Shown here: piece after piece, positions 1 to 64,000 of the stretch
How positions within the stretch are numbered: the stretch's first letter is position 1
How the letters are laid out: every line of letters starts with the position of its first letter
NCBI GenBank assembly: GCA_965249525.1
Contig: OZ252237.1
Location: forward strand, 836,443 to 900,442
Direction of reading: 5' to 3'
DNA: 64,000 nt
Source of the DNA: a bacterium
GTDB taxonomy: Bacteria > SAR324 > JACQKK01
The notes under the pieces: model-generated
The model's input: the letters and a program-made list of their open reading frames with translations, nothing else
The model's database searches: none
What the model was told of the DNA's origin: nothing
Position numbers and translations under genes: made by a program

Positions 1-1061
1 CTGACGACAGGAGTCAGTTGATAGATAAAGGCTTCATGCTGCGACAACATGCGACCAAAGCGCACCGCCCGTCGCAGCATGCGACGCAGCACATAGCCGC
101 GTCCTTCATTGGAGGGCAGGGCGCCGTCAGCAATGGCACAGCAGATGGTACGCACATGGTCTGCTATTACGCGGGCAGCCACCCCAGCCTCGCCTGCTGC
201 ACAGTCCTGACCGGTGATGCGCTGCAGTTCTTGTGTAATCGGTTCAAATAATTCTGTTGCATAGTTGGATTCTTTCCCTTGCAATACCCGCACAACGCGC
301 TCCAAACCCATGCCAGTGTCCACATGCTTCGCCGGCAGTGGAGACAATTGACCGTCTTCACTGCGGTTGAACTGAATAAACACCAAATTCCACAGTTCTA
401 TAAAACGGACGCAGCCCTCAGCATTCACCTGACACTCACGTCCTGCTGTGCGGCAGGTATCACAGACTACTTGTGCACCTAAATCGTAATGCAGTTCGCT
501 GCAGGGGCCACAAGGACCGCTTTCACCCATCTCCCAAAAATTGTCGTGTTTGCCAAATCGCAACACCCTTTCAGCAGGCAGCGGTGTGGTTTCTATCCAC
601 AAACTTTCCGCTTCGGTATCGCCAGGAAGTCCGTCTTGCTCGCTTCCGGCAAACACCGTGGCATAAAAACGATCTCCGTCCAGCTTCCATTCTTTTACCA
701 ACAACTCCCAAGCCCACCCAATTGCTTCACGTTTGAAGTAATCTCCAAATGACCAATTGCCCAGCATCTCAAAAAAAGTGTGATGGTAATGGTCACGTCC
801 CACATCTTCTAAGTCGTTATGTTTGCCACTGGCACGGATACACTTTTGCGAATTGACCGCACGGACATAATCACGCCTGCCAGTTCCCAAGAACACGTCC
901 TTGAATTGATTCATTCCTGCATTGGTAAAGAGCAGGGTAGGATCATCCTGAGGAACCACCGGGGAAGAACGCACAAATTGGTGTCCGTTTTTCTCAAAAA
1001 ATTGAATAAAGGACCTTCTCACCTCATTGGCGGTAAGGCTGTTGGTGGATGTAACAGTCAT
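1..1061 (-). CDS. alaS: alanine--tRNA ligase, N-terminal part (gene runs off the left edge of the window)
   Basis: Not in the supplied ORF track because it has no stop in the window. The reverse complement from the ATG at 1059-1061 reads [55 protein letters not shown]... and later [25 protein letters not shown], the conserved class II AlaRS catalytic core. The frame stays open to position 1. Confidence 0.85.
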
Positions 1062-1395
1062 AACAGTATCGGCTAAAAGTGATTGAGACCACCATGGTGG
1101 AGATAACAGAGGCAGAATCGTTGCGTCAAGCGGCCAGTCAGTAGCATAATGGGCAAATGAAATAGAAGAAACATGTTTAAATTCCAAAATTTGCCTGAGT
1201 TTTGCAAGGCATCAAGCCAATGGCAACTGGTCGGCAAAGAAACTGCTGGGACAAGTCCTCATAGATGCAACACCTGACACATGTGGTATAGCAACTGTAC
1301 AGCAGTCTCCGTAGGTAAGCCAGCACCTTGTATTGTATGGTATAAAGGAAATAACGCATAGCTAATGCTTCAAGAACCTGGGTTGATTCCCAGCA

Positions 1396-2919
1396 ATGAT
1401 CGGTAAAACGATGAGCGAACATCATCCTAATCCCTATTCGCGGGGTCACTCACAAAGAGAGAACCCCAGGTCTCCATCTGCACAAGAAGCCAGCGGCTGG
1501 CCAAATTCTGACTTTGGCACCCAATCAGAAGGCCAAGCAGAAGGCCAAGCAGAAGGCCAAGACGAATTGCAGGCATTCTTCCGTGATTTATCCTCTTTGG
1601 ATGATTACGACAGTTCCTCTGAAAGCACCGCATCTTCATCTCCTGAGGTGTCACAGTGGGTGCAGCAACCGCCTCCTCCTCCCACGCCGCCCACTAGCGA
1701 TTTTAGCTATAACCTTGATGATACTGCCAGCGTCCCTCCGTTAGTAGAACCATTTGCCACAGATATGCATGTCCCCAGAGGCAGCAGCTGGCTAAAAAAG
1801 TTGGTGGTGGCGGTGCTGTTGATATCAGCGGGTTGGTTTGGATATATGCAGCTGCAGAAAGAAAGCTCCTTTATTGATGCTACAAAGCTAGCCATAGGCA
1901 ACATGTTGCAAAGGTGGGAAATAGCCAGCCAATGGGCAAGAAAAGAAGCCTGGCCTCAGATAAACAGCTGGCCTGAACGCATGGTGGATTACCTTAGGCA
2001 ACTATTTGCCAATGAACGAATTCCCTGGCCCTCACTTTCTTCGTTGAAAAAAACTGCTGCTGAAAAAGATGTCAGCAAACTTCTCAAAGAACCGCAAGCT
2101 ACTAAGGCTGCTGATGCGGTGAAAAAAGCTTCTCCCCGCAGGGTTGCCAAGCCAGCACCCAGACGGGCTGTCAAGCCAGCACCCAGACGGGCTGTCAAGC
2201 CAGCACCCAGACGGGCTACCAAGCCAGCACCCCAACAGCCAGTGCCTATACCAGACCCACAACCTGAGATCAAACCCCTGCCACCACCCCCTGCTGCCAA
2301 GCCACCTGTTGCTAGCAGACCACTCCCACCCATACCGCCCCCTCAAGCGCCACCCCAGGCGCTCCCCCGTGTTGAACCAAGGCCAGCCGTCCCCAAAGAG
2401 GGCATTCCTTTCATTCCAGATGAACGCACCATGCCTCCCACAGGTAGATATACCGTACAAGTAACCACCTGCTTTGTTATAGAATGTCTAGAAAATTTCG
2501 CCGCCGTCCTGAAAGCACTAGACCACCAACCTTACCTCCGCACACTAAACCAAAACACGCAAGTATTAGAGGTGTCTTCTGCTGCAACCTACGCAGAACG
2601 CGAAGCTGCAGAGCGTGTTGCTGATAACATCAATAGAGAAGGAATCCTCCCCTCACTGGCCTACATCATCGCAAAAGAAGACTCATGGCGCGTCTCCCTC
2701 GGTCTCTTTACCGAACTGGATGATGCCAACCTTGTCCGCCGAAAAGCCAGTCGCATCGGTGTAGGCACTGAATTCCAAGCACGAGTCAAGAACTTCTCCT
2801 ATCCATCCTATCAAATCCTGCTGGGTCCATTCGAATCTTCATTCAGTGCCGAGAGCTTTGCCACCGAACTCCGCCACCAACATGTCCGCTTTTCCAGCGC
2901 CTTGGTGAGCCAGCGATAA
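1396..2919 (+). CDS. SPOR-domain-like, Pro-rich membrane protein
   Basis: 507-aa ORF with an acidic/Pro-rich N-terminus, one TM-like helix (LKKLVVAVLLISAGWFGYM), KPAPRRAV repeats, and a C-terminal region with two SPOR-like modules (RYTVQVTT... and YQILLGPFESSFSAESFATELR). The start could also be the ATG at 1411. Confidence 0.5.
   Translation: MIGKTMSEHHPNPYSRGHSQRENPRSPSAQEASGWPNSDFGTQSEGQAEGQAEGQDELQAFFRDLSSLDDYDSSSESTASSSPEVSQWVQQPPPPPTPPTSDFSYNLDDTASVPPLVEPFATDMHVPRGSSWLKKLVVAVLLISAGWFGYMQLQKESSFIDATKLAIGNMLQRWEIASQWARKEAWPQINSWPERMVDYLRQLFANERIPWPSLSSLKKTAAEKDVSKLLKEPQATKAADAVKKASPRRVAKPAPRRAVKPAPRRAVKPAPRRATKPAPQQPVPIPDPQPEIKPLPPPPAAKPPVASRPLPPIPPPQAPPQALPRVEPRPAVPKEGIPFIPDERTMPPTGRYTVQVTTCFVIECLENFAAVLKALDHQPYLRTLNQNTQVLEVSSAATYAEREAAERVADNINREGILPSLAYIIAKEDSWRVSLGLFTELDDANLVRRKASRIGVGTEFQARVKNFSYPSYQILLGPFESSFSAESFATELRHQHVRFSSALVSQR
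1526..1561 (+). repeat. perfect 12-nt tandem repeat x3 (cagaaggccaag), in frame, encoding (EGQA)n
   Basis: Read directly from the sequence. It lies inside the 1396-2919 ORF. Confidence 0.9.
2149..2233 (+). repeat. 24-nt tandem repeat, about 3.5 copies (aagccagcacccagacgggctgtc), in frame, encoding KPAPRRAV
   Basis: Units at 2149-2172, 2173-2196 and 2197-2220, then a partial copy. Read directly from the sequence. Confidence 0.9.
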
Positions 2920-3013
2920 ACTCTGAGAGTTATCTGCTGGTGCCAGCTATATTTTCTGAAAAAAGGATGATAGCCGAGTACATGCAGCTTTTAGGCATGC
3001 TTATCCAGGCTGC

Positions 3014-3880
3014 CTAAATAGCATCAGCCATGGTTTGGCCGATTTGATCTGGGGTTGGTGCCACTTTGATGCCGGCGTTTTCCAGTGCCTTGATTTTTTC
3101 TTTGGCGGTGCCTTTACCTCCAGCCACAATGGCACCAGCGTGTCCCATGCGTCTTCCTGGGGGGGCGGTTTGTCCTGCGATGAAGGCAGTGACGGGTTTG
3201 TTCATGTGTTGTTTTACAAATGCAGCAGCATCTTCTTCTTCGCTTCCGCCAATTTCACCAATTAACACCACACCTTGGGTCTGGGTGTCCTCTTGAAAGA
3301 GTTTGAGGCAATCCACAAAGTTGGTGCCGTGGATGGGGTCTCCACCGATACCAATGCAGGTGCTTTGTCCCAGATTGAGTTCTGTAAGCTGCCAGACGGC
3401 TTCATAGGTGAGGGTGCCTGAACGCGAGACTACACCGATTTTGCCCTTTTGATGAATGTAACCAGGCATAATGCCCACTTTGGATTGTCCTGGGGTAATG
3501 ATGCCTGGGCAATTGGGTCCCACCAGTCGTTTATTGCGTGCGCGGACATAGGCGGTGGCGCGTACCATATCTAGGACGGGGATGCCTTCGGTGATGCAGA
3601 CGATCAGGTCAATATTGGCTTCAGCGGCTTCCATGATAGCGTCAGCAGCGAAGGGTGGAGGGACGAATATCATGGAGACATTGGCTTGGGTTTGATGTGC
3701 TGCGTCGGCAACGGTATGGAAAACGGGGATACCTTCAAGATCTTGCCCGCCTTTGCCTGGGGTGACTCCTGCCACGATTTGCGTGCCGTATTCTTTGCAA
3801 GCGCGTGTGTGCAAAGAACCCTGCATCCCAGTGATGCCTTGTACCAGCACGCGAGAATCTTTGGTGAGTAGAATAGCCAT
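3014..3880 (-). CDS. sucD: succinyl-CoA synthetase alpha subunit
   Basis: [25 protein letters not shown]...SRSGTLTYE...GHAGAIV, the typical SucD pattern. I use the ATG at 3880 (MAILL) rather than the 3916 ORF start. It sits 14 nt downstream of sucC. Confidence 0.95.
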
Positions 3881-3894
3881 GGGAGTACACAGAG

Positions 3895-5070
3895 TTATTG
3901 TGTCAGTTGGACGCATTGCTGGCCTGCAGCCTTGAGGCTTTGTGCCATAATGAGTTTACCTTGCAGTCCAGAGTTGCGGATAATTTCTCTGGCTTCTTCT
4001 ACTTTTGCGCCTTCCAGCCGTACCACCACAGGTGTTTGGGGTTGGACTTGGCGAAAAGCCTCTACCACCCCTTCTGCTACCAAGTCGCAGCGAACGATGC
4101 CGCCAAAGATGTTGATGAGGATGGCTCTTACGTTGGTGTCACTGGTGATGATGCGAAAGGCTGTGGCTACGCGTTCGGCGGTGGCAGTACCTCCTACATC
4201 CAAGAAATTGGCAGGCGAGGCACCATATACCTTAATCATGTCCATGGTAGCCATAGCCAGCCCTGCGCCATTCACCATGCAGCCAATGTTTCCATCCAGC
4301 TTGATATAATTCAAATCCGCCGCTGCGGCTTCCCTCTCCATGGCATTTTCTTCATGCTCGTCACGCAGCTTGTCCCAATCGCGATGGCGAAACGAGGCAT
4401 TGTCGTCAAAACTCACTTTTGCATCCAATGCCAACACCCGACCGTCTCCCGTTACTGCCAGAGGATTAATTTCTAGCAGTGAGCAGTCTCCTGCCGTAAA
4501 TGCCTCATACAAGCCCAGCAATAACTTCACCCCAGGACGCACCAAGCTGGCATCTATTTGTGCTAATTCCAATCCATATGCCAAACGTGTTGCTTGGAAT
4601 GCGCGCAGACCTACTGTTGGATCTACCACTTCGCGCAATATCTTCTCAGGAGACTCTGCTGCCACAGCCTCTATGTCCATTCCCCCTTCTGTGGACGCCA
4701 ATACCATCGGGCATTGCGAATGCCTGTCTACCAGTATAGATACATACAACTCCTTGCGTAATACCAATGCTTCTTCCACCAACAACCGTCGTACTTGTTG
4801 TCCTTCGGCACCTGTCTGGTGCGTTATCAGCTGCATTTGCCACATCTTTTCAGCTTCTTTGCCAAGCTCCTCTATGCTTCCACATACTTTCACTCCCCCA
4901 CCTTTCCCTCGCCCGCCTGCGTGAATCTGTGCTTTCAATACCCAGCGCTCTCCCTTCAATTCCCCTGCTGCCTTGATGGCTTCCTCTACCCCAAATGCAA
5001 CCTGTCCCTTAGGGGTTGGTACTCCATAATGCGATAAAAATTCTTTCGCCTGATGCTCATGTATCTTCAT
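3895..5070 (-). CDS. sucC: succinyl-CoA synthetase beta subunit
   Basis: [22 protein letters not shown]...[14 protein letters not shown], the ATP-grasp SucC N-terminus. Start taken at the ATG at 5070. Confidence 0.95.
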
Positions 5071-5260
5071 GCTGATTATCTTTACCAAATGGGTGGCTAT
5101 TTTCAAGTGCAATTTTCAAGATCTATCTCTGCAAGTTCTTGTTTCCATCATCTATCATAGGGCTGCAATTTTTCACAAACCTTTGTGAACAAAGGCTTTT
5201 GGACGCGAAATTGCATAGCTTGCAAACAGAAGTATGTTTTTTTAAGGAAGTTGGTAATAG

Positions 5261-5944
5261 ATGGATTTGGGAGTAATAGTGGCAGCTGGGGGAGGGGGTC
5301 GTCGCAGTGAAGGAGATAAATTATGGCGTATGCTGGGGGGAGAGGTGGTGTTGGCAAGGGTATTGAAGCAATTTCTGGCATGTGCAGAGGTAGATCGGGT
5401 AGTTGTAGTGTTGCGTATGGGAGATGAGGCGCGTTTTGAGAAGTTGGTAGAAACTTTCGGTGAGGGGGAGAGATTGTGCTGGGTGTTGGGGGGTGCAGAG
5501 CGTCAGGATTCGGTATTTTGTGGTTTGCAGGAGTTATCGGGTTTATCGCTGCGGCAGGTATTGATTCATGATGGAGCGCGGCCATTTTTTACTGCAGAGT
5601 TATTGCAGCGGGTGATAGAGTCATTGAGAGAGCATGAGGCAGTGATGCCTGTGTTGCCTGTGGTGGATACACTAAGGCGTGTGGGTATTGAGGGGGAGTT
5701 GGTATCACGGGAGGGGTTGGTGGCGGTGCAGACGCCGCAAGGGTTTTGGTGGGAGACGATTTGGCAGGCGCATTGTTTGGCGAGAGAAAGGGGGAGTTAT
5801 TATACAGATGATGCAGAAGCGGTGCTACAATCTGGCAAGAAGGTGCACATGGAGTTGGGAGTTCGTGAGAATGTGAAGTTAACCACAAGAGAGGATTTTG
5901 TGTTTGCAGAACAATTACTGACTGGTATTATACAGAAGGACTGA
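5261..5944 (+). CDS. ispD: 2-C-methyl-D-erythritol 4-phosphate cytidylyltransferase
   Basis: GVIVAAGGGGRR...LIHDGARPF...VQTPQGF, the IspD signature pattern. 227 aa. Confidence 0.9.
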   Translation: MDLGVIVAAGGGGRRSEGDKLWRMLGGEVVLARVLKQFLACAEVDRVVVVLRMGDEARFEKLVETFGEGERLCWVLGGAERQDSVFCGLQELSGLSLRQVLIHDGARPFFTAELLQRVIESLREHEAVMPVLPVVDTLRRVGIEGELVSREGLVAVQTPQGFWWETIWQAHCLARERGSYYTDDAEAVLQSGKKVHMELGVRENVKLTTREDFVFAEQLLTGIIQKD

Positions 5945-5945
5945 A

Positions 5946-8231
5946 ATGCAACCAAAAAACACAGAGAAAACAAGGGTTTGTTATGGCTGGCTGTTGGGCT
6001 GGCGAAGGAGTGCTGCGTTTATGCGTAAGTGCGTTGTGGTGATAGTGTTTTTGGTGTTGTGGGGATGGCCGGGGTTAGTGAGAGAGTTATGGTCGCAAGA
6101 ACAGGCTAGTCAGACGGGTGGCGAGGAGAATCAGGAGGGGGGGATTTCATTAAATTTTCAGAATGTGCAGATAGGCACCTTTTTGCAGGCGATGTCAGAT
6201 GCACTGCAAGTGGCCTTGGTGTGGGATGAAAACAAGGTAAAGGGGAACATTACGGTGTTGTCGCCAAATCCGTTTGAGCGGGTTACGGCATCAGAGGTAT
6301 TTGAAAGTGTACTTTCTATGCAAGGGTATGCGATTGTCCAGCATCCTTCTGCGCCCTTGTTGCAGGTGGTGCCGGTGAGTGAGGCTACACGTTCAGCTTC
6401 GGGAGTGCGTGGTCGAGGATTGGCAAAGGGCAAGCAAGGAGGTGCGCCTTCGTTTCATCACACCGAGATTATTCAGCTTCGCTATGCGGATGTCTCTTTA
6501 GTTGCCAATTTGTTACGACCCTTGGTGGTGAATTCTACCTCAGTGGGATTCTATAAACCTGCCAATGTGTTGATGCTGACAGAGTCTGCTGCCCATCTGG
6601 AACGACTGCGCAAGGTGGTGAGGCAGCTGGATGTACCCAGCAGCAAAGCCAGCTTTAAGAGCTTTAAGCTGCGCTATGCCGAAGCACAAAAGCTAGCACC
6701 TATTCTGCGTATTTTGGGTCTTTCCATGCTGCAGGCGCGAGGCATTGTGGTGCCAGACAAAAAATCTACTGGCAGCGCTTCCAGGACTATTGAAATCCAA
6801 GCTGATGTCCGAACCAACAGCCTGTTGATACTAGCGGGCAAAGACGTACTCAATGGGTTGGAGAAAATCATCAATGAATTAGACACCCCCCCCACACCAT
6901 CACAACGCGGACTAAGGGTATTCCGACTAGAACATTCCAATGCCGAAGAACTGGTGAAAATCTTTAAGTCTGTGGATCTCAAATCCCTTACTTCCCAACA
7001 ACAAAAAAGCACACAGCAAATAAAACTCAGCATTACAGCAGATAAAGCCACCAATTCCCTAGTGGTTTTCGGAACCAATGAGGCTGTTGATGCCGTAGCC
7101 AATATGCTTATAGAACTGGATGTCCGACCTCCACAAGTATTTGTTGAAGTGCTTATTATGGAAATGAGCCTAGAAAAAAGCCTAGATATTGGCGTCAACT
7201 GGCGCGTGTTGGAAGAAACTACTGACGGTATCATCGGCGGCACTTTTCCCTCCGGTGTACCTGCTACTACCGGAGGTGCAATCGGTGCGGGCAGCAATGC
7301 ACTCATCGGTGTACTTGGCAACGAAATCACCTACGGTGGAGAAACCTATGCCTCTTTCAGCGGCTTCATCCGCGCACTGCAACAAGACCAAGATGTGAAT
7401 ATCATCGCCAATCCACAGGTACTCACTATCAATAACAAAGAAGCCGAAATCAATGTCAGTTCTGTCATACCCATCTCCACCCGCACCGTCACCAATACCC
7501 AATCACAAAGCACCACCGAATTTGAATTCCGCGATGTGGGTGTTATCCTCAAAATTACCCCCCAAATTACCAGTGGAAACCGCGTACGCCTGGTCATCAG
7601 ACAAGAATTCAGTTCCGTGGCAGGACTCCCAGACACCACCGGTCAGACTGCTATCACCACCCTCAAACGCTCTATCAATACCGAAGTGGTGGTAGATGAC
7701 CAATCCACTATGGCTATTGGCGGTTTGATACAAACTCAATCAGTGGAAACTGTTAACCGTGTGCCTTTCTTCAGCAGAATTTGGATACTGGGCAATCTTT
7801 TCAAAAGCAAACGGCAAGAAATCCGCAAAACCAATCTGCTGGCTTTTATCCGCCCCTCTATCATCAACTCCCTCAATGACGCCAATAACAACACCCGACG
7901 CCAACAAGAACGATACGATAAAGCCAATGAAAGCCTGCAAGGACTAGAAGAACAAATCCGTAGAGATTTTCTCCCCCCAGCCAATAAACCCGACTCCTCC
8001 TCTGAAGAACCCTCGCCCCAAAATCCTCCGCCTCCACGTCGCAGCCCCGATGAAGAAGATGAAGAAGGCAACATTCTTTCCGATGAACTTATTGGTTTGG
8101 ACTTTTCCAACATCGCCCTCCCCAAACCCAATCTGCCACCAGAAGAAATGCTAGCCCTCGAAAACCTGCGTCAGCAGCAGCAATCCCCAGGCCTGCAGGC
8201 ACGCAATCCCCGCAGACGCCGAAACCCCTAA
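5946..8231 (+). CDS. GspD-type secretin (T2SS/T4P-like outer-membrane channel)
   Basis: N0-like domain (ISLNFQNVQIGTFLQAMSDAL), three N-domain-like repeats (IIQLRYADVS.., FKLRYAEAQKL.., VFRLEHSNAEEL..) and a secretin core (VFVEVLIMEMS...IIANPQVLTINNKEA...GGL). An alternative start at ATG 6021 has GAAGGAG upstream and gives a cleaner signal peptide. Confidence 0.85.
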   Translation: MQPKNTEKTRVCYGWLLGWRRSAAFMRKCVVVIVFLVLWGWPGLVRELWSQEQASQTGGEENQEGGISLNFQNVQIGTFLQAMSDALQVALVWDENKVKGNITVLSPNPFERVTASEVFESVLSMQGYAIVQHPSAPLLQVVPVSEATRSASGVRGRGLAKGKQGGAPSFHHTEIIQLRYADVSLVANLLRPLVVNSTSVGFYKPANVLMLTESAAHLERLRKVVRQLDVPSSKASFKSFKLRYAEAQKLAPILRILGLSMLQARGIVVPDKKSTGSASRTIEIQADVRTNSLLILAGKDVLNGLEKIINELDTPPTPSQRGLRVFRLEHSNAEELVKIFKSVDLKSLTSQQQKSTQQIKLSITADKATNSLVVFGTNEAVDAVANMLIELDVRPPQVFVEVLIMEMSLEKSLDIGVNWRVLEETTDGIIGGTFPSGVPATTGGAIGAGSNALIGVLGNEITYGGETYASFSGFIRALQQDQDVNIIANPQVLTINNKEAEINVSSVIPISTRTVTNTQSQSTTEFEFRDVGVILKITPQITSGNRVRLVIRQEFSSVAGLPDTTGQTAITTLKRSINTEVVVDDQSTMAIGGLIQTQSVETVNRVPFFSRIWILGNLFKSKRQEIRKTNLLAFIRPSIINSLNDANNNTRRQQERYDKANESLQGLEEQIRRDFLPPANKPDSSSEEPSPQNPPPPRRSPDEEDEEGNILSDELIGLDFSNIALPKPNLPPEEMLALENLRQQQQSPGLQARNPRRRRNP

Positions 8232-8338
8232 GAAAGCTGTATAGGGTGCGGAGTTCTCTTCACACCAAAAGACACCGCCTTGTATGAAACCTACCGCAAT
8301 TCCCCTTAGCAATGATGAGGGGTTTTGAGCGGTCAGCT

Positions 8339-9157
8339 TCATGCTTGTACCAACTGGTGAATTTCTTGCAGTTTTTTAAGCAGCGGGGGCAAGTCTTTCA
8401 GGGGCAGCATGTTGGGACCATCGCAAAGGGCTTGATCAGGATCTTTGTGGGTTTCCATAAACACGCCGTTAGCACCTGCAGCGACTGCGGCTTGTGCGAT
8501 GGTGGTTACGAACTGCCGTTCTCCGCCGGAGCTGCCTTTTGAAGCTGAAGGAAGCTGTACCGCATGGGTGGCGTCTATGACTATGGGGAAACCGAATTCT
8601 CGCATGATGGGAAACCCGCGCATATCCACCACCAGGTTGTTGTATCCGAACATATAGCCGCGTTCGGTGATAAGCAGGCGTTGGTTGCCGGTGGATGCCA
8701 TTTTTTCTATGGCGTGGGCGGCATCGCGGGGCGAGATAAACTGTCCTTTTTTCCAGTTGACAATCTTGCCTGTGCGGGCAATTTCTACCAGGAAGTCGGT
8801 CTGGCGGGCTAGGAAAGCGGGTATTTGCAGGATATCCAGCACTTGGGCAGCTGGTTCAATTTCTTCAAAGCGGTGGATGTCTGAGAGCAGCGGTACTCCC
8901 ACTTGTTGACGAATGGTCTGAAATATTTCGCGGGCTGCGTCTAGTCCTGGGCCGCGGAAGCTGTCCAGACGGGTACGGTTGGCTTTATCGTAGGATACCT
9001 TGAAGGCGAAGGGTATCTGCAGCTGGCTGCATAGTTGTTTCAGGTGTTGGGCAAAAGCCAGTGTCTGCCCTGGACGGACGGAGTCCTCTATTACATCAGG
9101 ACCCAGCAGCGCAAAAAAGGGCAGCGATTTTCCCTGAAAACTAGGCAAGTCAAACAT
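8339..9157 (-). CDS. kdsA: 3-deoxy-8-phosphooctulonate (KDO-8-P) synthase
   Basis: 272 aa. FKVSYDKANRTRLDSFRGPG...DATHAVQLP is typical of KdsA. Confidence 0.9.
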   Translation of the reverse strand: MFDLPSFQGKSLPFFALLGPDVIEDSVRPGQTLAFAQHLKQLCSQLQIPFAFKVSYDKANRTRLDSFRGPGLDAAREIFQTIRQQVGVPLLSDIHRFEEIEPAAQVLDILQIPAFLARQTDFLVEIARTGKIVNWKKGQFISPRDAAHAIEKMASTGNQRLLITERGYMFGYNNLVVDMRGFPIMREFGFPIVIDATHAVQLPSASKGSSGGERQFVTTIAQAAVAAGANGVFMETHKDPDQALCDGPNMLPLKDLPPLLKKLQEIHQLVQA

Positions 9158-9242
9158 ATCCCTAGCTGTAGCACGGGGTGGGGGTGCCTGTCAGCAGGAT
9201 TTTTTCGCCTTTGGGGCGGGGTTGGGGTATGTTGAGAGAACC

Positions 9243-10229
9243 ATGAACAAGGCATTTGAGCAAAATAAATCACACATACTAGGGTTGGTGCGCAAAGCAC
9301 TGGAAATAGAACGTGAGGGCATAGAGGCTTTACTGGAGCGACTGGATACCCCTGTGGTGGAAGCGGTGCGTTTGATAGGCAGCTGCCCGGGCAAGGTAGC
9401 GGTATTGGGGATGGGTAAATCTGGTCATGTGGGACGGAAAATTGCAGCCACCTTGGCTAGTACGGGGACACCTGCCTTTTTCTTGCATCCTGCCGAGGCG
9501 TTACACGGCGATTTGGGCATGGTAATGCGTGGCGATGTAGCCCTGATGCTGTCCGGCTCTGGTCAGACCGAAGAGATGCTGCAATTGCTGGGGCCATTAG
9601 GACGCATGGGTATTCCCCTGGTGGCTGTTACTGGTCATCCAAACTCTGAACTGGCACGTCGCTCCCAAATACATTTGGATGTTTCTGTCCCCCGAGAAGC
9701 CTGTCCTCTCAATCTAACCCCTACTGCCAGCACCACTGCCACCATGGTTATGGGCGATGCCATCGCTGTCTGCTTGTTGGAACTGAAAGGGTTTCAAGAC
9801 AAGGATTTTGCACAACTGCATCCAGGCGGCAGTCTCGGCAAAAAGCTGCTCACCACTGCTGAAGATATCATGGACAAAAAAAATCTACCCCAAGTAACCG
9901 AAAATACCTCAATAGAACAAGCCGTACAGGAAATCCATGGCAAAGGTTATGGCATCACCACCATCACCAACGCACAAGGTCGTCTCTGCGGTGCCTTTTC
10001 TCTTGGCGACCTGCTGCGGCTGCACGCCAAGCAATCCAAGTTCATGCAAGAACCTGTCTCAAAATATATGAACCCCAAGCCCCACTTCGTTACCCCAGAC
10101 ACCCTGGCAGCACAAGCCCTGTTCCTGATGGAAAGTAAACATATCCGCTGTGTGTTCGTTTGCAACCAACAACAACAACCCATCGGCATGCTGGGCATCT
10201 ATGAGGTCTTGAAAGCCATAGACTACTAA
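9243..10229 (+). CDS. kdsD: arabinose-5-phosphate isomerase (KpsF/GutQ family: SIS plus two CBS domains)
   Basis: GMGKSGHVGRKIAATLASTGTPAFFLHPAEALHGDLG (SIS domain) followed by CBS-like repeats. Divergent from kdsA. The ORF-track start at 9222 is a TTG; the first ATG is at 9243. Confidence 0.85.
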   Translation: MNKAFEQNKSHILGLVRKALEIEREGIEALLERLDTPVVEAVRLIGSCPGKVAVLGMGKSGHVGRKIAATLASTGTPAFFLHPAEALHGDLGMVMRGDVALMLSGSGQTEEMLQLLGPLGRMGIPLVAVTGHPNSELARRSQIHLDVSVPREACPLNLTPTASTTATMVMGDAIAVCLLELKGFQDKDFAQLHPGGSLGKKLLTTAEDIMDKKNLPQVTENTSIEQAVQEIHGKGYGITTITNAQGRLCGAFSLGDLLRLHAKQSKFMQEPVSKYMNPKPHFVTPDTLAAQALFLMESKHIRCVFVCNQQQQPIGMLGIYEVLKAIDY

Positions 10230-10261
10230 GCACCTTGCCTATTGCCAGAGGAGCAGGTGGT

Positions 10262-10918
10262 TTAAGTAAGCAGTTGTTGGAGTAGATTGTCCAGGCGTCG
10301 GATAAATTGAGATATGGAGGTTTTGGGTTGGATTCTGATGCTGTGCTGCAGGACGAGAGTGGGAGTAGCATTGACATCAGCTTTGCTGGCTTGTTGGATG
10401 GATGCTTGGATTTTTTTGTTAAGCCAGGTTGCATTGCGTTGTTGGGCATAGGCTTTTCTCAGGCCTAGTCCTTGGGCAAGTTGCTGGACGATGCGGGGAT
10501 CATTGATATTCAGTTGGCTGGTAAAGGTGGCTTGGAAGATAGCGTTAAGGGTGCGCTCCCCTTTTCCCAGGCGTTCAGCGATGAAGTAGAGGCGAATGGG
10601 GGCATCGGACTGCCCGCTGAAAGCAATAGGAACACTGACCAATTTGACTCGCTTGCCGTATTTTCTCAGCAGTGGTTTAACCGAGATGCGGAATTGATGA
10701 CAATGAGAGCAAGTGAAATTGATAAATTCCACCACCTCTACTTGCTTGAGGGTATGGGCTTTGGGAAGTTTGCCGATGCGTTTGAAATCACCTTTGATAC
10801 TGGCAGCAGAGACAGGGGCAGCCGTGGTGACTATCAGCAGGCAGGCGGCAGCTGCACCCAGCAGCCAGCGAGACCATGAGAGAGGTGAAGTGTAGTAAGA
10901 TGAGGGATGCGTGTACAT
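10262..10918 (-). CDS. DsbA-family thiol:disulfide oxidoreductase
   Basis: Signal peptide followed by FINFTCSHCHQF (a CxxC motif in a thioredoxin-fold context). 218 aa. Confidence 0.7.
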   Translation of the reverse strand: MYTHPSSYYTSPLSWSRWLLGAAAACLLIVTTAAPVSAASIKGDFKRIGKLPKAHTLKQVEVVEFINFTCSHCHQFRISVKPLLRKYGKRVKLVSVPIAFSGQSDAPIRLYFIAERLGKGERTLNAIFQATFTSQLNINDPRIVQQLAQGLGLRKAYAQQRNATWLNKKIQASIQQASKADVNATPTLVLQHSIRIQPKTSISQFIRRLDNLLQQLLT

Positions 10919-10950
10919 GTGATTGCTCCTATGGGCAGCAAGATAAAGAT

Positions 10951-12006
10951 ATGAATAAAGTTACCAGTGAAGTGATACCAAATCTAGATGATGTAAAAGC
11001 GGTAGCCCTGGATATCGCTGGATTGAACACTGCGGATGACAGCCAGGCACGCTGTGCCGAGGTCATCTGGCTGCTGTTGTTACGAGGATATCAACTGTAT
11101 TTGTTTTCTTCAACAGGAGATGATTTTAGCAGGGAAGATTTTCAGCATCCAAAGCTGCGGTTTCTGACAGAACCGCTGCCTCCTTTGCCCAAATATCCTT
11201 TACTGGAAGGAGAGTATTGTCTCTGGGTTACCAATCATGCCCCTTTGGAACGCTGGCTGGATGAACACCATCGCCTGCGCATGTGCATTGGAGGCAAGGA
11301 ACAGCCTGGCATTCGCCGCCTGGCTGCCATAGACGAGCTGGTTGTTGCACTCAATCCACTCAACAGCGTGATGGCTAACACCATCAGCCAGCTGTCTCAA
11401 CTCAAAGAACGATTTTCCCAGCGTGCCATCATCGTTGGTATTGGAGGTCCCGCCATCAGCGATCTGCAGCAGTTCACCCTTCTCCTCCAAAGCGCCCTGC
11501 AAGACGCCAACCTGCCCATGGTGGAATTGCTGGATATCTCCTCGCTTACCCCTAATGCCGAAGTCCTGCATGCCAAGCAGCTGCCCAAAAACGCCGCCTG
11601 GCAAACCCCAGAGGGCGGCAGCTGGCTGACAGACCAATTATTAAAACCGCTCCAAAAAGGAGAAACCATCTTCCTCAAAACTCCTCCCCCCCTGCTGCCG
11701 ACTGCCATGGCTGAACAATTCCCTCTTTACTTGCATCCAGAGACCATCCTGCTGCTTTTGGCAGAAATGGTATTTGTTCAGCCCCTTCAGCCTTTGCTGG
11801 ATGTACGCCTGCTGCTGGAATTGCCCCCAGAAGAACTGGCGCGGCGCCTGTATGAAATCCCCCCCCATGAATCTTTTGACCCCAGCTTCACACAACAATT
11901 TTTGCAAAATGAAGGCGGTCAATACCAACACTACCTTCGCCATCATCAGGTGCAGAAACTCCAGCCGATGCTTATCAACGCCCAATTCATCATCCCCAAC
12001 CCTTAG
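10951..12006 (+). CDS. hypothetical protein, uridine-kinase/PRK-like fold with a degenerate P-loop
   Basis: The C-terminal half follows the Udk/PRK pattern (IIVGIGGPAISDL..., LLKPLQKGETIFL, ETILLLLAEMVFV...DVRLLLELPPEELARRLYE, ...AQFIIPN), but the Walker A GxxGSGKT is replaced by GGPAISDL. Start moved to ATG 10951 to avoid overlapping the dsbA-like gene. Confidence 0.45.
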   Translation: MNKVTSEVIPNLDDVKAVALDIAGLNTADDSQARCAEVIWLLLLRGYQLYLFSSTGDDFSREDFQHPKLRFLTEPLPPLPKYPLLEGEYCLWVTNHAPLERWLDEHHRLRMCIGGKEQPGIRRLAAIDELVVALNPLNSVMANTISQLSQLKERFSQRAIIVGIGGPAISDLQQFTLLLQSALQDANLPMVELLDISSLTPNAEVLHAKQLPKNAAWQTPEGGSWLTDQLLKPLQKGETIFLKTPPPLLPTAMAEQFPLYLHPETILLLLAEMVFVQPLQPLLDVRLLLELPPEELARRLYEIPPHESFDPSFTQQFLQNEGGQYQHYLRHHQVQKLQPMLINAQFIIPNP

Positions 12007-12028
12007 TAGTAGGCACAACCCCTGGGTA

Positions 12029-12958
12029 CTAGCCCAGGTAGATATCCATAATGTTATGCAATAGTTGAATGGCTTCTTGTTTTGATCTTTGAAAGGAGTT
12101 GCGTCCAATGATGGAACCAAAACCACCGCCTTGGTGAATTTGTGTGATTTCTTCTAGTACAGCGTTGGTATCTTTGGCTGCACCGCCAGAGAAGATAACG
12201 ATGCGCCTGCCAGCAAAAGTACTTTGCACCACATGCTGCACGCGCTGCTCCATGGTTTTGATGGGGATTTGGTGTTTTTCATAGATTTTTCTAGCAGCGT
12301 CTTGTTCTATGTGTTCGCTGGGGAGTTTGACTTTAATGATATGCGCTCCCAGTTGGCAGGTGAGATGTGCAGCGTAGGCAATAACATCAATGGCTGTTTC
12401 ACCTTCTTTAGAGAGGTTTTTTCCTCTGGGGTATGACCAGACGACTACAGCCAGCCCCACGGATTTGGCTTCCAGGGTGAGTTCTCTAATTTGTTCGTAC
12501 ATGGTGTTAGAGAGTTCAGAACCTGGATAGATGGTGAATCCGATGGCAGCAGCACCGAGTCGCAGTGCATCATCTACGCTGCCGGTGATGGCGGGGCACG
12601 GTTCGCCTGAGGTAAGGGAGGAGCTATTGTTGAGTTTCAGGATAAGAGGAATTTGTCCTGGGAATTCGGCTGCACCTGCTTCAAGAGCCCCCAGGGGTGC
12701 GGCGTATGCGCTGCAGCCTGCCTCAACAGCAAGTTCAAAGTGGTAGAGTGGATTGTATCCTAAGGGGTTGGGGGCGAATGAGCGGGCGGGACCGTGTTCA
12801 AAGCCTTGGTCAACAGGCAGGATGACCATTTTTCCGCTGCCGGCAGTTCTGCCTTGGTAGAGCATGCGGGCGAGGCTGCTTAGTGTGCCGGGGTTTTCAT
12901 TTTTGTACCAGCTGAGAATTTCTTTTACGCGGTTAGTGGATTTTGGTGAATGGTTCAT
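12029..12958 (-). CDS. class I fructose-bisphosphate aldolase (DhnA/FbaB family)
   Basis: ILPVDQGFEHGP...GAHIIKVKLP...IVIFSGG is the DhnA-type aldolase pattern. Start taken at ATG 12958 (MNHSPK...). Confidence 0.8.
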   Translation of the reverse strand: MNHSPKSTNRVKEILSWYKNENPGTLSSLARMLYQGRTAGSGKMVILPVDQGFEHGPARSFAPNPLGYNPLYHFELAVEAGCSAYAAPLGALEAGAAEFPGQIPLILKLNNSSSLTSGEPCPAITGSVDDALRLGAAAIGFTIYPGSELSNTMYEQIRELTLEAKSVGLAVVVWSYPRGKNLSKEGETAIDVIAYAAHLTCQLGAHIIKVKLPSEHIEQDAARKIYEKHQIPIKTMEQRVQHVVQSTFAGRRIVIFSGGAAKDTNAVLEEITQIHQGGGFGSIIGRNSFQRSKQEAIQLLHNIMDIYLG

Positions 12959-13128
12959 ATTTTTGCGTATCCTTTTCTGTTGTTGGTGTAGAGTGTTGAA
13001 AAATATAGTGTGGCTGGTTGCCATTACTATGGGCAGTTTGCTGGGGGTTTTTCTAGCTGGGATGAATTCACAGCAGCTGCTGTCTGGCAAGACCAGTATA
13101 CCCGCATGGTTTATATCATCAAGGTTGT

Positions 13129-14517
13129 ATGGGGATGGAAAACAAAAAAATTGACAAGTATGGGCAGGTGAATAAAAAACGCAGCATCAAAGCACAGAAA
13201 CCCAAGTTGGTGAGACGCAGCGGAATTCAGTCTGGCATGGTTTCCTTGGGGGATGATGCGCTGCTGCGGCGGGTGTTGTTGAGCAATGTGCAGGGGAATG
13301 CCCACGCAGCAGAGGATAGTGGGAGGTGGGACTCCCAGCATGAACAGCGGTTGTTGTCTGGGATAGACTGGAAGCGTGCGGGGAAAGATGTGCGAGAACT
13401 GCACGGGCTGTATACGGGAAGTGGAGGCGTTTCTTATCAGGGGGTGGACAATCCTTTGCGGGGCAGGGAGTTGGGATATCAGCTGTATTATTTGCCCAGG
13501 AATCTGCATCGGGTGCGCTGCGTGCTGCGGGGGCTGCCTTGGTGGCATGGCAGCAAGACCGATGGGAAATGGCTGCTGTGTCATTGGTTAGGTATGCGGG
13601 AAGGGCTGCCGACATTGTCTTGGTTGGATTTGGGATGCGGTACAGGGGCATTTAGTTTGGCTTGGCTGCAATGGTTGGTGCGACTGGGTGCTCCTGCGGA
13701 AGGCTGGCCGCAGCTGGAAGTGACCTTGGTAGATCAATCGCATTATTTATTAAAGAAGGCAGAGAGGCAGCTGCAGTTATATGTGGGTGCAGCTATGCCG
13801 GGAGCGAGTTTACGGGTGAAAGCGGTGGCTGAGGGCATTGCACCTTGGTTGGCGCGTACTGCCACTGATGAGAAGTTTTGCCTGGTGGGCGCAGCCATGT
13901 CTTTAGCAGAATTGGGACTGCTGGGTCCGCGGCGCAAGAGCGAACGCTCCAAGGTGTTGCTGCAGGCATTGCGGGCGCGCATGCTTGCAGGGGGCATGAT
14001 GTTGTTTGTGGAACCAGGAGTGCGTAAGGGCTACCTTCATCTGATGATGCTGCATCCCCTGCTGCGGCAGCATCCTATTTTGTATCCTTGTCCACATCAG
14101 CAGCCTTGTCCTATGTGGCGACCCAACGCACATCATTGGTGTCATGTTACTGAACGCATCCCCAATCGCTTCTTTTTTGATGAAGCTTTGCAGCAGCGGG
14201 GCGGGTTGGATTTCCACATGCGCGATCTTCATCTAGCAGCCTTGGCGGTGCAGTATGTTGAGGGTAGCAGCACCCCACCCTTTCGCCTGCAGCACGGAGA
14301 ACGTATCGTTTCTGGTTATATGCCTTGGCAGCAAGCCTTCAACAGACTTCCAAAGCCCACAGCACCGCAGAAACCTTTTTCATCACAGGCATGCTGGGCC
14401 TGTACCCCCACAGGACAGTTGCAGCTGCGAGCTGCTCATCCCGAAGACACATCTTGTTACCGAGGAGCATGGTGGTCTCTTCCATCCAAAAAGCATCCTT
14501 CGCTGCACGAACAGTAA
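13129..14517 (+). CDS. SAM-dependent methyltransferase, Rsm22-like
   Basis: YYLPRNLHRV, SAM motif I (WLDLGCGTGAF) and a C-terminal Cys/His cluster (CPHQQPCPMW...WCHV), as I recall for bacterial Rsm22-family proteins. The start is uncertain (13129, 13135 or 13237). Confidence 0.55.
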   Translation: MGMENKKIDKYGQVNKKRSIKAQKPKLVRRSGIQSGMVSLGDDALLRRVLLSNVQGNAHAAEDSGRWDSQHEQRLLSGIDWKRAGKDVRELHGLYTGSGGVSYQGVDNPLRGRELGYQLYYLPRNLHRVRCVLRGLPWWHGSKTDGKWLLCHWLGMREGLPTLSWLDLGCGTGAFSLAWLQWLVRLGAPAEGWPQLEVTLVDQSHYLLKKAERQLQLYVGAAMPGASLRVKAVAEGIAPWLARTATDEKFCLVGAAMSLAELGLLGPRRKSERSKVLLQALRARMLAGGMMLFVEPGVRKGYLHLMMLHPLLRQHPILYPCPHQQPCPMWRPNAHHWCHVTERIPNRFFFDEALQQRGGLDFHMRDLHLAALAVQYVEGSSTPPFRLQHGERIVSGYMPWQQAFNRLPKPTAPQKPFSSQACWACTPTGQLQLRAAHPEDTSCYRGAWWSLPSKKHPSLHEQ

Positions 14518-14559
14518 CCAAGGTTTGCACTTGTTCTCTTTTACTTGCCTGCACCTATT

Positions 14560-15990
14560 ATGTTGCAACTGTCATCAGCTGTCATTGAACAAGTCTTCGC
14601 ACAAAGACTAACCCTCCTTGCTGCCTGCTGGCGCGAGCTTTTCTCCTCCAAGAAAAACACCAAAAAACTCACCCTCCATACAGTTCAGCAGCAGTCTCTG
14701 GTCATTCTTGATGCCGGCTCGCTCACATCTAACAACAACCATACCTGCTTTCTTTTTCACAACACCAGCATCAAACTGGGCAAAAACCAGCTGCAAGGAC
14801 AGATACAACTCAGCTGGCAGCCACTCCCGCTGCCATCCCCTCCCCCAGAACCACCTGTGATTCTGCAAGTGGTATATCAAGGCTCTTCCCCATCGTCCAC
14901 CCTGCCGTTACTATCTCTCAAACCCTATCTTCATGACCGTCTCTGCTGGGCAGAAGAGCTGGTTAGTGCAAGCAAATTTCAGCATATGTTTCCCGGCCCC
15001 TGTGGTTTGGCTGCGGCTCAAAATCCGCAAAAACTTACTGACCTGCTGCAACATGCTGCTGAAGCCCGCGTCCGTATCAAATCCGATACCTTGATGCAGC
15101 CGCTGAAACAACAGCTGACATCTCCCCATTCAGAACAAGCTTGGAAAATCCTTGAACAAGCCCTGTTTGAAGCCGTCTGTCGTTTTATCGGGTTTAAACC
15201 GTATCAAGACTCCTTCACAGCACTAGCCAAACATTTTCCTCTCTCCACCATTATCCCCCTGCTGCAACTGCCAATTTCCCAGGCAAGAATGCAAATCCTC
15301 GCACGTTGGATGGGCACTCTACATTTGCTCCAGCAGCCACCCTCGCTGGTGCATCAAGACTGCCGCTCATACTACACAGAACTTCAACAACTCTGGATTT
15401 CTCTAAAGCTTCAACCACTTCCCAAACCTCTCCAACGCGCCAAAGCACGTCCATTCAACTCACCCGAAAGGCGATTAACCGCCCTCTTCTGGCACCTGCA
15501 TCATATGACACCACACGGTCTGTTACATGGCTGGCTGCGCTTCCTTAGTCGTCTGGACAATCTGCGTGATGACGACTCCCTCCAAACACAAATAAAACAC
15601 TTTCTTAGAGGTGCCTTTCACACCCCTAACCACGAAACCTGGCAGTTTCACACCACCTTTCACGCCAAAACACTCTCCGCACCCATCCAACTGGTTGGCG
15701 AACATCTTCTGGCTGTCCTGGCTGCCAACGCCATTGTTCCTTTCTTGCTGGGAATTGCCCACTGGAAACAAGACGAAGAAATGGAAAAAACTCTTTACCG
15801 ATTCTACTTGCTGCTGCCCACCGAAATCTCCAACCAACGCATCCAGTTCATGCAATACCGTCTGTTCCTCTCTCACCACCAAAACAGACCCCTCAGGCTG
15901 CAGCAAGGGCTTCTGCAGCTGCAAAATGATTTCTGCCACCACTTCCCCAACAACTGCCACCTGTGTCAACTTCCAGCCAAGCTGCTTTAA
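14560..15990 (+). CDS. hypothetical protein (possibly DUF2851-like, tentative)
   Basis: Long ORF with host-like codon usage. It ends in FCHHFPNNCHLCQLP. The ORF-track start at 14545 is a TTG; the first ATG is at 14560. The family assignment is from memory only. Confidence 0.45.
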   Translation: MLQLSSAVIEQVFAQRLTLLAACWRELFSSKKNTKKLTLHTVQQQSLVILDAGSLTSNNNHTCFLFHNTSIKLGKNQLQGQIQLSWQPLPLPSPPPEPPVILQVVYQGSSPSSTLPLLSLKPYLHDRLCWAEELVSASKFQHMFPGPCGLAAAQNPQKLTDLLQHAAEARVRIKSDTLMQPLKQQLTSPHSEQAWKILEQALFEAVCRFIGFKPYQDSFTALAKHFPLSTIIPLLQLPISQARMQILARWMGTLHLLQQPPSLVHQDCRSYYTELQQLWISLKLQPLPKPLQRAKARPFNSPERRLTALFWHLHHMTPHGLLHGWLRFLSRLDNLRDDDSLQTQIKHFLRGAFHTPNHETWQFHTTFHAKTLSAPIQLVGEHLLAVLAANAIVPFLLGIAHWKQDEEMEKTLYRFYLLLPTEISNQRIQFMQYRLFLSHHQNRPLRLQQGLLQLQNDFCHHFPNNCHLCQLPAKLL

Positions 15991-16000
15991 GCAAAAGACA

Positions 16001-16375
16001 CTAAGCAACAGGTTGTACTTGAATGGTGGTGCCAGCGGCGATCTTGTTCAGCGGTTTGAGGTCATGCTGGGTGCGTCCCCAAACATTGCAAGGGCTGGCT
16101 AGGCGCGGCTCATCTTGCTGTGAGGCAGGTGTACGCCCCCAGCAAATGGCGACAGCCTTGCCGTGAGGCCAATAAGCAATTTCTCCCAGCTGCATCAAAT
16201 CGCGGGCATCTGCTTCTTGGGGCAGGTCTACAGGGGTGGAGAAGTAGATCTCTTCCCCCCAGCGGTTGGCTGATGACTCAAAGGGCGCAGCTTTTAGCAA
16301 GGCACGTCCACTGGGCGTGTCCAGCACATCCACTATAATTTCTATATCATTAGCGATGATTTTTAATGAAGCCAT
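16001..16375 (-). CDS. cyclophilin-like superfamily protein (TM1367-like)
   Basis: 124 aa. ...DTPSGRALLKAAPFESSANRWGEEIYFSTPV...GEIAYWPHGKAVAICWG matches the small cyclophilin-like fold family pattern. Confidence 0.55.
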   Translation of the reverse strand: MASLKIIANDIEIIVDVLDTPSGRALLKAAPFESSANRWGEEIYFSTPVDLPQEADARDLMQLGEIAYWPHGKAVAICWGRTPASQQDEPRLASPCNVWGRTQHDLKPLNKIAAGTTIQVQPVA

Positions 16376-16507
16376 GGGAAGTATCCTTTGGAGGTATCCT
16401 TGGGAAGTTGCCAGCTAGTTCATAGCATAACAGAGAAAAAGAGAAAGGGTTGCGCTAGAGAGTAAATATCGGTCAGGGTATGAAGAACTTTTTAATAGAG
16501 GATATGA

Positions 16508-17554
16508 ATGAAGATAGGAATAACAGGATTTCCCGCCAGTGGCAAAACGACAGTGTTTAAGGCGCTGGCTGGGGCAAGTGTGGGAAAACTGCGAGGAGGA
16601 GTAAGTGCCTGCAGCGTGAAGGCAGCAGACAAACGCGTGGATGCACTGGCAGAGATGAGTGATTCTAAGAAGCGCACTTATGTAGAAGTGATATTTGTAG
16701 ATGCAGAAGCCACAGGCAAGCCGCAAGACAGGGGCTTAAGCACAGCTGCCATGCAGGCGATGCAAGGCGCAGATGCGTTGGTTGCGGTACTGCGTGGTTT
16801 TGATGACGGAGGACCAGAAAAATCGCTTGCCCCTGTGGATGCATGGCGCGAGCTGGAATTAGAGCTGATTTTGGCAGACATGGGTGCTTTGGAGACACGT
16901 TTGCAGCGTTTGCGCAAAGAAAACAAAAAAGAGCAAAAAGCAGAAAAAGATCTGGCAGAGCGCTGTTTGGCTCATTTAGAAAACGGTCAACGGTTGGTTT
17001 CCATGCAGTTAGAAGAACAAGCGATAAAGATTCTCAGTGGGTTTTCGTTTTTTTCTGCCAAACCAGTACTGTTGCTGCTCAATCAAGATGAAGCCAGTTT
17101 TATGGCAAATGACATCACAGCTTTGACATCACTGACCAATTTAGTGCCAGATTGCCAGTCAATGGCTATTTGTGCCCAGTTGGAAATGGAAGTAGCGCAA
17201 CTACCGCCGACAGAACAATCCGAATTCATGGCCAGCCTCAACCTGACGCATTCTGTTCGTGAACGCTTCATCCAAGCTGCATTCAGTCTGCTAGACCTTA
17301 TCTGTTTCCTTACCAGCGGTGCAGATGAAAGCCGTGCCTGGCCAGTGCGCAATGGCGCATCTGCCCAAGAAGCTGCCAGTAAAATCCACTCCGATATTGC
17401 CAAGGGCTTCATTCGTGCCGAAGTCATCCACTGCCAGCAGCTGCTGGCACTAGGCTCAGAAAAAAAAGCCCGAGAACAAGGAAAAATACGCCTAGAAGGT
17501 AAAAAGTACATCGTACAAGATGGCGATGTACTCAACTTCCGCTTCGCTACTTGA
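16508..17554 (+). CDS. YchF/OLA1-like P-loop GTPase/ATPase
   Basis: MKIGITGFPASGKTTVFKAL (G1 motif) and a C-terminal TGS-like end (GKKYIVQDGDVLNFRF). Confidence 0.75.
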   Translation: MKIGITGFPASGKTTVFKALAGASVGKLRGGVSACSVKAADKRVDALAEMSDSKKRTYVEVIFVDAEATGKPQDRGLSTAAMQAMQGADALVAVLRGFDDGGPEKSLAPVDAWRELELELILADMGALETRLQRLRKENKKEQKAEKDLAERCLAHLENGQRLVSMQLEEQAIKILSGFSFFSAKPVLLLLNQDEASFMANDITALTSLTNLVPDCQSMAICAQLEMEVAQLPPTEQSEFMASLNLTHSVRERFIQAAFSLLDLICFLTSGADESRAWPVRNGASAQEAASKIHSDIAKGFIRAEVIHCQQLLALGSEKKAREQGKIRLEGKKYIVQDGDVLNFRFAT

Positions 17555-17618
17555 ATCCACTCGGCAAACCTCTGTGCAAGGAAGACCTGCCCCCTGCATG
17601 GATCAAGGGGTTAGGAGG

Positions 17619-18248
17619 TTAGGATTTTGAGGGTGTGAGTTGTTGACGAATGGTATTGGTATGTTGGCGGGTGATTTTGAGTGCGGTATCAAGGATGGCT
17701 TCGGGGGTGTCTTCTGGGGAATGTTTTCTAATGTGGATGCGCAGGATGGTTTGGCTGTCTTGGATGCGGATAATTTGTCCTACCAGCCAGAGTTGGTTTT
17801 TATCACGGCATAGTTTGCAGAGAATGTGTTCAAAGTGCAGGGAGTAGAACAGTTCTACGGGTAGGGTTTTGCCAAGTTGTTGGATGTGGGTGCTGTTGGC
17901 GATACCGCTAAAGGCAAGAGATTGACTGAGTTGTTGGTGAGCGGCTCTGGAGAGGAAGTTGTTTTTTAGCTGTGATTGGAGCTGACGGCGGGTGATGAAT
18001 TGCTTCCATGGAAGACTGCGGAGTTGTTTTTCTGCTTCTCTGAGGACGATTTCGTGGAGTTTGGGTGCGGTGTTTGGAGGTGCGGGCATATTAAGGAAGG
18101 CGATACTTTGTGAACTCAGAGGTGTGTTTATGCTGGGTTCTTTTGATTCTTGTGGTTTAAAAACCACAGTATCGCTGCAGTCACTGATGGAGTAAATCAG
18201 CCCCAACAATACGAGTACGCGGGGAATTTTTGCCAGCAATGTTTTCAT
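17619..18248 (-). CDS. hypothetical secreted protein or lipoprotein
   Basis: N-terminal signal-like sequence (MKTLLAKIPRVLVLLGLIYSISDC). Its ATG overlaps the mutS stop (ATGA at 18245-18248), which implies translational coupling. Confidence 0.5.
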   Translation of the reverse strand: MKTLLAKIPRVLVLLGLIYSISDCSDTVVFKPQESKEPSINTPLSSQSIAFLNMPAPPNTAPKLHEIVLREAEKQLRSLPWKQFITRRQLQSQLKNNFLSRAAHQQLSQSLAFSGIANSTHIQQLGKTLPVELFYSLHFEHILCKLCRDKNQLWLVGQIIRIQDSQTILRIHIRKHSPEDTPEAILDTALKITRQHTNTIRQQLTPSKS

Positions 18249-20983
18249 GAGTGGAGTTTATCGCGCAGTTGATGGATGAGGTTGAGTGCTTCAAGGGGGG
18301 TGATTTTGTCTATTTGGAGGTTTTTCAGGGTTTCTAGGGCAGGATGGGGTGGTGGAAGAGGGCTGCGGGGTTTTGGGGGTGTGTTGTTGGGGTTATGGGG
18401 TTGAAAGAGTGCGGGTTGCTGTTTGGGGGAAGATTTTGCCACCAGTTGTTTAACAACCTGGGATGCCCGTTGGATAACATTATGGGGGAGACCTGCCAGT
18501 TTTGCTACTTGGATGCCGTGGCTGCGGTCGCTGGGTCCTGGGATGAGTTTTCTAGCGAAGAGCAGTTGGTTTTTTTGTTCATGAACCAGCATGGAGTGAT
18601 TGGCGAATCGTGGGAGGATATCTTCTAGGGCGGTGAGTTCGTGGTAGTGGGTGGCAAAGAGCGTGAGCGGTCCAGCTTGGTGCAGGTATTCAGCGACTGC
18701 CCAGGCGATGCTGATGCCGTCATAGGTGCTGGTGCCGCGACCGATTTCATCTAGTATAATGAGGCTGTTGGGGTTGGCGTTGTTGAGGATATTGGCAGTT
18801 TCAGTCATTTCCATCATAAAGGTGCTTTGTCCGCGTACCAGGTTGTCGTCTGCGCCGATACGGGTGAAGATTTGTTCTATGAGGCTTATGCGGACATGTT
18901 TGGCGGGGACAAAGCTGCCGGCTTGTGCCATCAGTTGAATAAGGGCAGTTTGGCGCATTACTGTGGACTTGCCTGCCATGTTGGGGCCGGTAATCAGGAT
19001 GATTTGCTGCTGATCTGCCTGTAAATGTACATCATTGGGAATAAAGGGTTCTGAAGAGAGTTTTTCCAATAACGGATGCCTGCCGTGTTCAATCTGGATG
19101 CAGACTGGCGCATCTTTCTCTAGCAATTCAGGACGGCAGTAGTTGTTGTGGTGTGCGACTTCCGCCAAGGTGCACAGTACATCCAATGTGGCTACGCGCT
19201 CGGCGGTTTGCTGTATGCGTCTAAGGTAGCCCTGCAGAATTTTGCAGGTTTCCTCAAATAGTTCTTGTTCTATGTTGTATGCCCGCTGCTGGGCGCTGAG
19301 TAATTTTTCTTCCAGTTCTTGCAGTGTATCCAGCGTAAAGCGTTCTGCGTTTGCCAATGTCTGTTTGCGCCGATACTCTGGCGGCACTTTGCTGGCGTGT
19401 ATCTTAGGCAGCTCTACATAGTACCCAAATACCCGATTGTAGCGCAGCTTCAATGAATTGATTCCTGTACGCTTGCGTTCTTTCTGTTCTAATTGCGTCA
19501 TCACTTCACGGCTGTTCTTGGAAAGCGCCCGCAGTTCGTCCAGCTGCCTGCTGACCCCTTCTGCTATATATCCTCCTTCGCTCAATTTTAATTGCGGTTC
19601 TTGCAAATAGCGTTGCTGCAGGTGTTCACGCACTTCATCCACGGGGTCAAAATTGTTCGCCAATTGCCATAACAGACCTTGCTGATTTTTTGCTGTTTTC
19701 ACAACACTATTCAGCCACTGGGGCAGACCTTCCAATCCACACAGCGCATCGCGCAAAGCCACCAAATCTGCTATCCCCACCCGAGGTGAACTCACCCGAC
19801 CCACCATGCGCTCCAAATCTTTCACCTGCAAAAAACATGCTTGCAGTCCGCAGCGCAAATCAGCATCTTTGATGAGTCTCTCCACCGCATCCAAGCGATG
19901 CTCAATCTGCTGTTTATCCAGCAAGGGACGAACCAACCACCGTCTCAACATGCGCGAGCCCATCGGGGTGCCGCCCCGATTCAACATCCCAAACAAATTA
20001 GCACCACTATCCCCCTGCCTCTTGCTGGAGAATACCTCTAAATGACGCAGCGATATTTCATCCAAGCGCATCACATCGCTGTCACTCCTCACCCGCGGCC
20101 GATACAAATGCTCCAGACCATAATGAATCTGATCTAAATAATCCAATAAGGCCCCGCAGGCACGCAAAGCCAACGGCATCTCTCCCAAGCCAAAGCCGTC
20201 CAAACCCTGCACCTGATACAATTTCTCTAGCCTCTGACGGGTGTTTTTCTCGCTAAAAGTTAACAAAGGACGCTCTTCCAAGCGCATCTGTTCACCTTCA
20301 TGCGCAAGCCCGTCCATCTTCTCATGCAGCTTCGCAGTAACTTCCGTCAACGGAGGCAGCAGTACCTCTCGTGGATGTTCTATCTCACATAAACCCACCA
20401 GCTGTTCCAAGGCATTCTCTTTCAATTGAAAAAATTCCAACTGACCCGTCGTAACATCACTCAATACACCCCCTATCTCTTCCCGATCCTGCCATACCGA
20501 CAGCAAATAGTGGCTGCGACCCTCCCTAGCATCTATATCCGTTAATAAGGTCCCAGGGGTGGCTACCCGCACCACCTGACGCTCAACCAACTTCCCCGGT
20601 GCGCAGGGTTCCACCTGGTCCGCCAGTGCCACCTTGTAGCCAGCTTCTACCAACTTGTTCAGATACTGCTGATAGGAATGGCACGGCACCCCACACATTG
20701 CCAAGGGATTTGGCATATTCTTATGGCGTGATGTTAAAGCTATCCCCAATATCTCAGACGCCAACTCTGCGTCCTCCCCAAACATTTCGTAAAACTCCCC
20801 CGCCTGGAAAAATAAAATGCAGTCCAAAAAATGGCGTTTCAGTTGATTAAACTGATTCATCATGGGCGTAGAAGAGTGAACCAACCCACCGGCGCGCAGC
20901 GGCGCCTTTCTGGCTGCAGTTTCTCGTTCTATGGCTTCCATGCTGTCTCCTTCATGACCTTCTGCCTCCAAATGCAAACCCAT
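18245..20983 (-). CDS. mutS: DNA mismatch repair protein MutS
   Basis: TPMMNQFNQLK...FFQAGEFYEMFGEDA (mismatch-binding domain) and ITGPNMAGKSTVMRQ...STFMMEM...LILDEIGRGTSTYDG (ATPase domain). Confidence 0.95.
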   Translation of the reverse strand: MGLHLEAEGHEGDSMEAIERETAARKAPLRAGGLVHSSTPMMNQFNQLKRHFLDCILFFQAGEFYEMFGEDAELASEILGIALTSRHKNMPNPLAMCGVPCHSYQQYLNKLVEAGYKVALADQVEPCAPGKLVERQVVRVATPGTLLTDIDAREGRSHYLLSVWQDREEIGGVLSDVTTGQLEFFQLKENALEQLVGLCEIEHPREVLLPPLTEVTAKLHEKMDGLAHEGEQMRLEERPLLTFSEKNTRQRLEKLYQVQGLDGFGLGEMPLALRACGALLDYLDQIHYGLEHLYRPRVRSDSDVMRLDEISLRHLEVFSSKRQGDSGANLFGMLNRGGTPMGSRMLRRWLVRPLLDKQQIEHRLDAVERLIKDADLRCGLQACFLQVKDLERMVGRVSSPRVGIADLVALRDALCGLEGLPQWLNSVVKTAKNQQGLLWQLANNFDPVDEVREHLQQRYLQEPQLKLSEGGYIAEGVSRQLDELRALSKNSREVMTQLEQKERKRTGINSLKLRYNRVFGYYVELPKIHASKVPPEYRRKQTLANAERFTLDTLQELEEKLLSAQQRAYNIEQELFEETCKILQGYLRRIQQTAERVATLDVLCTLAEVAHHNNYCRPELLEKDAPVCIQIEHGRHPLLEKLSSEPFIPNDVHLQADQQQIILITGPNMAGKSTVMRQTALIQLMAQAGSFVPAKHVRISLIEQIFTRIGADDNLVRGQSTFMMEMTETANILNNANPNSLIILDEIGRGTSTYDGISIAWAVAEYLHQAGPLTLFATHYHELTALEDILPRFANHSMLVHEQKNQLLFARKLIPGPSDRSHGIQVAKLAGLPHNVIQRASQVVKQLVAKSSPKQQPALFQPHNPNNTPPKPRSPLPPPHPALETLKNLQIDKITPLEALNLIHQLRDKLHS

Positions 20984-21020
20984 GTCTAATAGAAATAACT
21001 ATGCTTAGATTTTTATTCAA

Positions 21021-21067
21021 GGAGAAAAAAATTTGCTGACCCCTCTGCAGTAATTCTTACAGAGGGG
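21021..21067 (-). terminator. putative intrinsic terminator downstream of the HD-GYP gene
   Basis: Perfect 8-bp stem (CCCCTCTG at 21040-21047 paired with CAGAGGGG at 21060-21067). On the minus strand it is followed by TCAGCAAATTTTTTT. It lies 29 nt after the stop at 21096. The U-tract is offset from the stem, so confidence is moderate. Confidence 0.45.
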
Positions 21068-21095
21068 TGAAGCATCCCGCAGGTATTCTGCCAGA

Positions 21096-23126
21096 TTATT
21101 CGGGGTTTGCGTTGAGGTGTTTGCCGTCTTTGATGACGAGTTCATAGACGCGCTTTTGGATGAAGACATCCAGCATGTCTTGGTCTATGTGGTTGGCATT
21201 GGCTTCTTCGCTAAGGATTTGGAGTGCGCGTTCAACAGGGATGGATTTTTTGTAGGGGCGGTCTAAGGCGGTGAGGGCGTCAAAGATGTCCGAGATGGTC
21301 ATCATTTTGGACTGCGGCGGGATTTGTGAGGAGTTGAGTTGGTTGGGATAGCCGCTGCCGTCAAGTTTTTCATGATGGGCGTGGGCGATATCGGGAACGG
21401 ATTTAAGGTTTGCTGTCCATGGGATTTTACTAAGAAAACGGTAGGTATGGGTTACATGGGATTCGATTTCTTCACGGTCTTGTTGTGTAAGGGAACCTCT
21501 GGGTACTTTGAGGCTAATGAGTTCATTTTTGGAGATGACAGGCATTTCTTTGCCGCTGAGGGAGATGAAGGAGGTTTGGCTGATTTTTTCTAATTGCTTC
21601 ATATCTTCTTCAGAGACGCCGATTGGTTCATTGCAGTGTTCTAGGAATTCATGGAGTTTTTCTAGGTCTTCTAGTGATTGTTGCAGTTCTTTTTTAGTTT
21701 GTTTAATGAGTTTATCAGAGGAAGCACTGGAGGTTTTTTCTATGGCCTCCAATTGTTTTTGGGTGTGTTGCAGGGTGATCAGGGTGCGAATATATTCAAA
21801 GCGGTCAAGCAAGCGTTGGTGTTCATAGGGGTAGAGTTTTTTGGCTTTAATAAGTACGTGTTCACGCACACCGATTTTACCGAAATCATGCAGCAAGGCG
21901 GCGTAGCGAATTTCTTCTAATTGTTCATGAGAATAGTTGATATGGCTGAATTGTTGGTGGCTATTGAGTGCACTGATGTTCTTGGCGAGATCAACTGTAA
22001 GGGTGGCCACGCGATAAGAATGCCCAGAGGTGGTAGGGTCGCGAGATTCAATAGCTTGTGTGCTGGCGTTGATAAAACCTTCAAACAGGTTGCGAATGTC
22101 ATTGACCAGTTGGGCGTTTTGTAAGGAGATAGAGGCTTGCGATGCTACAGACATCATCAGCCCTTCTTCTTTTTTGGTGAAGGGGAGTACAGATTCCAAG
22201 GCGGTGTCTGGGTTGTCTAATTTAATATCAGGACGGGTTTTGCGGTTGATGAGCTGAATGACTCCGATGGTTTGTCCACGGAAATTGACCATGGGGACGG
22301 TAAGCATGGATTTGGTGCGATAACCGATGGTCTGATCAAATTTACGTCCTCCCCAGGAGTAGCCTGCTTTTTCGTTAATTTTGTAGACATCGTCAATCAC
22401 AATGGGTTTTTGGGTAATGGCTACGCGTCCATAGATACTTTCCATGCCAATATCTAATACGAAAGAACTGAAGGGTACTTTGCGAGATTCGTTTTGGGCA
22501 ACTTGGAAGCGAATTTGCTTGGAGGCGAGCCAGTCGTTATCGTTTTGTTCTTTCTCGTGGTCGGGTTCAATTAGGTAGAGGGAGCCGGCATCAGCTGTGG
22601 TGAATTGGCGACAGCGTTCAACAATCATTTCCAGCAGTTTATTCAAGTCGCGCTCGGTAGAAAGGGACTGACCGATTTCGTTCAGCACAGTAAGAATATT
22701 TTGATCTGTGCTGTATTGTTGCATCAGTTTTTCTGCTTCTGCCTCGTTATCAAGTATTTGTAACTCCCGTTTTAGCTTAAAGCGCAGCAAGTTGTCAGAG
22801 ATGTTATCTGCTATCACCTCCACTCGTAAGTGTTGGAAATCGGCTATTTTTGCTAGAAAATCATCAGAAGCCCTTATAACAACCCGTCCCCGCCGAGAAA
22901 AATTACTTGGCAGCTGGTTCAGCGGAAAGGAAAGCCTTTCAAACTCATCAGAGTGAATAAACATCAGCAGCGGTTCTTCTTCCAAACGTTTCAACAAGTC
23001 GGGAGTGCACTGCTGGTAATAGTTCAACTCAAAGCTGTCAAGCTTATCCAACTCTAAGCGTTTGATTTCTGCCTCCATATCTTTTGGCAGCAAACCTTTA
23101 AATATTTTTCCTTTTTGTATAGACAC
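21096..23126 (-). CDS. GAF plus HD-GYP domain protein (putative c-di-GMP phosphodiesterase)
   Basis: HSYRVATL..., LLHDFGKIGV and HHEKLDGSGYPNQL (HD-GYP), preceded by a GAF-like segment (ADAGSLYLIE...). GTG start with AGGAGG 7 nt upstream. Confidence 0.85.
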   Translation of the reverse strand: MSIQKGKIFKGLLPKDMEAEIKRLELDKLDSFELNYYQQCTPDLLKRLEEEPLLMFIHSDEFERLSFPLNQLPSNFSRRGRVVIRASDDFLAKIADFQHLRVEVIADNISDNLLRFKLKRELQILDNEAEAEKLMQQYSTDQNILTVLNEIGQSLSTERDLNKLLEMIVERCRQFTTADAGSLYLIEPDHEKEQNDNDWLASKQIRFQVAQNESRKVPFSSFVLDIGMESIYGRVAITQKPIVIDDVYKINEKAGYSWGGRKFDQTIGYRTKSMLTVPMVNFRGQTIGVIQLINRKTRPDIKLDNPDTALESVLPFTKKEEGLMMSVASQASISLQNAQLVNDIRNLFEGFINASTQAIESRDPTTSGHSYRVATLTVDLAKNISALNSHQQFSHINYSHEQLEEIRYAALLHDFGKIGVREHVLIKAKKLYPYEHQRLLDRFEYIRTLITLQHTQKQLEAIEKTSSASSDKLIKQTKKELQQSLEDLEKLHEFLEHCNEPIGVSEEDMKQLEKISQTSFISLSGKEMPVISKNELISLKVPRGSLTQQDREEIESHVTHTYRFLSKIPWTANLKSVPDIAHAHHEKLDGSGYPNQLNSSQIPPQSKMMTISDIFDALTALDRPYKKSIPVERALQILSEEANANHIDQDMLDVFIQKRVYELVIKDGKHLNANPE

Positions 23127-23308
23127 AGCATTACCTCCTACTATTGCCAGCAGGTCTTCTCTATATTTTCTCTTGGTTGCTCAAGGTAAAGTTCGCCTTG
23201 CGTTTAGCAATATTCTAGCAGAGACTGTCTAAAAAGTAACGCTAGCATACCTGTCAGCTGATAGGATGCAAAAAAATACACCTCTCCTGTGTCACCTGCG
23301 GCCGTTTA

Positions 23309-24139
23309 GTGAAACCAGATAGAACCAACACCGATAATTTGCATTTTCCCTCCACCAGAACCTTTGCTAGCTGGAATGTTAATTCTCTACGGGCACGCAT
23401 GGAGCATGTGACCCGCTTTTTGATAGAACATGCTCCTGATGTGCTCTGCCTGCAAGAAACCAAGATGACCGATGATCTCTTTCCAGAGGACAAATTTAGG
23501 GAACTGGGTTATCAAACTGTTTGGTGGGGAGAAAAGAGTTATAACGGGGTGGCTATTCTTTCCAGATATCCCATTAGCCAACCCACCAAGGGTTTTGATA
23601 ATGAAACCTCCCCTGCCAGGCTGCTGGCGGGCACCATTGAAGGAATCCGTGTTTTTAACGGCTACTTTCCTCAAGGACGCAGCGTTGAAAGTGAGCACTT
23701 TCAGGCCAAACTCTCCTTCTATCAGCGCCTGCTTGAGCTATTGCAGCAACAATACCAACCTTCTGCACCCCTGGTGCTTACGGGAGATTTTAACATTGCC
23801 CCCCAGGAACGCGATGTCTATGACCCCCAAGCCATGGAAAATCAAGTGGGCTTTCATCCTCAAGAACGGCAAGTTCTAGAAAAGCTGTACGGCTGGGGAT
23901 GGCATGATGCCTTCCGCCTCTTTCATCAAGAAGCAGGTCATCACACCTGGTGGGATTTCCGCACCGCAGCTTGGGAGAAAGGACACGGCCTCCGTCTAGA
24001 CCATATCTGGCTGACAGCTCCCCTCGCCCAACAAGCCACCAACTGCTGGATAGAAACCGAAGAACGCTCCCGACCTAAACCATCCGATCACGCCCCCGTC
24101 ATGGCAGAAATTCGCTGGACTCCCTCAGCTTCTGCTTAA
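23309..24139 (+). CDS. xthA: exodeoxyribonuclease III
   Basis: FASWNVNSLRARM...DVLCLQETK...SYNGVAILS...DFNIAP...LDHIW...SDHAPV, the EEP nuclease pattern. The start is uncertain (GTG 23309 or TTG 23339). Confidence 0.85.
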   Translation: MKPDRTNTDNLHFPSTRTFASWNVNSLRARMEHVTRFLIEHAPDVLCLQETKMTDDLFPEDKFRELGYQTVWWGEKSYNGVAILSRYPISQPTKGFDNETSPARLLAGTIEGIRVFNGYFPQGRSVESEHFQAKLSFYQRLLELLQQQYQPSAPLVLTGDFNIAPQERDVYDPQAMENQVGFHPQERQVLEKLYGWGWHDAFRLFHQEAGHHTWWDFRTAAWEKGHGLRLDHIWLTAPLAQQATNCWIETEERSRPKPSDHAPVMAEIRWTPSASA

Positions 24140-24172
24140 AAGGGATGAATCTTGCTTGATTGCATTTCCGAG

Positions 24173-24223
24173 TTGAAATTCCAAATTGAAATTTCAAATT
24201 GAAATTCCCAATTGCAATTCCAA
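24173..24223. promoter_or_regulatory. array of four tandem 12-13 bp palindromic sites (TTGAAATTCCAA, TTGAAATTTCAA, TTGAAATTCCCAA, TTGCAATTCCAA)
   Basis: Sites at 24173-24184, 24186-24197 (a perfect palindrome), 24199-24211 and 24212-24223. Read directly from the sequence, between the xthA stop and the FliM-like ORF. Confidence 0.5.
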
Positions 24224-25120
24224 TCTGATTTTCTCCAGACCCATTTCTTGAATAACCAATCCAAACATTCCCTGCTGAGTGACAGCGAACTTGGTCTTCT
24301 CTTAGGAGAAGACACCCCTCCCCCATCTTCACAATCCCCAGTTTCCCCATCCGACGCCCCCTGGCCCCAGCTGGATACACTCCATCGCCGCACCGCCCTG
24401 CTGTTGAGCAAACGATTAAAAGCCCGCTTCCGACCAGATATCCAAGTTCGTGAACACACCATCTCTCAACCATCACCCCAACAATTCCAGCAGGCAGGCA
24501 TTACCGCCTTGCTGCAGCTGCAACCATTACAACAAAAACCACTCCCTCTTGCCTTTAGCCTAGATAAACCCGCAGCCCACCAGGCAGTAGACCTCCTGCT
24601 TGGAGGCGCAGGACAATCTCCCCGCCAAGATCACTTCTCTTCCGTAGAAAGACAAATTCTGGCACGCCTCGCCGATGCGCTCATCGCTGCCCTTCATCTT
24701 GCCTGCCAACCCCTCGTTAGATCCCAAGCCAGACTCACCCACTGGCTACCTCAACAAAATCCCCTCCAACACTTCGCTCAAGAACCACTCATCTCGGCTG
24801 TTATCCAACTCGGCATACCTTCCATCCAAATCCCCATACAACTCTATTGGCCTGCTTCTACTCTCCATTACCTCTGGCCCCAACAAAAAACAGATAATAA
24901 ACAACTGCAACGACACCTCGCCCAAAACAGAGTACGCGTATCCGCAGAACTGGGAAGTACTTCCATGCCCCTGCAGCAATTCCTCAAATTACACCCAGGC
25001 AGCACCATCCCCCTAGATCAATCACTCAACCAACCTCTCCAAGTTTCCATAGAAGGCATCCCCTTCCTAAAAGCCTTCCGTGAACCCACCGAAGGCTTTG
25101 AAGCTATCCGCTTTTGCTAA
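24212..25120 (+). CDS. FliM-like flagellar switch / SctQ-like protein (SpoA C-terminal domain)
   Basis: LLSDSELGLLLG resembles the FliM N-terminal CheY-binding peptide. DLLLGGAG...SSVERQILARL matches the FliM middle-domain GGXG region. The C-terminus (VSAELGSTSMPLQQFLKLHPGSTIPLDQ...VSIEGIPFLKA) is FliN/SpoA-like. There is no in-frame ATG before about codon 250, so the start must be a TTG (24212 or 24248) or similar. Confidence 0.6.
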   Translation: MQFQSDFLQTHFLNNQSKHSLLSDSELGLLLGEDTPPPSSQSPVSPSDAPWPQLDTLHRRTALLLSKRLKARFRPDIQVREHTISQPSPQQFQQAGITALLQLQPLQQKPLPLAFSLDKPAAHQAVDLLLGGAGQSPRQDHFSSVERQILARLADALIAALHLACQPLVRSQARLTHWLPQQNPLQHFAQEPLISAVIQLGIPSIQIPIQLYWPASTLHYLWPQQKTDNKQLQRHLAQNRVRVSAELGSTSMPLQQFLKLHPGSTIPLDQSLNQPLQVSIEGIPFLKAFREPTEGFEAIRFC

Positions 25121-25178
25121 TACCCCTTATCAAGCCCTCATAAACCTCTGTGTAAAACACAGCAGCGGGAGATATGGG

Positions 25179-26537
25179 CTAAGCACTTTTTTCATGCTTC
25201 ATGATTTGCGCCGTGTGTGCAGCTGCTGCGATGATGGCATCCAGTTCTTGTTGCTGGTGGGTATGGGATAGGGCATAGCTGCCCATAAGAAAGATGCCTT
25301 GTTCTCGCATGAGTTGGCAGAAACCTTGTTTTCTTTGGGGGAGGGTGTTCTGGTAGACGTCTTGTGCATTGAGAATGGGGAGATGGTTTTGTTTGAGGAA
25401 ATGGAAAGAACCGAGGGAGCCTTGCCCGCTGATTTTGAGGGGGATGTGGGCTTGTTGGAAAATCTGTTGGATGTGTTTTTGGAGGTGGTGGTTGTTTTTT
25501 TGGAGTTGGGGGTAGGGTTGGTGTTGGGAGAGGTATTTGAGGGTGGCGATGCCGGCGGAGAGAGAAAGCGGATTGCAGGAATAGGTGCCGCCGCCCACGA
25601 TGGCGCGTTGCTGGGGGGGTCTATGTGAATTGCTGAGTTCTAAGATATCGGTGCGTCCGCAGACGGCTCCGATGGGGGTGCCGCCTCCCAAGATTTTGCC
25701 GAGGGTGGTGATATCTGGGGTGATGTTGTAAAGGGTTTGGGCGCCTCCGAGGTCAAGACGAAAGCCGGTGATGACTTCATCAAAGATGAGCAGAGCGTTG
25801 CGACGGTGGGTTTCTTCTTTGAGGAAGTGGAGGAAATCCTGCTGGGGGGGTATCATGCCAGCCACGCCCATGAGGGGTTCGGTAAGCACGGCAGCCAGGT
25901 TGCTGCCAGCTTGTTTCATGGCTTGGAGTACGCTGTCGGGGTCATTGAATTGTGCGCTTAACATGCAGGAATGGAGATTGGGGGGCAGTCCCAGACCATC
26001 TGGACCGGCGTCTGCCGGTGATTTCACGCGGGCATCCAGCATGGTGTCTGAGCCCATACCATGCCAGCCTCCTGCCATTTTAATGACCACACTGCGACCA
26101 GTAAAAGCACGCGCCATTCTAAGGGCATACATGGCAGCCTCGGTGCCAGAACAACAAAAGCGGACCTGCTCGGCAGACGGCACCAGCTGGCACACCATTT
26201 CTGAGAGTTCCACCTCCAAGGGATGCGGCAAGCCGATGTGCAGCCCATCCAAGGCAGCCTGGCGCACTGCTTCTACCGCCACTGAGGGAGTGTGTCCCAG
26301 GATGCCATCGTAGTGTCCCATCCAGAGATCAATGAATTTGTTGCCATCCAGGTCCCATATGTGGGGACCGTGGGCTCGCTGGATGAACAAGTGTTGTGGG
26401 TGGTGAAGACGGCTGTCATGATGCATTCCCCCTGGGGTGATCTGCAGGGCGCGTTGATGCAAAGCCTCGCAGGCAGGGTTTGATGCCGACATAGAAGCAG
26501 CAGTGGCAGATGAAGACATAGCAGCAGCCTTTCCCAT
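25179..26537 (-). CDS. class III aminotransferase, glutamate-1-semialdehyde aminomutase (HemL) family
   Basis: LIFDEVITGFRL..GGAQ...PDITTLGKILGGGTPIGA (PLP-lysine region). The ORF-track start at 26570 is a TTG; candidate ATGs are at 26537 and 26519. Confidence 0.8.
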   Translation of the reverse strand: MGKAAAMSSSATAASMSASNPACEALHQRALQITPGGMHHDSRLHHPQHLFIQRAHGPHIWDLDGNKFIDLWMGHYDGILGHTPSVAVEAVRQAALDGLHIGLPHPLEVELSEMVCQLVPSAEQVRFCCSGTEAAMYALRMARAFTGRSVVIKMAGGWHGMGSDTMLDARVKSPADAGPDGLGLPPNLHSCMLSAQFNDPDSVLQAMKQAGSNLAAVLTEPLMGVAGMIPPQQDFLHFLKEETHRRNALLIFDEVITGFRLDLGGAQTLYNITPDITTLGKILGGGTPIGAVCGRTDILELSNSHRPPQQRAIVGGGTYSCNPLSLSAGIATLKYLSQHQPYPQLQKNNHHLQKHIQQIFQQAHIPLKISGQGSLGSFHFLKQNHLPILNAQDVYQNTLPQRKQGFCQLMREQGIFLMGSYALSHTHQQQELDAIIAAAAHTAQIMKHEKSA

Positions 26538-26670
26538 CTTAATGACTCTCTTGGTAAATGGAATTTCCAATGCTCATAAGCGTTCCTAGCATATGTAGAA
26601 ACTCTGCAGCATGTTAATATGACAAAATATCATCCAGCTTTGCAAGCATATAACTGTAGCGAGATAAGCC

Positions 26671-27507
26671 ATGGGTAAGCGATGGGGACAACACTTTCTT
26701 AAAGATAAAGGAATAGCGCATCGCATCGCAGCCCTAGCAGAATTGGATGCCCAATCACATGTGCTGGAAATTGGTCCAGGTCAAGGCGCCCTTACCCAAG
26801 CACTGCTGGCCACAGGCGCTTATGTCTGCGCCATAGAGCGCGATCCTCAACTGTATCAATACCTGCAAAGCAATTGGGGACATCACCCACGGCTGATGCT
26901 GCTGCAAGAAGACATCCTCCACACCAATCTCCAACAACTCTTCCAGCACGCCAAACCTTTTGATGTCGTTGCTAACCTGCCCTACTACATCACCACGCCT
27001 TTGCTCATGCGCCTCATACCCCTGCGCAGCTATTTCAAACGACTGGTACTTACCATCCAAAGTGAAGTTGCCCAGCGCGCTGTTGCCACTACGGCTACCC
27101 CCAAGCAATACGGTTCACTCAGTGTTGCTGTTCAATCTGCCTTCCATCCACGCATTTGCTTCAAATTACCCCCCGCAGTCTTCTCTCCTGTTCCAGCTGT
27201 GCATTCTGCTGTTATTATGCTGACACCTAAGAAAAAATTTACCGACACCTCCTCAGAAACCGCTTTCTTTCAGTGGGTAAAACAACTCTTTTCCCAACGC
27301 AGAAAACAACTCCGCAATATCGCCGTCATTCGCCAGCAACCCTCCTATGACCTGCCCCCAGACTGGCAAAACCTTAGACCTGAAAACCTCAACCCCCAAC
27401 AACTCTTCGCACTGTTCCAATTGCTCTCACCAAAAACCTTGTTTTTAGATCCCCACAAACATATAATGGAATCAAAATCACCAAACAAAACCCCCATAAC
27501 CACATGA
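26671..27507 (+). CDS. rsmA: 16S rRNA (adenine1518/1519-N6)-dimethyltransferase
   Basis: KRWGQHFLKDKGIAHRI...VLEIGPGQGALT...VANLPYYITTP, the KsgA pattern. Confidence 0.9.
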   Translation: MGKRWGQHFLKDKGIAHRIAALAELDAQSHVLEIGPGQGALTQALLATGAYVCAIERDPQLYQYLQSNWGHHPRLMLLQEDILHTNLQQLFQHAKPFDVVANLPYYITTPLLMRLIPLRSYFKRLVLTIQSEVAQRAVATTATPKQYGSLSVAVQSAFHPRICFKLPPAVFSPVPAVHSAVIMLTPKKKFTDTSSETAFFQWVKQLFSQRRKQLRNIAVIRQQPSYDLPPDWQNLRPENLNPQQLFALFQLLSPKTLFLDPHKHIMESKSPNKTPITT

Positions 27508-27860
27508 ATACCAGCACACAACCCATCATTCGCCTTACCTCCAAAGCCGCACAACAAGTGCGTCACACCCTAAAAGGCGAAAAATCTTCCCTCATTCGTG
27601 TGGGAGCAGCCAAAGGCGGCTGTTCAGGCTACAAATACACCATGGATCCTGCCCTCCCCCAAGATGTCTTACCCACCGACATCCTCTTCCAGTCTGAAGG
27701 CTTGCAAATTGTTGTCAATAGCGACTGCCTCCACAAGATTCTTGGTTCCCTAGAAATTGACTATCAAGATGGCAGCCTTACTGAAAAAGGCTTCCTGTTT
27801 AAATCCCTCAATGATACCAACTGCGGCTGCGGTAAATCATTCGCTGCGGTTCAATCCTAG
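27504..27860 (+). CDS. HesB/IscA-family iron-sulfur cluster insertion protein
   Basis: LIRVGAAKGGCSGYKY...CGCGKSF at the C-terminus. Its start overlaps the rsmA stop (ATGA). Confidence 0.8.
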   Translation: MNTSTQPIIRLTSKAAQQVRHTLKGEKSSLIRVGAAKGGCSGYKYTMDPALPQDVLPTDILFQSEGLQIVVNSDCLHKILGSLEIDYQDGSLTEKGFLFKSLNDTNCGCGKSFAAVQS

Positions 27861-27900
27861 AAAGATCTTTGCCTGCGTGACAGCCTTCTGGTTAGGGGGG

Positions 27901-29577
27901 CTAGGTCGGATCTTTTTGGAGTTTTTCTACAGCGAGTTGCTGCAGGATGGAGAGCAGATTGCTGATGAACCAATAGAGGACGAGTCCTGAGGGAAAACCA
28001 AACATGAAGAAGAGAAAGAAGGCAGGCATCCAAGTGAGAATTTTTTGTTGGAGAGGGTCTGCGGGGGCGGGCATGAGTCTTTGTTGGATGACCATGGAGC
28101 CTGACATGAGGAGTGGGAGGATATAGAGACCGTCTTTGTTGGAGAGGTCTTGTATCCAGAAAATAAAAGGCTGGTGTCTGAGCTCAATGGCACTAAGCAG
28201 AGCACTATAGAGTGCAAAGAAGATGGGTATTTGGGCTACGATGGGGAGACATCCTCCGAGGGGGTTAATTTTGTGTTTTCGATAAATCTGGATGGTTTCT
28301 TGATTGATTTTTTCTTTGTTGTTTTTAAATTTTTGTCTAATTGCTTGGATTTTAGGCTGAAGGATTCTCATACGTTTCATGGAACGGGATCCCATATAGG
28401 TGAGCGGGAAGAGTAGTACCCGAACACAGATGGTAAGCAGGATGATAGACACGCCATAGTTGCCGGTAAAGCCATGGAAGGCTCTAAGAGCCACCAGCAT
28501 AGGTTCTGCGATAATGGCGAGGGTGAGGTCTTTGGCGAGCTCAAATTTAGGATGGAGTTTGCGCATTTCCACCGGGTCCTTGGGTCCAACATAGACTTTT
28601 GCCTGATGTTCCAGGGATTGTCCTGGTGCCAGCAGGGTATTTGACAATTCAAAGCCGTAGAATGCCTGCCATGGTTCTTTTTCTGGGGGCTGCAAGCCTC
28701 CAAAGAAGAAGCGCTGGCTGCCGTTTTGAGGCAGGGCAGCATTAATGAAGTAAGAACTGGAAATACCGCCCCAATCTGCACTCGGAATGACAAGACCGTC
28801 ATCTAGGTCATCGGCATCCTCTGTTTCCAAATCGTCATCCAGCCACCAGAGGGGGCCGCTATGGTTGCCAATGCCTCTGATGGCTTCTTCACTGGGGGGG
28901 CCTGCACCCATCAAGCTAAAGGCTTGCAGCTGCTGTGGTTGTGAGGAAGCGTTGCGAATGTTGAGTTGGTAGTTGAGAATGTAGGAATGGGGGTCAAGGA
29001 TAAAAGTTTTAACGATTTCCATACCGTTGGCTGTGCGGGTACGCAGGTTGATGCTGCGGGGGGCATCACCGGGCTGGAGTTGTATGCTGCGTTGATTGGT
29101 TCGGTAGCGTAGTTCTTTCAAAGCAGTGTTATCAGAGTTGAGAAGCACTCCAAAGGCTGCTTGTGTGGGGTATCGGCTGTCTACCATGTCTACCAAGGAG
29201 ATTTCATCCACTTGTTTGGATGACAGCCAGTTGCGAAGCGGTGGCAGCAGGTCGTCCCAAGCGGTGCTGCGCTTGTCGATACGATAGTTTTTCAACACAA
29301 AGCTGTGCAGTGTGCCGCCTTGCAGGTTAAATTCAGCGCGGTAGCGGGGGGTTTCTGCCACCAGCAGCTGGCTGCGGGGGATGCCCTTTGGCGGCGGAGA
29401 TTCAGCTGGACGCAGCTTCAAAGGCAGTGAGGTATTGTCTGCAGCCACAGCAGGGGTTTCGGTGGGAGTTGGCGGTGTGGCTTCTGGTGGTGGGGTTCTA
29501 GAAGCCACAAAGGCGTAATAGCCCAACAGCACCATCAGGGAGAGAGCAATTGCCAGGAAGGTATTTTTTTGTTCCAT
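27901..29577 (-). CDS. yidC: membrane protein insertase YidC
   Basis: 558 aa with an N-terminal TM, a large periplasmic domain and a C-terminal conserved core (NYGVSIILLTICVRVLLFPL...GGCLPIVAQIPIFFALY). Sits in rpmH-rnpA-yidD-yidC synteny. Confidence 0.9.
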   Translation of the reverse strand: MEQKNTFLAIALSLMVLLGYYAFVASRTPPPEATPPTPTETPAVAADNTSLPLKLRPAESPPPKGIPRSQLLVAETPRYRAEFNLQGGTLHSFVLKNYRIDKRSTAWDDLLPPLRNWLSSKQVDEISLVDMVDSRYPTQAAFGVLLNSDNTALKELRYRTNQRSIQLQPGDAPRSINLRTRTANGMEIVKTFILDPHSYILNYQLNIRNASSQPQQLQAFSLMGAGPPSEEAIRGIGNHSGPLWWLDDDLETEDADDLDDGLVIPSADWGGISSSYFINAALPQNGSQRFFFGGLQPPEKEPWQAFYGFELSNTLLAPGQSLEHQAKVYVGPKDPVEMRKLHPKFELAKDLTLAIIAEPMLVALRAFHGFTGNYGVSIILLTICVRVLLFPLTYMGSRSMKRMRILQPKIQAIRQKFKNNKEKINQETIQIYRKHKINPLGGCLPIVAQIPIFFALYSALLSAIELRHQPFIFWIQDLSNKDGLYILPLLMSGSMVIQQRLMPAPADPLQQKILTWMPAFFLFFMFGFPSGLVLYWFISNLLSILQQLAVEKLQKDPT

Positions 29578-29592
29578 GCTGACCAGATATAA

Positions 29593-29871
29593 TTAAGAAG
29601 CAGTACCGTCTTGAATACTGTCTTGAATGCGTTTACAGGGGGAAGCTGCATTTTTTGCAGCAGGCAGGGGAGGATCCCAGCCGCCAGGATGAAACGGATG
29701 GCAGCGCAGCAATCGCCAGATGCTCATGCCTCCTCCACGCCACCAGCCATGTGTTCGCAGAACTTCCTCTGCATAGACCGAGCAACTAGGGTAAAATCGG
29801 CAGGCAGGTGGCAACAACGGTCCAACCAAAAACCGATACCCCCGCACCAACCAAAGCAACAACCATGTCAT
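29593..29871 (-). CDS. yidD: membrane protein insertion efficiency factor YidD
   Basis: YRFLVGPLLPPACRFYPSCSVYAEEVL..HG...RLLRCHPFHPGG, the YidD signature. Confidence 0.85.
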   Translation of the reverse strand: MTWLLLWLVRGYRFLVGPLLPPACRFYPSCSVYAEEVLRTHGWWRGGGMSIWRLLRCHPFHPGGWDPPLPAAKNAASPCKRIQDSIQDGTAS

Positions 29872-29922
29872 TCAACAAAGACTCCACTTACTTCATGCTT
29901 CTACCGCTTCATTTGGTCTGCG

Positions 29923-30324
29923 CTACCTTTGAACGATATGCTGGGACTGCTTTTTCTGCTGTTCGGTTAAATGCTGCATCAACACATCTACTTCCTGGCG
30001 CAGACCTTCATAACTCAACAAATCTGCTTGGGTTTTCCCACCAAAAAACAAAGAGACATCCCAGCCTCCACAACCCTCTGCCGCACCACGTGCCTCCACA
30101 TGGCAGCGCAGGGCTTCCCGCACCCAGCGCCGCACCCGATTGCGACATACTGCATTTCCTAAACGACGGGGAGTCACAATCATATACCGTCCACCGCCCC
30201 TGTCATGGCGCAGCACCCGTGCATACATCATCCCCAAACGATGGTATTCCCCTTTACGAAACACGGCTTTAATCTCCATCCTCTTGCATAGGCGCGTTTC
30301 TTGTCCATACTTCCATCGCTTCAT
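29923..30324 (-). CDS. rnpA: ribonuclease P protein component
   Basis: Small basic protein (...GNAVCRNRVRRWVREA...) lying immediately downstream of rpmH. Confidence 0.8.
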   Translation of the reverse strand: MKRWKYGQETRLCKRMEIKAVFRKGEYHRLGMMYARVLRHDRGGGRYMIVTPRRLGNAVCRNRVRRWVREALRCHVEARGAAEGCGGWDVSLFFGGKTQADLLSYEGLRQEVDVLMQHLTEQQKKQSQHIVQR

Positions 30325-30328
30325 CTTA

Positions 30329-30469
30329 TTACCCTGATACCGTCAAACGCAGACGACCCTTGGCACGACGACGACGCAGAATATTCCGTCCTCCCACAGT
30401 GCGCATGCGCACACGAAAGCCGTGCGTCTTTTTTCGCTTGGATACATTTGGCTGATAGGTGCGCTTCAT
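30329..30469 (-). CDS. rpmH: 50S ribosomal protein L34
   Basis: Below the ORF-track size cutoff. My minus-strand translation is [46 protein letters not shown] (46 aa), the canonical L34 sequence. Confidence 0.92.
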
Positions 30470-30748
30470 CTCTCTTTATTGATCTCTCATCTTGCTTATC
30501 TCTTCCTATACACAAACCCCATCATATACGCACACAGATATACCATCTGTCAACCTATATCTCTTTTGTGCGTCTAGCTAAGAAGGACTTCCAGCATAGC
30601 TTTTTGTGCAGAGGGCAAAGATATCTTGTAAAAAATCACAAAAACAATGTATACATATATTTATGGGCAAGTGGGAATAATTTTTGTAGAAGATACCTAT
30701 ATGGTCAAGAAACAGTTATCTCAATCTGAGGGGACAAACAAGGAGAGT

Positions 30749-31501
30749 ATGTTACGAATACGGGGGGTGAAAACGGGTTATGGAAGTATCCAAATTTTGA
30801 ATGGAATAGACCTGGATGTTCCTAAGGGAAGCATTGTTGCTTTGTTGGGAGGTAATGGGACGGGCAAGTCCACCTTGTTGAAAGCTGTTTCTGGGTTATT
30901 GCGCACTTGGGAAGGAGAGATTATATTTGAGGGCCATCCCATCCATTCGTTAAGGCCTGACAAAATTGTACGATTGGGTTTGGCGCAAGTTACACAAAGC
31001 AAGGAGGTATTTCCTGCCATGACGGTAGAAGAGAATCTGCGTATGGGTGCCTACACAAACTATTCTCGGATTCTATTGAAGCGCAATTTGGCGCGGGTGT
31101 ATTCATATTTTCCTATTTTAGAAGAGAAGCGTCGTCAATTGTCGGCTACCCTTTCTGGAGGGCAGCTGCAAATGCTTTGTATAGGGCGAGGATTGATGAG
31201 CGAGCCCAAAATGTTGCTGCTGGATGAACCCTCAGCTGCTTTGGCACCCCAAGTGGTGTTGGAAATTTTTGCTATCATCAATCGCATTCGTAAGAATGGT
31301 ATGACTGTTCTGCTGGTAGAACAAAATGTGCGCATGGCATTGCTGCTGTCTGAGTATGGCTACATCATCAGGGATGGTGTTATCAATCTCAAGGGTGAAT
31401 CCAAGAAAATGATTAACGATGACGCAGTACGCTTGTCATATTTGGGAGGTACTGTAACTGATACCAGCAAAGATATTGAACACGCTGTTATGAGTCGCTA
31501 G
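30749..31501 (+). CDS. livF: branched-chain amino acid ABC transporter ATP-binding protein (LivF type)
   Basis: LLGGNGTGKSTLLK, LSGGQLQML, LLLDEPS and a C-terminal ...VRLSYLGG. Start taken at ATG 30749, with AAGGAG just upstream. Confidence 0.85.
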   Translation: MLRIRGVKTGYGSIQILNGIDLDVPKGSIVALLGGNGTGKSTLLKAVSGLLRTWEGEIIFEGHPIHSLRPDKIVRLGLAQVTQSKEVFPAMTVEENLRMGAYTNYSRILLKRNLARVYSYFPILEEKRRQLSATLSGGQLQMLCIGRGLMSEPKMLLLDEPSAALAPQVVLEIFAIINRIRKNGMTVLLVEQNVRMALLLSEYGYIIRDGVINLKGESKKMINDDAVRLSYLGGTVTDTSKDIEHAVMSR

Positions 31502-31555
31502 ATACAACCCAACTTTTCCGATTCACAAAGCAGCATCACAAGAGCGAAAAACAAC

Positions 31556-32449
31556 ATGGACTTCTTTTTAAATTTGCTACTCATAGGTTTTTCCATTGGC
31601 ATGGTCTATGGATTGGTTGCCTTGGGTATTTCCTTGATATACTCAGGCTTGGATATTGTCCATTTTGCTCACGGTGAACTCTATATGCTGGGGGCATTCT
31701 TCGGTCTTATCTTATATGGGGATATTGCTCTTTGGGTGTATCCTTTTGCTTTGGTGGGATCCATGATTATCGTGGCCTTGATTGGCATGTTGGTAGAAAG
31801 ATTCTTCTATCGTCGTCTTACCAGCAAAGGTGGTGGATATACTGTGGCTGGCATGGGCATTATCATCTGCGGCTTTGGTATGTCTATCGTGCTGCAAAAC
31901 ATCGCCTACCTCATCTGGAATCCCAACCCACGACCTTTTCATGTGGATTTTGGCGATCCCTTAGAAGTCGGTGAACTTGTCTTCCCGCTTAGCTATATTT
32001 GGATTGTTAGCATTGGCGTGTTCATCATGCTTGGGCTTCACCTGTTCCTCAAATATACCCGCCTCGGCCTTGCCGTGCGCGCCGTTGCTCATAGCAAAGA
32101 CATTTCCTTCCTCATGGGCATCAATGTGCCCCTGGCTATCTCGCTGATTTTTGGCGTATCTGCAGCCCTCGCTGGTGCTGCAGGCACTCTGGTAGGACCC
32201 ATCAACTCTGTACAAGTACAAATGGGCTACCTCATCCTCATTAAGTCTTTTGCTGCTGCTGTCGTTGGCGGTTTCGGATCGCTCCCTGGTGCACTGCTTG
32301 GTGGCATTCTTGTGGGTGTTGGAGAAAGCCTGGGCGCAGGCTACATTTCTGCACACCACAAAGATATCTATGCTTTCCTCTTGCTCATCATGGTACTGGT
32401 CTTCAGACCGCAGGGCTTCTTGGGTATTATCGCCAAGGTCAAAGCTTAG
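31556..32449 (+). CDS. livH: branched-chain amino acid ABC transporter permease (LivH type)
   Basis: GFSIGMVYGLVALGISLIYSGLDIVHFAHGELYMLGAF..., the LivH pattern. 297 aa. Confidence 0.85.
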   Translation: MDFFLNLLLIGFSIGMVYGLVALGISLIYSGLDIVHFAHGELYMLGAFFGLILYGDIALWVYPFALVGSMIIVALIGMLVERFFYRRLTSKGGGYTVAGMGIIICGFGMSIVLQNIAYLIWNPNPRPFHVDFGDPLEVGELVFPLSYIWIVSIGVFIMLGLHLFLKYTRLGLAVRAVAHSKDISFLMGINVPLAISLIFGVSAALAGAAGTLVGPINSVQVQMGYLILIKSFAAAVVGGFGSLPGALLGGILVGVGESLGAGYISAHHKDIYAFLLLIMVLVFRPQGFLGIIAKVKA

Positions 32450-33974
32450 TTTTTCCACTTAGGGAACGGGCATCCTCTTCTAGTTTGAGGAGGTGTTGCT
32501 GCTGGGTTTGCAGCAGTTGGAACTGCTGTTGATTTTGCTGTGTCAGGGATTGGATATGATTTTTGACCTGTGTTGGTGCAGGCGAACCGCTGTGATTGCG
32601 CTGATGGAGCAGTTTTAAGGGTTGATGGAGATGAGCGAGTAACTGCTGTGTCAATTCTGGTTGGAGATTGGCTTGCTGTAAGGCTTTTTCTGCAGCTTGT
32701 GGTTGGATGGTTTGCGCTGGCTGGGAGAGTGCCACGGCTTGTGCTGTGATGTGGTATGCGCTGCGGAAGGGTATCTTGCTGAGTTGTGAGAGTTGGTTGG
32801 CGAAGTCAACAGCAGTAAGAAAACCTTTTTGGGAGGCATTCAACATGACATCGGCATTGGGGGAGGTCTTTTTGAGTGCCTGTTTGAGGATGAGAGGTGT
32901 GGGTTGACACTCTCGGACCAGGTCCATGGCGATATATTTGCTCCACTGTGAGTCACGGTGATAGCCACTCATGTTATTGCAAGAGATATTCATTAAAGTG
33001 GCGATTTGTGAGGCTGTCCAGGCAGCTTTGGCTTTACAAACTTCGGCGAAATCGGGGTTGCGTTTTTGCGGCATGATAGAAGAACCGGTTACCCAAGCAT
33101 CTGATAACTTCAACATGTTCCAATAGGGATGTGACAGCAGCAGCAAATCTTGGCTGAGTACAGCCAGATGCCGCATGGCTTGCGCATAAACGACAGCGGT
33201 TTGGGTTTCTGCTTCTCCACGAGATGAGATGGCGTCTAGGCTGTTGACTTCTACTGCTGAGAAACCCAACAATTGGCTGGTGTATTCCCTATTGAGGGGC
33301 CAGGTGCTGCCAAAACCCGCTCCTGCCCCCAGGGGATTGCGGTTTATCAGGTTTATAGTGAGTAACAGGCGTTCCAAGTCTCTCTGCAATGCCTGCGCAT
33401 GGGCACACAGCCAATGTCCCCAAGTGGTCAGCATGGCAGGCTGATGATGCGTAAAGCCTGGCATCACTGTCTCTGTGTGTTGGGAGGCTTGTTCTATCAG
33501 CAGTTCTGCTAAGCCAGACAGCTGTTGACCAAATTCTAGCAGATGGTGACGCAGGTACATCCTCATGCCGCAGGCAGCTTGGTCATTGCGGCTACGCGCT
33601 GTATGCAGCCATCCTCCAGCAGCTTCTCCTGCTTTTTGGTTTACCCAATGCTCCACATTTACATGAACGTCTTCCAGTGCTGCATCCAACCGATACTTCC
33701 CCTGCAAAAAAGCCTCTTCCAATTCCAACAATGCAGCCAATATCGGCTGCAAATGCTCTTGCGGTAAGGCCCCTATCTTCCTCAAGCCGGCCGCATGCAC
33801 CCGATTCAGCCACAAATCAAACCGCAGCAAGCCTTCATCTGCCATGCCTATTGCTGATACATCTCGGCCAGCACAAAATTGCACCATCAGATTGTCTGAT
33901 TCCTCAGATAAATGCCCCCCCCACACTGTGCGACGTTTCACCATCTCAAATGCTGCATAAGGCTCCGTTTGCAT
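32439..33974 (-). CDS. argH: argininosuccinate lyase with a Gln-rich C-terminal extension
   Basis: TARSRNDQ and GSSIMPQKRNPD (fumarate-lyase signature). Start taken at ATG 33974, with GGAGG 7 nt upstream. The last ~60 aa (…LTQQNQQQFQLLQTQQQHLLKLEE…) are extra. Confidence 0.85.
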   Translation of the reverse strand: MQTEPYAAFEMVKRRTVWGGHLSEESDNLMVQFCAGRDVSAIGMADEGLLRFDLWLNRVHAAGLRKIGALPQEHLQPILAALLELEEAFLQGKYRLDAALEDVHVNVEHWVNQKAGEAAGGWLHTARSRNDQAACGMRMYLRHHLLEFGQQLSGLAELLIEQASQHTETVMPGFTHHQPAMLTTWGHWLCAHAQALQRDLERLLLTINLINRNPLGAGAGFGSTWPLNREYTSQLLGFSAVEVNSLDAISSRGEAETQTAVVYAQAMRHLAVLSQDLLLLSHPYWNMLKLSDAWVTGSSIMPQKRNPDFAEVCKAKAAWTASQIATLMNISCNNMSGYHRDSQWSKYIAMDLVRECQPTPLILKQALKKTSPNADVMLNASQKGFLTAVDFANQLSQLSKIPFRSAYHITAQAVALSQPAQTIQPQAAEKALQQANLQPELTQQLLAHLHQPLKLLHQRNHSGSPAPTQVKNHIQSLTQQNQQQFQLLQTQQQHLLKLEEDARSLSGKTKL

Positions 33975-34158
33975 CTTCCTTCCTCCCATTGCAGTGCAAA
34001 AATCATCCCATCAGCCTTTTGCTCAACAAAAGCATTAAGGAAGGCAAAAGCTTGCCCAGCATTGAAAGCAGCAAGAAGAAAGCAAACTTGAAAGCAGCAA
34101 CGCAGCATGATGTATCACCATGCGTCTTTCATGCAAACAGAATTTTTTAAGGAAGTTT

Positions 34159-34197
34159 GTAAAACAACAGGGAGGCAAAAAGCCCCCCTGTGTTGTT
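34159..34197 (-). terminator. putative intrinsic terminator downstream of the 34237-35271 gene
   Basis: The minus strand reads AACAACACAGGGGGG-CTTTTTG-CCTCCCTGTTGTTTTAC: an imperfect GC-rich hairpin running into a T-rich tail, about 40 nt after the stop. Confidence 0.45.
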
Positions 34198-34236
34198 GCG
34201 AGAGAGGATACTCTCTAAGGGCAAGAAACTATCGGG

Positions 34237-35271
34237 TTACATCGGCCAGTGAAATTGAATAGCGAGATTTTGCTCTTTTTGGATAGAGAAGCTAAAATCT
34301 TGTTTCATCGCATCCAAATCTTGTTTGATAGTCAACAAGCCGGCACCGATTCCGCAATTGCGAAAGATATCATCTTTCCAAGCGAACTGTGTCTGCAGAA
34401 ATAATTTCAGCAGTTGTTCATGAGATGTTTTTTCATGAATCTCTATACCGTTCTTGGCTACACATTCATGCAAGACCTCAGAAGAAAAACCTTGCAGCGG
34501 ACCGTGCATTTTAACGGTAATCCCTTGGTTTTCTGGTTCTAGTTGCAAACACATTGGCAGACCAAAAGCAGGATTTTTACTAAAATAGCTAAGTTTGGTT
34601 ACGGCAAAAGTGTTGAGCAAGTAAATCAGGTGGATAGCCAAGGGCGCAAATTTTTTGATTTCCAGTTCCGTCTCTGGAGAATCCAGGTTCAAATCAACTT
34701 TACCTTTGCTTTCTTTGTTGATGCGCATGCAGACTTTACGATGGGGCTGCATCAACGAGTCCAGCGGGGCATGCATATCAGAGAAGGTGCTATTCATATC
34801 GTCAGGATCAGGTACATTCAGTGCCATTATTTCCTGCTGTACTTTTCGCACCAGCTTCAACAGTTCTTTGTTGCATTTGAAATTGGCATTGTTGCATTTT
34901 TTCTCTTGAATCCAGAACAAGGCTAGGAGGTTGTTCAAATTGCGTGCAGATTCTGCCACGGCATGGTGACCAGTTACCACAGCTAATTTCCTCAGCGATT
35001 TTATCGCATGCTTCCAGCGGAAAATCTGCTTGCCAGATATATTGTTGCTGCGCAAGTTTTGGCGCATGATGTTCAGTACACCGTAAATATGCACCAAAAT
35101 ACCTACCACCCCTATAGACAGACTCCCCGCTACGGTGGGGTCGCCTATCTTGCTGACCGATCCAGCAAGAGGTTGTGGAAAAGACATGGCATTTTCCATT
35201 TCGTTTAAATGATTCATAGCGTGTTTTATTCCTTTCAAGTTATTTACAAAAGTTACAAATAAGCGACGCAT
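34237..35271 (-). CDS. hypothetical membrane-anchored protein, possibly a degenerate histidine-kinase/GHKL-like protein
   Basis: One TM-like helix (VAGSLSIGVVGILVHIYGVLNIM), a helical region containing HHAVAESARNLNNLL, and a C-terminus with N-box-like (IHLIYLLNTFAVTK) and G-box-like (CGIGAGLLTIKQ) strings. There is no clear DxGxG. G+C is lower than in the neighbouring genes. Confidence 0.4.
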   Translation of the reverse strand: MRRLFVTFVNNLKGIKHAMNHLNEMENAMSFPQPLAGSVSKIGDPTVAGSLSIGVVGILVHIYGVLNIMRQNLRSNNISGKQIFRWKHAIKSLRKLAVVTGHHAVAESARNLNNLLALFWIQEKKCNNANFKCNKELLKLVRKVQQEIMALNVPDPDDMNSTFSDMHAPLDSLMQPHRKVCMRINKESKGKVDLNLDSPETELEIKKFAPLAIHLIYLLNTFAVTKLSYFSKNPAFGLPMCLQLEPENQGITVKMHGPLQGFSSEVLHECVAKNGIEIHEKTSHEQLLKLFLQTQFAWKDDIFRNCGIGAGLLTIKQDLDAMKQDFSFSIQKEQNLAIQFHWPM

Positions 35272-35426
35272 AACTATCGCTCTTGTTTATTCTCACCTTT
35301 TGGAGCTACGAACTTGTCAACACCGTGTGGAGCGTTTGTGAGATTTTTGTGTGTGTCTCTTGGGCTTTACGGTGTCTAGTGGCTTTGTGTACGCACCATA
35401 AAGAACCCGCAATATGCTAGGCTTTT

Positions 35427-35459
35427 GGTATGAAGAAAAGCGGTATGAAGAAAAGCGGT
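35427..35459 (+). repeat. 15-nt tandem duplication (ggtatgaagaaaagc x2) that includes the thiL start codon
   Basis: 35427-35441 and 35442-35456 are identical. This gives two in-frame ATGs (35430 and 35445) and the N-terminus MKKSGMKKSG. Confidence 0.9.
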
Positions 35460-36422
35460 CTGGAATTTGATTGGATAACACGCTTGCTAACAAGCGCAGA
35501 AAAATTCAAAGGTGCAGCCGACAACCTGCCTAACGGTGCCGTTGGACCTGGGGATGATTGTGCCCTCTGGCCAATCGGCGACAAAAACCTGCTGCTCACT
35601 TGCGATATTGCTGTTGCAGGACGCCACTTTCAGCCAGGCATATCCCCATGGGATGCTGTTGGCTGGCGACTGGCTTGTGCCAATATCAGCGATGTAATCG
35701 CCTGCGGAGGCACTCCTCTGGCAGCACTTATCTCCACAAGCTCGCCTGCCACCATCAACAATCAACCTGCAAACCGAGTCCTAGCAGCTGTTCATGATGG
35801 TCTCTATCAAGCTGCCAACCACTACCGCTTTCACATAATAGGCGGCAACCTTAGCCAAGCAGACACCCTCGCCTTTGACCTCTTCATGCTCGGTGAAAGC
35901 AAACGCTTTATTCCACGCTCAGGCGTCCGCCCAGGTGATTGGCTCGCCCTCAGCGGCACACTCGGAGAAGCCGAAGCTGGTCGCATGGCACTGCAAGAAA
36001 CGCAACAGCGCCAACCTTCTCCAGATGAACATACCCTCATCCAATACTGGCTAAAACCAACCATCCCTGTGCAATTGGCACCATGGCTGCAACAACACGC
36101 CCACGCTGCTATTGATATCAGTGACGGTCTCTCCAGCGAACTCCATCACCTCGCCAATGCCAGCAAAGTCCAACTCCATATCCAAAGCCATTCCCTCCCC
36201 AGCACATCTCTGTTATCACGCTGGTTAAAAGCGCATCAACAAAACCCCACCGAATGGATTCTCAATTCGGGTGAATGTTGGCAGCTGCTCATCACAGGCC
36301 CACCCAAGTTCCAACAACAAGCAGAACAACAAGGTCTTACCATCATCGGACACGCCCAAGCAGGTAGGGGTGTCTTTCTCAATCAACAACCCCTGTATCC
36401 CCGGGGCTTTACCCACTTCTAA
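35430..36422 (+). CDS. thiL: thiamine-monophosphate kinase
   Basis: EFDWITRL...GPGDDCALW...LLTCDIAVAGRHF...ANISDVIACGG, the ThiL (AIR synthase-like) pattern. Confidence 0.85.
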   Translation: MKKSGMKKSGLEFDWITRLLTSAEKFKGAADNLPNGAVGPGDDCALWPIGDKNLLLTCDIAVAGRHFQPGISPWDAVGWRLACANISDVIACGGTPLAALISTSSPATINNQPANRVLAAVHDGLYQAANHYRFHIIGGNLSQADTLAFDLFMLGESKRFIPRSGVRPGDWLALSGTLGEAEAGRMALQETQQRQPSPDEHTLIQYWLKPTIPVQLAPWLQQHAHAAIDISDGLSSELHHLANASKVQLHIQSHSLPSTSLLSRWLKAHQQNPTEWILNSGECWQLLITGPPKFQQQAEQQGLTIIGHAQAGRGVFLNQQPLYPRGFTHF

Positions 36423-36451
36423 AAAACTTCACAACCCCCCATTTTTGTCAA

Positions 36452-37561
36452 TCAGAACAACTGCGATTGCGGCGGCATGATTCCGATGTGTTCAAAGGCT
36501 TTGGGGGTGGCGATACGTCCTCGGGAAGTTTTTTGAATGAAACCTTGCTGAATGAGGAAGGGTTCGTAGATTTCTTGTATGGCGTCTGGAGTTTCCGAGA
36601 GAGCTGCGGAGATGGTGCTAAGACCGACTGGTTTGCCCTGGAATTGTTTGGTGAGAAGGGCTAGAAATTGCTGGTCAAAAAGATCTAGTCCTAGGTGATC
36701 TATGCCCATTTTTTTAAGGGTGTTTTTGACATTAGCGGTGCTGATAGAGGATGTTTTTTGTTGTTGTGTAAAGTCTTGCAGCCTTTTGAGCAGGCGATTA
36801 ACAACCCGCGGGGTGCCTCTGGAACGTTGGGCAAGGGTGAGGGCAGCGTTTTTTTGCAGGGAGATTTGAAGCAATTTGGCGGAACGCAGGGCGAGGGTGC
36901 TGAGTTCTTGGGTTGAGTAGTAAGAGAGGCGCAGGGGAATGCCGAAGCGGTCTCTGAGAGGAGCGCTGAGCAGTCCTGCGCGTGTGGTTGCACCAATGAG
37001 GGTGAAGTTGGGCAGCGTAATGGCCACAATGCGTGCCATGGGTCCTTGCCCGATGATGATATCCAGTTTAAAATCTTCCATGGCGCCGTAGAGGAGTTCT
37101 TCTACGTTGGGTCTCATGCGATGAATTTCGTCAACAAAGAGGACACCATTTTTGGGAATGTTGGTGAGAATGGCAGCGAGGTCTCCTGGTTTTTCTAGTA
37201 AGGGACCGGAGATAGAGCGCAAGGGTGCTCGCATTTCATGTGCGAGTACATGAGCGAGGGTGGTTTTGCCCAGTCCTGGTGCTCCGCTAAGCAAAACGTG
37301 GTCTAGCGGCAAGCCGCGGTTTTGGGCAGCTTTGAGATAGACTTGCAGATTATCGCAAATGCCTTTTTGCCCAATGAAATCTTTCAAGTGGAGGGGGCGC
37401 AGCTGCGAGAAGCTGGATTCGGCAGGAGAGCTGCCATGGTTAGCAGCGCCTCCATTGGTATTGTCGGCAGAGGCTATGGTAGCCGGGGCATCCGCACTTG
37501 AAACGGGAACGGTATCACCTGCAGATGCTTGGTGAGGAGAACGCGGGGGGTTGGCATCCAT
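36452..37561 (-). CDS. ruvB: Holliday junction branch migration helicase RuvB
   Basis: LRPLHLKDFIGQ...LLSGAPGLGKTTLA...LFVDEIHR...IGATTRAGLLSAPLRDRFG. Confidence 0.95.
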   Translation of the reverse strand: MDANPPRSPHQASAGDTVPVSSADAPATIASADNTNGGAANHGSSPAESSFSQLRPLHLKDFIGQKGICDNLQVYLKAAQNRGLPLDHVLLSGAPGLGKTTLAHVLAHEMRAPLRSISGPLLEKPGDLAAILTNIPKNGVLFVDEIHRMRPNVEELLYGAMEDFKLDIIIGQGPMARIVAITLPNFTLIGATTRAGLLSAPLRDRFGIPLRLSYYSTQELSTLALRSAKLLQISLQKNAALTLAQRSRGTPRVVNRLLKRLQDFTQQQKTSSISTANVKNTLKKMGIDHLGLDLFDQQFLALLTKQFQGKPVGLSTISAALSETPDAIQEIYEPFLIQQGFIQKTSRGRIATPKAFEHIGIMPPQSQLF

Positions 37562-37789
37562 GCCAGGGTTCCTGCTGAAAGAAAAAGGATGATTGCTTGT
37601 TTCAGTATGGGCTAGTTGTTTTCGGTTTACCTATAAAAGAATGGTCACGAGTCTAGTACAAATGCAAGGAAAATTCGGGCTTTACAAGTAGACAAGTGCA
37701 GGGGATAATCATAAATATTAGCCAGTGCGGCTTGGCAGATATCATTAAGGAATGATGCTTGATCGTACTACTCTCTTGGGCAGTCACGG

Positions 37790-38635
37790 ATGAATAGCCT
37801 GTTATTATCTTCATGGAGACTTGCAAGGGATTTCCCATGCTGGGTCTTGCTGCCTGCAAAAAAGGCTAAGCAATTATGGGGGGGGGTGCTGTTACTGCTG
37901 GCTGTATGGACGACAGGCTGCAGTGCTACAGAATTTGCGCCTAGTGCGTCTTCGGGACAGGTGATTCTCTGGCCCAGCGCACACGACCAAATCAGTAGAC
38001 ATGTACTGCGTGTGGGCACAGAGGTGTTGAATACCAATGAAGCATCTTTTCAGCTGGACAGCCTGCACTATGGTCTGCAATTGGGTGGACTTCAAATTGC
38101 TACCGATAGTCGTTACACCAACGATCCCCGACACGACTTTGATTATCAGGAAGCCCGTCTGAAACTACGGCTTTTTGAATCTCACCAGCAGCGTTTTGCC
38201 ATGGCTTTGGGTGCTCTGGGTCGCTTCACTGAGAGTAGCAGCCAGCGTGAGCGCCGCATAGATAATCGTACTTCTTCTTTATTGGGCGTGTTCACTATGG
38301 AACTCTATCCCTTTGTACAAGGGGGGGGAATACGCACCAACTTTTATCTTGATAACCGTGTTGGTTCCCTAGGACTGGAATTTCAGATAAATGATACCTT
38401 CAAATTGGTGGCTGAGGGCGAATATTTTCATGCACGCAAGCATCGTCTTGAAAGAGCGTATGAGGAAGAGAGGCTTGAAGCCATACGGCTTGGTAGGACG
38501 GAACCGCAAAAGCCAGAAATTGATTACACCAACCACCGTAGCGGGCTAGAGATCAGCAACAGTGCTTATTATATACAACTATTGACGGGGGATGAATTGG
38601 GAGGCTTTGTCATACAAACGGGGATAAGCTTTTAG
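37790..38635 (+). CDS. hypothetical outer-membrane (beta-barrel-like) protein or lipoprotein
   Basis: Signal-like N-terminus ending ...LLLLAVWTTGCS, alternating-hydrophobicity strands, and a C-terminal ...GFVIQTGISF with a terminal Phe, typical of OMP barrels. Confidence 0.45.
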   Translation: MNSLLLSSWRLARDFPCWVLLPAKKAKQLWGGVLLLLAVWTTGCSATEFAPSASSGQVILWPSAHDQISRHVLRVGTEVLNTNEASFQLDSLHYGLQLGGLQIATDSRYTNDPRHDFDYQEARLKLRLFESHQQRFAMALGALGRFTESSSQRERRIDNRTSSLLGVFTMELYPFVQGGGIRTNFYLDNRVGSLGLEFQINDTFKLVAEGEYFHARKHRLERAYEEERLEAIRLGRTEPQKPEIDYTNHRSGLEISNSAYYIQLLTGDELGGFVIQTGISF

Positions 38636-38665
38636 CTTGTTCGGTGAATATTAGAAGGTGCCGAC

Positions 38666-41143
38666 ATGTTGGTAAAAATACTGGCTTTGGGTTTGGAACC
38701 GCAGGCTTGGGAGAGTCTGTTTGCCTGCTTGCGTGAACGATTACCGCAATTGCCCATGGCTGCAGCTATGTACTGCAATGCTTTGGAGATAGCTGGTTTA
38801 AGGGAGCGTTTACAAGGCTACCATGAGGAAAGCTGTGATGTGCTGTTGTGCGGGCTAATGCTAGACAGCAGTTTGCGAGAACAGTTGGAACTGGTAGAGG
38901 ATATTTGCCAGCAGCAGCCCAAGAATCCGATGGCTTTGGTATTGCCCGGGGGGGGACACCAGCTGCGCAAGCTGGCGGCGAGCAATTTGTCGCTGCAAGT
39001 GGAAATTCCTGACCGCCCGCCGCTTTCACTGTACAGCCCCAGTCTACTGATAGACAATTTACCGCCCCATTTCCCCTTGGTACGGGTAGATGCTGCTATC
39101 CAGAGGCTGATTTTTCATGGCGGCGGGCCTTTTTCACGACGTATGCAGCCGCATCAATTGCCCGATAATTCCCTGGTGGCACTAGACATGCTGGAGAGCA
39201 TCCATGACGAACAAGACACCCCCTGTTCTCCCCGCCGTTGGCTAAAGAAAATCTTACGGCAGGCAGGTGTACAGCCAGCTGCTAAACCTGTTGGTTTATT
39301 GAAGGATGCCAAAGGGTTGTTTTTATTCCCTGGTGTGCCTGTTGGAGAAATTCGTTGTCTTGAGCTGAACGGGTTACGCTTTGATTATTGGTTGGATACT
39401 GCCCCAAATTCCCAGTTGCCCGGCTTTGAACAGCTGGCAGAACAACTATCCTCTTGCGGTCGCACACAAGCCCGTAGCTGGGAAAACGTCTTTCAGAGCA
39501 TTCGCCAAATGGAATACAAAACCGATGTGCCTATCTGGCTGCAAGGGGGCTCTCCCTTGCTGCGTGAAAGCTTGCTGCATCTGTTACAGCAGCAGGGACA
39601 CCAAGATGTACAGCTACGACCGCAATCATCCTCTTTCCTGCTTCGCGAACCTTCCTTGCTGCTGCACTTAGATTGCACACCTCCTGCTGCAGAAGCTCAT
39701 ATAGAACCTCCACAGATCCTGCTTTTAGGGAATGAACTCCAGCAGCTGATGCAGCCGCTTCATCCCCTGGCAGATTGGCGCACCTTGCGATTTCAAGCTC
39801 CAAGCGAGGATAACCCTCAGATTCCCACAAACACAGATGAAAATGCCAAAATCTTACCTGCCCCCAATCCGCCAACAATGCTTGACCGCCAGTTGCAAAA
39901 TTTTCAACACCGCCGTGATAAGTTGCACGATGCGGTCAATATGACGCACAAACGCATACTTATGCTGCAACAAACCTGTGATATCCACTCTGAGGCGCTA
40001 GCACAATTACAGCTTCTCCTTGGAGAAAATTCTCCTCTCACTAACTGGAACGAAGCATCTTCCCCACAAGCACAGAAAATCTTATTGCTCTCCCATGACC
40101 CCGAAGAAGCAGCCCAGTGCATGCACTCCCTTGCTCATATCCCGCAACGCCGATGGTTAGACCTGCATCCCATTCAAGATGCCGAAACTTTGCTGCGTTT
40201 CCCGCTGCATCAACTGCATGCTGCTGCCTGTTCTTCCCAACCCCCTGTCTCAGCCCAGGATATTTCGCCGTCCGTGGTTAATGTTGACTCCGAATCTGCC
40301 GTTGAAAGCGATACTAAAACCAGCCCTGAAACATCGTCCGAGCTGGCTGTATCCATGGTCCTGATTTCTGCCCGCGCCCGATCCCGCCTACTTCAGCTAC
40401 AAGAAGCAATACAACAAGAACTGCAGCAATCTCAAAATACCCTGCTTACTCTCCAAGAACGTGCTGATTTCTATCGCTTAGAACGCAGCAAACAAGCAGC
40501 TGAGGCTCCTGCGCTTGTCTCCAGCTGGACACTTGCCACCATCCAACAATGGCTAACGCAGCATCAACCCTGGAGACAGGCATTGGAATGCGTCTGCCGA
40601 CAAACAGAACGCATCTGGCTGGCACCTGCCAACATCCACCATATCGGCATTTCCGCTTCCTCAAACCAAAATCGCAACGCCGTACTTGCTGCCTGTCAGC
40701 AAATCTTTCCCCTACTTAGAAAACAACACCATTCAGCACCCCCTTTTAGCTACAAGCCAGAAGAACAATCCCTGCCCCCCAACCAACACCCTAATGCCGA
40801 TGCCTTCCAGCAATATATCCAGATGCTCTCTGCCCAATTTTCTGCCCAGCATGTCCATCTTCTGCTCATTGAACATCCTTACACTGTTGCCCTGGCTATT
40901 CTTAGCGCTCTGCGGCAGTTGCCGCATTTTCAATCCACCCCTGCCATCCTGTTGATTCCAGACCTACAAATACCCTCTGCTTCCAATACGCTTCCCTATA
41001 CCCGCATCTGCTGGGCTCCCAGAATCGGCAGTCTCACCAGCGATGATGTGGCTTCGGCTATCCGATGCCGTATCCAGCAATACGCCTCCATTAATTTTCA
41101 AGCAGACATCTCACCAGGGCAAGCAGCCCAACATACTCCCTGA
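38666..41143 (+). CDS. large hypothetical cytoplasmic protein with receiver-like modules
   Basis: 825 aa, with GAAGG 8 nt upstream of the ATG. The N-terminus (VKILALG...DVLLCGLMLD...PMALVLPGG) and C-terminus (VHLLLIEHPYTVALAILSALRQL...TPAILLIPD) follow the beta-alpha pattern of CheY-like receivers but lack the acceptor Asp. The middle is Gln-rich and coiled-coil-like. Confidence 0.45.
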   Translation: MLVKILALGLEPQAWESLFACLRERLPQLPMAAAMYCNALEIAGLRERLQGYHEESCDVLLCGLMLDSSLREQLELVEDICQQQPKNPMALVLPGGGHQLRKLAASNLSLQVEIPDRPPLSLYSPSLLIDNLPPHFPLVRVDAAIQRLIFHGGGPFSRRMQPHQLPDNSLVALDMLESIHDEQDTPCSPRRWLKKILRQAGVQPAAKPVGLLKDAKGLFLFPGVPVGEIRCLELNGLRFDYWLDTAPNSQLPGFEQLAEQLSSCGRTQARSWENVFQSIRQMEYKTDVPIWLQGGSPLLRESLLHLLQQQGHQDVQLRPQSSSFLLREPSLLLHLDCTPPAAEAHIEPPQILLLGNELQQLMQPLHPLADWRTLRFQAPSEDNPQIPTNTDENAKILPAPNPPTMLDRQLQNFQHRRDKLHDAVNMTHKRILMLQQTCDIHSEALAQLQLLLGENSPLTNWNEASSPQAQKILLLSHDPEEAAQCMHSLAHIPQRRWLDLHPIQDAETLLRFPLHQLHAAACSSQPPVSAQDISPSVVNVDSESAVESDTKTSPETSSELAVSMVLISARARSRLLQLQEAIQQELQQSQNTLLTLQERADFYRLERSKQAAEAPALVSSWTLATIQQWLTQHQPWRQALECVCRQTERIWLAPANIHHIGISASSNQNRNAVLAACQQIFPLLRKQHHSAPPFSYKPEEQSLPPNQHPNADAFQQYIQMLSAQFSAQHVHLLLIEHPYTVALAILSALRQLPHFQSTPAILLIPDLQIPSASNTLPYTRICWAPRIGSLTSDDVASAIRCRIQQYASINFQADISPGQAAQHTP

Positions 41144-41230
41144 AAGCCGCTCCTGTACAGAGAAAGCTGCATCCAGCAAAGAACCTCTTGTGTGAGGCCA
41201 AGCCCCCTGCAAATCCAGGCAGAAGGGGAA

Positions 41231-42259
41231 CTAGTTTCTTGCAGGTTTTTGTTTGGACAGCAGCTGCTTTTCCCAATGGATGGTGTGTTCTATCATCAGG
41301 GAGAGTTTGCTAAGGGAAGGCTTCCAATTAAGAACTTGTTGAATGCGGGAAACATCGGCGATGATACAGGCAACATCGCCTGGGCGGGGTTGGGCTTCCT
41401 GGACAGGGAGGGATTTTTTGGTAATATTTTCTGTGGTTTGGATAATTTCTTTCACTGAAAGGCCTTGACCAGAACCGCAGTTCAGGATGCGTGGGGTATG
41501 GGGTTTGAGCTTATTGCTCAGCAATAAGTCCAGGGCAAGCAGGTTTGCTTGGGCTGTGTCTGAAACATGGACATAGTCACGTATGGCTGAGTTGTCGGGA
41601 GTAGGAAAGTTGGTGCCGTAGAGATGCAGATATGGCTGCAGCTTGAGAGCCGTTCGGCAAGCCAGTTGGATGATATGGATAGGTTTGGGGTTGCAATTGC
41701 CGCTGCGTCCTTGAGGGTCTGCGCCAGCGACATTGAAATAGCGAAGTATTATAAAGTTGGGCCCGCCGGCATTGTAGGCGTCTTGCAAGAGATATTCTGC
41801 CATCAGTTTAGAATGTCCATAAGGATTGGGAGGGGTTTGGGTGATAGATGCTTCTTTGATGGGTTGTGGAGTATTTGGCGGATAGACGGAGGAGGAGGAG
41901 GCAAACAGCAGATTGGGAATGCGATGTTGGATACAGGCTTGAAGCAGGGCAAGGGTGGAGCAAAAGTTGTTTTGATAATAGCGTACGGGTAGTTGAACAG
42001 ATTCTGGGGCAGAGATGCTGGCGGCGAGGTGAATAACGGCTTGGACAGGGTATTTGGTAAAGATGCTGTCTAGCAGGACGGGGTTGCTGATGTCTCCCTG
42101 AATCAGTTCTGCTTGAGGCGGACGGGGGGTGTCGGCATGGGCAGAGAAATCATCCACTAGCACCAAATGGAAGTATTCCGCCAGCAGCCATGCCGTGTGG
42201 CTGCCGATAAAGCCTGCCCCTCCAGTGATAAGGATACTGGGAGTGGAAGAAGTCATCAA
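41231..42259 (-). CDS. galE: UDP-glucose 4-epimerase-type extended SDR
   Basis: ILITGGAGFIGSH, YGHSK (YxxxK) and ILRYFNVAGA, the GalE-like pattern. Confidence 0.75.
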   Translation of the reverse strand: MMTSSTPSILITGGAGFIGSHTAWLLAEYFHLVLVDDFSAHADTPRPPQAELIQGDISNPVLLDSIFTKYPVQAVIHLAASISAPESVQLPVRYYQNNFCSTLALLQACIQHRIPNLLFASSSSVYPPNTPQPIKEASITQTPPNPYGHSKLMAEYLLQDAYNAGGPNFIILRYFNVAGADPQGRSGNCNPKPIHIIQLACRTALKLQPYLHLYGTNFPTPDNSAIRDYVHVSDTAQANLLALDLLLSNKLKPHTPRILNCGSGQGLSVKEIIQTTENITKKSLPVQEAQPRPGDVACIIADVSRIQQVLNWKPSLSKLSLMIEHTIHWEKQLLSKQKPARN

Positions 42260-42423
42260 AGAAGGGGGTTCCTAGTGTATGCCTGTAAAATAAGCAGGGG
42301 TATATGGTATTAGGTACATCAAGGTACTCTTGATAGATATGTGGAAGCAAGAGCAAAAGAAACAGCGACTGCAAGCACAGTCTCCACAAACCACCCCCAA
42401 CCAATTGGAGTGAAATGTCTTAA

Positions 42424-43374
42424 ATGTCGGCAACAGGAAAAGGACAGCAGAAGGTGTGTGTGGTGCTGCCTGTCTTCAATGAAGAAAGAAATATTGCCCC
42501 GCTTACAAAAGCTCTGATAGCAGCCCTGCAAGGGGAGTTATTTGAAATATTGTTTGTAGACGATGGTTCTCATGATGGCACTGTCAAAGCCGTGCATGCA
42601 CAAATGCACCAAGATTCACGGATTAGGTTGGTAAGATTTACACGCAACTTTGGTCATACAGTAGCAGTGTTGGCGGGTTTGCAGCACAACCAAGAAGCTG
42701 CTGCGATAATTATCATGGATAGCGATATGCAGCATCCTCCTGAACGGCTGCCCGATATGCTTGCCAGCTGGCGGGCAGGTTTTCTAGTAGTACAAATGCA
42801 ACGCATGAGCTATGAGAACACAATACTCAAGAGCATTTTATCCAAGGCCTTTTACCGCTTGATAAATCTTATTCTCCCTTATCCCTTAATACCAGGAGCG
42901 CCTGAATTTATGCTGCTGGACAGACAAGTGGTGGTCGCATTATTGGGATTTCAAGAAAAGAGATATTTGTGGCGGGGCATGGTCCGCTGGCTGGGCTACA
43001 AAAGTGCCGTTTTGCCCTATAAAGAATTATCGCGTTATGCGGGGCATTCCAGCTACACCTTCTGGCCTAGTTTCAAATTGGCTAGTTCTGCCCTTTTTTC
43101 TCTAACACTGGCGCCTCTGCGGCTGGGATTTATCCTAGGTATCTTAGGGATGCTTATTTCTATTGCCCTGGGAGGCTATGCCCTCTGGCAAGGCATTACA
43201 CAAAGTTCTGTTGAGGGCTGGGCCTCTTTGGTTCTCATCATTGTTTTTCTGGCTTCTATCCAATTCATCATTCTTGGCATTCTTGGCGAATACCTTAGCA
43301 TCGTGGTGCACAATATCCGCAATGTTCCTCCCTATGTCACCATTCCCGAAGATACCACCACCAAAAATACTTGA
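42424..43374 (+). CDS. family 2 glycosyltransferase (polyprenyl-phosphate sugar transferase, GtrB/ArnC/DPM1-like)
   Basis: VVLPVFNEERNI...ILFVDDGSHDGT...IIMDSDMQHPP, plus two C-terminal TM helices. Confidence 0.8.
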   Translation: MSATGKGQQKVCVVLPVFNEERNIAPLTKALIAALQGELFEILFVDDGSHDGTVKAVHAQMHQDSRIRLVRFTRNFGHTVAVLAGLQHNQEAAAIIIMDSDMQHPPERLPDMLASWRAGFLVVQMQRMSYENTILKSILSKAFYRLINLILPYPLIPGAPEFMLLDRQVVVALLGFQEKRYLWRGMVRWLGYKSAVLPYKELSRYAGHSSYTFWPSFKLASSALFSLTLAPLRLGFILGILGMLISIALGGYALWQGITQSSVEGWASLVLIIVFLASIQFIILGILGEYLSIVVHNIRNVPPYVTIPEDTTTKNT

Positions 43375-44267
43375 TGCCAAAACTCAGCTTCCAATACGTA
43401 CGCCATAAAAGACCAGCAGAAACACTGCTGGAATTTCTCACCCGCAGATTTAAATATCACTCCCCGTCTACATGGGAAAAACTTATCCACCACGGACAAG
43501 TCACCATAAATAATCACCCCACCTCTCCAAACCACATCCTGCATACCCAAGAACACATCATCTACCACCGCCCAGACCTCCCCGAACCTTCAGTAAATAC
43601 CAACTTCCGTATCCTCTACCAAGATGCAGACCTGCTTGCCGTTAGTAAATCCAACAATATCCCCACCTCTCCCTCAGGAAAATACTGGCACAACTGCTTG
43701 CTACACATTCTCCAACATAAACTCAATGCTCCCAGCCTCCGTGCAGTCCATCGCCTAGACCGCGAAACCAGCGGCGTCAACCTCTTCGTCTTTGGAAAAG
43801 AAAATGCCCACATCCTGGGACTTGCCTTCCAAAAAAAACAAATCCGAAAAACCTACGCCGCCATCCTACAAGGACACCTCAAACAAAAACGCATCCAGGT
43901 CAACGCTCCCATCGCCAAGGATGCCAGCAGCAAGATTCATATCAAGCAAACCGTTTCCCCCGCAGGCAAACCCAGTCAAACCAACTTCTATCCCGTAAAA
44001 CTACTCCGACACAATACCCTGGTCCATATCAGACCCCACACCGGTAGAACCCACCAAATCCGCGTACATGCTGCCCACATTGGACATCCCATACTGTATG
44101 ACAAAATCTATGCCCAAAATGAAGACGCCTTCCTAGCTTCCTTGCAAGCCATTGAGCAGCCTGATTCCCATCCCCACCAACTCCACGCACTCAGACTGCA
44201 GCTGCGACACCCACAAACCCAAAAATGGTTGACCATCCAAGATGCAGAGCATCAGCTGGATGCGTGA
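43374..44267 (+). CDS. RluA-family pseudouridine synthase
   Basis: S4-like N-terminus, then LLAVSKSNNIPT...AVHRLDRETSGVNLF...HTGRTHQIRVH. The ATG at 43374 overlaps the GT2 stop (TGATG). Confidence 0.8.
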   Translation: MPKLSFQYVRHKRPAETLLEFLTRRFKYHSPSTWEKLIHHGQVTINNHPTSPNHILHTQEHIIYHRPDLPEPSVNTNFRILYQDADLLAVSKSNNIPTSPSGKYWHNCLLHILQHKLNAPSLRAVHRLDRETSGVNLFVFGKENAHILGLAFQKKQIRKTYAAILQGHLKQKRIQVNAPIAKDASSKIHIKQTVSPAGKPSQTNFYPVKLLRHNTLVHIRPHTGRTHQIRVHAAHIGHPILYDKIYAQNEDAFLASLQAIEQPDSHPHQLHALRLQLRHPQTQKWLTIQDAEHQLDA

Positions 44268-44320
44268 CAAAGCAAGCCTGCTGCGCAGTACAACCTATGC
44301 AGCCTCCAACTACAATCATA

Positions 44321-45475
44321 TTATGTTGCGGCATAGGTTTTCAGTAAGTAGTCATCCGGGGTGATACCGATGCCAGGTTGTGAGGGAATTTGGAAATGTC
44401 CTTTTTGCGGGAGAGCAGAGGAGGGAATGAGGTGTGCTTCCAACTCAAGGTAAAACCATTCTATGAGGGTATCAGGAAAGAGGGAGGCGAGGTGAAGTGT
44501 GGCAAGGAAGCCTCCACCAAAGTAGGGGGAGTGGGGCATCATTTTGAGTTTAGCGTCGGTGATATATTGTGCAGCATTGAGGAAGGCTGTAATACCACCG
44601 ATTTTGGTAACGCTGGGTTGGAGATATGTTGCGGAGTTGAGGTTGGCGATGTGTTGGAAGTCTAAGAGGCTGGCGTTTTCCCCACAGGCAAGGGGGACGG
44701 GGGAGTTTTGTGCGATGTGTGCCAGGTTTTGGTAATCATCGGGTGGGTAGAGTGGTTCTTCCAGCCAGAAGATGTTGTAAGAGCCCATCATATGGGCTGC
44801 TTGTTGTGCTTGTGCTGTGTTCCAGGGGCAGTTGGTGTCCACCATCAGAGGAAGGTCTCCACAAGCCTGACGGGCGGCTTTAATATCTGCTTCTTGATGT
44901 TGATGGAGTTTAATGGCTGGCCATTGTTCTGCGGTTGCTTGGGCGCATTTTTCTGCGACTGTGTCTGTATGAGGGTAGCGAAAGAGACTGGCATAGCCTG
45001 GCAGTGATTGTTTTGGTGATTGTTTTTGCGATTGTCCCAGCAGTTGCGCTAGGGGTTGTTGGTGTGCTCGTGCCAGCATGTCCCACAGGGCGATGTCTAG
45101 CCCTGAGTAGGCGAATTGCAGGATGCCATTGCGACCGAAGATGCTGAGCATGCGGTCTATTTGCACCATCAGGTTGAAGATATCTTGTGGTGAGGCGATT
45201 TGTTTGCCGATGGCCAGGGGGATGATCACATCATCAAAGCAGGCTTTGACAGCGCGCCAGCAATTGTAGCCGAAGGCATCACCCCAGGCGACCATGCCAT
45301 CTGAGGTTTGCAGACGGATGGGCAGGAGGTAGATTTTGCTCCAATCTTGACCTTGGAAGCCCCCTTGTGGTCCTCCGTGGCTGAAGGGAATGGCTAGGGG
45401 GATGCATTCCAGGTGTTCAATGGTCAGGGGTTTTTCTAGTGGGGGCAGCTTTAGAATGTTGGCGAGGATATTCAT
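44321..45475 (-). CDS. enolase-superfamily enzyme (mandelate racemase/muconate lactonizing enzyme family)
   Basis: AIKLHQH, MVDTNCPW, FWLEEP, LACGEN, QPSVTKIGGIT and MMPHS: spacing typical of MR/MLE barrel residues. Start taken at ATG 45475, so the long 5' extension of the track ORF is rejected. Confidence 0.75.
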   Translation of the reverse strand: MNILANILKLPPLEKPLTIEHLECIPLAIPFSHGGPQGGFQGQDWSKIYLLPIRLQTSDGMVAWGDAFGYNCWRAVKACFDDVIIPLAIGKQIASPQDIFNLMVQIDRMLSIFGRNGILQFAYSGLDIALWDMLARAHQQPLAQLLGQSQKQSPKQSLPGYASLFRYPHTDTVAEKCAQATAEQWPAIKLHQHQEADIKAARQACGDLPLMVDTNCPWNTAQAQQAAHMMGSYNIFWLEEPLYPPDDYQNLAHIAQNSPVPLACGENASLLDFQHIANLNSATYLQPSVTKIGGITAFLNAAQYITDAKLKMMPHSPYFGGGFLATLHLASLFPDTLIEWFYLELEAHLIPSSALPQKGHFQIPSQPGIGITPDDYLLKTYAAT

Positions 45476-45518
45476 GGGAATGGGAAGAAATGCTGGAATA
45501 GGTAGGAGTTGGCGGGAA

Positions 45519-46289
45519 CTAGCGCCAGCGAGAAAAGTCTGGTTTGCGTTTTTGCAAGAAGGCTTGTGCCCCTTCTTGTTGTTCGCCGCTTTTGAAGAAA
45601 TTGGGTGCAAGACGCGCCACGGTTTCGTCTTGGCGCAGGGGCAGAATGGGCGCAGCATGTGCTTTGAAGGATGCTTTCAGCAGTCGCAAACAGGTGGGTG
45701 CTGCCTGTAAAATATCGTCTTCAAACCGTTGTACTTCGTCATCTAGTGCTGCCATGGGAACGACTGCATTCACCAATCCCCACTGCATCATTTGGGCAGC
45801 AGTGTAGCGGCGGCAGGTCATCCACATCTCTCGTGCGCGCTTGTGTCCTAGAATGTTGGCTGAATGCGCCACTGTAAAACCAGAGGCTGGCGACCCTACC
45901 CGTGGTCCGTTTTGACCGAAAATGGCATGCTCAGCAGCTACGGTGATATCACACACATACGCCATGTGGTTGCCACCACCAATGGCATAGCCATTCACAC
46001 GTGCAATCACTGGTTTGGGACAGTCTAGGATATGGTGATGCAGTTGGTATTCATGCTGCTGGAAATCATCACTGGCCTCCCAGTTGATATCTCCTCCTGT
46101 ACAAAAGGCGCGTTCACCAGTACCTGTAAGCACCACCACTCCCACCTGGCTGTCACCACCTGCTTGACCTAATGCATGTTGAATTTCTTCCAGGGTACGG
46201 GGAGTGAAAGCATTCAGTACCTTGGGGCGATTGATGGTAATCCGTGCTGACAATTGGTGTACTTCATAAATAATATCTTGGTATTGCAT
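45519..46289 (-). CDS. crotonase-superfamily enzyme, MenB (DHNA-CoA synthase)/BadI subfamily
   Basis: ITINRPKVLNAF, FCTGGD, GYAIGGGN, FGQNGPRVGS, KRAREMW, GLVNAVVP and the C-terminal EGAQAFLQKRKPDFSRW. At 256 aa it lacks the longer MenB loop after GGD. Confidence 0.8.
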   Translation of the reverse strand: MQYQDIIYEVHQLSARITINRPKVLNAFTPRTLEEIQHALGQAGGDSQVGVVVLTGTGERAFCTGGDINWEASDDFQQHEYQLHHHILDCPKPVIARVNGYAIGGGNHMAYVCDITVAAEHAIFGQNGPRVGSPASGFTVAHSANILGHKRAREMWMTCRRYTAAQMMQWGLVNAVVPMAALDDEVQRFEDDILQAAPTCLRLLKASFKAHAAPILPLRQDETVARLAPNFFKSGEQQEGAQAFLQKRKPDFSRWR

Positions 46290-46382
46290 ATCTTTAGGAG
46301 AAGAGGGTTAAGAAGAATCTACAAAGAGGTTTTCCTGATTGTTAAAGCTGCCAATCAAAACTGCTGAGAGGCTGTTGACTGC

Positions 46383-48326
46383 TTATTGGTTGGCTTGCTG
46401 CTTATAGACTGCGCGGATGGCATCTATGGCTTCTTGATTGAGCAGTGAGGAGGTATCACCAAGGTCTTCTTCGGTGAGGGCAGCCCTCACAGCCCTGCGC
46501 ATGATTTTCATATTACGCGTTTTGGGAAGATCTTCTACCACCAGCACCAGATGCGGACGCATGGAACTGCCCAGAGTATTTTGAATGAAATTGGTCAATT
46601 CTTGCTTCAGCAAATCCGAATTGCCGGGAAGCGGAACACACACCATGCAGATCTTGGTTCCTTTGAGTTTATCTGGAATACCTACCACTGCCACTTCTTT
46701 GAGTTTGCCACTATTCATGGCAGCATTTTCAATTTCTGCGGGACCCATGCGTTTGCCCGCCACCTTCATGGTATCGTCTGAACGCCCGTGAAGAAACCAG
46801 TGCCCGTCTTCATCTCGGCTGGCATAGTCGCCATGCACCCATAAGCCTGGGATGCGCTCCCAATAGTTTTCCAGATAGCGTTCGGGATTATTCCACAGCC
46901 CGCGGGTTAGTCCCATGGGATGCCGCTTCAATACCAGTTCCCCACGCATGCCAACAGGAACAGGCTGCCCCGCTTCATCCACCACATCTGCCCCCATCCC
47001 AGGAATGGCGATGGAAAAAGACCCCACTTTTAGTGGATGGTGCAAATCACACAACAAAATAGAACCAGAGACTTCGGTGCCGCCAGCAGAATTCAAAATT
47101 GGCACACGGCGCTGCCCTACTACTTCAAATAGCCAGTTCCAAGCACGTTCTGTCCAGGGTTCTCCCCCGCTGATCACCATGCGCAGCCGAGAAAGATCGT
47201 GCTTTTTAACTTGATCTTCACCATAAGCCATCATTTGACGAATCAGTGCCGGTGCCAATTCTACAAAAGTCACCCCATGTTCTGCCATCAGCCGCCAATA
47301 GCGATCCGTGGTGGGATAATCTGGCAGTCCTTCAGCCAGCAGCAAAGAACCTCCATGCAGCGTTGGCAAGGTAGCCAGCTTAGAACCTACCATCCAGCCC
47401 ATGTCTGCCATGCAGAAATGGCGGTCACTCTCCCGAAAATCATTCAAAATGCCGTGATCTAAAGCCATCTTGACTACCAGCCCCACTTGGTCATACACAC
47501 AGCCCTTCGGTTTGCCTGTGGTGCCAGAAGTAAAATGCAGCACTGCAGGAGCTTCTGTTGGCATAGGTCGTGTGGGAAAATCCTCACGCCCGCTGGCTAA
47601 AAACTCTTCCCACCACACATCGCGACCTGTCTGCATGGGGCAAGAATCTCCCAAACGAGACACCACCACCTGTCGTATCTCCAACCCTTCCGCCGCTTGA
47701 TCTGCTGTCTTTTTCATCTCTATACGCTTCCCCCGACGCAATCCCCCATCCGCTGTGAACAATACCTTTGCTCCTGCCAATTCCAGCCGAGAACGCACCG
47801 CCTGCGGGCCAAATCCGGAAAACAACGGCATCACCACCGCCCCCAGGCGCACCACTCCAAAATATGCAATCAGTGCCTCTGGAATCAGCGGCAGGTACAA
47901 GCCACATACATCTCCCGCATCTATTCCCCATCTTTCCAATGCAGATGACACCCGACAACTTAGGCGGTCAAACTGCTGATAACTCAACCGCTGTAATTCA
48001 CCATCCTCACCCTCCCAAACCAGAAACTCTTTCTGATACACCTCTGTCCCCCGATGCCGATCCAGGCAGTTTAATGCCAAATTTGTTTCTCCTCCCACAC
48101 ACCACTTTACCCAAGGCAGCCCTTGGGAGTTATCCATCATCTGCTGATAGGGTTTAAAAAAACGAATGTCTGCAAACTGCAGTACTGCTTCCCAAAACCA
48201 TGCAGGCTGCCGATAGGCCCTTTCTGACAGCGACTCAAAATCTCGCTCACCCACTTCACGCAAAAATGCTGTCAGGTTGCTATTGGCAATCACTTCCCTA
48301 GAAGGCGTCCAGCGATATTTTTCCAT
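46383..48326 (-). CDS. acetyl/acetoacetyl-CoA-synthetase-like acyl-CoA ligase (ANL superfamily)
   Basis: 647 aa, with an ACS-like N-terminal region, HFTSGTTGKPKG, and a C-terminal ...GKRMGPAEIE...LPKTRNMKIMRR. Confidence 0.85.
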   Translation of the reverse strand: MEKYRWTPSREVIANSNLTAFLREVGERDFESLSERAYRQPAWFWEAVLQFADIRFFKPYQQMMDNSQGLPWVKWCVGGETNLALNCLDRHRGTEVYQKEFLVWEGEDGELQRLSYQQFDRLSCRVSSALERWGIDAGDVCGLYLPLIPEALIAYFGVVRLGAVVMPLFSGFGPQAVRSRLELAGAKVLFTADGGLRRGKRIEMKKTADQAAEGLEIRQVVVSRLGDSCPMQTGRDVWWEEFLASGREDFPTRPMPTEAPAVLHFTSGTTGKPKGCVYDQVGLVVKMALDHGILNDFRESDRHFCMADMGWMVGSKLATLPTLHGGSLLLAEGLPDYPTTDRYWRLMAEHGVTFVELAPALIRQMMAYGEDQVKKHDLSRLRMVISGGEPWTERAWNWLFEVVGQRRVPILNSAGGTEVSGSILLCDLHHPLKVGSFSIAIPGMGADVVDEAGQPVPVGMRGELVLKRHPMGLTRGLWNNPERYLENYWERIPGLWVHGDYASRDEDGHWFLHGRSDDTMKVAGKRMGPAEIENAAMNSGKLKEVAVVGIPDKLKGTKICMVCVPLPGNSDLLKQELTNFIQNTLGSSMRPHLVLVVEDLPKTRNMKIMRRAVRAALTEEDLGDTSSLLNQEAIDAIRAVYKQQANQ

Positions 48327-48425
48327 CGTTTTTTCTTAATAAAGCAGAGAGTTAAATTCATGCCGACAGCAATATCCGCCACCATTTAGCGTATGCTGGG
48401 ACAACTTAGGGCAAAGCGCAAGAAA

Positions 48426-48442
48426 GAATCCCTCCACCCCCA
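48426..48442 (+). other. fragment identical to the 3' end of tRNA-Pro (T-loop/acceptor 3' half)
   Basis: gaatccctccacccc at 48426-48440 is identical to 52904-52918 inside the tRNA-Pro gene. It marks the left end of duplicate copy A. Confidence 0.85.
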
Positions 48443-48588
48443 TTCATGGTAAAAACTTGGTTATTGTCGTAGGTTTTTATGGTAAACTACTATCACTATT
48501 ATCAATACTATCAATTTTATGCCAGATGGACAATGACACTATGCCAGTTTTCATATGACACAAAAAATGTTTTCAAGGAGATACAAAA

Positions 48589-50802
48589 ATGTTTTTAAGT
48601 AATAACTTTTTCAAGTTCAGGAGGTTGTTTGTGTTCGCTTTGCTGGGCATGCTAGGAACCATGTTAGCCAGCTGTGATGAAGCTTCTCAAGAAGATCAGG
48701 GAAACGTTTATTATGAGCGAGACCCAATACCTACCGCAGAAGACTTATTTTGTTCTAGTCCAAGTGAAGAGGATAAAGTAGCAGTTGAGCATTCCTTCAG
48801 TCCTGTTGACATAAGTACTGGCCACTTGTTTTTAAGTGCAGTACAACTTGCGGAAAAAGCAAAATTAACGGGTCTTGAGTCTGCTTCAATAGATTTAAGG
48901 GACAGCTCAAACGAGCTTTTTGAGTTAAGGAATAACAATGCTCTGCATATCAAAGATCAACAATCGTTTTTGACTAACATCCAAGAGAACCGTAGAGAAG
49001 CACTGCTTGTCTTGAAGGATTCTCAGGGTGAATACTGCCTGCTGCTGTCTTTGCAGCCTGAAAGCAGCTCCTCATCACCTGATGGGGATAGTTCCACCTC
49101 TGATGGCAGCCCCTCATCACCTGATGGGGATAGTTCCACCTCTGATGGCAGCCCCTCATCACCTGATGGGGATAGTTCCACCTCTGATGGCAGCCCCTCA
49201 TCACCTGATGGAGACAGCCAGGTTACCCTGTTGGCTGAACAGCCTGAGTTTCAATTGCCCTATGTTTGGTGGAATCGGGATAGTGGTAAGGCTCGCACCG
49301 TTTTTGCTGGCAATATTCCCCACATCAATTACATTGGAAAAGTGCTCACTCTGACAACAGATACCCCACTGAATTTTGAGCTTGTTTCTGTAAGCCCAGC
49401 GGCATGGGCAAACTTTTTCGGGATAAATGAAGAGACAGGAGCGCTTTATATTTCGGATCAATTTGCAGATTTAAGTAATGTATTTAATGTGGAAAAAGAC
49501 AAGTCATCCTATGGCTTATCACAATTGGATGCAGAGTATCAGAAAGAAGGCTTGCCTTTGCCTGAACAATTTGTGCTAACCGTCAATGTTAGCTTGCAAG
49601 ATGACAGCAACAGCGAGGAAACAACGCACATTACAGTGAAGATGCCTAAATTTGGCAATCCTGACTGCAGTATATTAGATTGGGATGCAGACCTAGAAGG
49701 TTGGACAGAGGAACAGGTGAGCACCTTTCAAAGGGGAATTTGCAAGCATCTAGATTATAAGGTCAGGCCCAGGGGGAAGGAGTTTATTACAGACCAGGCT
49801 ATTTTGAATACCCTGCCTGGCGGGCTTACACAGCCCAAGGCAAATTATCAGGTGATTTTTAGGGATGAATTTAATGAAGAAGGGGGAATTGAAAAATTAG
49901 ATCACCGTCTGTGGACCGCACGATATAGTCTAGCCTGCAACCAATTCAGGCAAGAGGGAGGGGTTATCCACTTGAGAGTAGCTGATGACTGCAGATCAGC
50001 TGATGCGAAAGGCAATCTCCATCGCCGTTATCCTTCAATAACCACAGCAGGTAAATTTGAATATAAATATGGCTATATAGAAGCCAGGTTTAATCGTGTT
50101 CCCATTACTGGTAGGGGAGTTAGTTTTTTTAGCAGCTGGGGGTCGCGTCCAGCTCTCTTTTCGAAGAGCTACCGTGATTTTATGTGTCGTGGCAATAATC
50201 CTCAAGCAAAGAGGATGCGCTGGCTAACCTCCAGGGGGGTGGAGATGCAGCATTTAGAATTTAGTAAGGGACCATCCGCCTGGTGGCTTCATCATCTGAT
50301 CGATCCTAAGAGAGCCCGCAATAAATGTCATACTTATTCAGATGGCAGGGGCAAAGGCATCCATTCTGGTCTTTGGTGGGCAACGCACAGTTTTGTAGTC
50401 TCGCAGGAGATTGTCATAGGTGTGGAGTGGACTCCCGCAGGATACAAGGGCTTTATCAATGGAGAACCTTACAAGGGTTGGGCTAGTATTGATCCTAATA
50501 TTAGAAAATTCTATGAATATGGATATTCTACTCCAACAAACACAGGAATTCTTGGGTATAAATTTACAGACATACCAAACTATAATGATGAAGACCCAGA
50601 CAATCCACCATGCAGCCAGTTAGGAGACTGTATCATTGACCGTACAGTAAGCCATGCCTATCAGGACATAGGCATCACCATGTCAGCGAACCCAGCCATA
50701 GGAGTTTCCTCTCAAAATTGGGAAGATTTTGCTGAAATAGACTATATTAGGGTATTTCAACCAGAAGATCAATACAGCGATGTGGAAAAAACATACAAGT
50801 GA
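48589..50802 (+). CDS. lipoprotein with Ser/Asp repeat linker and C-terminal GH16/ConA-like glucanase-lectin domain, paralog 1
   Basis: Lipobox LGTMLAS|CDE. (SSPDGDSSTSDGSP)n linker. Cadherin/Ig-like strings (FFGINEETGALYISD...LDAEY...FVLTVNV). GH16-like motifs VIFRDEFNEEG..W, YPSITTAGKFEYKYGYIEARFNRVP and C-terminal EIDYIRVFQ. AAGGAG lies 8 nt upstream of the ATG. Confidence 0.75.
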   Translation: MFLSNNFFKFRRLFVFALLGMLGTMLASCDEASQEDQGNVYYERDPIPTAEDLFCSSPSEEDKVAVEHSFSPVDISTGHLFLSAVQLAEKAKLTGLESASIDLRDSSNELFELRNNNALHIKDQQSFLTNIQENRREALLVLKDSQGEYCLLLSLQPESSSSSPDGDSSTSDGSPSSPDGDSSTSDGSPSSPDGDSSTSDGSPSSPDGDSQVTLLAEQPEFQLPYVWWNRDSGKARTVFAGNIPHINYIGKVLTLTTDTPLNFELVSVSPAAWANFFGINEETGALYISDQFADLSNVFNVEKDKSSYGLSQLDAEYQKEGLPLPEQFVLTVNVSLQDDSNSEETTHITVKMPKFGNPDCSILDWDADLEGWTEEQVSTFQRGICKHLDYKVRPRGKEFITDQAILNTLPGGLTQPKANYQVIFRDEFNEEGGIEKLDHRLWTARYSLACNQFRQEGGVIHLRVADDCRSADAKGNLHRRYPSITTAGKFEYKYGYIEARFNRVPITGRGVSFFSSWGSRPALFSKSYRDFMCRGNNPQAKRMRWLTSRGVEMQHLEFSKGPSAWWLHHLIDPKRARNKCHTYSDGRGKGIHSGLWWATHSFVVSQEIVIGVEWTPAGYKGFINGEPYKGWASIDPNIRKFYEYGYSTPTNTGILGYKFTDIPNYNDEDPDNPPCSQLGDCIIDRTVSHAYQDIGITMSANPAIGVSSQNWEDFAEIDYIRVFQPEDQYSDVEKTYK
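49072..49218 (+). repeat. 42-nt in-frame tandem repeat, 3 full units plus a partial one (SSPDGDSSTSDGSP)
   Basis: Units at 49072-49113, 49114-49155 and 49156-49197, with a partial unit to 49218. Read directly from the sequence. Confidence 0.9.
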
Positions 50803-50840
50803 TGGGGGTTCAGCTAGATGTTGTCATGCTGGGCTGGTCA

Positions 50841-51740
50841 TCAACCATGCTGGTACATTTCCAAGGCTTGTTTTACGGCGGCAACAGTTTCCAGTTCATG
50901 GGTGCGAATAATCTGCGTGCCGCCCATCAAGGCAAAGACTGCGAAAAAAGGTTCGGCTTGGCGACGATGGTTGTTGCCAAAGGCTTCGGGCGCATGGGGG
51001 AGGATATTCATCAGCGGCCAACCGAGGATGTGCAGCCGCCAAGTGTTGAGCAAGGTGTGCAGTTGGTGATGAACGCGCTGGGGCGAATCTTTAAGGTTGT
51101 CATAGTAGAAGCCTAAGCCGGGATCTAAGATGTGCTGTTGTACGCCGAGCTGTTGTGCCAATTGCAGGCGCTGCTGAAACCATTGTTGCATGGAGGCAAT
51201 CATGTCTGGCAAGAATTCAAAATTGCCCACTTGACGGACATGTTCTCCTTGTACATAGCAGTGAATGACAGCGGTTTGATGTTTGGCAGCCAAGCGATAG
51301 GCTTCCTTTTCTTCGACTGCGCCTGTGAGGTTAAAAATAGCGGCGCCTGCTTGGGCTGCTGCTTCCAGCACTTGAGGATAATAACTTTCTACCGATACCA
51401 ACAGGCCTTCTGCAGCTAAGGCTTTTATTACAGGCTGCAGACGTTCTATTTGTTCAGCAGGCGCAACACGCTTTGCCTGTCCAAGGGTGGATTCTGCCCC
51501 AATGTCTATCAGACGTGCCCCTTGCTGAGCCAGTTCACGACCACGGGCGATGGCAGCAGATGCCTCGGTACAGATACTTTCCTTGTAGGCAGAGTCTGGG
51601 GAAAGGTTGATCACTCCCATCAACAGGGGGCGTAGGAAAGTCAGCTGCTGTCCTCGTAGCTGGAAAGGATGAAAGGAGGGGCTGCTAGCTACTGGCTGAC
51701 GGTGCTGCATCAGTTTAGCAATGGCGACGAGATTCAGCAT
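50841..51740 (-). CDS. folP: dihydropteroate synthase
   Basis: LMGVINLSPDS...DIGAEST...AAIFN...HILDPGLGF... The start is uncertain (ATG 51740 or 51710; the track ORF extends to 51833). Confidence 0.85.
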   Translation of the reverse strand: MLNLVAIAKLMQHRQPVASSPSFHPFQLRGQQLTFLRPLLMGVINLSPDSAYKESICTEASAAIARGRELAQQGARLIDIGAESTLGQAKRVAPAEQIERLQPVIKALAAEGLLVSVESYYPQVLEAAAQAGAAIFNLTGAVEEKEAYRLAAKHQTAVIHCYVQGEHVRQVGNFEFLPDMIASMQQWFQQRLQLAQQLGVQQHILDPGLGFYYDNLKDSPQRVHHQLHTLLNTWRLHILGWPLMNILPHAPEAFGNNHRRQAEPFFAVFALMGGTQIIRTHELETVAAVKQALEMYQHG

Positions 51741-52020
51741 AGACTGTCTATTGGCTGGAAAATCCTGGGTTCTGCTGCTGTGCGACTGCCATCCGCTCAT
51801 TTGGTTTAGCAGTGTTTTGCACGCGCATTGCATAGATGGTCAAGCGTTCATGCCTGCAACATACCATGCTGTCGGATACATGCAGGTTGGTCTATCGGTC
51901 ACTAAAACCATTTCATTAGTAATGCAAGGACGCATTATCCAAGAAAGAAGCGCAAGGATGCAACACCAAGACGTACCAGTTAAGCAAAACCGCTTGGTAG
52001 GTACCAATTCAAGGTGAAGC

Positions 52021-52797
52021 ATGAAATCCACATTACCCTTTATTGCACCTATTAAACAACAGAACCCTTCTCCTTGCTGCAGGCATTACATGTGTCTGTT
52101 GATGTTGATAGTCTTAATTGTTTTGATGCTTTCAGCCTGTGCCCACCCTTTCCGCATGCCAGTGGGTGCTAAAGGTATGCAAAACAAACGATTCTCTCAT
52201 CAGGGAAGCATTAAAGACAACAACCCTTCTTTGTGGAATTCACGACACCCCCAAGTACGCAAATTCCGCCGCTATTACAACCGTACCATTACTGTGGAAA
52301 AATCCCTGAAACGCGCGCAACCCTATCTGCCTGCCATCGTAAAAGAATTCCGTCGCCGTGGGTTGCCGGAAGAATTGGCTTATCTTCCCATGCTTGAATC
52401 CACCTTCCTCAATAACGCTGACTCTGGAAACGCACTCGGCATGTGGCAGTTCACACGCCAAACCGCACAACACATGGGATTATATGTGGGCACCCTAGGA
52501 GATGATCGCCTCAACTGGAAAAAATCCACCATAGCTGCCGTTCGTTACCTGGAACAACTGGGAGAGCGCTTTAACTACCGCTGGGACCTCGCCCTTGCTG
52601 CTTACAACGGAGGCCCTAACTATCTAGAAAAAAACATCAAAAAATATCACTCCCACGATGTCTTCAACCTCAAACTCCGAAAAGAAACCTCCGAATACGT
52701 CCCCAAATTCATCGCCATGCTACAAGTCGCCAAACAGAAATACCCCCATCTTTACACCATAAGAAAAAAGAATCCCCTGCGACTCGTCGCACGTTGA
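52021..52797 (+). CDS. lytic murein transglycosylase (SLT domain) lipoprotein
   Basis: Lipobox-like VLMLSAC. SLT catalytic region LPMLESTF...GMWQFTRQTA...AAYNGGPNYL. Confidence 0.75.
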   Translation: MKSTLPFIAPIKQQNPSPCCRHYMCLLMLIVLIVLMLSACAHPFRMPVGAKGMQNKRFSHQGSIKDNNPSLWNSRHPQVRKFRRYYNRTITVEKSLKRAQPYLPAIVKEFRRRGLPEELAYLPMLESTFLNNADSGNALGMWQFTRQTAQHMGLYVGTLGDDRLNWKKSTIAAVRYLEQLGERFNYRWDLALAAYNGGPNYLEKNIKKYHSHDVFNLKLRKETSEYVPKFIAMLQVAKQKYPHLYTIRKKNPLRLVAR

Positions 52798-52846
52798 CCA
52801 CCACAAGCATGCTATATAATGCATGGAGACTGCTGTGTTATCATAA

Positions 52847-52920
52847 CGGGGTGTAGCGCAGTCTGGCAGCGCACCTGCTTTGGGAGCAGGGGGCCGGGGG
52901 TTCGAATCCCTCCACCCCGA
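52847..52920 (+). tRNA. tRNA-Pro (anticodon UGG)
   Basis: Manual cloverleaf: acceptor CGGGGTG/CACCCCG, D-stem GCGC/GCGC, anticodon stem CCTGC/GCAGG with loop TTTGGGA, T-arm GGGGG-TTCGAAT-CCCTC, discriminator A. CCA is not encoded. 74 nt. Confidence 0.9.
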
Positions 52921-53057
52921 TTTATGGTAAAAACTTGGTTATTGTCGTAGGTTTTTATGGTAAACTATTATCAATACTATCAATTTTATGCCAGATGGAC
53001 AATGACACTATGCCAGTTTTCATATGACACAAAAAATGTTTTCAAAGATATACAGAA

Positions 53058-55220
53058 GTGTTTTTAAGTAATAGCCTTTTCAAGTTCAGGAGGTTGTTTG
53101 TGTTCGCTTTGCTGGGCATGCTAGGAACCATGTTAGCCAGCTGTGATGAAGCTTCTCAAGAAGATCAGGGAAACGTTTATTATGAGCGAGACCCAATACC
53201 TACCGCACAAGGCTTATTTTGTTCTAGTCCAAGTGAAGAGGATAAAGTAGCAGTTGGGCATTCCTTCAGTCTTGTTGACATAAGTACTGGCCGCTTGTTT
53301 TTAAGTGCAAAACAACTTGCGGAAAAAGCAAAATTAACGGGTCTTGAGTCTGCTTCAATAGATTTAAGGGACAGCTCAAACGAGCTTTTTGAGTTAAGGA
53401 ATAACAATGTTCTGCATATCAAAGATAAACAATCGTTTTTGACTAACATCCAAGAGAACCGTAGAGAAGCACTGCTTGTCTTGAAGGATTCTCAGGATGA
53501 ATACTGCCTGCTGCTGTCTTTGCAGCCTGAAAGCAGCTCCTCATCACCTGATGGGGATAGTTCCACCTCTGATGGCAGCCCCTCATCACCTGATGGGGAT
53601 AGTTCCACCTCTGATGGCAGCCCCTCATCACCTGATGGAGACAGCCAGGTTACCCTGTTGGCTGAACAGCCTGAGTTTCAATTGCCCTATGTTTGGTGGA
53701 ATCAGGATAGTGGTAAGGCTCGCACCGTTTTTGCTGGCAATATTCCCCACATCAATTACATTGGAAAAGTGCTCACTCTGACAATAGATACCCCACTGAA
53801 TTTTGAGCTTGTTTCTGTAAGCCCAGCGGCATGGGCAAACTTTTTCGGGATAAATGAAGAGACAGGAGCGCTTTATATTTCGGATCAATTTGCAGATTTA
53901 AGTAATGTATTTAATGTGGAAAAAGACAAGTCATCCTATGGCTTATCACAATTGGATGCAGAGTATCAGAAAGAAGGCTTGCCTTTGCCTGAACAATTTG
54001 TGCTAACCGTCAATGTTAGCTTGCAAGATGACAGCAACAGCGAGGAAACAACGCACATTACAGTGAAGATGCCTAAATTTGGCAATCCTGACTGCAGTAT
54101 ATTAGATTGGGATGCAGACCTAGAAGGTTGGACAGAGGAACAGGTGAGCACCTTTCAAAGGGGAATTTGCAAGCATCTAGATTATAAGGTCAGGCCCAGG
54201 GGGAAGGAGTTTATTACAGACCAGGCTATTTTGAATACCCTGCCTGGCGGGCTTACACAGCCCAAGGCAAATTATCAGGTGATTTTTAGGGATGAATTTA
54301 ATGAAGAAGGGGGAATTGAAAAATTAGATCACCGTCTGTGGACCGCACGATATAGTCTAGCCTGCAACCAATTCAGGCAAGAGGGAGGGGTTATCCACTT
54401 GAGAGTAGCTGATGACTGCAGATCAGCTGATGCGAAAGGCAATAACTATCGCCGTTATCCTTCAATAACCACAGCAGGTAAATTTGAATATAAATATGGC
54501 TATATAGAAGCCAGGTTTAATCGTGTTCCCATTACTGGTAGGGGAGTTAGTTTTTTTAGCAGCTGGGGGTCGCGTCCAGCTCTCTTTTCGAAGAGCTACC
54601 GTGATTTTATGTGTCGTGGCAATAATCCTCAAGCAAAGAGGATGCGCTGGCTAACCTCCAGGGGGGTGGAGATGGAGTATTTAGAAATTAGTAAGGGACG
54701 ATTCGCCTGGTGGGTTTATCATCTGATCGATCCTAAGAGAGCCCACTCTAACTGTCATACTTATTCAGATGGCAGGGGCAAAGGCATCCATTCTGGTCTT
54801 TGGTGGGCTACTCACGATTTTAGACTATTATCGCGGCAGATTGTCATAGGTGTGGAGTGGACTCCCGCAGGATACAAAGGCTTTATCAATGGAGAACCTT
54901 ACAGGGGTTATAGCAAAGGCATCGGAGAATTTCGGGAATATGGATATTCTACCGAAACTAACACAAGAATTGGTGGGTTTGAATTTACAAGGATACCAGG
55001 AGCACCCTCGCATGTGCGCTCAACATCATGCAACCCATCAGGAGTCTGTATCATTGACCGTACAGTAAGCCATGCCTATCAGAACATAGGCATCACCATG
55101 TCAGCGAACCCAAACATAGGAGTTTCCTCTCAAAATTGGCAAGATTTTGCTGAAATAGACTATATTAGGGTATTTCAACCAGAAGATCAATACAGGGGTG
55201 TGGAAAAAACATACAAGTGA
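53058..55220 (+). CDS. lipoprotein with Ser/Asp repeat linker and GH16/ConA-like domain, paralog 2
   Basis: Same architecture as 48589-50802, but with a GTG start, and the AAGGAG of copy 1 is AAAGAT here. 720 aa. Confidence 0.7.
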   Translation: MFLSNSLFKFRRLFVFALLGMLGTMLASCDEASQEDQGNVYYERDPIPTAQGLFCSSPSEEDKVAVGHSFSLVDISTGRLFLSAKQLAEKAKLTGLESASIDLRDSSNELFELRNNNVLHIKDKQSFLTNIQENRREALLVLKDSQDEYCLLLSLQPESSSSSPDGDSSTSDGSPSSPDGDSSTSDGSPSSPDGDSQVTLLAEQPEFQLPYVWWNQDSGKARTVFAGNIPHINYIGKVLTLTIDTPLNFELVSVSPAAWANFFGINEETGALYISDQFADLSNVFNVEKDKSSYGLSQLDAEYQKEGLPLPEQFVLTVNVSLQDDSNSEETTHITVKMPKFGNPDCSILDWDADLEGWTEEQVSTFQRGICKHLDYKVRPRGKEFITDQAILNTLPGGLTQPKANYQVIFRDEFNEEGGIEKLDHRLWTARYSLACNQFRQEGGVIHLRVADDCRSADAKGNNYRRYPSITTAGKFEYKYGYIEARFNRVPITGRGVSFFSSWGSRPALFSKSYRDFMCRGNNPQAKRMRWLTSRGVEMEYLEISKGRFAWWVYHLIDPKRAHSNCHTYSDGRGKGIHSGLWWATHDFRLLSRQIVIGVEWTPAGYKGFINGEPYRGYSKGIGEFREYGYSTETNTRIGGFEFTRIPGAPSHVRSTSCNPSGVCIIDRTVSHAYQNIGITMSANPNIGVSSQNWQDFAEIDYIRVFQPEDQYRGVEKTYK
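53541..53645 (+). repeat. 42-nt in-frame tandem repeat, 2 full units plus a partial one
   Basis: Units at 53541-53582 and 53583-53624, with a partial unit to 53645. One unit fewer than in copy 1. Confidence 0.9.
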
Positions 55221-55283
55221 TGGGGGTTCAGCTGGATTTTATCATGCAGAAATGCTGCAAATAAAAACCATCTGTTGCCTGTG

Positions 55284-55329
55284 GTCTTGTTGCCAGGTCT
55301 TGTTGCCAGGTCTTGTTGCCAGGTCTTGG
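55284..55329. repeat. 13-nt tandem repeat (gtcttgttgccag) x3 plus a partial copy
   Basis: 55284-55296, 55297-55309 and 55310-55322 are identical, followed by gtcttgg. Intergenic, between paralog 2 and the AI-2E transporter gene (convergent). Confidence 0.85.
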
Positions 55330-55425
55330 CAGCCTTTTGTGGGTAGTATAGATGTTCACAACAAGCTGCGGCTGGGCGACTGTCCTTGTTTCTAAAGGCG
55401 GGGGCGCAGGCTTGCTCCAGGTATT

Positions 55426-56520
55426 TTATTCCTTAACGGGGTGGCGAAATTCAAACCAGGTAAGGGCAAGAGCTTTAAACAGCGCTAACAGAGGAATAGC
55501 AAATACAGCACCCCAGAAGCCCCAAAGTCGTCCAAAGACAATGACGCCTATGAGAATGGCAGTGGGGGTGATTTTCACAGCTTCAGAGAACATTAGTGGT
55601 ACCAGCACGTTGCCGTCAAGGAATTGGATAATCAGGTAGGCGATGAGGAGAGAAGTCAGCTGCCATGAAAATCCCCACTGGGCGAGTCCCAGCAGAAAAA
55701 TGGGAAGGGTGAGGACAAAAGCACCGACATAGGGAACAAGAACAGAGAGACCAGTAAATACGCCCATAAGGACGGCGTATTCAAACTGGAGAATGGCAAA
55801 TATCACCCAGGTGACAATACCCACGATGAGGATTTCCCCAACTTTGCTGCGAACATACTTGGCCATGCGCTCTTCCATTTCGCCCCAGATACGTTTGACC
55901 AGCTGGAGATCGCCAGGCAGCAAACGGCCAGCACTTTTTGAGAGGGCACTTTTGTCTTGAAGCAGAAAGAACACCAGCAAAGGAGTAAGTATCAGGTAGA
56001 TGATGGCGCCTGTAATGCCCGAAATTGCACTAAAAGCTGTTTGGATAAAATCCTGGGTATGTTCGGCGAGGTTTTTTTGTAAAATATCGGAGATATTTTT
56101 GTTGTCTGCAAACATCTCTGAGATACCTGGAAAGTACATCTGCAAAAAAACAGGTGGCTGCCAGTTTTCCACATGGACAGCCAGTTCATCAACGATTTCT
56201 GGGATACGAACGGTAAGCTGGAGAATTTGTTCAACTGCCAGTTGAACAGGACCAATCAAAGCAACGCAATAGATGATGAGAAAGATGAAAAATACGATGT
56301 TTCGTGCAAGTACGGTTGGAAAGCCGCGTTTGGTAAGTGCCGAAATATAGCTTTCTAATGCAAAAGTGAACATCAGAGAAATAATCAGCAATAGCAGCAC
56401 TGTCCCCAGCAGCACAACACCTGCAATAACGACGGCCGCCGCCGCCAACAACGTCAGGATGCGAGGATCTGTGAATTGTTGCAAAAACCCACGTAAACGA
56501 TTTTTTAACAAAGAACCCAT
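55426..56520 (-). CDS. AI-2E family transporter (PerM/YhhT-like permease)
   Basis: 364 aa polytopic membrane protein. ...VPYVGAFVLTLPIFLLGL...FLDGNVLVPLMFSEAVKITP... is typical of the family. Confidence 0.75.
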   Translation of the reverse strand: MGSLLKNRLRGFLQQFTDPRILTLLAAAAVVIAGVVLLGTVLLLLIISLMFTFALESYISALTKRGFPTVLARNIVFFIFLIIYCVALIGPVQLAVEQILQLTVRIPEIVDELAVHVENWQPPVFLQMYFPGISEMFADNKNISDILQKNLAEHTQDFIQTAFSAISGITGAIIYLILTPLLVFFLLQDKSALSKSAGRLLPGDLQLVKRIWGEMEERMAKYVRSKVGEILIVGIVTWVIFAILQFEYAVLMGVFTGLSVLVPYVGAFVLTLPIFLLGLAQWGFSWQLTSLLIAYLIIQFLDGNVLVPLMFSEAVKITPTAILIGVIVFGRLWGFWGAVFAIPLLALFKALALTWFEFRHPVKE

Positions 56521-56656
56521 ACGCAGCCTTCCAAAAATTACGCCTCTTCTTCAAAACAGCAGCATCATCACTCTATCATGCTGAGGTAACTTCTTGGTAT
56601 TTTTGCACCCTTTGCTATGCTAGATTCATGCAAGCCTGCTTGAATCTTGATAACCA

Positions 56657-57481
56657 TCAGCTTTTGTTGACTTGCTGCCCTCCTGTTACTGTACCCAAAG
56701 ACCCTAGTACCAGTTCTATCAATTCCTGCTCCCCCCATTGCTTACGGTTCACCAACCGACACAACAATGCACTGTTTGGAACCTCTTGTAACAAATGTAA
56801 TACTCCCAAGCGAGCAAACTCCAACAATACAATAAATGTGCTCACCATCTCTAGACGACCAGTCCCTTCCGCAAACAACCCCCTAAAATAAACTTGACGC
56901 TTCTGAATCAAGATACCACACGTCCGTCGTATCACCTCTTCCATGCGAAAAGGCTCCGGTGTAATCTGCAAGCTCTCTTGCCCCTCCACACGCTCTAAAA
57001 CTTCGCGAAATGCCTCTAATAACCCATACAGAGACACCTCCTCAATTTCCCGCTCTTCAATTTCTGTATTCCCCTCCATAGTTATTTCTGGCGATCTTCG
57101 TGGAAACACCTCGCGCCCCAGCATCTCTCTCTTGCCCAACTGCTTGGCTGCCTCTTTAAGCTCCTGATAAAACTGCAACCGCTTTGCCAATATGGCTTCC
57201 ACCTCCGCTGCGTCCATATCTTCTTCTTCACTGTCACGCGAAATCCCAGGTAGCAATGAGCGAGATTTTATCCAAATTAATGTGGCTGCTATGGTTAAAA
57301 ATTCCCCTCCCTCATCCAATTGATGCGCTTGTATCTTCCCCACCCATTCCAAATAAGGCTCAGTTAGCTCACTTAGACACAAACTACCAATGTCCAGTTC
57401 TCGCTTACGCACCAAATGCAGCAACAAATCCAGCGGTCCCTCAAATTCTGCCAATTCTACTTGCAACGGACTATAAGTCAT
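56657..57481 (-). CDS. scpA: segregation and condensation protein A
   Basis: FEGPLDLLLHLVRKRELDI..., the ScpA N-terminal signature. 274 aa. Confidence 0.85.
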   Translation of the reverse strand: MTYSPLQVELAEFEGPLDLLLHLVRKRELDIGSLCLSELTEPYLEWVGKIQAHQLDEGGEFLTIAATLIWIKSRSLLPGISRDSEEEDMDAAEVEAILAKRLQFYQELKEAAKQLGKREMLGREVFPRRSPEITMEGNTEIEEREIEEVSLYGLLEAFREVLERVEGQESLQITPEPFRMEEVIRRTCGILIQKRQVYFRGLFAEGTGRLEMVSTFIVLLEFARLGVLHLLQEVPNSALLCRLVNRKQWGEQELIELVLGSLGTVTGGQQVNKS

Positions 57482-57586
57482 CTGTTCATCCTTGTACCGA
57501 AAAACACCCCCCTGTTAATGTATCACAACTATTATTGCCAAGGCTGTTTGTACAGAAACCCCTCTTTGTATATCAAGGCTGTGTTT

Positions 57587-58234
57587 TCAAAGGGGGTCGG
57601 CAGCCATAATGGAAGGGGTGGAGATGATTTTGGAAGCAACTCTGGGAGCAATTTTTTGAGGGCTGCCGATTTCTTTGGAAGCCTTTTCTGATGCGACTTG
57701 ACTGGCAAGCCAGAGTTTGTGTGCTTCTTGGGGGGTAACTTGCTTGAGCCAGTATTTGTCTGTTGGAGTAATCTCCTGGTGAGGTTTGATGTCACCAGGT
57801 GTATCAGCAGCAGTGGTTGAAGAGATGGCATCGGTAGGGGGAGATTTTGCAGCAGGGGTATTGGTTACGGTGCGGCTTTCGGTTGGCTGAATAACTTCTC
57901 GAACGATGCGGAAATTCGTCTGTGAAGCAGAGAGGGGCTGCAGCTGTTCAAGCAGGGTGTTTAGGGGGGTGATTTTGCCTTGGAGTGCCTGCTGGAAGCG
58001 AATTTGCAACAAGACCACACGGGTTTCTGTGTGTGCTTGTTTAATACATCTTTGGATTTCTTCTAGTTCGGCTGCAGAAGGTTGGCGATCCAACTTGATA
58101 GCAGCAGCCATATCAGTCCAGCAAAGCCCTTGCCTCGCCAATTGGCGAATACGCCATAGAGAAGGCTTCCAAGCCCTAACAGGGCCGAATTTTCTGGGGG
58201 CGGGGTTCTTGGGCAAAGAGGTTTTTGACAGCAA
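57587..58234 (-). CDS. hypothetical protein
   Basis: ORF with host-like C3-rich codon usage. The ORF-track start is a TTG and the first ATG is at 58111. I see no recognisable domain. Confidence 0.4.
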   Translation of the reverse strand: MLSKTSLPKNPAPRKFGPVRAWKPSLWRIRQLARQGLCWTDMAAAIKLDRQPSAAELEEIQRCIKQAHTETRVVLLQIRFQQALQGKITPLNTLLEQLQPLSASQTNFRIVREVIQPTESRTVTNTPAAKSPPTDAISSTTAADTPGDIKPHQEITPTDKYWLKQVTPQEAHKLWLASQVASEKASKEIGSPQKIAPRVASKIISTPSIMAADPL

Positions 58235-58660
58235 GCAATAGCTTCTAAGCTAGCTTTATTGGGTCTGATGCCTTACAGCAGGTTTGAGCGCACTATATGG
58301 GAATATCTTGAATGAGAGTTTAGTATAAAGGTTCTTTCTTGCAAAATCAATTGCTTGGTGAGCAAAGCTTAGCTATTGCCATCGAATTTGCTGTGTTGGC
58401 AGTTGTTGAGCAGCGGTAAAAATATCCTCAGCCTTGACGGCACCCAGGCCTGCTGGAGGCAAATCGGCATCCAACAAAGAAGTTATCTGGGGAACAGAAA
58501 TCTCCATACACTAACCACTTCTGCAACACCCTGCAGCACACAGCATACCAACCCTTCCACCACCATCGCGCTGAGCTTGTCTCTTCATACCAAATATGAC
58601 ACACTGCACCGATGCTTTTCATGCTCGCATGCCATACATCCTCACTCCATATCTGCCAAA

Positions 58661-59255
58661 ATGATGCCGTTCATACCGCTGATACGCTTATCGCTGGCCA
58701 GTGCTGTTATCATGACCATGCCCGCCTTGATGACATCAACAGTTCTTGCCCAGGGGAAATGCCACAAACTCTGCGATGAAAGCGCCGCCAAAACCTATTC
58801 CCCTAAACAAATTAGGCAATTCCTCAAGCAAGGCGAAACTGTGGACTCTCTCGGTAAAAATCAATCCACCCCCCTGCACTGGATTGCCAGTGACAATCCC
58901 AACCCCAAAGCCACAGCAAGCCTCCTGAAAGCAGGTGCTAATCCCAACATCAAAGATGCCTATGGATCCACACCACTGGTCTGGGCAGCAGGCTACAATC
59001 TCAATCCCCAAGTACTCCAGCTGCTGCTCAAAGCCGGCGCTGATATCAACACCGCCGCCGACAACGGCTCCGGCCCGCTTCATGCAGCAGCACTTATGAA
59101 CCAAAATCCCACAATTCCTGCTTGATTATGGTGCCAATCCCAAAGCTAAAAATAAAGATGATCTCACCCCCCTGGACTTGCTGAAAGAAAATCCGCTGCT
59201 TAAAGACACTCCCATCAAAAAAATCCTCCAAGATGCCCTGAAAAAAATGCTATGA
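58661..59255 (+). pseudogene. secreted ankyrin-repeat protein gene interrupted by a +1 frameshift
   Basis: Signal peptide MMPFIPLIRLSLASAVIMTMPALMTSTVLAQG, then ANK repeats (TPLHWIA...LLKAGANPN, TPLVWAA...LLKAGADIN, GPLHAAA...). The frame stops at 59123-59125, but the +1 frame continues FLLDYGANPKAKNKDDLTPLDLL...KKML* to 59255. The shift is most simply placed at the A4 run at 59103-59106. Confidence 0.7.
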
Positions 59256-59358
59256 AAAAAGTGCCTTGAGAACATAGCCTCCTGTATGGCGAAAGGAGAA
59301 TTCCCCTACCATCCTCCACTAGAAATATACGCTTCTAGGAGACTATGTCCCAGCAGCA

Positions 59359-61698
59359 TCAAATGCCGTTAGGGTCATTTGTGCTGAGAATGATATTGTG
59401 AAATCTACCCGGGTCAATAGAACTAAATTGCTGGGGTTGAACATGCCAGGTGTTCCAAGTGAGTTCGGCTGTGTATGGTATGTTTTCAATTGCGGCAATC
59501 CCCGAATAATCAAACGAGAGGTCGGTGAACCAGCCAGAATCTCGAACCAACTTCAGTTGGTTTTTTAAGCCTGAACAAGCAGGGGTATCCCCTTTATGTT
59601 GGGCTGGCAGCGACTTGGCGCATTCTATCGCTTTACCCGTAGGCACATAATAGGACACCCTGTAATTATTCTTTTTCAGCCGAGATATACATGCTCCTAT
59701 CTTTTCATTATCCAATGCGGTATTAGAGGGGAATTCTATAAACAGACTGGCCTTTTTTCTTTTAGAGGCAACCAGATAATCTGCCAGTGCATGACAGGCA
59801 TTTACATCATTTAGATTTTTACCGTCAATCCATACCTCTTTTTTGCGCTTTTCGGCAATTTGCAAAATATCCTCAAGTTTAAGGCCGGTATTCGTTGCAG
59901 GAGGATGGTATATGTCCATCTTGCCGTCAGAGGATATCACCAGGTCGATTTCTAGGCAGTCAGCCACCAAGCTTCCTCGCAGTGCAGCTGCAATGCTATT
60001 TGAGCGATGGTAGCAAATATTTGTTCCCTTCATTCCGTTAGCTTGACTGACAGCAAATATTTGGGTGGGGCTGTCAGATGAGTCTATCTCTCCTGCGGTC
60101 TGAGATTGAAATGAATTCAGATGAACATACGAAAGACTATCTGAAAGCCTCCTCTTAACGATACGTATGGGTATATTTTTTTGCCTGCCAAGATGTGTTG
60201 TTGTTCCAATGCCTTCAACACTTATACCATTATTAAGAAGATGCAGAATAGTAGGGGAAAGTTGTTCAAGCGTGTGAATAACATTGGACTTAGATGCCAA
60301 ACGATAGTGTTCCCATAAATCTGCATAACTTTTTTGAGCGGATTCATTAAAATACATAACAAATGGAACACGGACCATTTCATGTAAAAACCTGCTGGAA
60401 TCATGGTATCTATCGGTAAATACCGCGTCTCCATGATCTGAAAAATAGATGAATACGAATGGTTCTTTTATTGATTTGATAAGTTCAAAAACTTGGGAAA
60501 TACTGAAATCAATGTAACGAATCGCATTATCGTATGATTCAATTTCTTTAATTTCTCTTTTAAGGCTGCCAAAAATAGATTCTTTATTTCTTCCTTGATA
60601 ATAGGAATCTATATTGGAATGAAATTCTTCAGGAATATGATGATGGTATCCAATATGCCCCGCATATGAATGCAAGAAAATTACCTCTGGACGATCATAT
60701 TTCATTTCCACTAACTTTTTAGGAAGATAGTGTTTGAAGTGCTCATGGTCAAATGGTCTAGCATAATATCCACCAAAGTTACCCAAACCTTTTGGTGTAG
60801 AGAAAATTCTATCATTTTTATTAAAAATTAAAGAAGAAACAGTATTCCAGCTGCCGCTTTGTCCCTGGTTGGAAATAAGAAAAGTATCAACACCGTTGAA
60901 TTCTAAAATATCGATTAAAGATAGTCTTTTTTGTTCAAAGATTGGCAGATATATTTCTTTTGGATCAGTGCCAAAGCTCAAGGCAGTTAGTAGGGATGGC
61001 GAGGTATGGGTATGAGTTGAGAAAACATTATCAAAAAAGAGTGCTCCACTATCCGCATCAGACTTTAATGACGATAAAAAAGGAGTGGTATCCCGAGGAT
61101 ATCCATATATGCCCATATTCATTATAGATGTAGACTCACCAATATATATGAATATCTTTAATCTGGAATTTCGTAAATCCAATTGAGGAGAACTTTGGGC
61201 AAAGTTGATTTTCATTTCTTTGTTAATCTTCTTCACTTTCATATAGCTTTGGAAAACCCGATTGGATTCATAACCAATAATTAATGCTATAACGGCAAAA
61301 CATACTCCTACTACGGTATTAGAGACATATTTATCTTTTAGTTGAATTTTTTTCTGACTTAATAAAATGATTTTACGCCATATGAAAAAACAGATAATAA
61401 TGAAAATAACAGCTAACAGAGTATCTTCTCGTTTCGCTAATAATCCCAATTCTGGAAGCAATGATAGTAAGAAAAAATAAGCTTCATCGACAGCAAAATC
61501 AAAGCTTTCAATAAAAGAATCCGTTCCAAGCCCTCGGGCATAGAAGAAAAATGGATCCACAATCCATATCCATATTAGCATTGCTAAAATACTTACACTG
61601 GTTTGAATCCATTTACTTTTAATAAAGTAATGAGCCGCCAGTCCACTAGTTGCAATCAAATAGATGAATGTAACTTTCTCAGTAATTAAAATATCCAT
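59359..61698 (-). CDS. phosphoethanolamine-transferase-type sulfatase fused to a C-terminal PLC/GDPD-like phosphodiesterase domain
   Basis: About 5 N-terminal TM helices. EptA/OpgE-like motifs IYIGESTS...GYPRDTTPFL, THTHTSPSL, LHSYAGHIGY, YDNAIRYIDF and IYFSDHGD. The C-terminal ~250 aa contain ICYHRSNS...ADCLEIDLVISSDGKMDIYHPP (HR...E.D...H pattern). About 33% GC. The ORF extends to a TTG at 61725; the first ATG is at 61698. Confidence 0.7.
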   Translation of the reverse strand: MDILITEKVTFIYLIATSGLAAHYFIKSKWIQTSVSILAMLIWIWIVDPFFFYARGLGTDSFIESFDFAVDEAYFFLLSLLPELGLLAKREDTLLAVIFIIICFFIWRKIILLSQKKIQLKDKYVSNTVVGVCFAVIALIIGYESNRVFQSYMKVKKINKEMKINFAQSSPQLDLRNSRLKIFIYIGESTSIMNMGIYGYPRDTTPFLSSLKSDADSGALFFDNVFSTHTHTSPSLLTALSFGTDPKEIYLPIFEQKRLSLIDILEFNGVDTFLISNQGQSGSWNTVSSLIFNKNDRIFSTPKGLGNFGGYYARPFDHEHFKHYLPKKLVEMKYDRPEVIFLHSYAGHIGYHHHIPEEFHSNIDSYYQGRNKESIFGSLKREIKEIESYDNAIRYIDFSISQVFELIKSIKEPFVFIYFSDHGDAVFTDRYHDSSRFLHEMVRVPFVMYFNESAQKSYADLWEHYRLASKSNVIHTLEQLSPTILHLLNNGISVEGIGTTTHLGRQKNIPIRIVKRRLSDSLSYVHLNSFQSQTAGEIDSSDSPTQIFAVSQANGMKGTNICYHRSNSIAAALRGSLVADCLEIDLVISSDGKMDIYHPPATNTGLKLEDILQIAEKRKKEVWIDGKNLNDVNACHALADYLVASKRKKASLFIEFPSNTALDNEKIGACISRLKKNNYRVSYYVPTGKAIECAKSLPAQHKGDTPACSGLKNQLKLVRDSGWFTDLSFDYSGIAAIENIPYTAELTWNTWHVQPQQFSSIDPGRFHNIILSTNDPNGI

Positions 61699-61858
61699 TA
61701 TTTTATCAATGCCGCTTCTTATCAAATTAATTATGAATTAGGAATCCAAATATAAATACCATCTAAATAATACCAATATAGAATAATATTTAAATTTGGT
61801 TATCTTGACGCATCATCAGAATTTTTTAACAAAATGGTTAATTACAGGGGATTGCTTG

Positions 61859-62872
61859 CTATAAGTCAACTACTGCTGATTTCTTGAAAGATTCTGTCAT
61901 GGCAAGTGCAACTCGGGTAGCTTGGGTGCCATCGTGCAAAGAAACAATATTTTTGGCTTCTTTTCTTACGGCTTGAGTAAAATGGTGAGCCTCCTGAATA
62001 AAAGCTTGTTCAAAACGCTGGTAGAAATCTCGCACACACTCTTGACGGACTCCATGAACATCGCTAATTTCTAAGCTGGTGTTGCTGGGGGGTTTTCCTA
62101 CCTGCAAAATACCATCCGTACAGATAATCTCTGTATGCGAATGATGACCATGAGTCATGGTTCTGCTCATAGCTATGACTGCCATGGTGCCATTGTCCAT
62201 CTGGCATAAAGCAGTTACATTGTCAGCATCGTTTTGTTTTTCAAACTCGGGATATACATAGCTCCCTCCCAAAGCAAATACCCGCTTAAACTCGGCTGCC
62301 AAAAACCAGCGAGCCAGATCAATATCATGCACGTTGGCATCCAAAAAAATACCTCCGCCTGTCTTGACAAATTCTACCTGAAAAGGCGCATATTCTGTTA
62401 AATCTGCTGTCTGAGACCGCACCAAAAATGGTTTGCCTATCTTTCCTTTCGATATTTGCCGATACGCCTGCTGATACCCCGCATCGTACCGACGTACAAA
62501 CCCTAATGACACCACTTTATCTGAAAACGCAGCCGCTTCCTTTTCCACACGCAAACATTCTTCCAAGGTCAATGCCAATGGCTTTTCACAAAACACATGC
62601 AATCCCTTGCGCAGTGCCATCAAAATCTGCTGGCCATGCATATTCGATGATGTGGCAATGAACACAGCTTCTAAACCTGACAGTTCTAACATTTGTTGAT
62701 AGTTTTCAAATATATGCGGCAGCTTCAATGCATCCCTTGCCCACATCAACTCTTCAGATACAATGCTGCAGGCCGCTACTAAATTTGCACCTGCTACTCG
62801 CCCGTGCAAATTTTCCGCATGACGCTTTCCTAAACGTCCCAAACCAGCAATGCCTATTTTAACAGGTTCCAT
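61859..62872 (-). CDS. Gfo/Idh/MocA-family NAD(P)-dependent oxidoreductase
   Basis: VKIGIAGLGRLGKRHA...VFCEKPLA..., the Rossmann plus GFO_IDH_MocA pattern. 337 aa. Confidence 0.8.
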   Translation of the reverse strand: MEPVKIGIAGLGRLGKRHAENLHGRVAGANLVAACSIVSEELMWARDALKLPHIFENYQQMLELSGLEAVFIATSSNMHGQQILMALRKGLHVFCEKPLALTLEECLRVEKEAAAFSDKVVSLGFVRRYDAGYQQAYRQISKGKIGKPFLVRSQTADLTEYAPFQVEFVKTGGGIFLDANVHDIDLARWFLAAEFKRVFALGGSYVYPEFEKQNDADNVTALCQMDNGTMAVIAMSRTMTHGHHSHTEIICTDGILQVGKPPSNTSLEISDVHGVRQECVRDFYQRFEQAFIQEAHHFTQAVRKEAKNIVSLHDGTQATRVALAMTESFKKSAVVDL

Positions 62873-63051
62873 GTTTCATGCTTCTCCTTATAACCATCGC
62901 TCCCAAGTTTCCCTTATTCAGCAAACAAGATAACCAATCCAACTACCTTTCCACAAGCCCGTGAAAAGTTGCAGAGGACAAACTCCACTTGCGTTTTCCT
63001 CTAGGTGTTTACAAAAAAGGGGGAGCTTCTGTGAACTGCTAGCAAAGGGAT

Positions 63052-63065
63052 GGTGCAGCTGCACC
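63052..63065. promoter_or_regulatory. perfect 14-bp palindrome GGTGCAGCTGCACC flanked by direct repeats GTGAACTGCTAG / GTGAACTATGCTAG
   Basis: Read directly from the sequence. The direct repeats are at 63031-63042 and 63072-63085. It lies 45 nt upstream of the ABC-exporter-like ORF. The operator function is only a guess. Confidence 0.3.
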
Positions 63066-63109
63066 TTCTTAGTGAACTATGCTAGTTTTTTCAGTAAGGA
63101 GATATTGCG

Positions 63110-64000
63110 ATGGTATGGCGTCCATTGGTTCGGAGTTGGAAATTACACAGCCGTCTGGTTGGAAAGGGACAATTGACTCGTCATGCATTGTTGGGGTCTT
63201 TTTTGGGTTTAGGTTCTGCGATGATGGAAGGCTTGGGGTTGGGGATGGTGTATCCGGTATTAATTTTTATGGATGGAGGTGTTGCTGGTTTACGGGAGAC
63301 TGGGGGTGTAATGCTGCGATTGGTAGACGGACTGGAGCAACTGGGTTTGCCGGTAAACTTGGTGGTATTGCTAGGAATAGTGATAACGACAGTATTCTTG
63401 CGTCAAGGATTTTTGTATATACGCGCAGTGTTCTTTGTCTGGGTATCCAAGGAGGTATGGCGTGGAGGCCTCACCGCCCTGATGGATAATTTTTTGAAAG
63501 CACCATTTGAAACGGTCACCCACTTAAATCCTCAGATGCGAAATTTGGGAGAGACAAGTATCAATATGACAGGAGAGTTTTATCGCTCGTTATTGGAGGG
63601 AATGGCATTAATTTTGGTGTTGTTGACCTATGGAGGTTTGCTGCTGTTGTTGAATCCACAAATTACCCTGCTGTTTGGGATATTATCGCTGCCGATGCTG
63701 GCGGGGCAGCATCGGTTAGTAAAACGTGCGAGATACTTGGGGGAACGAATGGATAGAGCATACTACCATATGAGATATTTGCACGAAGAAATGATGCGTG
63801 GACTGCGGTGGATAAAAATGCGTGGGATAGAAGAAATGATGGATAAAATTTACCTGGAACGGGTAACTGCAACCACAAAAGTAGAAGTTGCTGCAAGCAA
63901 CAAAAAGTTTTTTACAGAGAATTCTTCTCAAATGCTGTTTCTGCTGCTCATTTTGGGAATGTTTGCCTTGGCGACATCCCGCTTTGAGTTGAGGCTGGCA
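63110..64000 (+). CDS. ABC-exporter-like membrane domain protein (5' part; runs off the right edge)
   Basis: Not in the ORF track because it has no stop. AAGGAG at 63096-63101 and ATG at 63110, with the frame open for 297 codons to the window end. TM-rich: LGSAMMEGLGLGMVYPVLIF..., LVVLLGIVITTVFLRQGFLYIRAVFF..., LILVLLTYGGLLLLLNPQITLLFGILSLPML. The pattern resembles type I ABC exporter TMDs. It replaces the track ORF 63079-63489 in another frame. Confidence 0.55.
   Translation, partial: MVWRPLVRSWKLHSRLVGKGQLTRHALLGSFLGLGSAMMEGLGLGMVYPVLIFMDGGVAGLRETGGVMLRLVDGLEQLGLPVNLVVLLGIVITTVFLRQGFLYIRAVFFVWVSKEVWRGGLTALMDNFLKAPFETVTHLNPQMRNLGETSINMTGEFYRSLLEGMALILVLLTYGGLLLLLNPQITLLFGILSLPMLAGQHRLVKRARYLGERMDRAYYHMRYLHEEMMRGLRWIKMRGIEEMMDKIYLERVTATTKVEVAASNKKFFTENSSQMLFLLLILGMFALATSRFELRLA

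Follow-up and report, generated by a model that had tools for sequence, protein, structure and literature searches.

An excess of C over G is the defining property of the loading site of Rho (rut), which in its classical form lies in untranslated RNA; the C-rich zones considered below lie instead in translated RNA, with G-rich RNA after the stop codon. No description of the pattern reported here was found in the literature on bacteria, and we are aware of no mechanism by which skew would change sign with the 3' end as its reference point.

Compositional polarity of transcription units

The window, as the whole 64,000-nucleotide stretch from a SAR324 bacterium is called here (contig OZ252237.1, positions 836,443 to 900,442), had been described in a first-pass annotation as carrying a GC skew that reverses sign within ORFs and operons. 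This is confirmed: the coding strand of each operon passes from G-rich to C-rich over about its last 1.4 kb and is reset at the next operon, transcription units being defined from gene spacing only. The counts given earlier were exact, both for short segments (G 54/C 13 at 5281-5400 and C 52/G 7 at 43501-43620; within mutS, C 22/G 7 at 20761-20820 and G 31/C 4 at 18361-18420) and for codons, as ispD has 7 C-ending codons among 227, and the 825-aa ORF goes from 12:7 to 10:24 in CAG:CAA between its first and last thirds, with Leu moving from TTG/CTG to CTT/CTC. Against synonymous-codon shuffles within each gene, G3-C3 dropped from 5' to 3' in 43 of 47 genes (z<-2 in 23, z>+2 in none; Stouffer Z = -17.5). 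The combined slope z was -15.4 for the window, -6.7 for locus L081 of a relative and -2.65 to +5.4 for control loci from other bacteria (n=124), whose slopes centre on zero; the standard deviation of the 300-bp GC skew was 0.24, the control median being 0.09 and the maximum 0.21.

On the plus strand the result is a sawtooth, whose sign switches about 20 times in each direction over 62 kb. The abrupt return from C to G claimed for unit boundaries was borne out, as 19 of 20 such HMM boundaries fall within 50 bp of an intergenic spacer (expected 14.7%, P=2e-15) and the reset is completed within tens of bases, whereas the G-to-C boundaries lie near a spacer in 2 of 20 cases and at a median position 410 bp inside genes. 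All 15 convergent junctions, where the genes lie only -11 to about 100 bp apart, show a plus-strand jump of +0.12 to +0.82; at operon-internal junctions the mean change is about -0.07. The onset of G zones precedes the start codon by 75-100 nt, and divergent promoters are the least consistent reset points.

Units along the window

The gene names proposed earlier agree with Pfam apart from one correction, by which argH is 32439-33989 and 25179-26570 is a class-III aminotransferase gene. The sucC-sucD unit (3014-5112, minus strand), its genes named by Pfam and its zones taken from HMM blocks, is G-rich from about 4190 to 5112, the leader carrying this on to about 5181, and C-rich at 3014-4187, with GC3 skews by thirds of +0.45, +0.35 and -0.32 in sucC and -0.43, -0.61 and -0.47 in sucD. 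The unit of ispD and the secretin gene (GspD; 5185-8305, plus) has a G zone at 5185-6882, whose start precedes the ATG of ispD by about 76 nt, and a C zone at 6884-8305; the skew is +0.88 in ispD and +0.53, -0.40 and -0.58 in the thirds of the secretin gene (shuffle z -9.3). The kdsD unit (9222-10229, plus; z -4.96) has a G zone to about 9634 and a C zone at 9636-10184, a 376-aa ORF (10876-12006, plus; z -4.3) turns from G-rich to C-rich at about 11347, and the unit of an Rsm22-like gene and a DUF2851 gene (13129-15990, plus) is G-rich to about 14030 and C-rich at 14031-16009. In the ychF unit (16508-17554, plus; z -4.7) the 5' two thirds are G-rich and the last third is C-rich. The unit of mutS and a 209-aa ORF (17619-21060, minus; z -10.5) divides into a C zone at 17619-19411 and a G zone at 19412-21060. 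An HD-GYP/GAF gene (21096-23126, minus) has a C zone at 21096-22721 and a short G zone at its 5' end; an 11-bp hairpin (CCCCTCTGCAG...) and then a T run stand in the spacer just past its stop.

Further along, an Exo_endo_phos and FliM/FliN-like unit (23309-25120, plus) is C-rich, deepening from 5' to 3', the aminotransferase gene (25179-26570, minus; z -5.3) is neutral at its 5' end and C-rich towards its 3' end, and a unit of rRNA adenine dimethylase and Fe-S protein genes (26671-27860, plus) is C-rich. In rpmH-rnpA-yidD-yidC (27901-30563, minus) the G zone, leader included, spans 29710-30563 and the C zone, formed by yidC, spans 27901-29709, and a livF-like ABC ATPase gene with a livH-like permease gene (30647-32449, plus) runs from G to C. 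The argH (argininosuccinate lyase) unit (32439-34027, minus; z -5.9) is C-rich to about 33608 and G-rich at 33609-34027. The unit of 281-aa and 825-aa clade-specific ORFs (37790-41216, plus; z -4.6) switches from a G zone ending at about 39401 to a C zone at 39402-41216, and GT2-rluA (42424-44317, plus) from a G zone ending at about 43222 to a C zone at 43223-44317. The 4-kb unit of acyl-CoA ligase, crotonase and enolase-superfamily genes (44321-48445, minus) has its C zone at 44321-46483 and its G zone at 46484-48445, and in the pair of scpA and then the AI-2E transporter gene (55426-57566, minus) scpA is G-rich throughout (+0.68) and the transporter gene runs through +0.07, -0.19 and -0.31.

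Anchoring to the 3' end

The annotation's proposal that skew depends on position holds within units, but it is anchored at the unit's 3' end and not at its 5' end: no other single variable predicts skew as well as the distance to the 3' end, which raises the log-likelihood by 389-414, where distance from the 5' end raises it by 73-152. Models built on units outperform those built on genes, and internal gene boundaries show no reset, so that the polarity goes with operons rather than with single genes. The profile, identical for units on both strands, has the shape of a smooth sigmoid, with a GC3 skew of about -0.42 in the last 500 nt, a zero crossing near 1.4 kb and about +0.45 at more than 2 kb from the end. 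Units shorter than about 1.2 kb are accordingly mostly C-rich over their whole length, and the short monocistronic genes were, as had been claimed, C3-rich along their length: kdsA (8339-9157; -0.28), the dsbA-like gene (10262-10918; -0.47), a DeoC-family aldolase gene (12029-13090; -0.60), ruvB (36452-37561; -0.54) and a galE-like epimerase gene (41231-42259; -0.49), all on the minus strand. An AIRS-domain gene (35430-36422, plus) is likewise C-rich throughout (-0.50). At a fixed distance from the unit end, the skew still varies with unit length.

A pressure on nucleotides

The annotation regarded the changes as synonymous and independent of amino-acid composition. Synonymous sites do shift, but so do codon positions 1 and 2 (by about half as much as position 3), leaders and amino-acid usage, which shows that the pressure acts on nucleotides, not codons, and alters protein composition. 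Gly, Val, Glu and Arg are commoner in G zones and Pro, Gln, His and Thr in C zones, with two-fold changes in Pro and Gly, and an index of amino-acid usage, N-terminal minus C-terminal part of MutS, is 0.34 in the window, 0.43 in the relative and -0.04 +/- 0.08 in 58 outgroups. The local skew is also present in three of four spacers with flanks of the same sign and in the leaders of rpmH and ychF; immediately after the stop codon the RNA has an excess of G (sense skew +0.15 to +0.26).

At four-fold sites C rises from 0.20 to 0.44 and G falls from 0.32 to 0.14 with A and T nearly constant, a near-pure exchange of G for C in which the purine fraction declines from 0.56 to 0.34, and GC3 stays near 0.5 across zones. 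With increasing distance from the 3' end, G and T rise on the sense strand and C and A fall, the relative showing the A/T trend clearly and the window only weakly. Beyond neighbouring codons the third-position G/C signal is almost free of autocorrelation, so there are no discrete sites.

Relatives and changes of context

The pattern was sought again in related genomes. It recurs in a genome of 1.6 Mb with 59% MutS identity and is absent from more distant, high-GC SAR324 relatives; it is limited to two genomes, both reduced (1.6-1.7 Mb), and the analysis shows it to be a lineage-specific compositional polarity of transcription units. Where context is conserved, units keep their skew values: the mutS unit keeps its switch point in L081 (z -12.3), rnpA (+0.73) and yidC (-0.21) at that locus, Rsm22 (+0.50) and DUF2851 (-0.39), and ychF follow the window, and GT2-rluA has nearly identical values. 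Where the neighbourhood has changed, orthologues change skew. The AIRS gene goes from -0.50 to +0.26 in the relative, where an inserted low-GC methyltransferase cassette separates it from ruvB; ruvB goes from -0.54 to 0.00, two low-GC genes following it there, and kdsA from -0.28 to +0.06 in the relative's strain contig L170, co-directional genes following it there. The aldolase orthologue stands at -0.02 (-0.60 in the window). In the relative sucD stays at -0.60 head-to-tail with ispD, the reset between them being kept despite only 7 bp, the last gene of the ABC operon (ABC-transporter ATPase) stands at -0.06 and is not C-rich, and the convergent junction of this operon with the secretin gene shows no jump.

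Between two strains that are 98.5% identical, differences rise with distance from the unit's 3' end (P=1.5e-6 for all; P=0.027 for synonymous differences, n=36), both trends being confounded by gene identity. Most are transitions, with 5 C/G transversions among 92.

Possible causes

Replication-associated skew, or a mosaic left by inversions, recombination or horizontal transfer between strains of opposite skew, would suit the block-like plus-strand skew with its segments of 1-3 kb, but is highly improbable. One and the same polarity with respect to gene direction holds in 43 of 47 genes and on both strands, the sign changes 20 times each way with its jumps at spacers, GC3 does not vary between zones, and switch positions are conserved at an identity at which synonymous sites should be saturated; the annotation was right in denying a replication skew and in tying the pattern to operons.

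We favour a transcription-associated asymmetry of mutation or repair whose balance is set by position in the unit, to which we give a probability of about 0.45. In its favour are the anchoring to units, the diffuse pressure on nucleotides, the missing gradient in recently acquired genes, the change of skew with context, the restriction to two reduced genomes and the rise of strain differences away from the 3' end. The non-template strand might stay single-stranded, as in an R-loop or an underwound domain, up to the release of the transcript where the unit ends, so that a first component, the gain of G (in the relative also T) on this strand, would grow with the distance still to be transcribed; the observed rise of G and T and fall of C and A far from the 3' end is the direction expected of single-strand damage to it. 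A second component of opposite sign would dominate near the 3' end, candidates being template-strand-biased repair and the entry of untranslated transcription, antisense or read-through, over the very short junctions. Position-dependent, transcription-associated mutation, the annotation's second hypothesis, fits more of the evidence, but its signature is not plain deamination: transition-type deamination cannot produce the near-pure G-for-C exchange and the purine fall at four-fold sites. The transition-dominated strain differences, the dependence on unit length at fixed distance, the sucD/ispD reset kept across 7 bp and the inconsistent resetting at divergent promoters, expected to be the strongest sources of a pure sense-transcription effect, also count against the favoured view.

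The annotation's first hypothesis was selection for Rho-dependent termination, in which a G-rich, C-poor 5' part would resist premature loading and the C-rich, G-poor zone of about 1.4 kb would serve as an extended rut or 'fuse' that lets Rho overtake the polymerase where the unit ends, an arrangement suited to a compact genome, in which intrinsic terminators find little space. The C-versus-G axis with little A/T change, the roughly fixed length scale and the tiny convergent spacers agree with it, and skew requires purine-to-pyrimidine change that the strain mutations do not favour. The scarcity of hairpin terminators that the annotation had noted was found in part: canonical hairpin-plus-T terminators are unenriched in two of three 20-kb scans, but in excess in the third (40-60 kb), in part from duplicated paralogues, and convincing ones stand mainly after low-GC genes and also after the HD-GYP gene. 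The anatomy nevertheless makes such selection unlikely: the zone is diffuse, kilobases long and without discrete C>G bubbles, lies where shielding by ribosomes is expected and gives way to G-rich RNA past the stop, short genes would be Rho-prone from the first codon, the changes in Pro and Gly seem a greater cost than weak selection at single sites could sustain in a reduced genome, and the AIRS and ABC operon ends in the relative are not C-rich. Under transcription-associated asymmetry, C-rich, G-poor 3' mRNA would be a by-product that Rho might exploit secondarily. It is also doubtful, and slightly more so, that the neighbours impose the asymmetry, through untranslated read-through or antisense transcription that enters across the 3' junction, decays over about 1.5 kb and makes its own non-template strand G-rich, hence the gene's sense strand C-rich; the C zone would then be the footprint of pervasive read-through in a terminator-poor genome. 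All 15 convergent junctions are indeed C-to-G jumps, the strand leaving a junction 5' to 3' being G-rich on both sides, the AIRS gene of the relative has lost its C zone where the low-GC cassette parts it from ruvB, and C zones are weak in native genes that face low-GC genes at their 3' end (a pterin-binding gene, -0.16; the AI-2E transporter gene, -0.15, with terminator-like hairpins in the spacer). Yet C zones are equally strong at tandem junctions without a convergent neighbour (HD-GYP, -0.74; 57587-58234, -0.48; 52021-52797, -0.54), sucD keeps its skew head-to-tail with ispD, the ABC operon/secretin junction has no jump, and antisense transcription would need to exceed sense transcription to either side of a junction.

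Low-GC genes

As the annotation had also noticed, the gradient is missing from low-GC, recently acquired genes, in the window (shuffle z -0.27 to -0.73) and in the relative alike. The gradient-free region at 48589-55220 (plus strand) contains a pair of paralogous low-GC ORFs (48589-50802 and 53058-55220), and in front of each stands an att-like repeat derived from the 3' end of tRNA-Pro.

Reality and reach of the gradient

The analysis drew on the 64 kb of the window and on about 77 kb of its relative, a metagenome genome, the latter including a 13-kb strain contig (L170). Transcription units were inferred from spacing alone, same-strand genes no more than 100 bp apart being joined, and the control set consisted of 124 loci from diverse bacteria, each 8 kb or longer and spanning mutS or ruvB. 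The window has a GC content of 48.6%, and in blocks 1-3 kb long its 300-bp GC skew alternates from about +0.5 to about -0.5; a two-state HMM run on the G and C of the plus strand gave boundaries between 1396 and 63489, from which sense-strand G-rich and C-rich stretches (G zones and C zones) were defined. The first-pass annotation had described, from hand counts, a passage from G-ending to C-ending codons along genes and operons, and the counts proved exact: G 54 / C 13 at 5281-5400 and C 52 / G 7 at 43501-43620 on the coding strand, and C 22 / G 7 at 20761-20820 and G 31 / C 4 at 18361-18420 on the plus strand of mutS. Only 7 of the 227 ispD codons end in C, as had been claimed, and in the 825-aa ORF the Gln codons go from a CAG:CAA ratio of 12:7 to one of 10:24, and among the Leu codons TTG/CTG give way to CTT/CTC. 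The gene names given by eye agree with Pfam, except that argH lies at 32439-33989, and 25179-26570 encodes a class-III aminotransferase.

Against a control in which synonymous codons are permuted within each gene, so that the protein and the codon usage of the gene are kept, G3-C3 drops from 5' to 3' in 43 of 47 genes (Stouffer Z -17.5), with z below -2 in 23 genes and above +2 in none; synonymous-codon shuffling is a type of control that the annotation had proposed. The combined slope z of the window is -15.4, against -2.65 to +5.4 (mean 0.34) among the 124 control loci, and its 300-bp skew has a standard deviation of 0.24, where the median for the controls is 0.09. An assembly artefact is ruled out by the intact ORFs and by the recurrence of the pattern on independent contigs.

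The changes had been regarded as synonymous, and this holds insofar as third positions and four-fold sites do shift, but codon positions 1 and 2, spacers, leaders, and amino-acid usage shift as well. On the sense strand, skew goes from +0.25 in G zones to -0.09 in C zones at codon position 1, from +0.07 to -0.29 at position 2, from +0.32 to -0.41 at position 3, and from +0.23 to -0.51 at four-fold sites. The local skew is carried by three of the four spacers whose flanks have the same sign, and by several leaders, for example upstream of rpmH and ychF. Gly, Val, Met, Glu, Arg, and Trp are enriched 1.4-1.8-fold in G zones, and Pro, Gln, His, Thr, and Asn 1.5-1.9-fold in C zones. An index that weighs amino acids of G-rich codons against amino acids of C-rich ones, and compares the N-terminal 523 residues of MutS with the rest, differs by 0.34 in the window and by 0.43 in the relative, against -0.04 +/- 0.08 in 58 other MutS proteins, which makes the two proteins outliers by 4.7 and 5.8 SD, respectively. 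The pattern is a kilobase-scale skew that affects nucleotides and is strong enough to alter protein composition.

At four-fold sites the passage from G zone to C zone amounts almost entirely to a replacement of G (0.32 to 0.14) by C (0.20 to 0.44), A (0.24 to 0.20) and T (0.24 to 0.22) changing little, so that the purine fraction falls from 0.56 to 0.34; GC3 stays near 0.5 in both (0.50 versus 0.52). Within zones the autocorrelation of third-position G and C is essentially nil beyond adjacent codons, which argues that the pressure is diffuse and does not act through discrete sites.

Resets and the 3' anchor

A segment that runs from G to C is unchanged by reverse complementation, and the earlier remark that both gene orientations behave alike therefore amounts to a one-handed sawtooth on the plus strand, in which the skew falls slowly from positive to negative and then jumps suddenly back. 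Over 62 kb the HMM placed 20 boundaries of the C-to-G kind and 20 of the G-to-C kind. The abrupt return at unit boundaries that had been noticed by eye is well borne out, with 19 of the 20 C-to-G jumps no more than 50 bp from an intergenic spacer (14.7% at random; binomial P=2e-15); the same is true of 2 of the 20 G-to-C switches, which lie at a median of 410 bp inside a gene. All 15 convergent junctions show upward jumps (+0.12 to +0.82), as do five of the seven tandem junctions with a gap of at least 93 bp (+0.22 to +0.73), one of the other two being flat (+0.07) and one negative (-0.41). Junctions within presumed operons show no reset (mean about -0.07). At divergent junctions the jump is variable (-0.42 to +0.95), and the G zones there begin 75-100 nt upstream of the start codon.

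In logistic models of third-position G versus C, the best single predictor by far is the distance to the 3' end of the unit, with a log-likelihood gain of 389-414, compared with 73-152 for distance from the 5' end and 263-384 for relative position; models anchored at the 5' end or built on relative position fit worse and were rejected. Unit-level predictors outperform gene-level ones, and a residual effect of unit length and of distance from the 5' end persists. In 250-nt steps from the 3' end, the GC3 skew of the window reads -0.41, -0.43, -0.31, -0.24, -0.23, -0.05, +0.10, +0.32, +0.42, +0.47, and +0.49, a sigmoid that is the same for units on the plus and the minus strand. The last 450 nt are C-rich in 31 of 33 native units, third positions in the last 500 nt being C in 0.37 and G in 0.15, and past the end of the unit the sense strand is G-rich (+0.15 to +0.26). 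A two-exponential fit with two sources collapsed to a straight line in logit space and yielded no separate length scales.

Words of the form CCCC(C/T)TG and their complements, and CCCCT...AGGGG hairpins, mostly without a T tract, recur in the spacers at unit ends, for example at 8232-8338, 17555-17618, 20984-21095, 33990-34236, 41144-41230, and 57482-57586, and a word resembling AACCTCTGTG is present in three such spacers. As a motif marking the reset points CCCC(C/T)TG is ruled out, its 33 copies being spread across the window and not specific to spacers. These C-tract and G-tract words and hairpins may be bidirectional terminators or protein-binding sites; structure at unit ends is barely above that of gene interiors (fold z -1.02 versus -0.44).

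Lineage and changed neighbourhoods

A MutS identical to that of the window (P0001) is found on a 1.72-Mb contig, and the nearest relative, with 59% MutS identity, is a circular metagenome contig of 1.60 Mb, ctg17151_62x_c of sample ERZ25766962. Further relatives, at 50% identity or less, are high-GC contigs, one of them labelled SAR324 JACQHH01. The best collection matches, reused as control loci, reached 42% for mutS among genomes and 55% for ruvB among metagenomes. Three loci of the nearest relative (L081, L166, and L171; 63 kb, 26 units) reproduce the profile, a look at related genomes having been proposed in the annotation: in 500-nt steps from the unit end, the GC3 skew is -0.17, -0.18, -0.22, -0.05, +0.30, +0.68, and +0.64, T3 likewise climbs with distance from the unit end, and the sign switch within mutS coincides in position between the two genomes (z -12.3 for the relative). 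The pattern is absent from the high-GC relatives (L082-L084, L167, L169, and L172) and from a locus of 46% GC (L085).

The three loci lie at 1.544-1.599 Mb and at 10-33 kb of the circular contig, which indicates that the window matches one rearranged region around the contig's coordinate origin. This region of the relative is possibly near oriC; the window itself contains no dnaA gene. In both genomes mutS is found within about 10 kb of the rpmH-rnpA-yidD-yidC cluster (17619-30469 in the window). The 825-aa ORF (38666-41143) matches no Pfam domain, and a set of 5.8 billion proteins contains only five homologues, every one SAR324-related and one of them from a SAR324 MAG; in the high-GC relatives L167 and L169 it is directly followed by a MutS2/Smr gene and dut, an arrangement not seen in the window or the close relative. 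Two co-occurring strains of the relative in sample ERZ25766962, the 17x linear contig L170 and the 62x circular genome L171, are 98.5% identical over 7.6 kb; 52 of their 88 differing codons are non-synonymous, and divergence, about 0.3% close to the 3' ends of units, climbs to 3-4% at the 5' end of an ABC-transporter operon.

Where the neighbourhood is conserved, as for GT2-rluA, Rsm22-DUF2851, ychF, the yidC cluster, and the HD-GYP gene, the skew is nearly equal in the two genomes. Where the neighbourhood has changed, comparisons that in several instances are single cases, the skew differs. The AIRS-domain gene goes from -0.50 in the window to +0.26 in the relative, where it is separated from ruvB by a low-GC methyltransferase cassette; ruvB itself goes from -0.54 to 0.00, with two low-GC genes following it on the same strand; the aldolase gene, which has another convergent partner, from -0.60 to -0.02; and kdsA, followed by co-directional genes, from -0.28 to +0.06. 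Skew is thus contextual and not intrinsic to the gene. The order sucCD and ispD-secretin is divergent in the window and tandem, 7 bp apart, in the relative, and the reset is kept (sucD -0.60, ispD +0.29). The 4.4-kb ABC-transporter operon of the relative is G-rich on the sense strand for 3.6 kb (+0.17, +0.66, and +0.41), with a neutral last gene (-0.06). This operon supports a rule by which units are G-rich by default and modified near the end, over a half-and-half rule, and its last gene shows that the C zone is not obligatory.

The cassette of the relative (L166, 5845-7546) is of very low GC (GC3 0.19-0.22), encodes an Eco57I-type methyltransferase and a 160-aa ORF, and occupies precisely the interval between AIRS and ruvB, two convergent genes that lie 29 bp apart in the window. 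A low-GC island with restriction-modification and SocA/Panacea genes occupies L081 1-9700, upstream of mutS.

Origin of the gradient

The most far-reaching reading, to which we would give about one chance in two (roughly 0.5), is that a SAR324-related clade with reduced genomes carries a hitherto unreported, kilobase-scale compositional code for the architecture of transcription units, in which the sense-strand balance of G and C is set by the distance to the point of transcript release and which would reflect a process new to bacteria. Candidate processes would be persistent co-transcriptional strand exposure, in an uncoupled or terminator-poor lineage, or a genome-wide 'fuse' for factor-dependent termination. 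As to cause, we tentatively favour transcription-associated mutation or repair asymmetry, at slightly under even odds. Such mutation would act diffusely on nucleotides, and if the non-template strand, once the polymerase had passed, stayed unpaired up to transcript release, its exposure would scale in proportion to the length of DNA left to transcribe; near the 3' end a bias of the opposite sign would then have to prevail. A mutational origin is favoured by the diffuse, nucleotide-level nature of the pressure, by the smoothness of the gradient, by its absence from recently acquired genes and confinement to reduced genomes, and by the rise of sense-strand G and T and the fall of C and A with distance from the 3' end, as for damage to an exposed non-template strand. 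The two 98.5%-identical strains also diverge more with distance from the 3' end, both over all differences (P=1.5e-6) and over 36 synonymous ones (P=0.027), trends that are confounded by gene identity. Against this, the four-fold signature demands change from purine to pyrimidine, whereas the strain differences are mostly transitions, C/G exchanges making up 5 of 92 in a comparison of two sequences that leaves them unpolarised. Moreover, we know of no mechanism for a sign reversal anchored at the 3' end, which counts against mutation as the source.

Selection for Rho loading, which seems unlikely to us, would account for an axis of change that opposes C to G, for the very small size of convergent spacers, and for native unit ends with few canonical terminators, and the RNA upstream of those ends is C-rich and G-poor, as rut sites need. 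However, the zone extends diffusely over about 1.4 kb of translated RNA, the RNA immediately after the stop codon is G-rich, there is a cost in amino-acid usage, and the unit ends of the relative include exceptions. Punctate rut-like bubbles of C over G were rejected, over-dispersion being mild (1.27-fold) and autocorrelation lacking; Pfam searches found no rho gene within the 64-kb window. We regard as less probable again a bias imposed by neighbours, through antisense or read-through transcription, since it explains the symmetry of the junctions and the AIRS case but fails at tandem junctions and at sucD/ispD. The rest of the probability goes to some explanation outside those considered. Replication skew, already dismissed in the annotation, is ruled out as the cause by the 20 boundaries in each direction within 62 kb and by the common sense profile of plus- and minus-strand units, the skew being predicted by position in the unit and its sign changes not confined to origin or terminus. 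A mosaic of transfer or recombination, which the annotation had named as one outcome contrary to its claim, is rejected given jumps at spacers, the equal GC3 of the zones, and the retention of the pattern in orthologues. Codon-level or translational selection is ruled out by the behaviour of spacers and of codon positions 1 and 2 and by the lack of reset at internal start codons, and this last point also disposes of a per-gene effect of translation initiation.

Comparison with known strand asymmetries

No bacterial description of such a pattern was found in the literature searched. We classify the phenomenon as a transcription-linked strand asymmetry, distinguished by its amplitude, its reversal of sign, its 3' anchoring at the level of the operon, and its effect on proteins. 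The non-template strand of bacterial genes is reportedly richer in G and T, owing to deamination of single-stranded cytosine and to transcription-coupled repair (work attributed to Francino and Ochman and to Beletskii and Bhagwat), and the mark that transcription leaves on bacterial DNA is generally regarded as slight and of a single sign. As there, the skew of the window tracks gene direction and not replication, all codon positions are affected, and the state far upstream has a sense strand rich in G (and T). The classical asymmetry is, however, weak and of one sign per gene, whereas third positions in the window reach +/-0.4-0.9, mostly through G for C, and the sign flips about 1.4 kb from the 3' end, which is the anchor. 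The directions of all four bases fit a deamination signature, in which C goes to T and A to G on the exposed strand and the totals of purines and pyrimidines are kept, but four-fold sites exchange G for C, with the change in purine fraction already described.

The rut sites of Rho-dependent terminators are discrete stretches of about 80 nt in ribosome-free RNA, with a 'bubble' of C over G. Unit ends in the window resemble them in being rich in C and poor in G, with few canonical intrinsic terminators, and differ in that the zone is about 1.4 kb long, diffuse, and coding, and is followed by G-rich RNA. The base composition of vertebrate mitochondria is said to be graded with the time of single-strand exposure (Reyes 1998; Faith and Pollock 2003). 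The likeness lies in a smooth, monotonic change at third positions and in the rise of G and T and fall of C and A on one strand; the mitochondrial gradient is tied to replication and keeps purine and pyrimidine totals, whereas that of the window is linked to units and does not keep them. Replication skew is comparable insofar as its strength can suffice to mould the usage of codons and amino acids, Borrelia being an example, but it flips only at origin and terminus and is independent of operon position, neither of which applies to the window. A mutational asymmetry specific to the 5' ends of human genes was reportedly described by Polak and Arndt in 2008.

Human genes show GC skew and R-loops at both 5' and 3' ends, terminal skew occurring in gene-dense neighbourhoods (PMC3787257). 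As in the window, the non-template strand is G-rich after transcription starts, and two transcription-linked processes with different spatial profiles are at work, as would also be the case in the window under the mutational explanation; both human skews are nevertheless G-positive, while the 3' zone of the window is C-rich on the sense strand. The nearest precedent comes from unicellular fungi, in which the two ends of genes have opposite GC skews, with an excess of C at the 5' end and of G at the 3' end (PMC3315797), and these depend on position along the transcript, extend into UTRs, affect amino-acid composition, and accompany a nearly uniform AT skew, all as in the window; the cause, mutation or selection, is not settled there either. 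The polarity is opposite to that of the window, the skew is much weaker, and it arises under RNA polymerase II, per gene and not per operon (PMC3315797). Mutation rates that depend on position have been reported for E. coli genes, but not a strand asymmetry (PMC12725619). One of the 124 control loci, of 17.3 kb and 39% GC (L101, JACCDN010640363.1), has the opposite polarity, its GC3 skew going up from 5' to 3' in 11 of 12 genes (combined z +5.4), and there may accordingly be a reversed, fungus-like version in another bacterial lineage.

Strand asymmetries are the main sequence record of how DNA is damaged and protected during replication and transcription. A mark so strong, which reverses sign, resets at operons, and alters proteins, means that this lineage could reveal DNA or RNA events near transcription termination, and could show whether composition at the kilobase scale is selectable. 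If the reading is true, operon ends could be inferred from sequence alone in uncultured organisms, variation among strains could separate mutation from selection, and the gradient might act as a built-in marker of how recently a gene was acquired or rearranged. Tools for gene-level codon usage, horizontal transfer, and GC skew will misread such genomes.

Repeats, paralogues, and small elements

The only Rfam match in the window is tRNA-Pro. Two regions, 48380-48600 and 52847-53070, share sequence of tRNA-Pro(tgg), which is complete at 52847-52920 in the second and reduced in the first, near 48430, to the last ~15 nt (GAATCCCTCCACCCC); downstream of each come a leader of ~150 bp, almost the same in both, and one of two paralogous low-GC ORFs. 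These ORFs, at 48589-50802 and 53058-55220, encode 737 and 720 aa that are 89% identical, have no Pfam match, and include 3.5 and 2.5 copies, respectively, of a 42-bp tandem repeat that encodes units resembling SSPDGDSSTSDG. The arrangement looks like a duplicated integration at a tRNA attachment site. The paralogues proved unsuitable for polarising substitutions because no outgroup exists. Terminator-like hairpins are present in the spacer after the second copy.

Sigma-70-like promoter matches number 7 in 1-20000 of the window, compared with 16.2 +/- 3.8 in shuffled sequence, and are not depleted in the other two thirds (16 versus 19.5, and 31 versus 25.4). Perfect or near-perfect tandem repeats occur at 24159-24223 (TTGAAATTCCAAA, 3.9 copies), in the spacer between the Exo_endo_phos and FliM/N-like genes, and at 55283-55328 (GGTCTTGTTGCCA, 3.5 copies), after the second low-GC paralogue.

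Follow-up and report, generated by a model that had tools for sequence, protein, structure and literature searches.

A bacterial direct repeat that begins inside tRNA-Pro: probable tandem duplication, differential loss and gene conversion of a GH16-like lipoprotein gene

Layout of the duplicated locus

The window (the whole 64-kb stretch of DNA that was analysed) contains two direct repeats of about 2.4 kb, located on the two sides of folP, a lytic transglycosylase gene (SLT) and an intact tRNA-Pro gene. Each repeat begins with the 3' end of a tRNA-Pro and carries a gene for a predicted lipoprotein. In window coordinates the features are as follows:

48426..48442, + strand: stub of 17 nt, putative 3' remnant of a lost second copy of tRNA-Pro
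48443..48588, + strand: leader of copy A, AT-rich (30% G+C), with a 9-nt insertion relative to B
48516..48548 (B: 52985-53017), + strand: 33-nt piece of the leader, 30/33 match to a Gfo/Idh/MocA gene
48589..50802, + strand: lipoA, 737 codons from ATG 48589; alternative start GTG 48631 behind AGGAGG
49058..49217 (lipoB: 53527-53644), + strand: tandem repeats of 42 nt (14 aa, rich in Ser/Pro/Asp/Gly) in lipoA
49359..50016 (B: 53786-54443), + strand: longest tract identical between A and B, 658 nt, sign of recent gene conversion
50419..50664 (B: about 54849-55082), + strand: hypervariable patch, residues 611-692, in predicted loops of the GH16-like domain
50803..50829, + strand: 3' flank of copy A, 27 nt, common to copy B; its end is the putative duplication junction
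50841..51833, - strand: folP (dihydropteroate synthase), from domain scans; database gene call of 299 aa
52021..52797, + strand: lytic transglycosylase with an SLT domain, from domain scans
52847..52920, + strand: intact tRNA-Pro(UGG), the last 17 nt of which are the start of repeat B
52921..53057, + strand: leader of copy B, with one match to a sigma-70-like consensus at 52942-52971
53058..55220, + strand: lipoB, 720 codons from GTG 53058; 706 from GTG 53100 (database call)
55221..55247, + strand: 3' flank of copy B, 27 nt; the repeat ends at 55247

Re-alignment of the window revealed that the duplication described in the first-pass annotation is real and that all its coordinates hold: copy A spans 48426-50829 and copy B 52904-55247, and they differ by 107 substitutions and 66 indel columns in an alignment of 2407 columns. 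Copy B starts 17 nt inside the 3' end of the intact tRNA-Pro(UGG), which is the sole tRNA and the sole Rfam match in the window. The homology begins at GAATCCCTCCACCCC (52904-52918 in B, 48426-48440 in A), passes through the end of the tRNA with one mismatch (48441 C vs 52919 G) and continues into the leader. This 15-mer has only two sites in the 64 kb, even when 2 mismatches are allowed, with 0.08 matches expected by chance. The stub comprises the 3' half of the T-arm, the 3' strand of the acceptor and the discriminator, and, as had been noted, no tRNA body accompanies it: a 22-nt T-arm/acceptor probe matches the intact tRNA only. Common to the two copies are a leader of about 140-150 nt, a lipobox-bearing ORF of 720-737 codons, and 27 nt past the stop codon. 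Copy A ends at 50829, separated by 11 nt from the folP stop codon at 50841-50843 (minus strand), while to the right of 55247 the sequence is unique and leads toward an AI-2E transporter gene. The G+C content of the cassette, estimated earlier by eye as about 42%, was measured as 43.5-43.7%, compared with 48.6% for the window and 50% for folP-SLT; its GC3 is 41%, compared with 49-52% in the neighbouring genes.

The leader of copy A opens with a weak hairpin and a T-run, inherited from the 3' flank of the tRNA. In a scan of the leader with the sigma-70-like consensus, the total number of matches was no higher than in shuffled sequence. Searches for a known or structured RNA in the leader yielded only the tRNA in Rfam, a fold z-score of -0.22 and no covariation. 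The 33-nt piece, a scrap present in every copy of the cassette, matches the Gfo/Idh/MocA gene at 62178-62210 on its sense strand.

The lipoprotein genes and their GH16-like domain

The protein encoded by lipoB is 91% identical to that of lipoA. In both copies the N-terminus reads MFLSNNFFKFRRLFVFALLGMLGTM-LASC-DE, with the lipobox L-A-S-C at residues 26-29 of lipoA; the aligned position is FAGC in the homolog P0003 and AAGC in P0004. The consensus [LVI][ASTVI][GAS]C was matched by reading the sequence and not with a dedicated signal predictor, and by this lipobox the gene product is a predicted lipoprotein, presumably exposed on the surface. Downstream of the lipobox lies the Ser/Pro/Asp/Gly-rich repeat region, in which lipoA has one 42-nt unit more than lipoB, followed by a middle region weakly similar to cadherin domains and by a C-terminal domain at about residues 400-737.

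No model of Pfam or NCBIfam matches the lipoprotein, in the case of Pfam even at an E-value of 10. An AlphaFold2 model of residues 400-737, based on an alignment of 27 sequences, reached pLDDT 76.8 and pTM 0.83 (an earlier prediction with a 4-sequence alignment had pLDDT 30 and was discarded). When this model was compared with the PDB by Foldseek, 50/50 matches listed were GH16 enzymes, the best with an E-value of 1.8e-11 and probability 1.0; TM-scores normalised by the target ranged among these 50 from 0.35 to 0.68 and were mostly 0.53-0.68. A profile search of PDB sequences identified laminarinases at E = 3e-6. GH16 groups together laminarinases, beta-glucanases, endo-beta-galactosidases and mucin O-glycanases. 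Like these enzymes, the lipoproteins possess both catalytic glutamates of the E-x-D-x-x-E motif (E552 in 24/27 aligned sequences and E557 in 27/27). The middle position of the motif is Asp in distant relatives; copy A has Gln there, like the close subfamily, and copy B has Glu. Unlike GH16 members, the domain also contains long variable inserts and is fused to a lipoprotein signal, a repeat linker and the weakly cadherin-like region. The predicted structure thus shows a divergent GH16 fold in the C-terminal domain, the hydrolase activity of which cannot be judged from the sequence.

The family is rare. A profile search of a set of 5.8 billion proteins with a 17-sequence alignment returned the same four proteins only; we suspect that low-complexity repeat words filled its candidate list. 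The protein search revealed no further paralog in the source genome. A scan of genome contigs added one distant, non-syntenic MAG of Verrucomicrobiales, and two scans of JGI metagenomes for more relatives added none. The distant members P0004, P0010 and P0011 occur in unrelated contexts, none of them beside tRNA-Pro.

The locus in related genomes

Our comparison rests on three genomes of the clade. In the close relative L001 (ENA ERZ25069801, contig_43), in which the flanks are 94.5-96% identical to the window, the order is folP (cut by the contig end), SLT, tRNA-Pro (1807-1880), leader, lipo1, the 27-nt flank, two scraps of folP, a 53-nt piece of tRNA, leader, lipo2, AI-2E transporter gene and ScpA. 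The first scrap is the 3' end of folP (4183-4330, corresponding to window 50830-50977), the second corresponds to an internal piece (4328-4381, window 51184-51237), and the tRNA-Pro 3' piece of 53 nt starts at the equivalent of window 52868. The remnants between lipo1 and lipo2 retain the correct order and orientation of the unit. One of the deletions in L001 occurred between 7-nt direct repeats TTGTTGC (window 50971-50977 and 51181-51187); short direct repeats at the ends of a deletion are typical of illegitimate deletion. The junction between the lipoprotein flank and the end of folP is found in both genomes (window 50803-50843, L001 4155-4200) and is 98% identical. The lipo1 gene carries frameshifts, some of which could be errors of the consensus, given the low coverage of the assembly and the repeated region.

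In the distant relative L005 (folP 71% identical) the order is folP-SLT-tRNA-Pro-AI-2E-ScpA, and no homolog of the lipoprotein was detected in its 20.7 kb. A short tandem-repeat spacer lies between its tRNA-Pro and AI-2E, and about 3 nt beyond the tRNA the sequence ceases to resemble the window. The candidate GCAAATAAA, common to this spacer and to the sequence right of copy B, was considered as a limit of the cassette and rejected, as its score of 18 is at chance level (shuffle mean 17.6). The gene order in L005 indicates that folP-SLT-tRNA is an old block and that the lipoprotein gene was originally located at B, as the first-pass annotation had supposed for the tRNA-proximal copy. We found no genome with two complete folP-SLT-tRNA-lipoprotein units in searches of proteins, genome contigs and JGI metagenomes.

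Gene conversion and accelerated evolution

Over about 1.1 kb in their centre, A and B are nearly identical. The 658-nt identical tract far exceeds the longest tracts obtained in 5000 permutations (mean 77 nt, maximum 185 nt). In a four-way alignment, 100-column windows over most of the gene exhibit 93-100% identity between A and B and 83-98% between lipo1 and lipo2, whereas positional orthologs from the two genomes are 74-95% identical in the same windows. The copies therefore evolve in concert, as the alignment shows paralogs to be closer than positional orthologs over most of the gene, and both the mosaic of identity and the long tract support the gene conversion proposed earlier. The 3' flanks follow the opposite pattern (A-lipo1 98% and B-lipo2 96% identical, A vs B 51%).

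In the core of the hypervariable patch the identity between A and B is about 61-64%. Outside residues 551-692 the differences between A and B comprise 24 nonsynonymous and 0 synonymous changes (binomial p = 0.003). Between genomes, the lipoprotein gene has dN/dS of about 1.0-1.1 with dN of 0.16-0.17, compared with dN/dS of 0.33-0.44 and dN of 0.014-0.05 in neighbouring genes; SLT is an exception among the neighbours, with dN/dS of 0.93 calculated from 17 differences only. These counts show an excess of nonsynonymous differences in the lipoprotein gene. A diversity-generating retroelement was considered and rejected: the differences between A and B are not adenine-specific, and the scanned ORFs encode no reverse transcriptase domain.

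Origin of the repeat

We propose that the repeats are probably leftovers of a tandem duplication of a 4.4-kb unit, composed of folP (minus strand), SLT (plus strand), tRNA-Pro, leader, lipoprotein gene and 27 nt, followed by deletions. The duplication would have created a junction at what is now 50829/50830, where the unit's end, 27 nt beyond the stop codon of the lipoprotein gene, met its start, 11 nt beyond that of folP. The spare folP-SLT-tRNA set would then have been removed by illegitimate deletions: in the source genome the upstream set may have been lost, leaving the last 17 nt of its tRNA beside the leader of copy A, while in the close relative the downstream set would have been eroded instead, to two folP scraps and 53 nt of tRNA. 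The set kept is the downstream one in the window and the upstream one in L001 (where the contig is cut inside folP and a third lipoprotein copy is possible). The stub would be the dispensable DNA nearest a leader that must be kept. Gene conversion has since homogenised the copies repeatedly, except for the hypervariable patch of the GH16-like domain.

The gene order in L001, together with the common junction, suggests that the whole folP-SLT-tRNA-lipoprotein unit was duplicated in tandem and that the spare was eroded. Since the flanks at the junction are alike across the genomes but dissimilar between A and B, the junction seems to have arisen once, before the genomes split, and the duplication was probably complete in their common ancestor. 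Erosion of a different set in the relative, with its folP scraps and longer tRNA piece, argues that the stub is a deletion scar and not a recombination site. In the window, the 17-nt tRNA end is the only remnant of the lost set that we detected, unlike in L001 with its pieces of both folP and tRNA: no significant trace of folP or SLT was detected in the 99 nt to the left of the stub, where local alignments were no better than with shuffled sequence (P = 0.19-0.9), and the deletion in the source genome is therefore postulated by analogy. A possible deletion at the microhomology GAATCCC (AAGAAA followed directly by GAATCCC at the junction, versus AAGAAAAAAGAATCCCC in the 3' end of SLT, 52761-52777) was set aside as too short for statistics.

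The first-pass annotation regarded the endpoint inside the tRNA as an att core, i.e. the 2.4-kb cassette as a mobile unit of a tRNA-targeting site-specific recombinase with the 15-17-nt tRNA piece as its core, which we now consider very improbable. This reading draws on the start of the homology inside the 3' half of the tRNA, on the G+C and GC3 of the cassette, which are below those of its neighbours, and on the absence of the cassette from the tRNA-Pro site of L005. The empty site and the atypical composition bear only on the first arrival of the gene at B, not on the duplication; as similarity to L005 stops so close to the tRNA, an integrative element, since decayed, could have taken part in that arrival. 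Against an att core stands the lack of an integrase, already noted earlier: scans of ORFs of at least 180 aa in window 21-64 kb with Pfam and NCBIfam revealed housekeeping and metabolic domains only, with no integrase or recombinase among them, and no recombinase appears in the precomputed Pfam tables for L001, L004 and L005. Moreover, the fragment lies upstream of the tRNA, 4.4 kb away and with folP and SLT in between, which is the wrong side for an att repeat; no tRNA-derived repeat occurs downstream of lipoB, nor any further tRNA-end repeat in the 64 kb at up to 2-3 mismatches. The fragment has different boundaries in the two genomes (it is 17 nt long in the window and 53 nt in L001, where folP scraps are fused to it), copy A terminates on its right in a junction with the 3' end of folP common to both genomes, and plasmid and phage collections contain no relatives of the cassette.

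A different history, which we judge unlikely but which accounts equally well for every junction in L001, places the order stub-lipoA-folP-SLT-tRNA-lipoB already in the common ancestor. Unequal crossover between B and A, for which 2.4-kb direct repeats are good substrates, would then have produced L001; with M for the folP-SLT-tRNA set, the product would be A-M-(B/A hybrid)-M-B, the second set of which was later eroded. Copy A would be older, originating either from an earlier tandem duplication and deletion or from a one-step template switch that placed a copy of the tRNA 3' end and the lipoprotein gene beyond folP. The assembly of the relative breaks inside acs (contig_2) and inside folP (contig_43), and the gap, equivalent to window 47451-51041, includes the place expected for copy A, as if a third repeat had confused the assembler; but the contig ends lie about 975 nt and about 210 nt off the repeat boundaries, and the protein search returned only 1 intact homolog from the sample of L001. 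This history also needs more events than one common duplication with differential loss, and a dispersed direct copy made in one step is a rarer mechanism than tandem duplication followed by deletion. Were a copy of type A, with its 17-nt stub, also present in the relative, the ancestral order would be that of the window, L001 would have arisen by unequal crossover, and the origin of copy A would move one step further back, without direct documentation. That the locus is an assembly artefact, with a single real copy placed twice, is hardly conceivable. The nearly identical centre of the copies could raise this idea, but the two differ at more than 100 sites, in the 9-nt leader indel, in the 42-nt repeat unit and in the hypervariable patch, their outer flanks are unique, and two copies, distinguished by the type of their 27-nt flank, are present in the independently assembled relative as well.

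Comparison with known systems

Tandem duplication-random loss (TDRL) is known best from the mitochondrial genomes of animals, in which pseudogenes and remnants of tRNAs betray the copies that were lost (PMC3326299). Its features recur in the tandem duplication proposed here: a block of genes with a tRNA would have been duplicated in tandem, one copy of each redundant gene decayed, truncated tRNA remnants are still recognisable by alignment, and one gene has apparently been transposed, as the lipoprotein gene is now also found beyond folP. Unlike in mitochondria, the block is located on a bacterial chromosome, both copies of the lipoprotein gene are retained, two close lineages apparently eroded different copies of the block, and the retained pair then undergoes gene conversion.

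Genomic islands inserted at tRNA genes are bounded by attL/attR direct repeats of 16-130 bp at the 3' end of the tRNA and encode a tyrosine integrase (PMC7545054). The locus resembles them in that a short tRNA 3' repeat adjoins a compositionally atypical gene missing from the same tRNA locus elsewhere. It differs in the lack of an integrase in the scanned region, in the side of the tRNA on which the repeat lies and in the length of the repeat, which is not conserved between genomes; besides, the repeat runs on into 2.4 kb of homology instead of merely bracketing an insert, and the segment between the repeats belongs to the core genome (folP, SLT).

The later evolution of the pair can be compared with that of Treponema pallidum tpr and Neisseria opa, paralogous outer-surface genes that are homogenised and diversified by interlocus gene conversion. 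Common to all are at least two copies per genome, mosaic identity, paralogs closer than orthologs, variable patches in predicted exposed loops and an excess of amino-acid changes. The present system differs in having two copies only, in providing no evidence of programmed or high-frequency switching and in belonging to an unrelated protein family.

Possible selection for the pair and significance

A crossover between A and B would delete folP, SLT and tRNA-Pro, and it is reasonable to suppose that the product is inviable. We also considered a more speculative extension, which we regard as quite improbable, namely that selection keeps the pair as a minimal, recombination-locked system of two cassettes that shuffles and diversifies its hypervariable loops, with a host or phage exerting positive selection on them. 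As the sole crossover product would be lethal, gene conversion without crossover alone would survive in such a system. In the relative the DNA between the copies contains nothing essential, and one of the two is in decay, a contrast that fits the lock.

The locus is probably the result of ordinary, well documented processes rather than the footprint of a mobile element, and it leaves the current understanding of the mechanisms unchanged. It does illustrate that finding part of a tRNA at a repeat boundary is in itself no evidence of an integrase: a similar stub is left by tandem duplication and subsequent deletion, because DNA adjoining a sequence that must be kept is deleted last. Tools for finding islands that are keyed on tRNA-derived direct repeats could therefore miscall such loci. 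The locus also provides a clear bacterial case of a duplicated block resolved apparently differently in two genomes that are about 95% identical. Finally, it draws attention to a rare, uncharacterised family of GH16-like lipoproteins, the evolution of which far outpaces that of neighbouring genes; this speed makes the family a candidate for interaction with a host or phage in a bacterium with a small genome.

Organisation of the tRNA-Pro locus

Two direct repeats on the + strand, copy A (48426-50829) and copy B (52904-55247), each contain a leader, a lipoprotein gene (lipoA or lipoB) and a 27-nt flank beyond the stop codon of the ORF, where the repeat ends. They start 4418-4478 nt apart, and their alignment of 2407 columns shows 107 substitutions and 66 columns with indels.

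Features of the locus (window coordinates, strand, description)
46383-48326, -, acetyl-CoA-synthetase-like gene
between the acetyl-CoA-synthetase-like gene and lipoA, 17-nt tRNA stub (3' piece of tRNA-Pro)
48589-50802, +, lipoA
50841-51833, -, folP
52021-52797, +, SLT lytic transglycosylase gene
between the SLT gene and lipoB, tRNA-Pro
53058-55220, +, lipoB
55426-56520, -, AI-2E-family transporter gene
56657-57481, -, ScpA gene

The homology opens at the 15-mer GAATCCCTCCACCCC, which in copy B lies inside the 3' end of tRNA-Pro(UGG) (52847-52920), the sole tRNA and the sole Rfam match in the 64-kb window. With up to two mismatches allowed, this 15-mer has only two sites in 64 kb (0.08 matches expected by chance). 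Past it, the homology covers the final two tRNA bases, with one mismatch, and then enters the leader. A tRNA body was looked for to the left of copy A and was not found. The right end of copy A lies 11 nt before the stop codon of folP, which is on the opposite strand. Our analysis thus reproduced the coordinates, the tRNA fragment shared by both copies with an intact tRNA only at B, and the folP-proximal end of A claimed in the first-pass annotation, as well as the low G+C content of the cassette (43.5-43.7% vs 48.6% for the window and 50% for the folP-SLT segment; GC3 41% vs 49-52%).

Several other features of the region were noted. A 33-nt piece present in all four leaders of the two genomes compared here (48516-48548 and 52985-53017 in the window; ~1922-1947 and 4471-4503 in L001, the locus of a close relative) matches 62178-62210 (- strand sense) at 30/33 positions, in the coding strand of a Gfo/Idh/MocA oxidoreductase gene (61859-62872, -) 9-13 kb away. 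It would encode LCQMDNDTM, vs LCQMDNGTM in the oxidoreductase; the two are in the same sense, which leaves no antisense pairing, and the piece could be filler DNA, or what is left of a paralogue lost to erosion. Just 3' of lipoB, a 13-nt tandem repeat, GGTCTTGTTGCCA (~3.5 copies, 55283-55328), overlaps a terminator-like hairpin (55315-55333). A sulfatase-domain gene (59359-61725, -) has a G+C content of 37% overall, falling to 30% in 600-nt windows, vs 48.6% in the window; it is ~96% identical in the relative despite this composition, and may be an older horizontal acquisition. The gene for an ankyrin-repeat protein (58376-59125, +) and the small size of the genome (longest contig 1,724,560 nt) hint that the bacterium lives in association with a host. 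The best named relatives of folP are MAGs from several phyla (52-58% identity). Farther away, the ORF 1396-2919 contains four overlapping 48-nt copies with a 24-nt period (2134-2253), which would encode an 8-residue repeat, and an AT-rich imperfect palindrome with overlapping 40-nt arms (24158-24225) separates an exo/endonuclease/phosphatase-family ORF from a FliM/FliN-like ORF.

Relatives of the locus

Only four proteins similar to this lipoprotein were found in a set of 5.8 billion: both window copies, P0003 (67% identity) and P0004 (34%). P0003 is encoded at L001 (ENA ERZ25069801, contig_43), where DNA identity to the window is 94.5-96% in the flanking genes. The left part of L001 comprises folP (cut by the contig end), SLT, an intact tRNA-Pro, the leader and a first lipoprotein gene, lipo1. 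After lipo1, a 27-nt flank of identical type is fused to the 148-nt 3' end of folP (window 50830-50977), followed by a 54-nt internal folP piece (window 51184-51237), the final 53 nt of tRNA-Pro (from window 52868), and then the leader, lipo2, AI-2E and ScpA. Lipo1 is probably a pseudogene, since it carries at least 10 private frameshifting indels while the neighbouring genes are intact. Lipo2 has lost its stop codon, and its ORF continues through the 27-nt flank and beyond.

In L005, the locus of a more distant relative (folP 71% identical), the order is folP-SLT-tRNA-Pro, a short tandem-repeat spacer, AI-2E and ScpA, with no lipoprotein homologue across 20.7 kb. The spacer (L005 8536-8765) consists of ~4-5 tandem copies of a ~45-nt unit (…CAATACCATCAACGCAATACCATCAAAATGCAAAACAAAAGGGACG…). 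This order identifies folP-SLT-tRNA-Pro-AI-2E as the older backbone and the position of copy B as the first site of the gene, in support of the earlier proposal that the tRNA-proximal copy was the source. Distant members of the family lie in unrelated genomic contexts, none adjoining tRNA-Pro, and searches of plasmids, phages and JGI metagenomes gave no relatives.

Origin of the duplication

The sequences following the lipoprotein stop codons sort by position (A-lipo1 98% identical, B-lipo2 96%, A-B 51%), and hence the junction between the cassette end and the folP end arose once, before the genomes separated. This junction belongs to the duplication of the whole folP-SLT-tRNA-leader-lipo unit. 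We propose, as the simplest history, that the lipoprotein gene would have arrived directly 3' of tRNA-Pro, its acquisition from outside being suggested by its composition and by the empty site in L005, that the 4.4-kb unit would then have been duplicated in tandem, and that illegitimate deletions would have removed the spare folP-SLT-tRNA set: the downstream one in L001, by at least two deletions, and the upstream one in the window. One of the L001 deletions lies between 7-nt direct repeats, TTGTTGC (window 50971-50977 and 51181-51187). The surviving tRNA piece would be the margin of the segment that could be lost. To remove the last few tRNA bases, a deletion would have to end in a tiny target or invade the leader, which carries a tRNA-terminator-like hairpin and one sigma-70-like consensus match 22 nt beyond the tRNA end (a candidate promoter only, as sigma-70-like matches overall were no more numerous than in shuffled sequence). 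Such an edge effect would leave a tRNA 3' piece in both genomes, of different lengths (17 and 53 nt), and in the window upstream of the intact tRNA. No significant folP or SLT scraps were found in the 99 nt to the left of the stub. The heptamer GAATCCC occurs at the 3' end of SLT (52770-52776, preceded by AAGAAAAAA) and 134 nt downstream in the tRNA T-arm (52904-52910), and the left junction of copy A reads AAGAAA followed directly by GAATCCC; this pattern is compatible with microhomology-mediated deletion, but the match is short.

A shared full duplication with reciprocal loss is, in our judgement, somewhat better than an even prospect. It would be a bacterial counterpart of the tandem duplication-random loss known in mitochondrial genomes, which is usually recognised by truncated remnants of tRNAs (PMC3326299). 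A rather unlikely alternative takes the window-like order as ancestral and derives L001 from it through an unequal crossover of B with A and later erosion. In the relative, the assembly stops within acs (contig_2, locus L004) and within folP (contig_43), and the counterpart of window 47451-51041 falls between these ends; an A-type copy there, if present, would make the window-like order ancestral, with the origin of copy A not directly documented. Site-specific recombination at the tRNA, with the stub as an att core, was the reading of the tRNA endpoint offered in the first-pass annotation, and we consider it very improbable. Sites of this kind have a constant boundary, are placed at the distal end of the insert and are normally accompanied by an integrase (PMC7545054); none of the three features is found here. 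The boundary of the tRNA piece varies (17 nt in the window vs 53 nt in L001), the piece lies upstream of the intact tRNA, and no integrase, transposase or reverse transcriptase was detected among the ORFs of at least 180 aa at 21-64 kb, whose domains are housekeeping and metabolic. The upstream position and the missing integrase had themselves been noted at first pass.

Concerted evolution and selection

Along most of its length, the gene is more similar between the two copies of one genome (A-B 93-100%, lipo1-lipo2 83-98%) than between positional orthologues (74-95% between genomes). The A-B identity is mosaic: the 5' third is 95-99% identical, 49112-50247 contains five differences and includes a 658-nt perfect tract (longest tract in 5000 permutations: mean 77 nt, maximum 185 nt), and identity drops to ~61-64% at the core of a patch spanning residues 611-692. 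Gene conversion has thus kept the copies evolving in concert, save for one region, and the earlier claim of such conversion is borne out by the long tract and by the excess of within-genome identity. The dS of the patch (0.32) exceeds that of neighbouring genes between genomes (0.03-0.11), which fits a duplication that took place before the two genomes diverged.

Outside residues 551-692, all 24 A-B differences are nonsynonymous, where ~5 synonymous ones would be expected (binomial p = 0.003). Between genomes, dN/dS is ~1.0-1.1 for the lipoprotein gene (dN 0.16-0.17) vs 0.33-0.44 for the AI-2E transporter, ScpA and sulfatase (dN 0.014-0.05); SLT gives 0.93, on 17 differences only. Open reading frames of 720-775 codons are kept in three of the four copies. 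These data point to diversifying selection on a functional protein rather than decay.

FolP and tRNA-Pro(UGG) are usually essential. If A crossed over with B, folP, SLT and this tRNA would be lost, and from the usual essentiality we infer that the products die; if so, the pair would be stable in this genome. In L001 nothing essential lies between the copies, and one of them is decaying. A more novel reading, in which these essential genes hold the two copies together as a minimal system for diversification, is possible but unlikely.

The lipoprotein family

The lipoprotein has a signal peptide with the lipobox LASC, 14-residue Ser/Pro/Asp/Gly repeats coded by 42-nt units whose number differs between A and B, and a middle region that weakly resembles cadherin domains (E = 5e-5). 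It matched no Pfam or NCBIfam model. An exhaustive HMMER search collected 76 representative relatives, and a profile built on 17 of them matched GH16 laminarinases in PDB (E = 3e-6). The C-terminal domain (residues ~400-737) is predicted to adopt the GH16 fold: a 27-sequence model (pLDDT 76.8, pTM 0.83) retrieved GH16 enzymes from PDB with Foldseek in 50 of the 50 matches listed, with E-values from 1.8e-11. The hypervariable patch falls in a less confident part of the model (pLDDT ~60-70), mainly loops and two short strands. Both glutamates of the catalytic motif E-x-D-x-x-E are present, E552 in 24 and E557 in all of the 27 sequences. The Asp is Gln in A and Glu in B, whereas the canonical form, E-[IV]-D-x-[FY]-E, is seen in distant relatives. 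Judging from sequence, the domain may be a glycan-cleaving enzyme or just a glycan-binding module.

Copy A (48573-48591) has a good Shine-Dalgarno site and ATG (AAGGAG-N8-ATG) for the long form of the signal peptide; copy B (53042-53060) has a degraded site and GTG in place of the ATG. Both contain an internal AGGAGG-N6-GTG (48631, 53100). The two genes may thus be expressed differently or begin translation at different sites.

The locus is a new, well-resolved case of known processes, namely segmental tandem duplication, deletional erosion down to a tRNA scar, and gene conversion alongside diversifying selection, acting on a family of uncharacterised GH16-like lipoproteins.

Follow-up and report, generated by a model that had tools for sequence, protein, structure and literature searches.

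Introduction

Rapidly evolving duplicated surface proteins are found in host-associated bacteria, with Helicobacter pylori bab/sab, Leptospira ligA/ligB and Treponema tpr as examples. The two lipoprotein paralogs analysed here, termed copy A and copy B, are like these in that they form a lipoprotein/outer-membrane paralog pair with gene conversion, positive selection and variation in repeat length. However, they have no sequence homology to bab/sab, ligA/ligB or tpr, no silent cassette archive accompanies them in the window (the whole 64-kb stretch of DNA that was analysed), and their variation reaches conserved residues in the cleft of an enzyme-like domain. Rapidly evolving duplicated bacterial surface proteins are the subject of two general reviews (PMC4534519 and PMC3960876).

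Prokaryotic concerted evolution of paralogs by interlocus gene conversion has been reviewed (PMC6053082), and for CEACAM1 paralogs a study speaks of 'escape from concerted evolution by natural selection' (PMC7042247). The present locus resembles such cases since within-genome paralogs are closer to each other than positional orthologs are, homogenised and diverged stretches form a mosaic, and amino-acid differences outlast neutral ones. It differs from them in that the homogenised part holds 0 silent changes against 34 replacements, and in that the protein family is uncharacterised and comes from a deep-branching uncultured bacterium.

Two further systems bear comparison. Like glycoside hydrolase family GH16 (laminarinases, endo-beta-galactosidases, mucin O-glycanases), the C-terminal domain of these lipoproteins is a predicted beta-jelly roll with two Glu spaced as in E-x-D-x-x-E, and the signature motifs F-R-D-E-F, Y-G-Y-x-E, E-W-T-P and D-Y-I-R-V are conserved; unlike GH16, the auxiliary Asp is Gln in the A/B subfamily and Glu in copy B, and there are extra Cys-rich loops. 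The targets of diversity-generating retroelements (DGRs) also show an all-replacement pattern in a surface-exposed protein with third positions avoided, but copies A and B have neither adenine specificity nor a confined variable region, and no template repeat was found in the window.

The two lipoprotein copies described here bear a clear mark, of a familiar type, of natural selection driving them apart. They add a new and well-supported case to a known phenomenon, namely concerted evolution together with positive selection on surface paralogs. As the evolutionary principle is well known, the locus is of value as a well-documented case and a functional lead rather than as a novel type of system.

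Results

Layout of the duplicated locus

The repeat unit is ~4.47 kb in length and comprises the lipoprotein gene, folP, a gene for an SLT lytic transglycosylase and a tRNA gene (Table 1). Alignment of the A and B flanks starts within the 3' end of the tRNA, and this is the basis for assigning the 17-nt remnant upstream of copy A. The database entry for copy B (P0002) has 706 aa, an internal GTG having been chosen as its start. A related metagenomic genome (L001, the sister genome below) also has two copies, O1 and O2. While the VNTR of copy B has 2.5 units (53533-53638), those of O1 and O2 have ~1.5 units each, and because the unit is 42 nt long and in frame this variation alters linker length only. 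A repeat of this size and phase does not provide the simple-sequence switch of a contingency locus.

Table 1. Features of the duplicated locus, in positions of the window.
Feature	Position	Strand	Remarks
tRNA-Pro(TGG) 3'-end remnant, 17 nt	48426..48442	+	left boundary of duplicated segment at copy A
Copy A duplicated 5' non-coding region	48443..48588	+	9-nt indel vs B, 22-nt tandem repeat
Copy A lipoprotein gene, 737 codons	48589..50802	+	ORF; identical to database protein P0001
Copy A lipoprotein signal peptide MFLSNNFFKFRRLFVFALLGMLGTMLAS-C	48589..48675	+	lipobox LASC, Cys29; N6S and F7L inside
Copy A N-terminal module, residues 30-155	48676..49053	+	unknown fold; 9 replacements
Copy A VNTR, 42-nt unit, in-frame, encodes SSPDGDSSTSDGSP	49064..49211	+	3.5 units; Tandem Repeats Finder
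Copy A middle region, residues ~213-414	49225..49830	+	predicted mostly beta; R230Q and T257I only
Copy A C-terminal GH16-like beta-jelly-roll domain (predicted), residues ~415-737	49831..50799	+	
Copy A putative catalytic strand E552-M-Q-H-L-E557	50242..50259	+	copy B has E-M-E-Y-L-E
Cluster of 10 replaced codons, 0 silent	50248..50325	+	putative catalytic strand and adjoining strand of copy A
Diverged, non-homogenised patch, codons 598-692	50380..50664	+	B counterpart 54807-55082
Homogenised 3' gene end (codons 693-737) and 27 nt of duplicated 3' flank	50665..50829	+	
Spacer between copies: pterin-binding (FolP-like) gene	50841-51833	-	Pfam
Spacer between copies: SLT lytic transglycosylase	52021-52797	+	Pfam
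tRNA-Pro(TGG), intact	52847..52920	+	ARAGORN, Rfam; last 17 nt open duplicated segment at copy B
Copy B lipoprotein gene, 720 codons from aligned GTG	53058..55220	+	

Differences between copies A and B

The first-pass annotation had claimed 17 nucleotide differences and no synonymous change between the two genes over codons 2-553, and had named a codon-aware alignment as the check. This alignment gave the same count, with 15 differing codons and 17 nt, all replacements; no synonymous difference had been overlooked, and the sole gap was one 42-nt VNTR unit. The substitutions themselves had been read correctly, but five residue numbers (E50Q, D51G, V84K, Q123K and G145D) were each off by 1-2, and the correct series is N6S, F7L, E51Q, D52G, E67G, P72L, H79R, V85K (2 nt), A118V, Q124K, G147D, R230Q, T257I, L477N (2 nt) and H478Y. 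These 17 differences, 12 transitions and 5 transversions, fall 7 times at codon position 1, 10 times at position 2 and never at position 3.

The all-replacement pattern continues beyond the boundary considered earlier, with ten more replaced codons (11 nt) in codons 554-597 and five (6 nt) in codons 693-737, again with none silent. The first silent A/B difference occurs at codon 598, and outside the patch formed by codons 598-692 there are 34 nucleotide differences over 30 codons, 0 of them silent. All are substitutions, and both reading frames are intact over 720-737 codons. The patch itself has a dS of 0.32 and a dN of 0.31, with a maximum likelihood (ML) omega of 1.05. Its loops are hypervariable and carry indels, and in copy B a Cys-Cys loop has been rewritten. 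Over codons 665-680 copy B differs from A and O2 by 26-29 nt, whereas A and O2 differ from each other by 7 nt. A frameshift was considered as the origin of the divergent Cys loop of copy B and was ruled out, as the nucleotides themselves differ.

Tests of selection

Synonymous sites make up 21.5% of all sites by the NG86 count, which gives probabilities of 0.016 for 0 silent changes out of 17 and 3e-4 for 0 out of 34. Given 12 transitions and 5 transversions, the probability of 0 silent among 17 is 0.002, and that of zero third-position changes among 17 is 0.001. Using a pairwise ML codon model (GY94 type, F3x4) with a likelihood-ratio test (LRT) against omega=1, we rejected omega=1 both for codons 2-553 (LRT 11.3, P=8e-4) and for the gene outside the patch (LRT 19.8, P=8e-6), with 95% lower bounds on omega by profile likelihood of ~3.4 and ~6, respectively. 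The A/B pair therefore has an omega significantly above 1 and an all-replacement pattern of difference. The sample consists of the four close sequences in the searched databases.

Two other causes of such a pattern were examined. The 34 changes do not become silent in any of the five alternative reading frames, several of which would acquire stops. A biased mutation spectrum was likewise rejected, as the spectrum is mixed, with all substitution classes in both directions. Moreover, the dS of the lipoprotein gene against the L001 copies is 0.11-0.15, and thus synonymous change accumulates normally between genomes. Because omega exceeds 1, the other frames and mutation bias fail as explanations and silent change does accumulate between genomes, these data support the diversifying selection to which the first-pass annotation had pointed and for which it had proposed dN/dS estimation.

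Over the longer term the lipoprotein gene has a dN of 0.12-0.17, compared with 0.004-0.053 for neighbouring genes, and an omega of ~1.0-1.5 (NG86: A-O2 1.05, B-O2 1.15; ML: 1.3-1.45). Weak constraint could therefore explain part of the excess of replacements, although neutrality alone is still rejected.

Distribution of the replacements

An N-terminal cluster of 11 replacements, placed by the first-pass annotation just after the lipid anchor, was recovered, with 11/15 in codons 2-147 (binomial P=3e-4), but N6S and F7L fall within the signal peptide, which leaves the mature N-terminal module with the nine that run from E51Q to G147D in the series above. A second cluster lies in the GH16-like domain at codons 554, 555, 558, 562, 563, 567, 568 and 577-579, on strands E552-558 and E563-570 as predicted from AlphaFold secondary structure, and its omega against the sister-genome copies is ~3-4.6. 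Adjacent pairs of replaced codons are also in excess, with 9 observed and 1.4 expected, a number reached in 0 of 20,000 permutations. Derived changes are present in copy A and copy B alike, and at least five of the nine adjacent pairs combine derived changes from both copies, not one.

At 10 of the 30 differing codons there are 3-4 different residues among the four sequences (A, B, O1 and O2). Replaced sites were not enriched at family-variable columns of the family alignment, nor was there a significant recurrence of hits at these codons in the sister genome (7/29 vs 85/564, P=0.15), so that the classic 'epitope hot-spot' picture is not demonstrated. Conserved cleft residues are among the replaced sites (Q554E, V567L and Y568H), and functional divergence of the two copies therefore fits at least as well as antigen-style diversification.

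Concerted evolution in two genomes

The right-hand junction and flank of O1 are the same as those of A, and those of O2 are the same as those of B, so the duplication is older than the divergence of the two genomes. Four-taxon informative sites nevertheless group A with B and O1 with O2 in 143 cases, compared with 20 for AO1|BO2 and 3 for AO2|BO1. Fifteen of these 20 come from the final 35 aligned bases (50816-50850), where the duplicated 3' flank ends and unique flank begins, and the remaining five are inside the lipoprotein gene. Likewise, dS is 0 for A-B in the homogenised part and 0.056 for O1-O2, while positional orthologs stand at ~0.11. As within-genome paralogs are closer than positional orthologs although the duplication is older, they have been homogenised by gene conversion. 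This demonstrates that the A/B pair is under concerted evolution by interlocus gene conversion, and the very recent homogenisation that had been proposed from the window is upheld by both the site counts and the A-B dS of 0.

Along the gene, the identity profile and per-segment dS describe a mosaic in which dS is 0, then 0.32, then 0. The N-terminal modules of O1 and O2 show the same bias as those of A and B, with 1 synonymous and 12 non-synonymous differences. At codons 52, 577 and 731 the A/B differences are mirrored in O1/O2; codons 577 and 731 have A=O1 and B=O2, and both genomes have a D/G difference at codon 52. Between O1 and O2, the sister genome carries a 3'-end fragment of folP and a 66-nt partial tRNA, and O1 is frameshifted.

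Lipoprotein and GH16-like features

Read from the upstream start, the copy A signal peptide has the K9, R11 and R12 residues and LASC lipobox of a lipoprotein signal, while the internal GTG picked by gene callers for B and O2 would drop the charged n-region. Cys29 hardly varies across the family alignment. Both proteins are probably located at the cell surface.

A search of the PDB with the family profile matched GH16 laminarinases at E=1e-11, and Foldseek with the AlphaFold model returned many GH16 structures (probability 1.0, target TM 0.57-0.64). The good model was built with 47 remote relatives, a four-sequence alignment having given a pLDDT of 29, and it has a pLDDT of 74 overall, >80 in the GH16-like domain and ~30-68 in the N-terminal module. 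These model-based comparisons demonstrate a predicted GH16-like beta-jelly-roll fold for the C-terminal domain. Pfam and NCBIfam models gave no match for A, B or any of the 47 relatives at E<=1e-3, and the sole weak curated match was of copy B to SKN1/KRE6 (E=0.01).

Examination of the family alignment showed E557 to be invariant and E552 to be present in 41/47 relatives, with position 554 occupied by D in 26/47, Q in 11/47 and N in 7/47. Glu at this position is found in copy B alone, A, O1 and O2 share Gln with 10 further relatives, and Asp is found in more distant family members. The full GH16 catalytic motif E-x-D-x(-x)-E is thus incomplete, with both Glu present and the Asp position occupied by Q in A or E in B. 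The domain probably binds or cleaves carbohydrate.

The family was found only by exhaustive HMMER search; word-indexed protein searches returned almost nothing, and low-complexity VNTR words may have filled their candidate list. Further close relatives were absent from a set of 5.8 billion proteins, GTDB genomes and JGI metagenomes. For MutS, the best match to any species representative stood at 43%, over a truncated alignment, and the leading full-length matches at 42%, and they were distributed across many phyla.

Discussion

We consider the locus to be an old tandem repeat with recurrent gene conversion, in which selection keeps replacements between A and B, and assign this reading a probability of roughly 75%. 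Under this explanation, A and B would be lipid-anchored proteins of the cell surface in which a linker of Ser/Asp/Gly/Pro repeats separates the N-terminal module from the GH16-like domain, and both copies would belong to an old tandem-repeat locus with the lipoprotein gene, folP, the SLT gene and tRNA-Pro as its unit. Intragenomic gene conversion would keep overwriting one copy from the other, the last homogenisation being so recent that ~400 synonymous sites carry 0 differences, and only the 285-nt hypervariable-loop block would have escaped conversion. Selection would have fixed or preserved ~30 amino-acid differences, divided between both copies and concentrated in the N-terminal module and the two beta-strands predicted to line the putative GH16 cleft, where Q554E of copy B falls at the putative auxiliary catalytic position. 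With translation start signals that have diverged too (ATG and AAGGAG in A, GTG and a degraded Shine-Dalgarno in B), the outcome may be two differently expressed surface proteins that differ in charge, linker length and cleft chemistry. We infer a functional meaning for the replacements, which may have arisen recently as adaptive substitutions or may be older differences that were shielded from conversion.

The main competitor concerns the age of the differences. Old paralog-specific differences could persist if conversion ran in short tracts and convertants were purged, and no recent adaptive burst would then be needed. Concerted evolution is demonstrated, codons 577 and 731 are shared with the positional orthologs, both genomes carry the D/G difference at codon 52, and the unconverted patch shows conversion to be incomplete and mosaic, all of which agree with this account. 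It is nevertheless possible rather than probable, because at 27/30 differing codons O1/O2 lack the same two-way difference as A/B, at 18 of these 27 codons O1=O2 matches A or B, so that the other window copy looks recently derived, and the N-terminal replaced codons are 15-100 nt apart, which would require still shorter conversion tracts if the silent sites in between were to be cleaned. Around 30 sweeps without any synonymous change would be demanding, while old, shielded differences would need very short conversion tracts in the N-terminal region. A full steady state, in which frequent conversion erases neutral differences while selection holds ~30, and in which the A/B differences would be a map of specificity residues, is a tentative proposal that we place slightly lower again. 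Were it true, Q554E in copy B would mark where the protein switches between a lectin-like form and one that differs in catalysis, and the pair would be an evolved two-receptor or two-enzyme system and not antigenic drift.

Three further explanations are less likely. Relaxed constraint and chance would have neutral mutations follow a recent homogenisation, with the absence of silent changes a sampling accident, and the long-term omega of ~1 for the lipoprotein gene, the frameshift in O1, which shows that copies can decay, and the failure of replaced sites to avoid conserved columns are all in line with this. However, strict neutrality is rejected at P=0.002-0.016 for the 17 differences and at P=8e-6 by LRT for the 34, a long-term silent fraction of ~21% predicts ~7 silent changes among the 34, both ORFs are intact over 720-737 codons and the differences are strongly clustered, making this account improbable. 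We regard sequencing, polishing or assembly artefacts, such as strain variants or errors over two collapsed repeats, as less probable still; the assembly is of metagenome type and the 2.4-kb repeats share 99% identity, but errors ignore codon position (0/17 at position 3, P=0.001), the unique flanks differ between the copies, with ACS and folP beside A and the tRNA and AI-2E beside B, three of the differences recur in an independent assembly, and only substitutions in intact reading frames are seen. Targeted mutagenesis, by a DGR or by cassette-based segmental conversion, would write the differences directly. DGRs give all-replacement patterns too, through template adenines at codon positions 1-2, and the diverged patch with its indels resembles a cassette-type variable region. 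Against this, all four bases change, in both directions and without adenine specificity, and the changes are spread across 2.2 kb instead of lying within a variable region of ~100 nt; cassette donors would also import silent differences. Furthermore, blastn and tblastn searches of A and B against the 64-kb window returned the two genes only, with no third copy, partial cassette or silent partial-copy archive of the vls, tprK or pilE type, and we rank this mechanism as the least probable of all.

With selection acting against concerted evolution as the preferred reading, the locus is an unusually clean natural case, in which 34 replacements stand beside 0 silent changes and homogenisation is independently proven by the sister genome. 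It also points to an uncharacterised, Pfam-less GH16-like lipoprotein family in a bacterial lineage without a close sequenced relative, and nominates ~30 residues in the N-terminal module, the two cleft strands and the Cys-Cys loop as functionally important.

Divergence of the start region

The start codons of the two genes differ, with ATG in copy A and GTG in copy B. Copy A has a strong Shine-Dalgarno sequence, AAGGAG (48575-48580), 8 nt before its ATG, and copy B has AAAGAT and GTG in the same place. Since O2 of the sister genome has ATGAGA and GTG, the ATG of copy A is the derived state. O1 shows variation in the 22-nt repeat of the start region.

Codon differences between the two lipoprotein gene copies

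Using codon-aware alignment we compared the two neighbouring lipoprotein gene copies (A and B; codons numbered as in A), and up to codon 597 the sole gap was one unit of an in-frame 42-nt tandem repeat (VNTR). Across codons 2–553 the copies differ at 15 codons (17 nt) and all 15 differences replace an amino acid, which reproduces the 15 replacements, 17 nt and zero silent changes of the first-pass annotation; five of its residue numbers were wrong by 1 or 2 (correctly E51Q, D52G, V85K, Q124K and G147D), while the remainder stood. These nucleotide differences fall at first (7) and second (10) codon positions, with none at the third, and the start codon is ATG in A and GTG in B. The all-replacement pattern extends beyond codon 553, where that first comparison ended, with 10 further replaced codons (11 nt) in codons 554–597 and five (6 nt) in codons 693–737, and no silent change in either block. 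The earliest silent difference is at codon 598, in the only truly diverged block between the copies (the patch, codons 598–692; dS 0.32, dN 0.31).

Synonymous sites make up 21.5% of all sites (NG86), which gives P = 0.016 for zero silent changes of 17 and P = 3e-4 for zero of 34. Silent fractions in this gene are 35.5% for transitions and 16% for transversions, and given the 12 transitions and 5 transversions observed, the probability of zero silent among 17 is 0.002. For zero third-position changes P = 0.001, and with N6S and F7L set aside as signal-peptide or possibly 5′-UTR positions the conditional probability is still ~0.005. With a purpose-written pairwise maximum likelihood (ML) codon model (GY94 type, F3x4), the omega estimate for A vs B ran to the upper bound, and omega = 1 was rejected for codons 2–553 (LRT 11.3, P = 8e-4; profile-likelihood lower bound ~3.4) and for all codons outside the patch (LRT 19.8, P = 8e-6; lower bound ~6). 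This dN/dS estimation, which the first-pass annotation had proposed as a check, places omega above 1.

Duplication and homogenisation of the locus

The lipoprotein is very rare; a word-indexed search of 5.8 billion proteins returned A, B, a 67%-identical protein (P0003), one 34%-identical protein and no others, and a scan of GTDB genomes and JGI metagenomes gave no relatives. The contig carrying P0003 (L001, from a related metagenomic genome) is syntenic with the copy-B side of the window (tRNA-Pro, lipoprotein gene, AI-2E transporter, ScpA and more), and repeat analysis revealed two lipoprotein gene copies on it, O1 and O2, with a spacer formed of a ~200-nt folP 3′-end fragment and a 66-nt partial tRNA-Pro. 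One right-hand junction and flank is common to A and O1 and another to B and O2; the duplication is therefore older than the divergence of the two genomes.

Four-taxon informative sites numbered 143 for AB|O1O2, 20 for AO1|BO2 and 3 for the third topology; five of the 20 are inside the gene and 15 are in the final 35 aligned bases (50816–50850), where the duplicated 3′ flank ends and unique flank begins. Likewise, dS is 0 for A-B, 0.056 for O1-O2 and ~0.11 for each between-genome pair. The pair had been described from the sequence alone as very recently homogenised, with which these values agree, and they show concerted evolution by gene conversion, which in the window genome is recent enough that ~400 synonymous sites show zero difference.

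Coordinates of features in the window and, where named, on contig L001
Feature	Window	L001	Remarks
Lipoprotein locus	48426-55247	1864-6960	
Copy A ORF	48589-50802		737 codons
Copy B ORF	53058-55220		720 codons
O1		about 1966-4155	several frameshifts in 5′ half; intact 447-codon ORF
O2		4562-6931	= P0003
Repeat, copy A side	48426-50829		
Repeat, copy B side	52904-55247		
tRNA-Pro(TGG), intact	52847-52920		upstream of copy B
SLT gene	52021-52797		
Codon 147	49027-49029; 53496-53498	near 2420; near 5040	GGT/GAT; 12-nt duplication in L001
22-nt tandem repeat	48547-48599; 53016-53068	about 1940-1970	2.4 copies
Poly-A before stop	50785-50802	6815-6931	A6 in window, A5 in O2
13-nt tandem repeat	55283-55328		3.5 copies
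33-nt leader match	48516-48548; 62178-62210 (minus strand)		91% identical
Type II secretion secretin gene	5946-8231		
MutS gene	18245-20983		
215-aa hypothetical protein gene	57587-58234		
Ankyrin-repeat protein gene	58376-59125		
Sulfatase/phosphoethanolamine-transferase-like gene	59359-61725		
Low-G+C stretch	60001-62000		G+C 0.34

The repeat begins 17 nt within the tRNA-Pro(TGG) 3′ end and finishes 27 nt past the stop codon, and ahead of copy A only a 17-nt remnant of the tRNA is present. A FolP-like gene and an SLT lytic transglycosylase gene lie between A and B, and no third copy or fragment of the segment was found within the 64-kb window. The locus has the form of a dynamic tandem array with a unit of lipoprotein gene, folP, SLT and tRNA-Pro, and the frameshifted O1, the folP and tRNA fragments in L001 and the tRNA remnant before A imply that unequal crossing-over took place there, together with deletions at the 3′ end of the tRNA.

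The shortened poly-A run of O2 changes the reading frame, so that the protein gains ~38 residues at its C-terminus; it may reflect genuine slippage or a fault of assembly. In the intergenic stretch where copy B and the AI-2E transporter gene converge there is a perfect 13-nt tandem repeat (GGTCTTGTTGCCA), and its L001 counterpart is degenerate. In addition, 33 nt of the conserved lipoprotein 5′ leader match a site within a GFO/IDH/MocA oxidoreductase gene (E 1.7e-6 with the 2.4-kb query; with the whole window as query the match drops under the 1e-5 level), which may reflect chance or a common binding site.

Position and polarity of the replaced codons

The N-terminal clustering seen at first reading holds, with 11/15 replacements within codons 2–147 (P = 3e-4), and nine pairs of replaced codons are adjacent compared with 1.4 expected (0 of 20,000 permutations gave nine). 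Polarised with O1 and O2, A and B each have derived changes, and in at least five of the nine pairs these are drawn from both copies, not one, which argues against single multi-nucleotide mutation events as their source. At three codons (52, 577 and 731) the A/B difference has a counterpart between O1 and O2. A hot-spot picture receives no support from two tests, as the replaced sites are not enriched in family-variable columns and do not coincide significantly with sites that vary between O1 and O2 (P = 0.15). At G147D both O1 and O2 have a 12-nt tandem duplication with the two variants side by side (SQG-SQD), and because it holds both, this A/B difference may have originated by alternative repeat deletions instead of point mutation.

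The encoded lipoprotein and its GH16-like domain

At the N-terminus, MFLSNNFFKFRRLFVFALLGMLGTMLAS-C has the canonical form of a lipoprotein signal peptide, with LASC as the lipobox and a Cys that is nearly invariant across relatives. After this Cys come a module of ~125 residues with no fold assignment, the VNTR (unit SSPDGDSSTSDGSP; 3.5 units in A, 2.5 in B and ~1.5 in O1 and O2), a beta-rich middle region and a C-terminal domain that is GH16-like by profile and model. Pfam and NCBIfam gave no match for A or B, and exhaustive HMMER searching of 1.84 billion representatives gave 79 relatives, many with adhesin-type domains (cadherin-like, FN3, Big, SLH, Por secretion tail). A profile of 47 relatives matches GH16 laminarinases in the PDB (E = 1e-11), and an AlphaFold model from the same alignment (pLDDT 74 overall, > 80 in the C-terminal domain) matches GH16 structures with probability 1.0. 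E552-M-Q-H-L-E557 aligns to the GH16 catalytic strand E-x-D-x-x-E, and E557 does not vary across the family. Of the 47 relatives, 26 have D at the Asp position, 11 have Q and 7 have N; the close subfamily has Q throughout, and only copy B has E. The predicted fold is thus that of GH16, with the full catalytic motif and a match to curated models both absent.

Seven replaced codons (554, 555, 558, 562, 563, 567 and 568) lie in the putative catalytic strand, the turn after it and a neighbouring predicted strand, and at V567L and Y568H it is A that changed at positions conserved elsewhere in the family. The patch, which was left unconverted, corresponds to hypervariable loops with indels; one of them, a Cys-Cys loop, is rewritten in B but acidic in both A and O2. 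The net charge of the mature protein is -38 in A and -21 in B.

Evolutionary rate and translation start signals

Against O2 the whole gene has dS 0.15, dN 0.16–0.175 and omega 1.05–1.15 (NG86; ML 1.3–1.45), and this dS shows that silent substitutions build up normally in it. Omega against the sister-genome copies is 3–4.6 in codons 554–597, and eight neighbouring orthologous genes have dS 0.02–0.13, dN 0.004–0.053 and omega 0.12–1.18; the lipoprotein is by far the fastest-evolving protein of the neighbourhood. The bias is repeated between O1 and O2, with 1 silent vs 12 replacement differences in the N-terminal module. Two of the neighbouring genes, for SLT and for a 215-aa hypothetical protein, likewise reach omega ~0.9–1.2 against the sister genome, values made noisy by very low divergence (dS 0.02–0.03, 3–4 silent changes).

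Counting the start codon change, four of the six upstream substitutions between A and B fall within the 13 nt ending at the start codon's first base. The initiation region reads AAGGAG-N8-ATG in A, AAAGAT-N8-GTG in B and ATGAGA-N8-GTG in O2, and A has thus acquired the stronger site. An internal start at codon 15 reads AGGAGG-N6-GTG in A and B, with AGGAAG there in O2, and gene callers chose this GTG for B and O2; we would favour the upstream start, because the charged n-region arises only from it. A 22-nt tandem repeat spans the Shine-Dalgarno and start codon; O1 has one unit fewer, which fuses an upstream ATG to the ORF, and in copy B four substitutions degrade the Shine-Dalgarno and turn ATG into GTG. 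Expression levels of A and B may differ.

Selection and alternative explanations

The tests reject neutral decay combined with chance, with P between 8e-6 and 0.016 according to test and region. A sequencing or assembly artefact is unlikely, since errors would be indifferent to codon position and three variants were found again in an independent assembly. The mutation spectrum contradicts targeted mutagenesis, as does the lack of donor sequences in the window, and its adenine-directed form, as in diversity-generating retroelements, is excluded since the substitutions take in every base and run both ways. The changes do not become silent in any of the five alternative frames, and an overlapping gene is therefore excluded as their cause.

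The best-supported reading, with a probability of roughly three in four, is that selection drove the amino-acid divergence of two surface-lipoprotein paralogs that evolve in concert. Adaptive substitutions could have accumulated in a recent burst following the last conversion, or old functional differences could have been shielded from conversion while neutral ones were erased; these are two variants of one joint reading. Surface-protein paralogs under conversion and positive selection are a classic feature of host-associated bacteria, and the A/B pair would be a further case, set in an uncharacterised family of GH16-like lipoproteins. The escape of selected differences from concerted evolution is well described, in prokaryotes (PMC6053082) and with an animal example (PMC7042247); the principle of selection within concerted evolution is not new, and the signal here is strong. 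The A/B differences offer a useful lead for function.

Host lineage and other window features

Across 185,579 GTDB species representatives no MutS exceeds 43% identity to the one encoded here, with matches scattered over many phyla, and the source contig is 1.72 Mb; the host is apparently an uncultured, deep-branching bacterium with a small genome. Other features of the window are genes for a type II secretion secretin and an ankyrin-repeat protein, and a stretch of lowered G+C (about 0.45–0.53 elsewhere) within a sulfatase/phosphoethanolamine-transferase-like gene.
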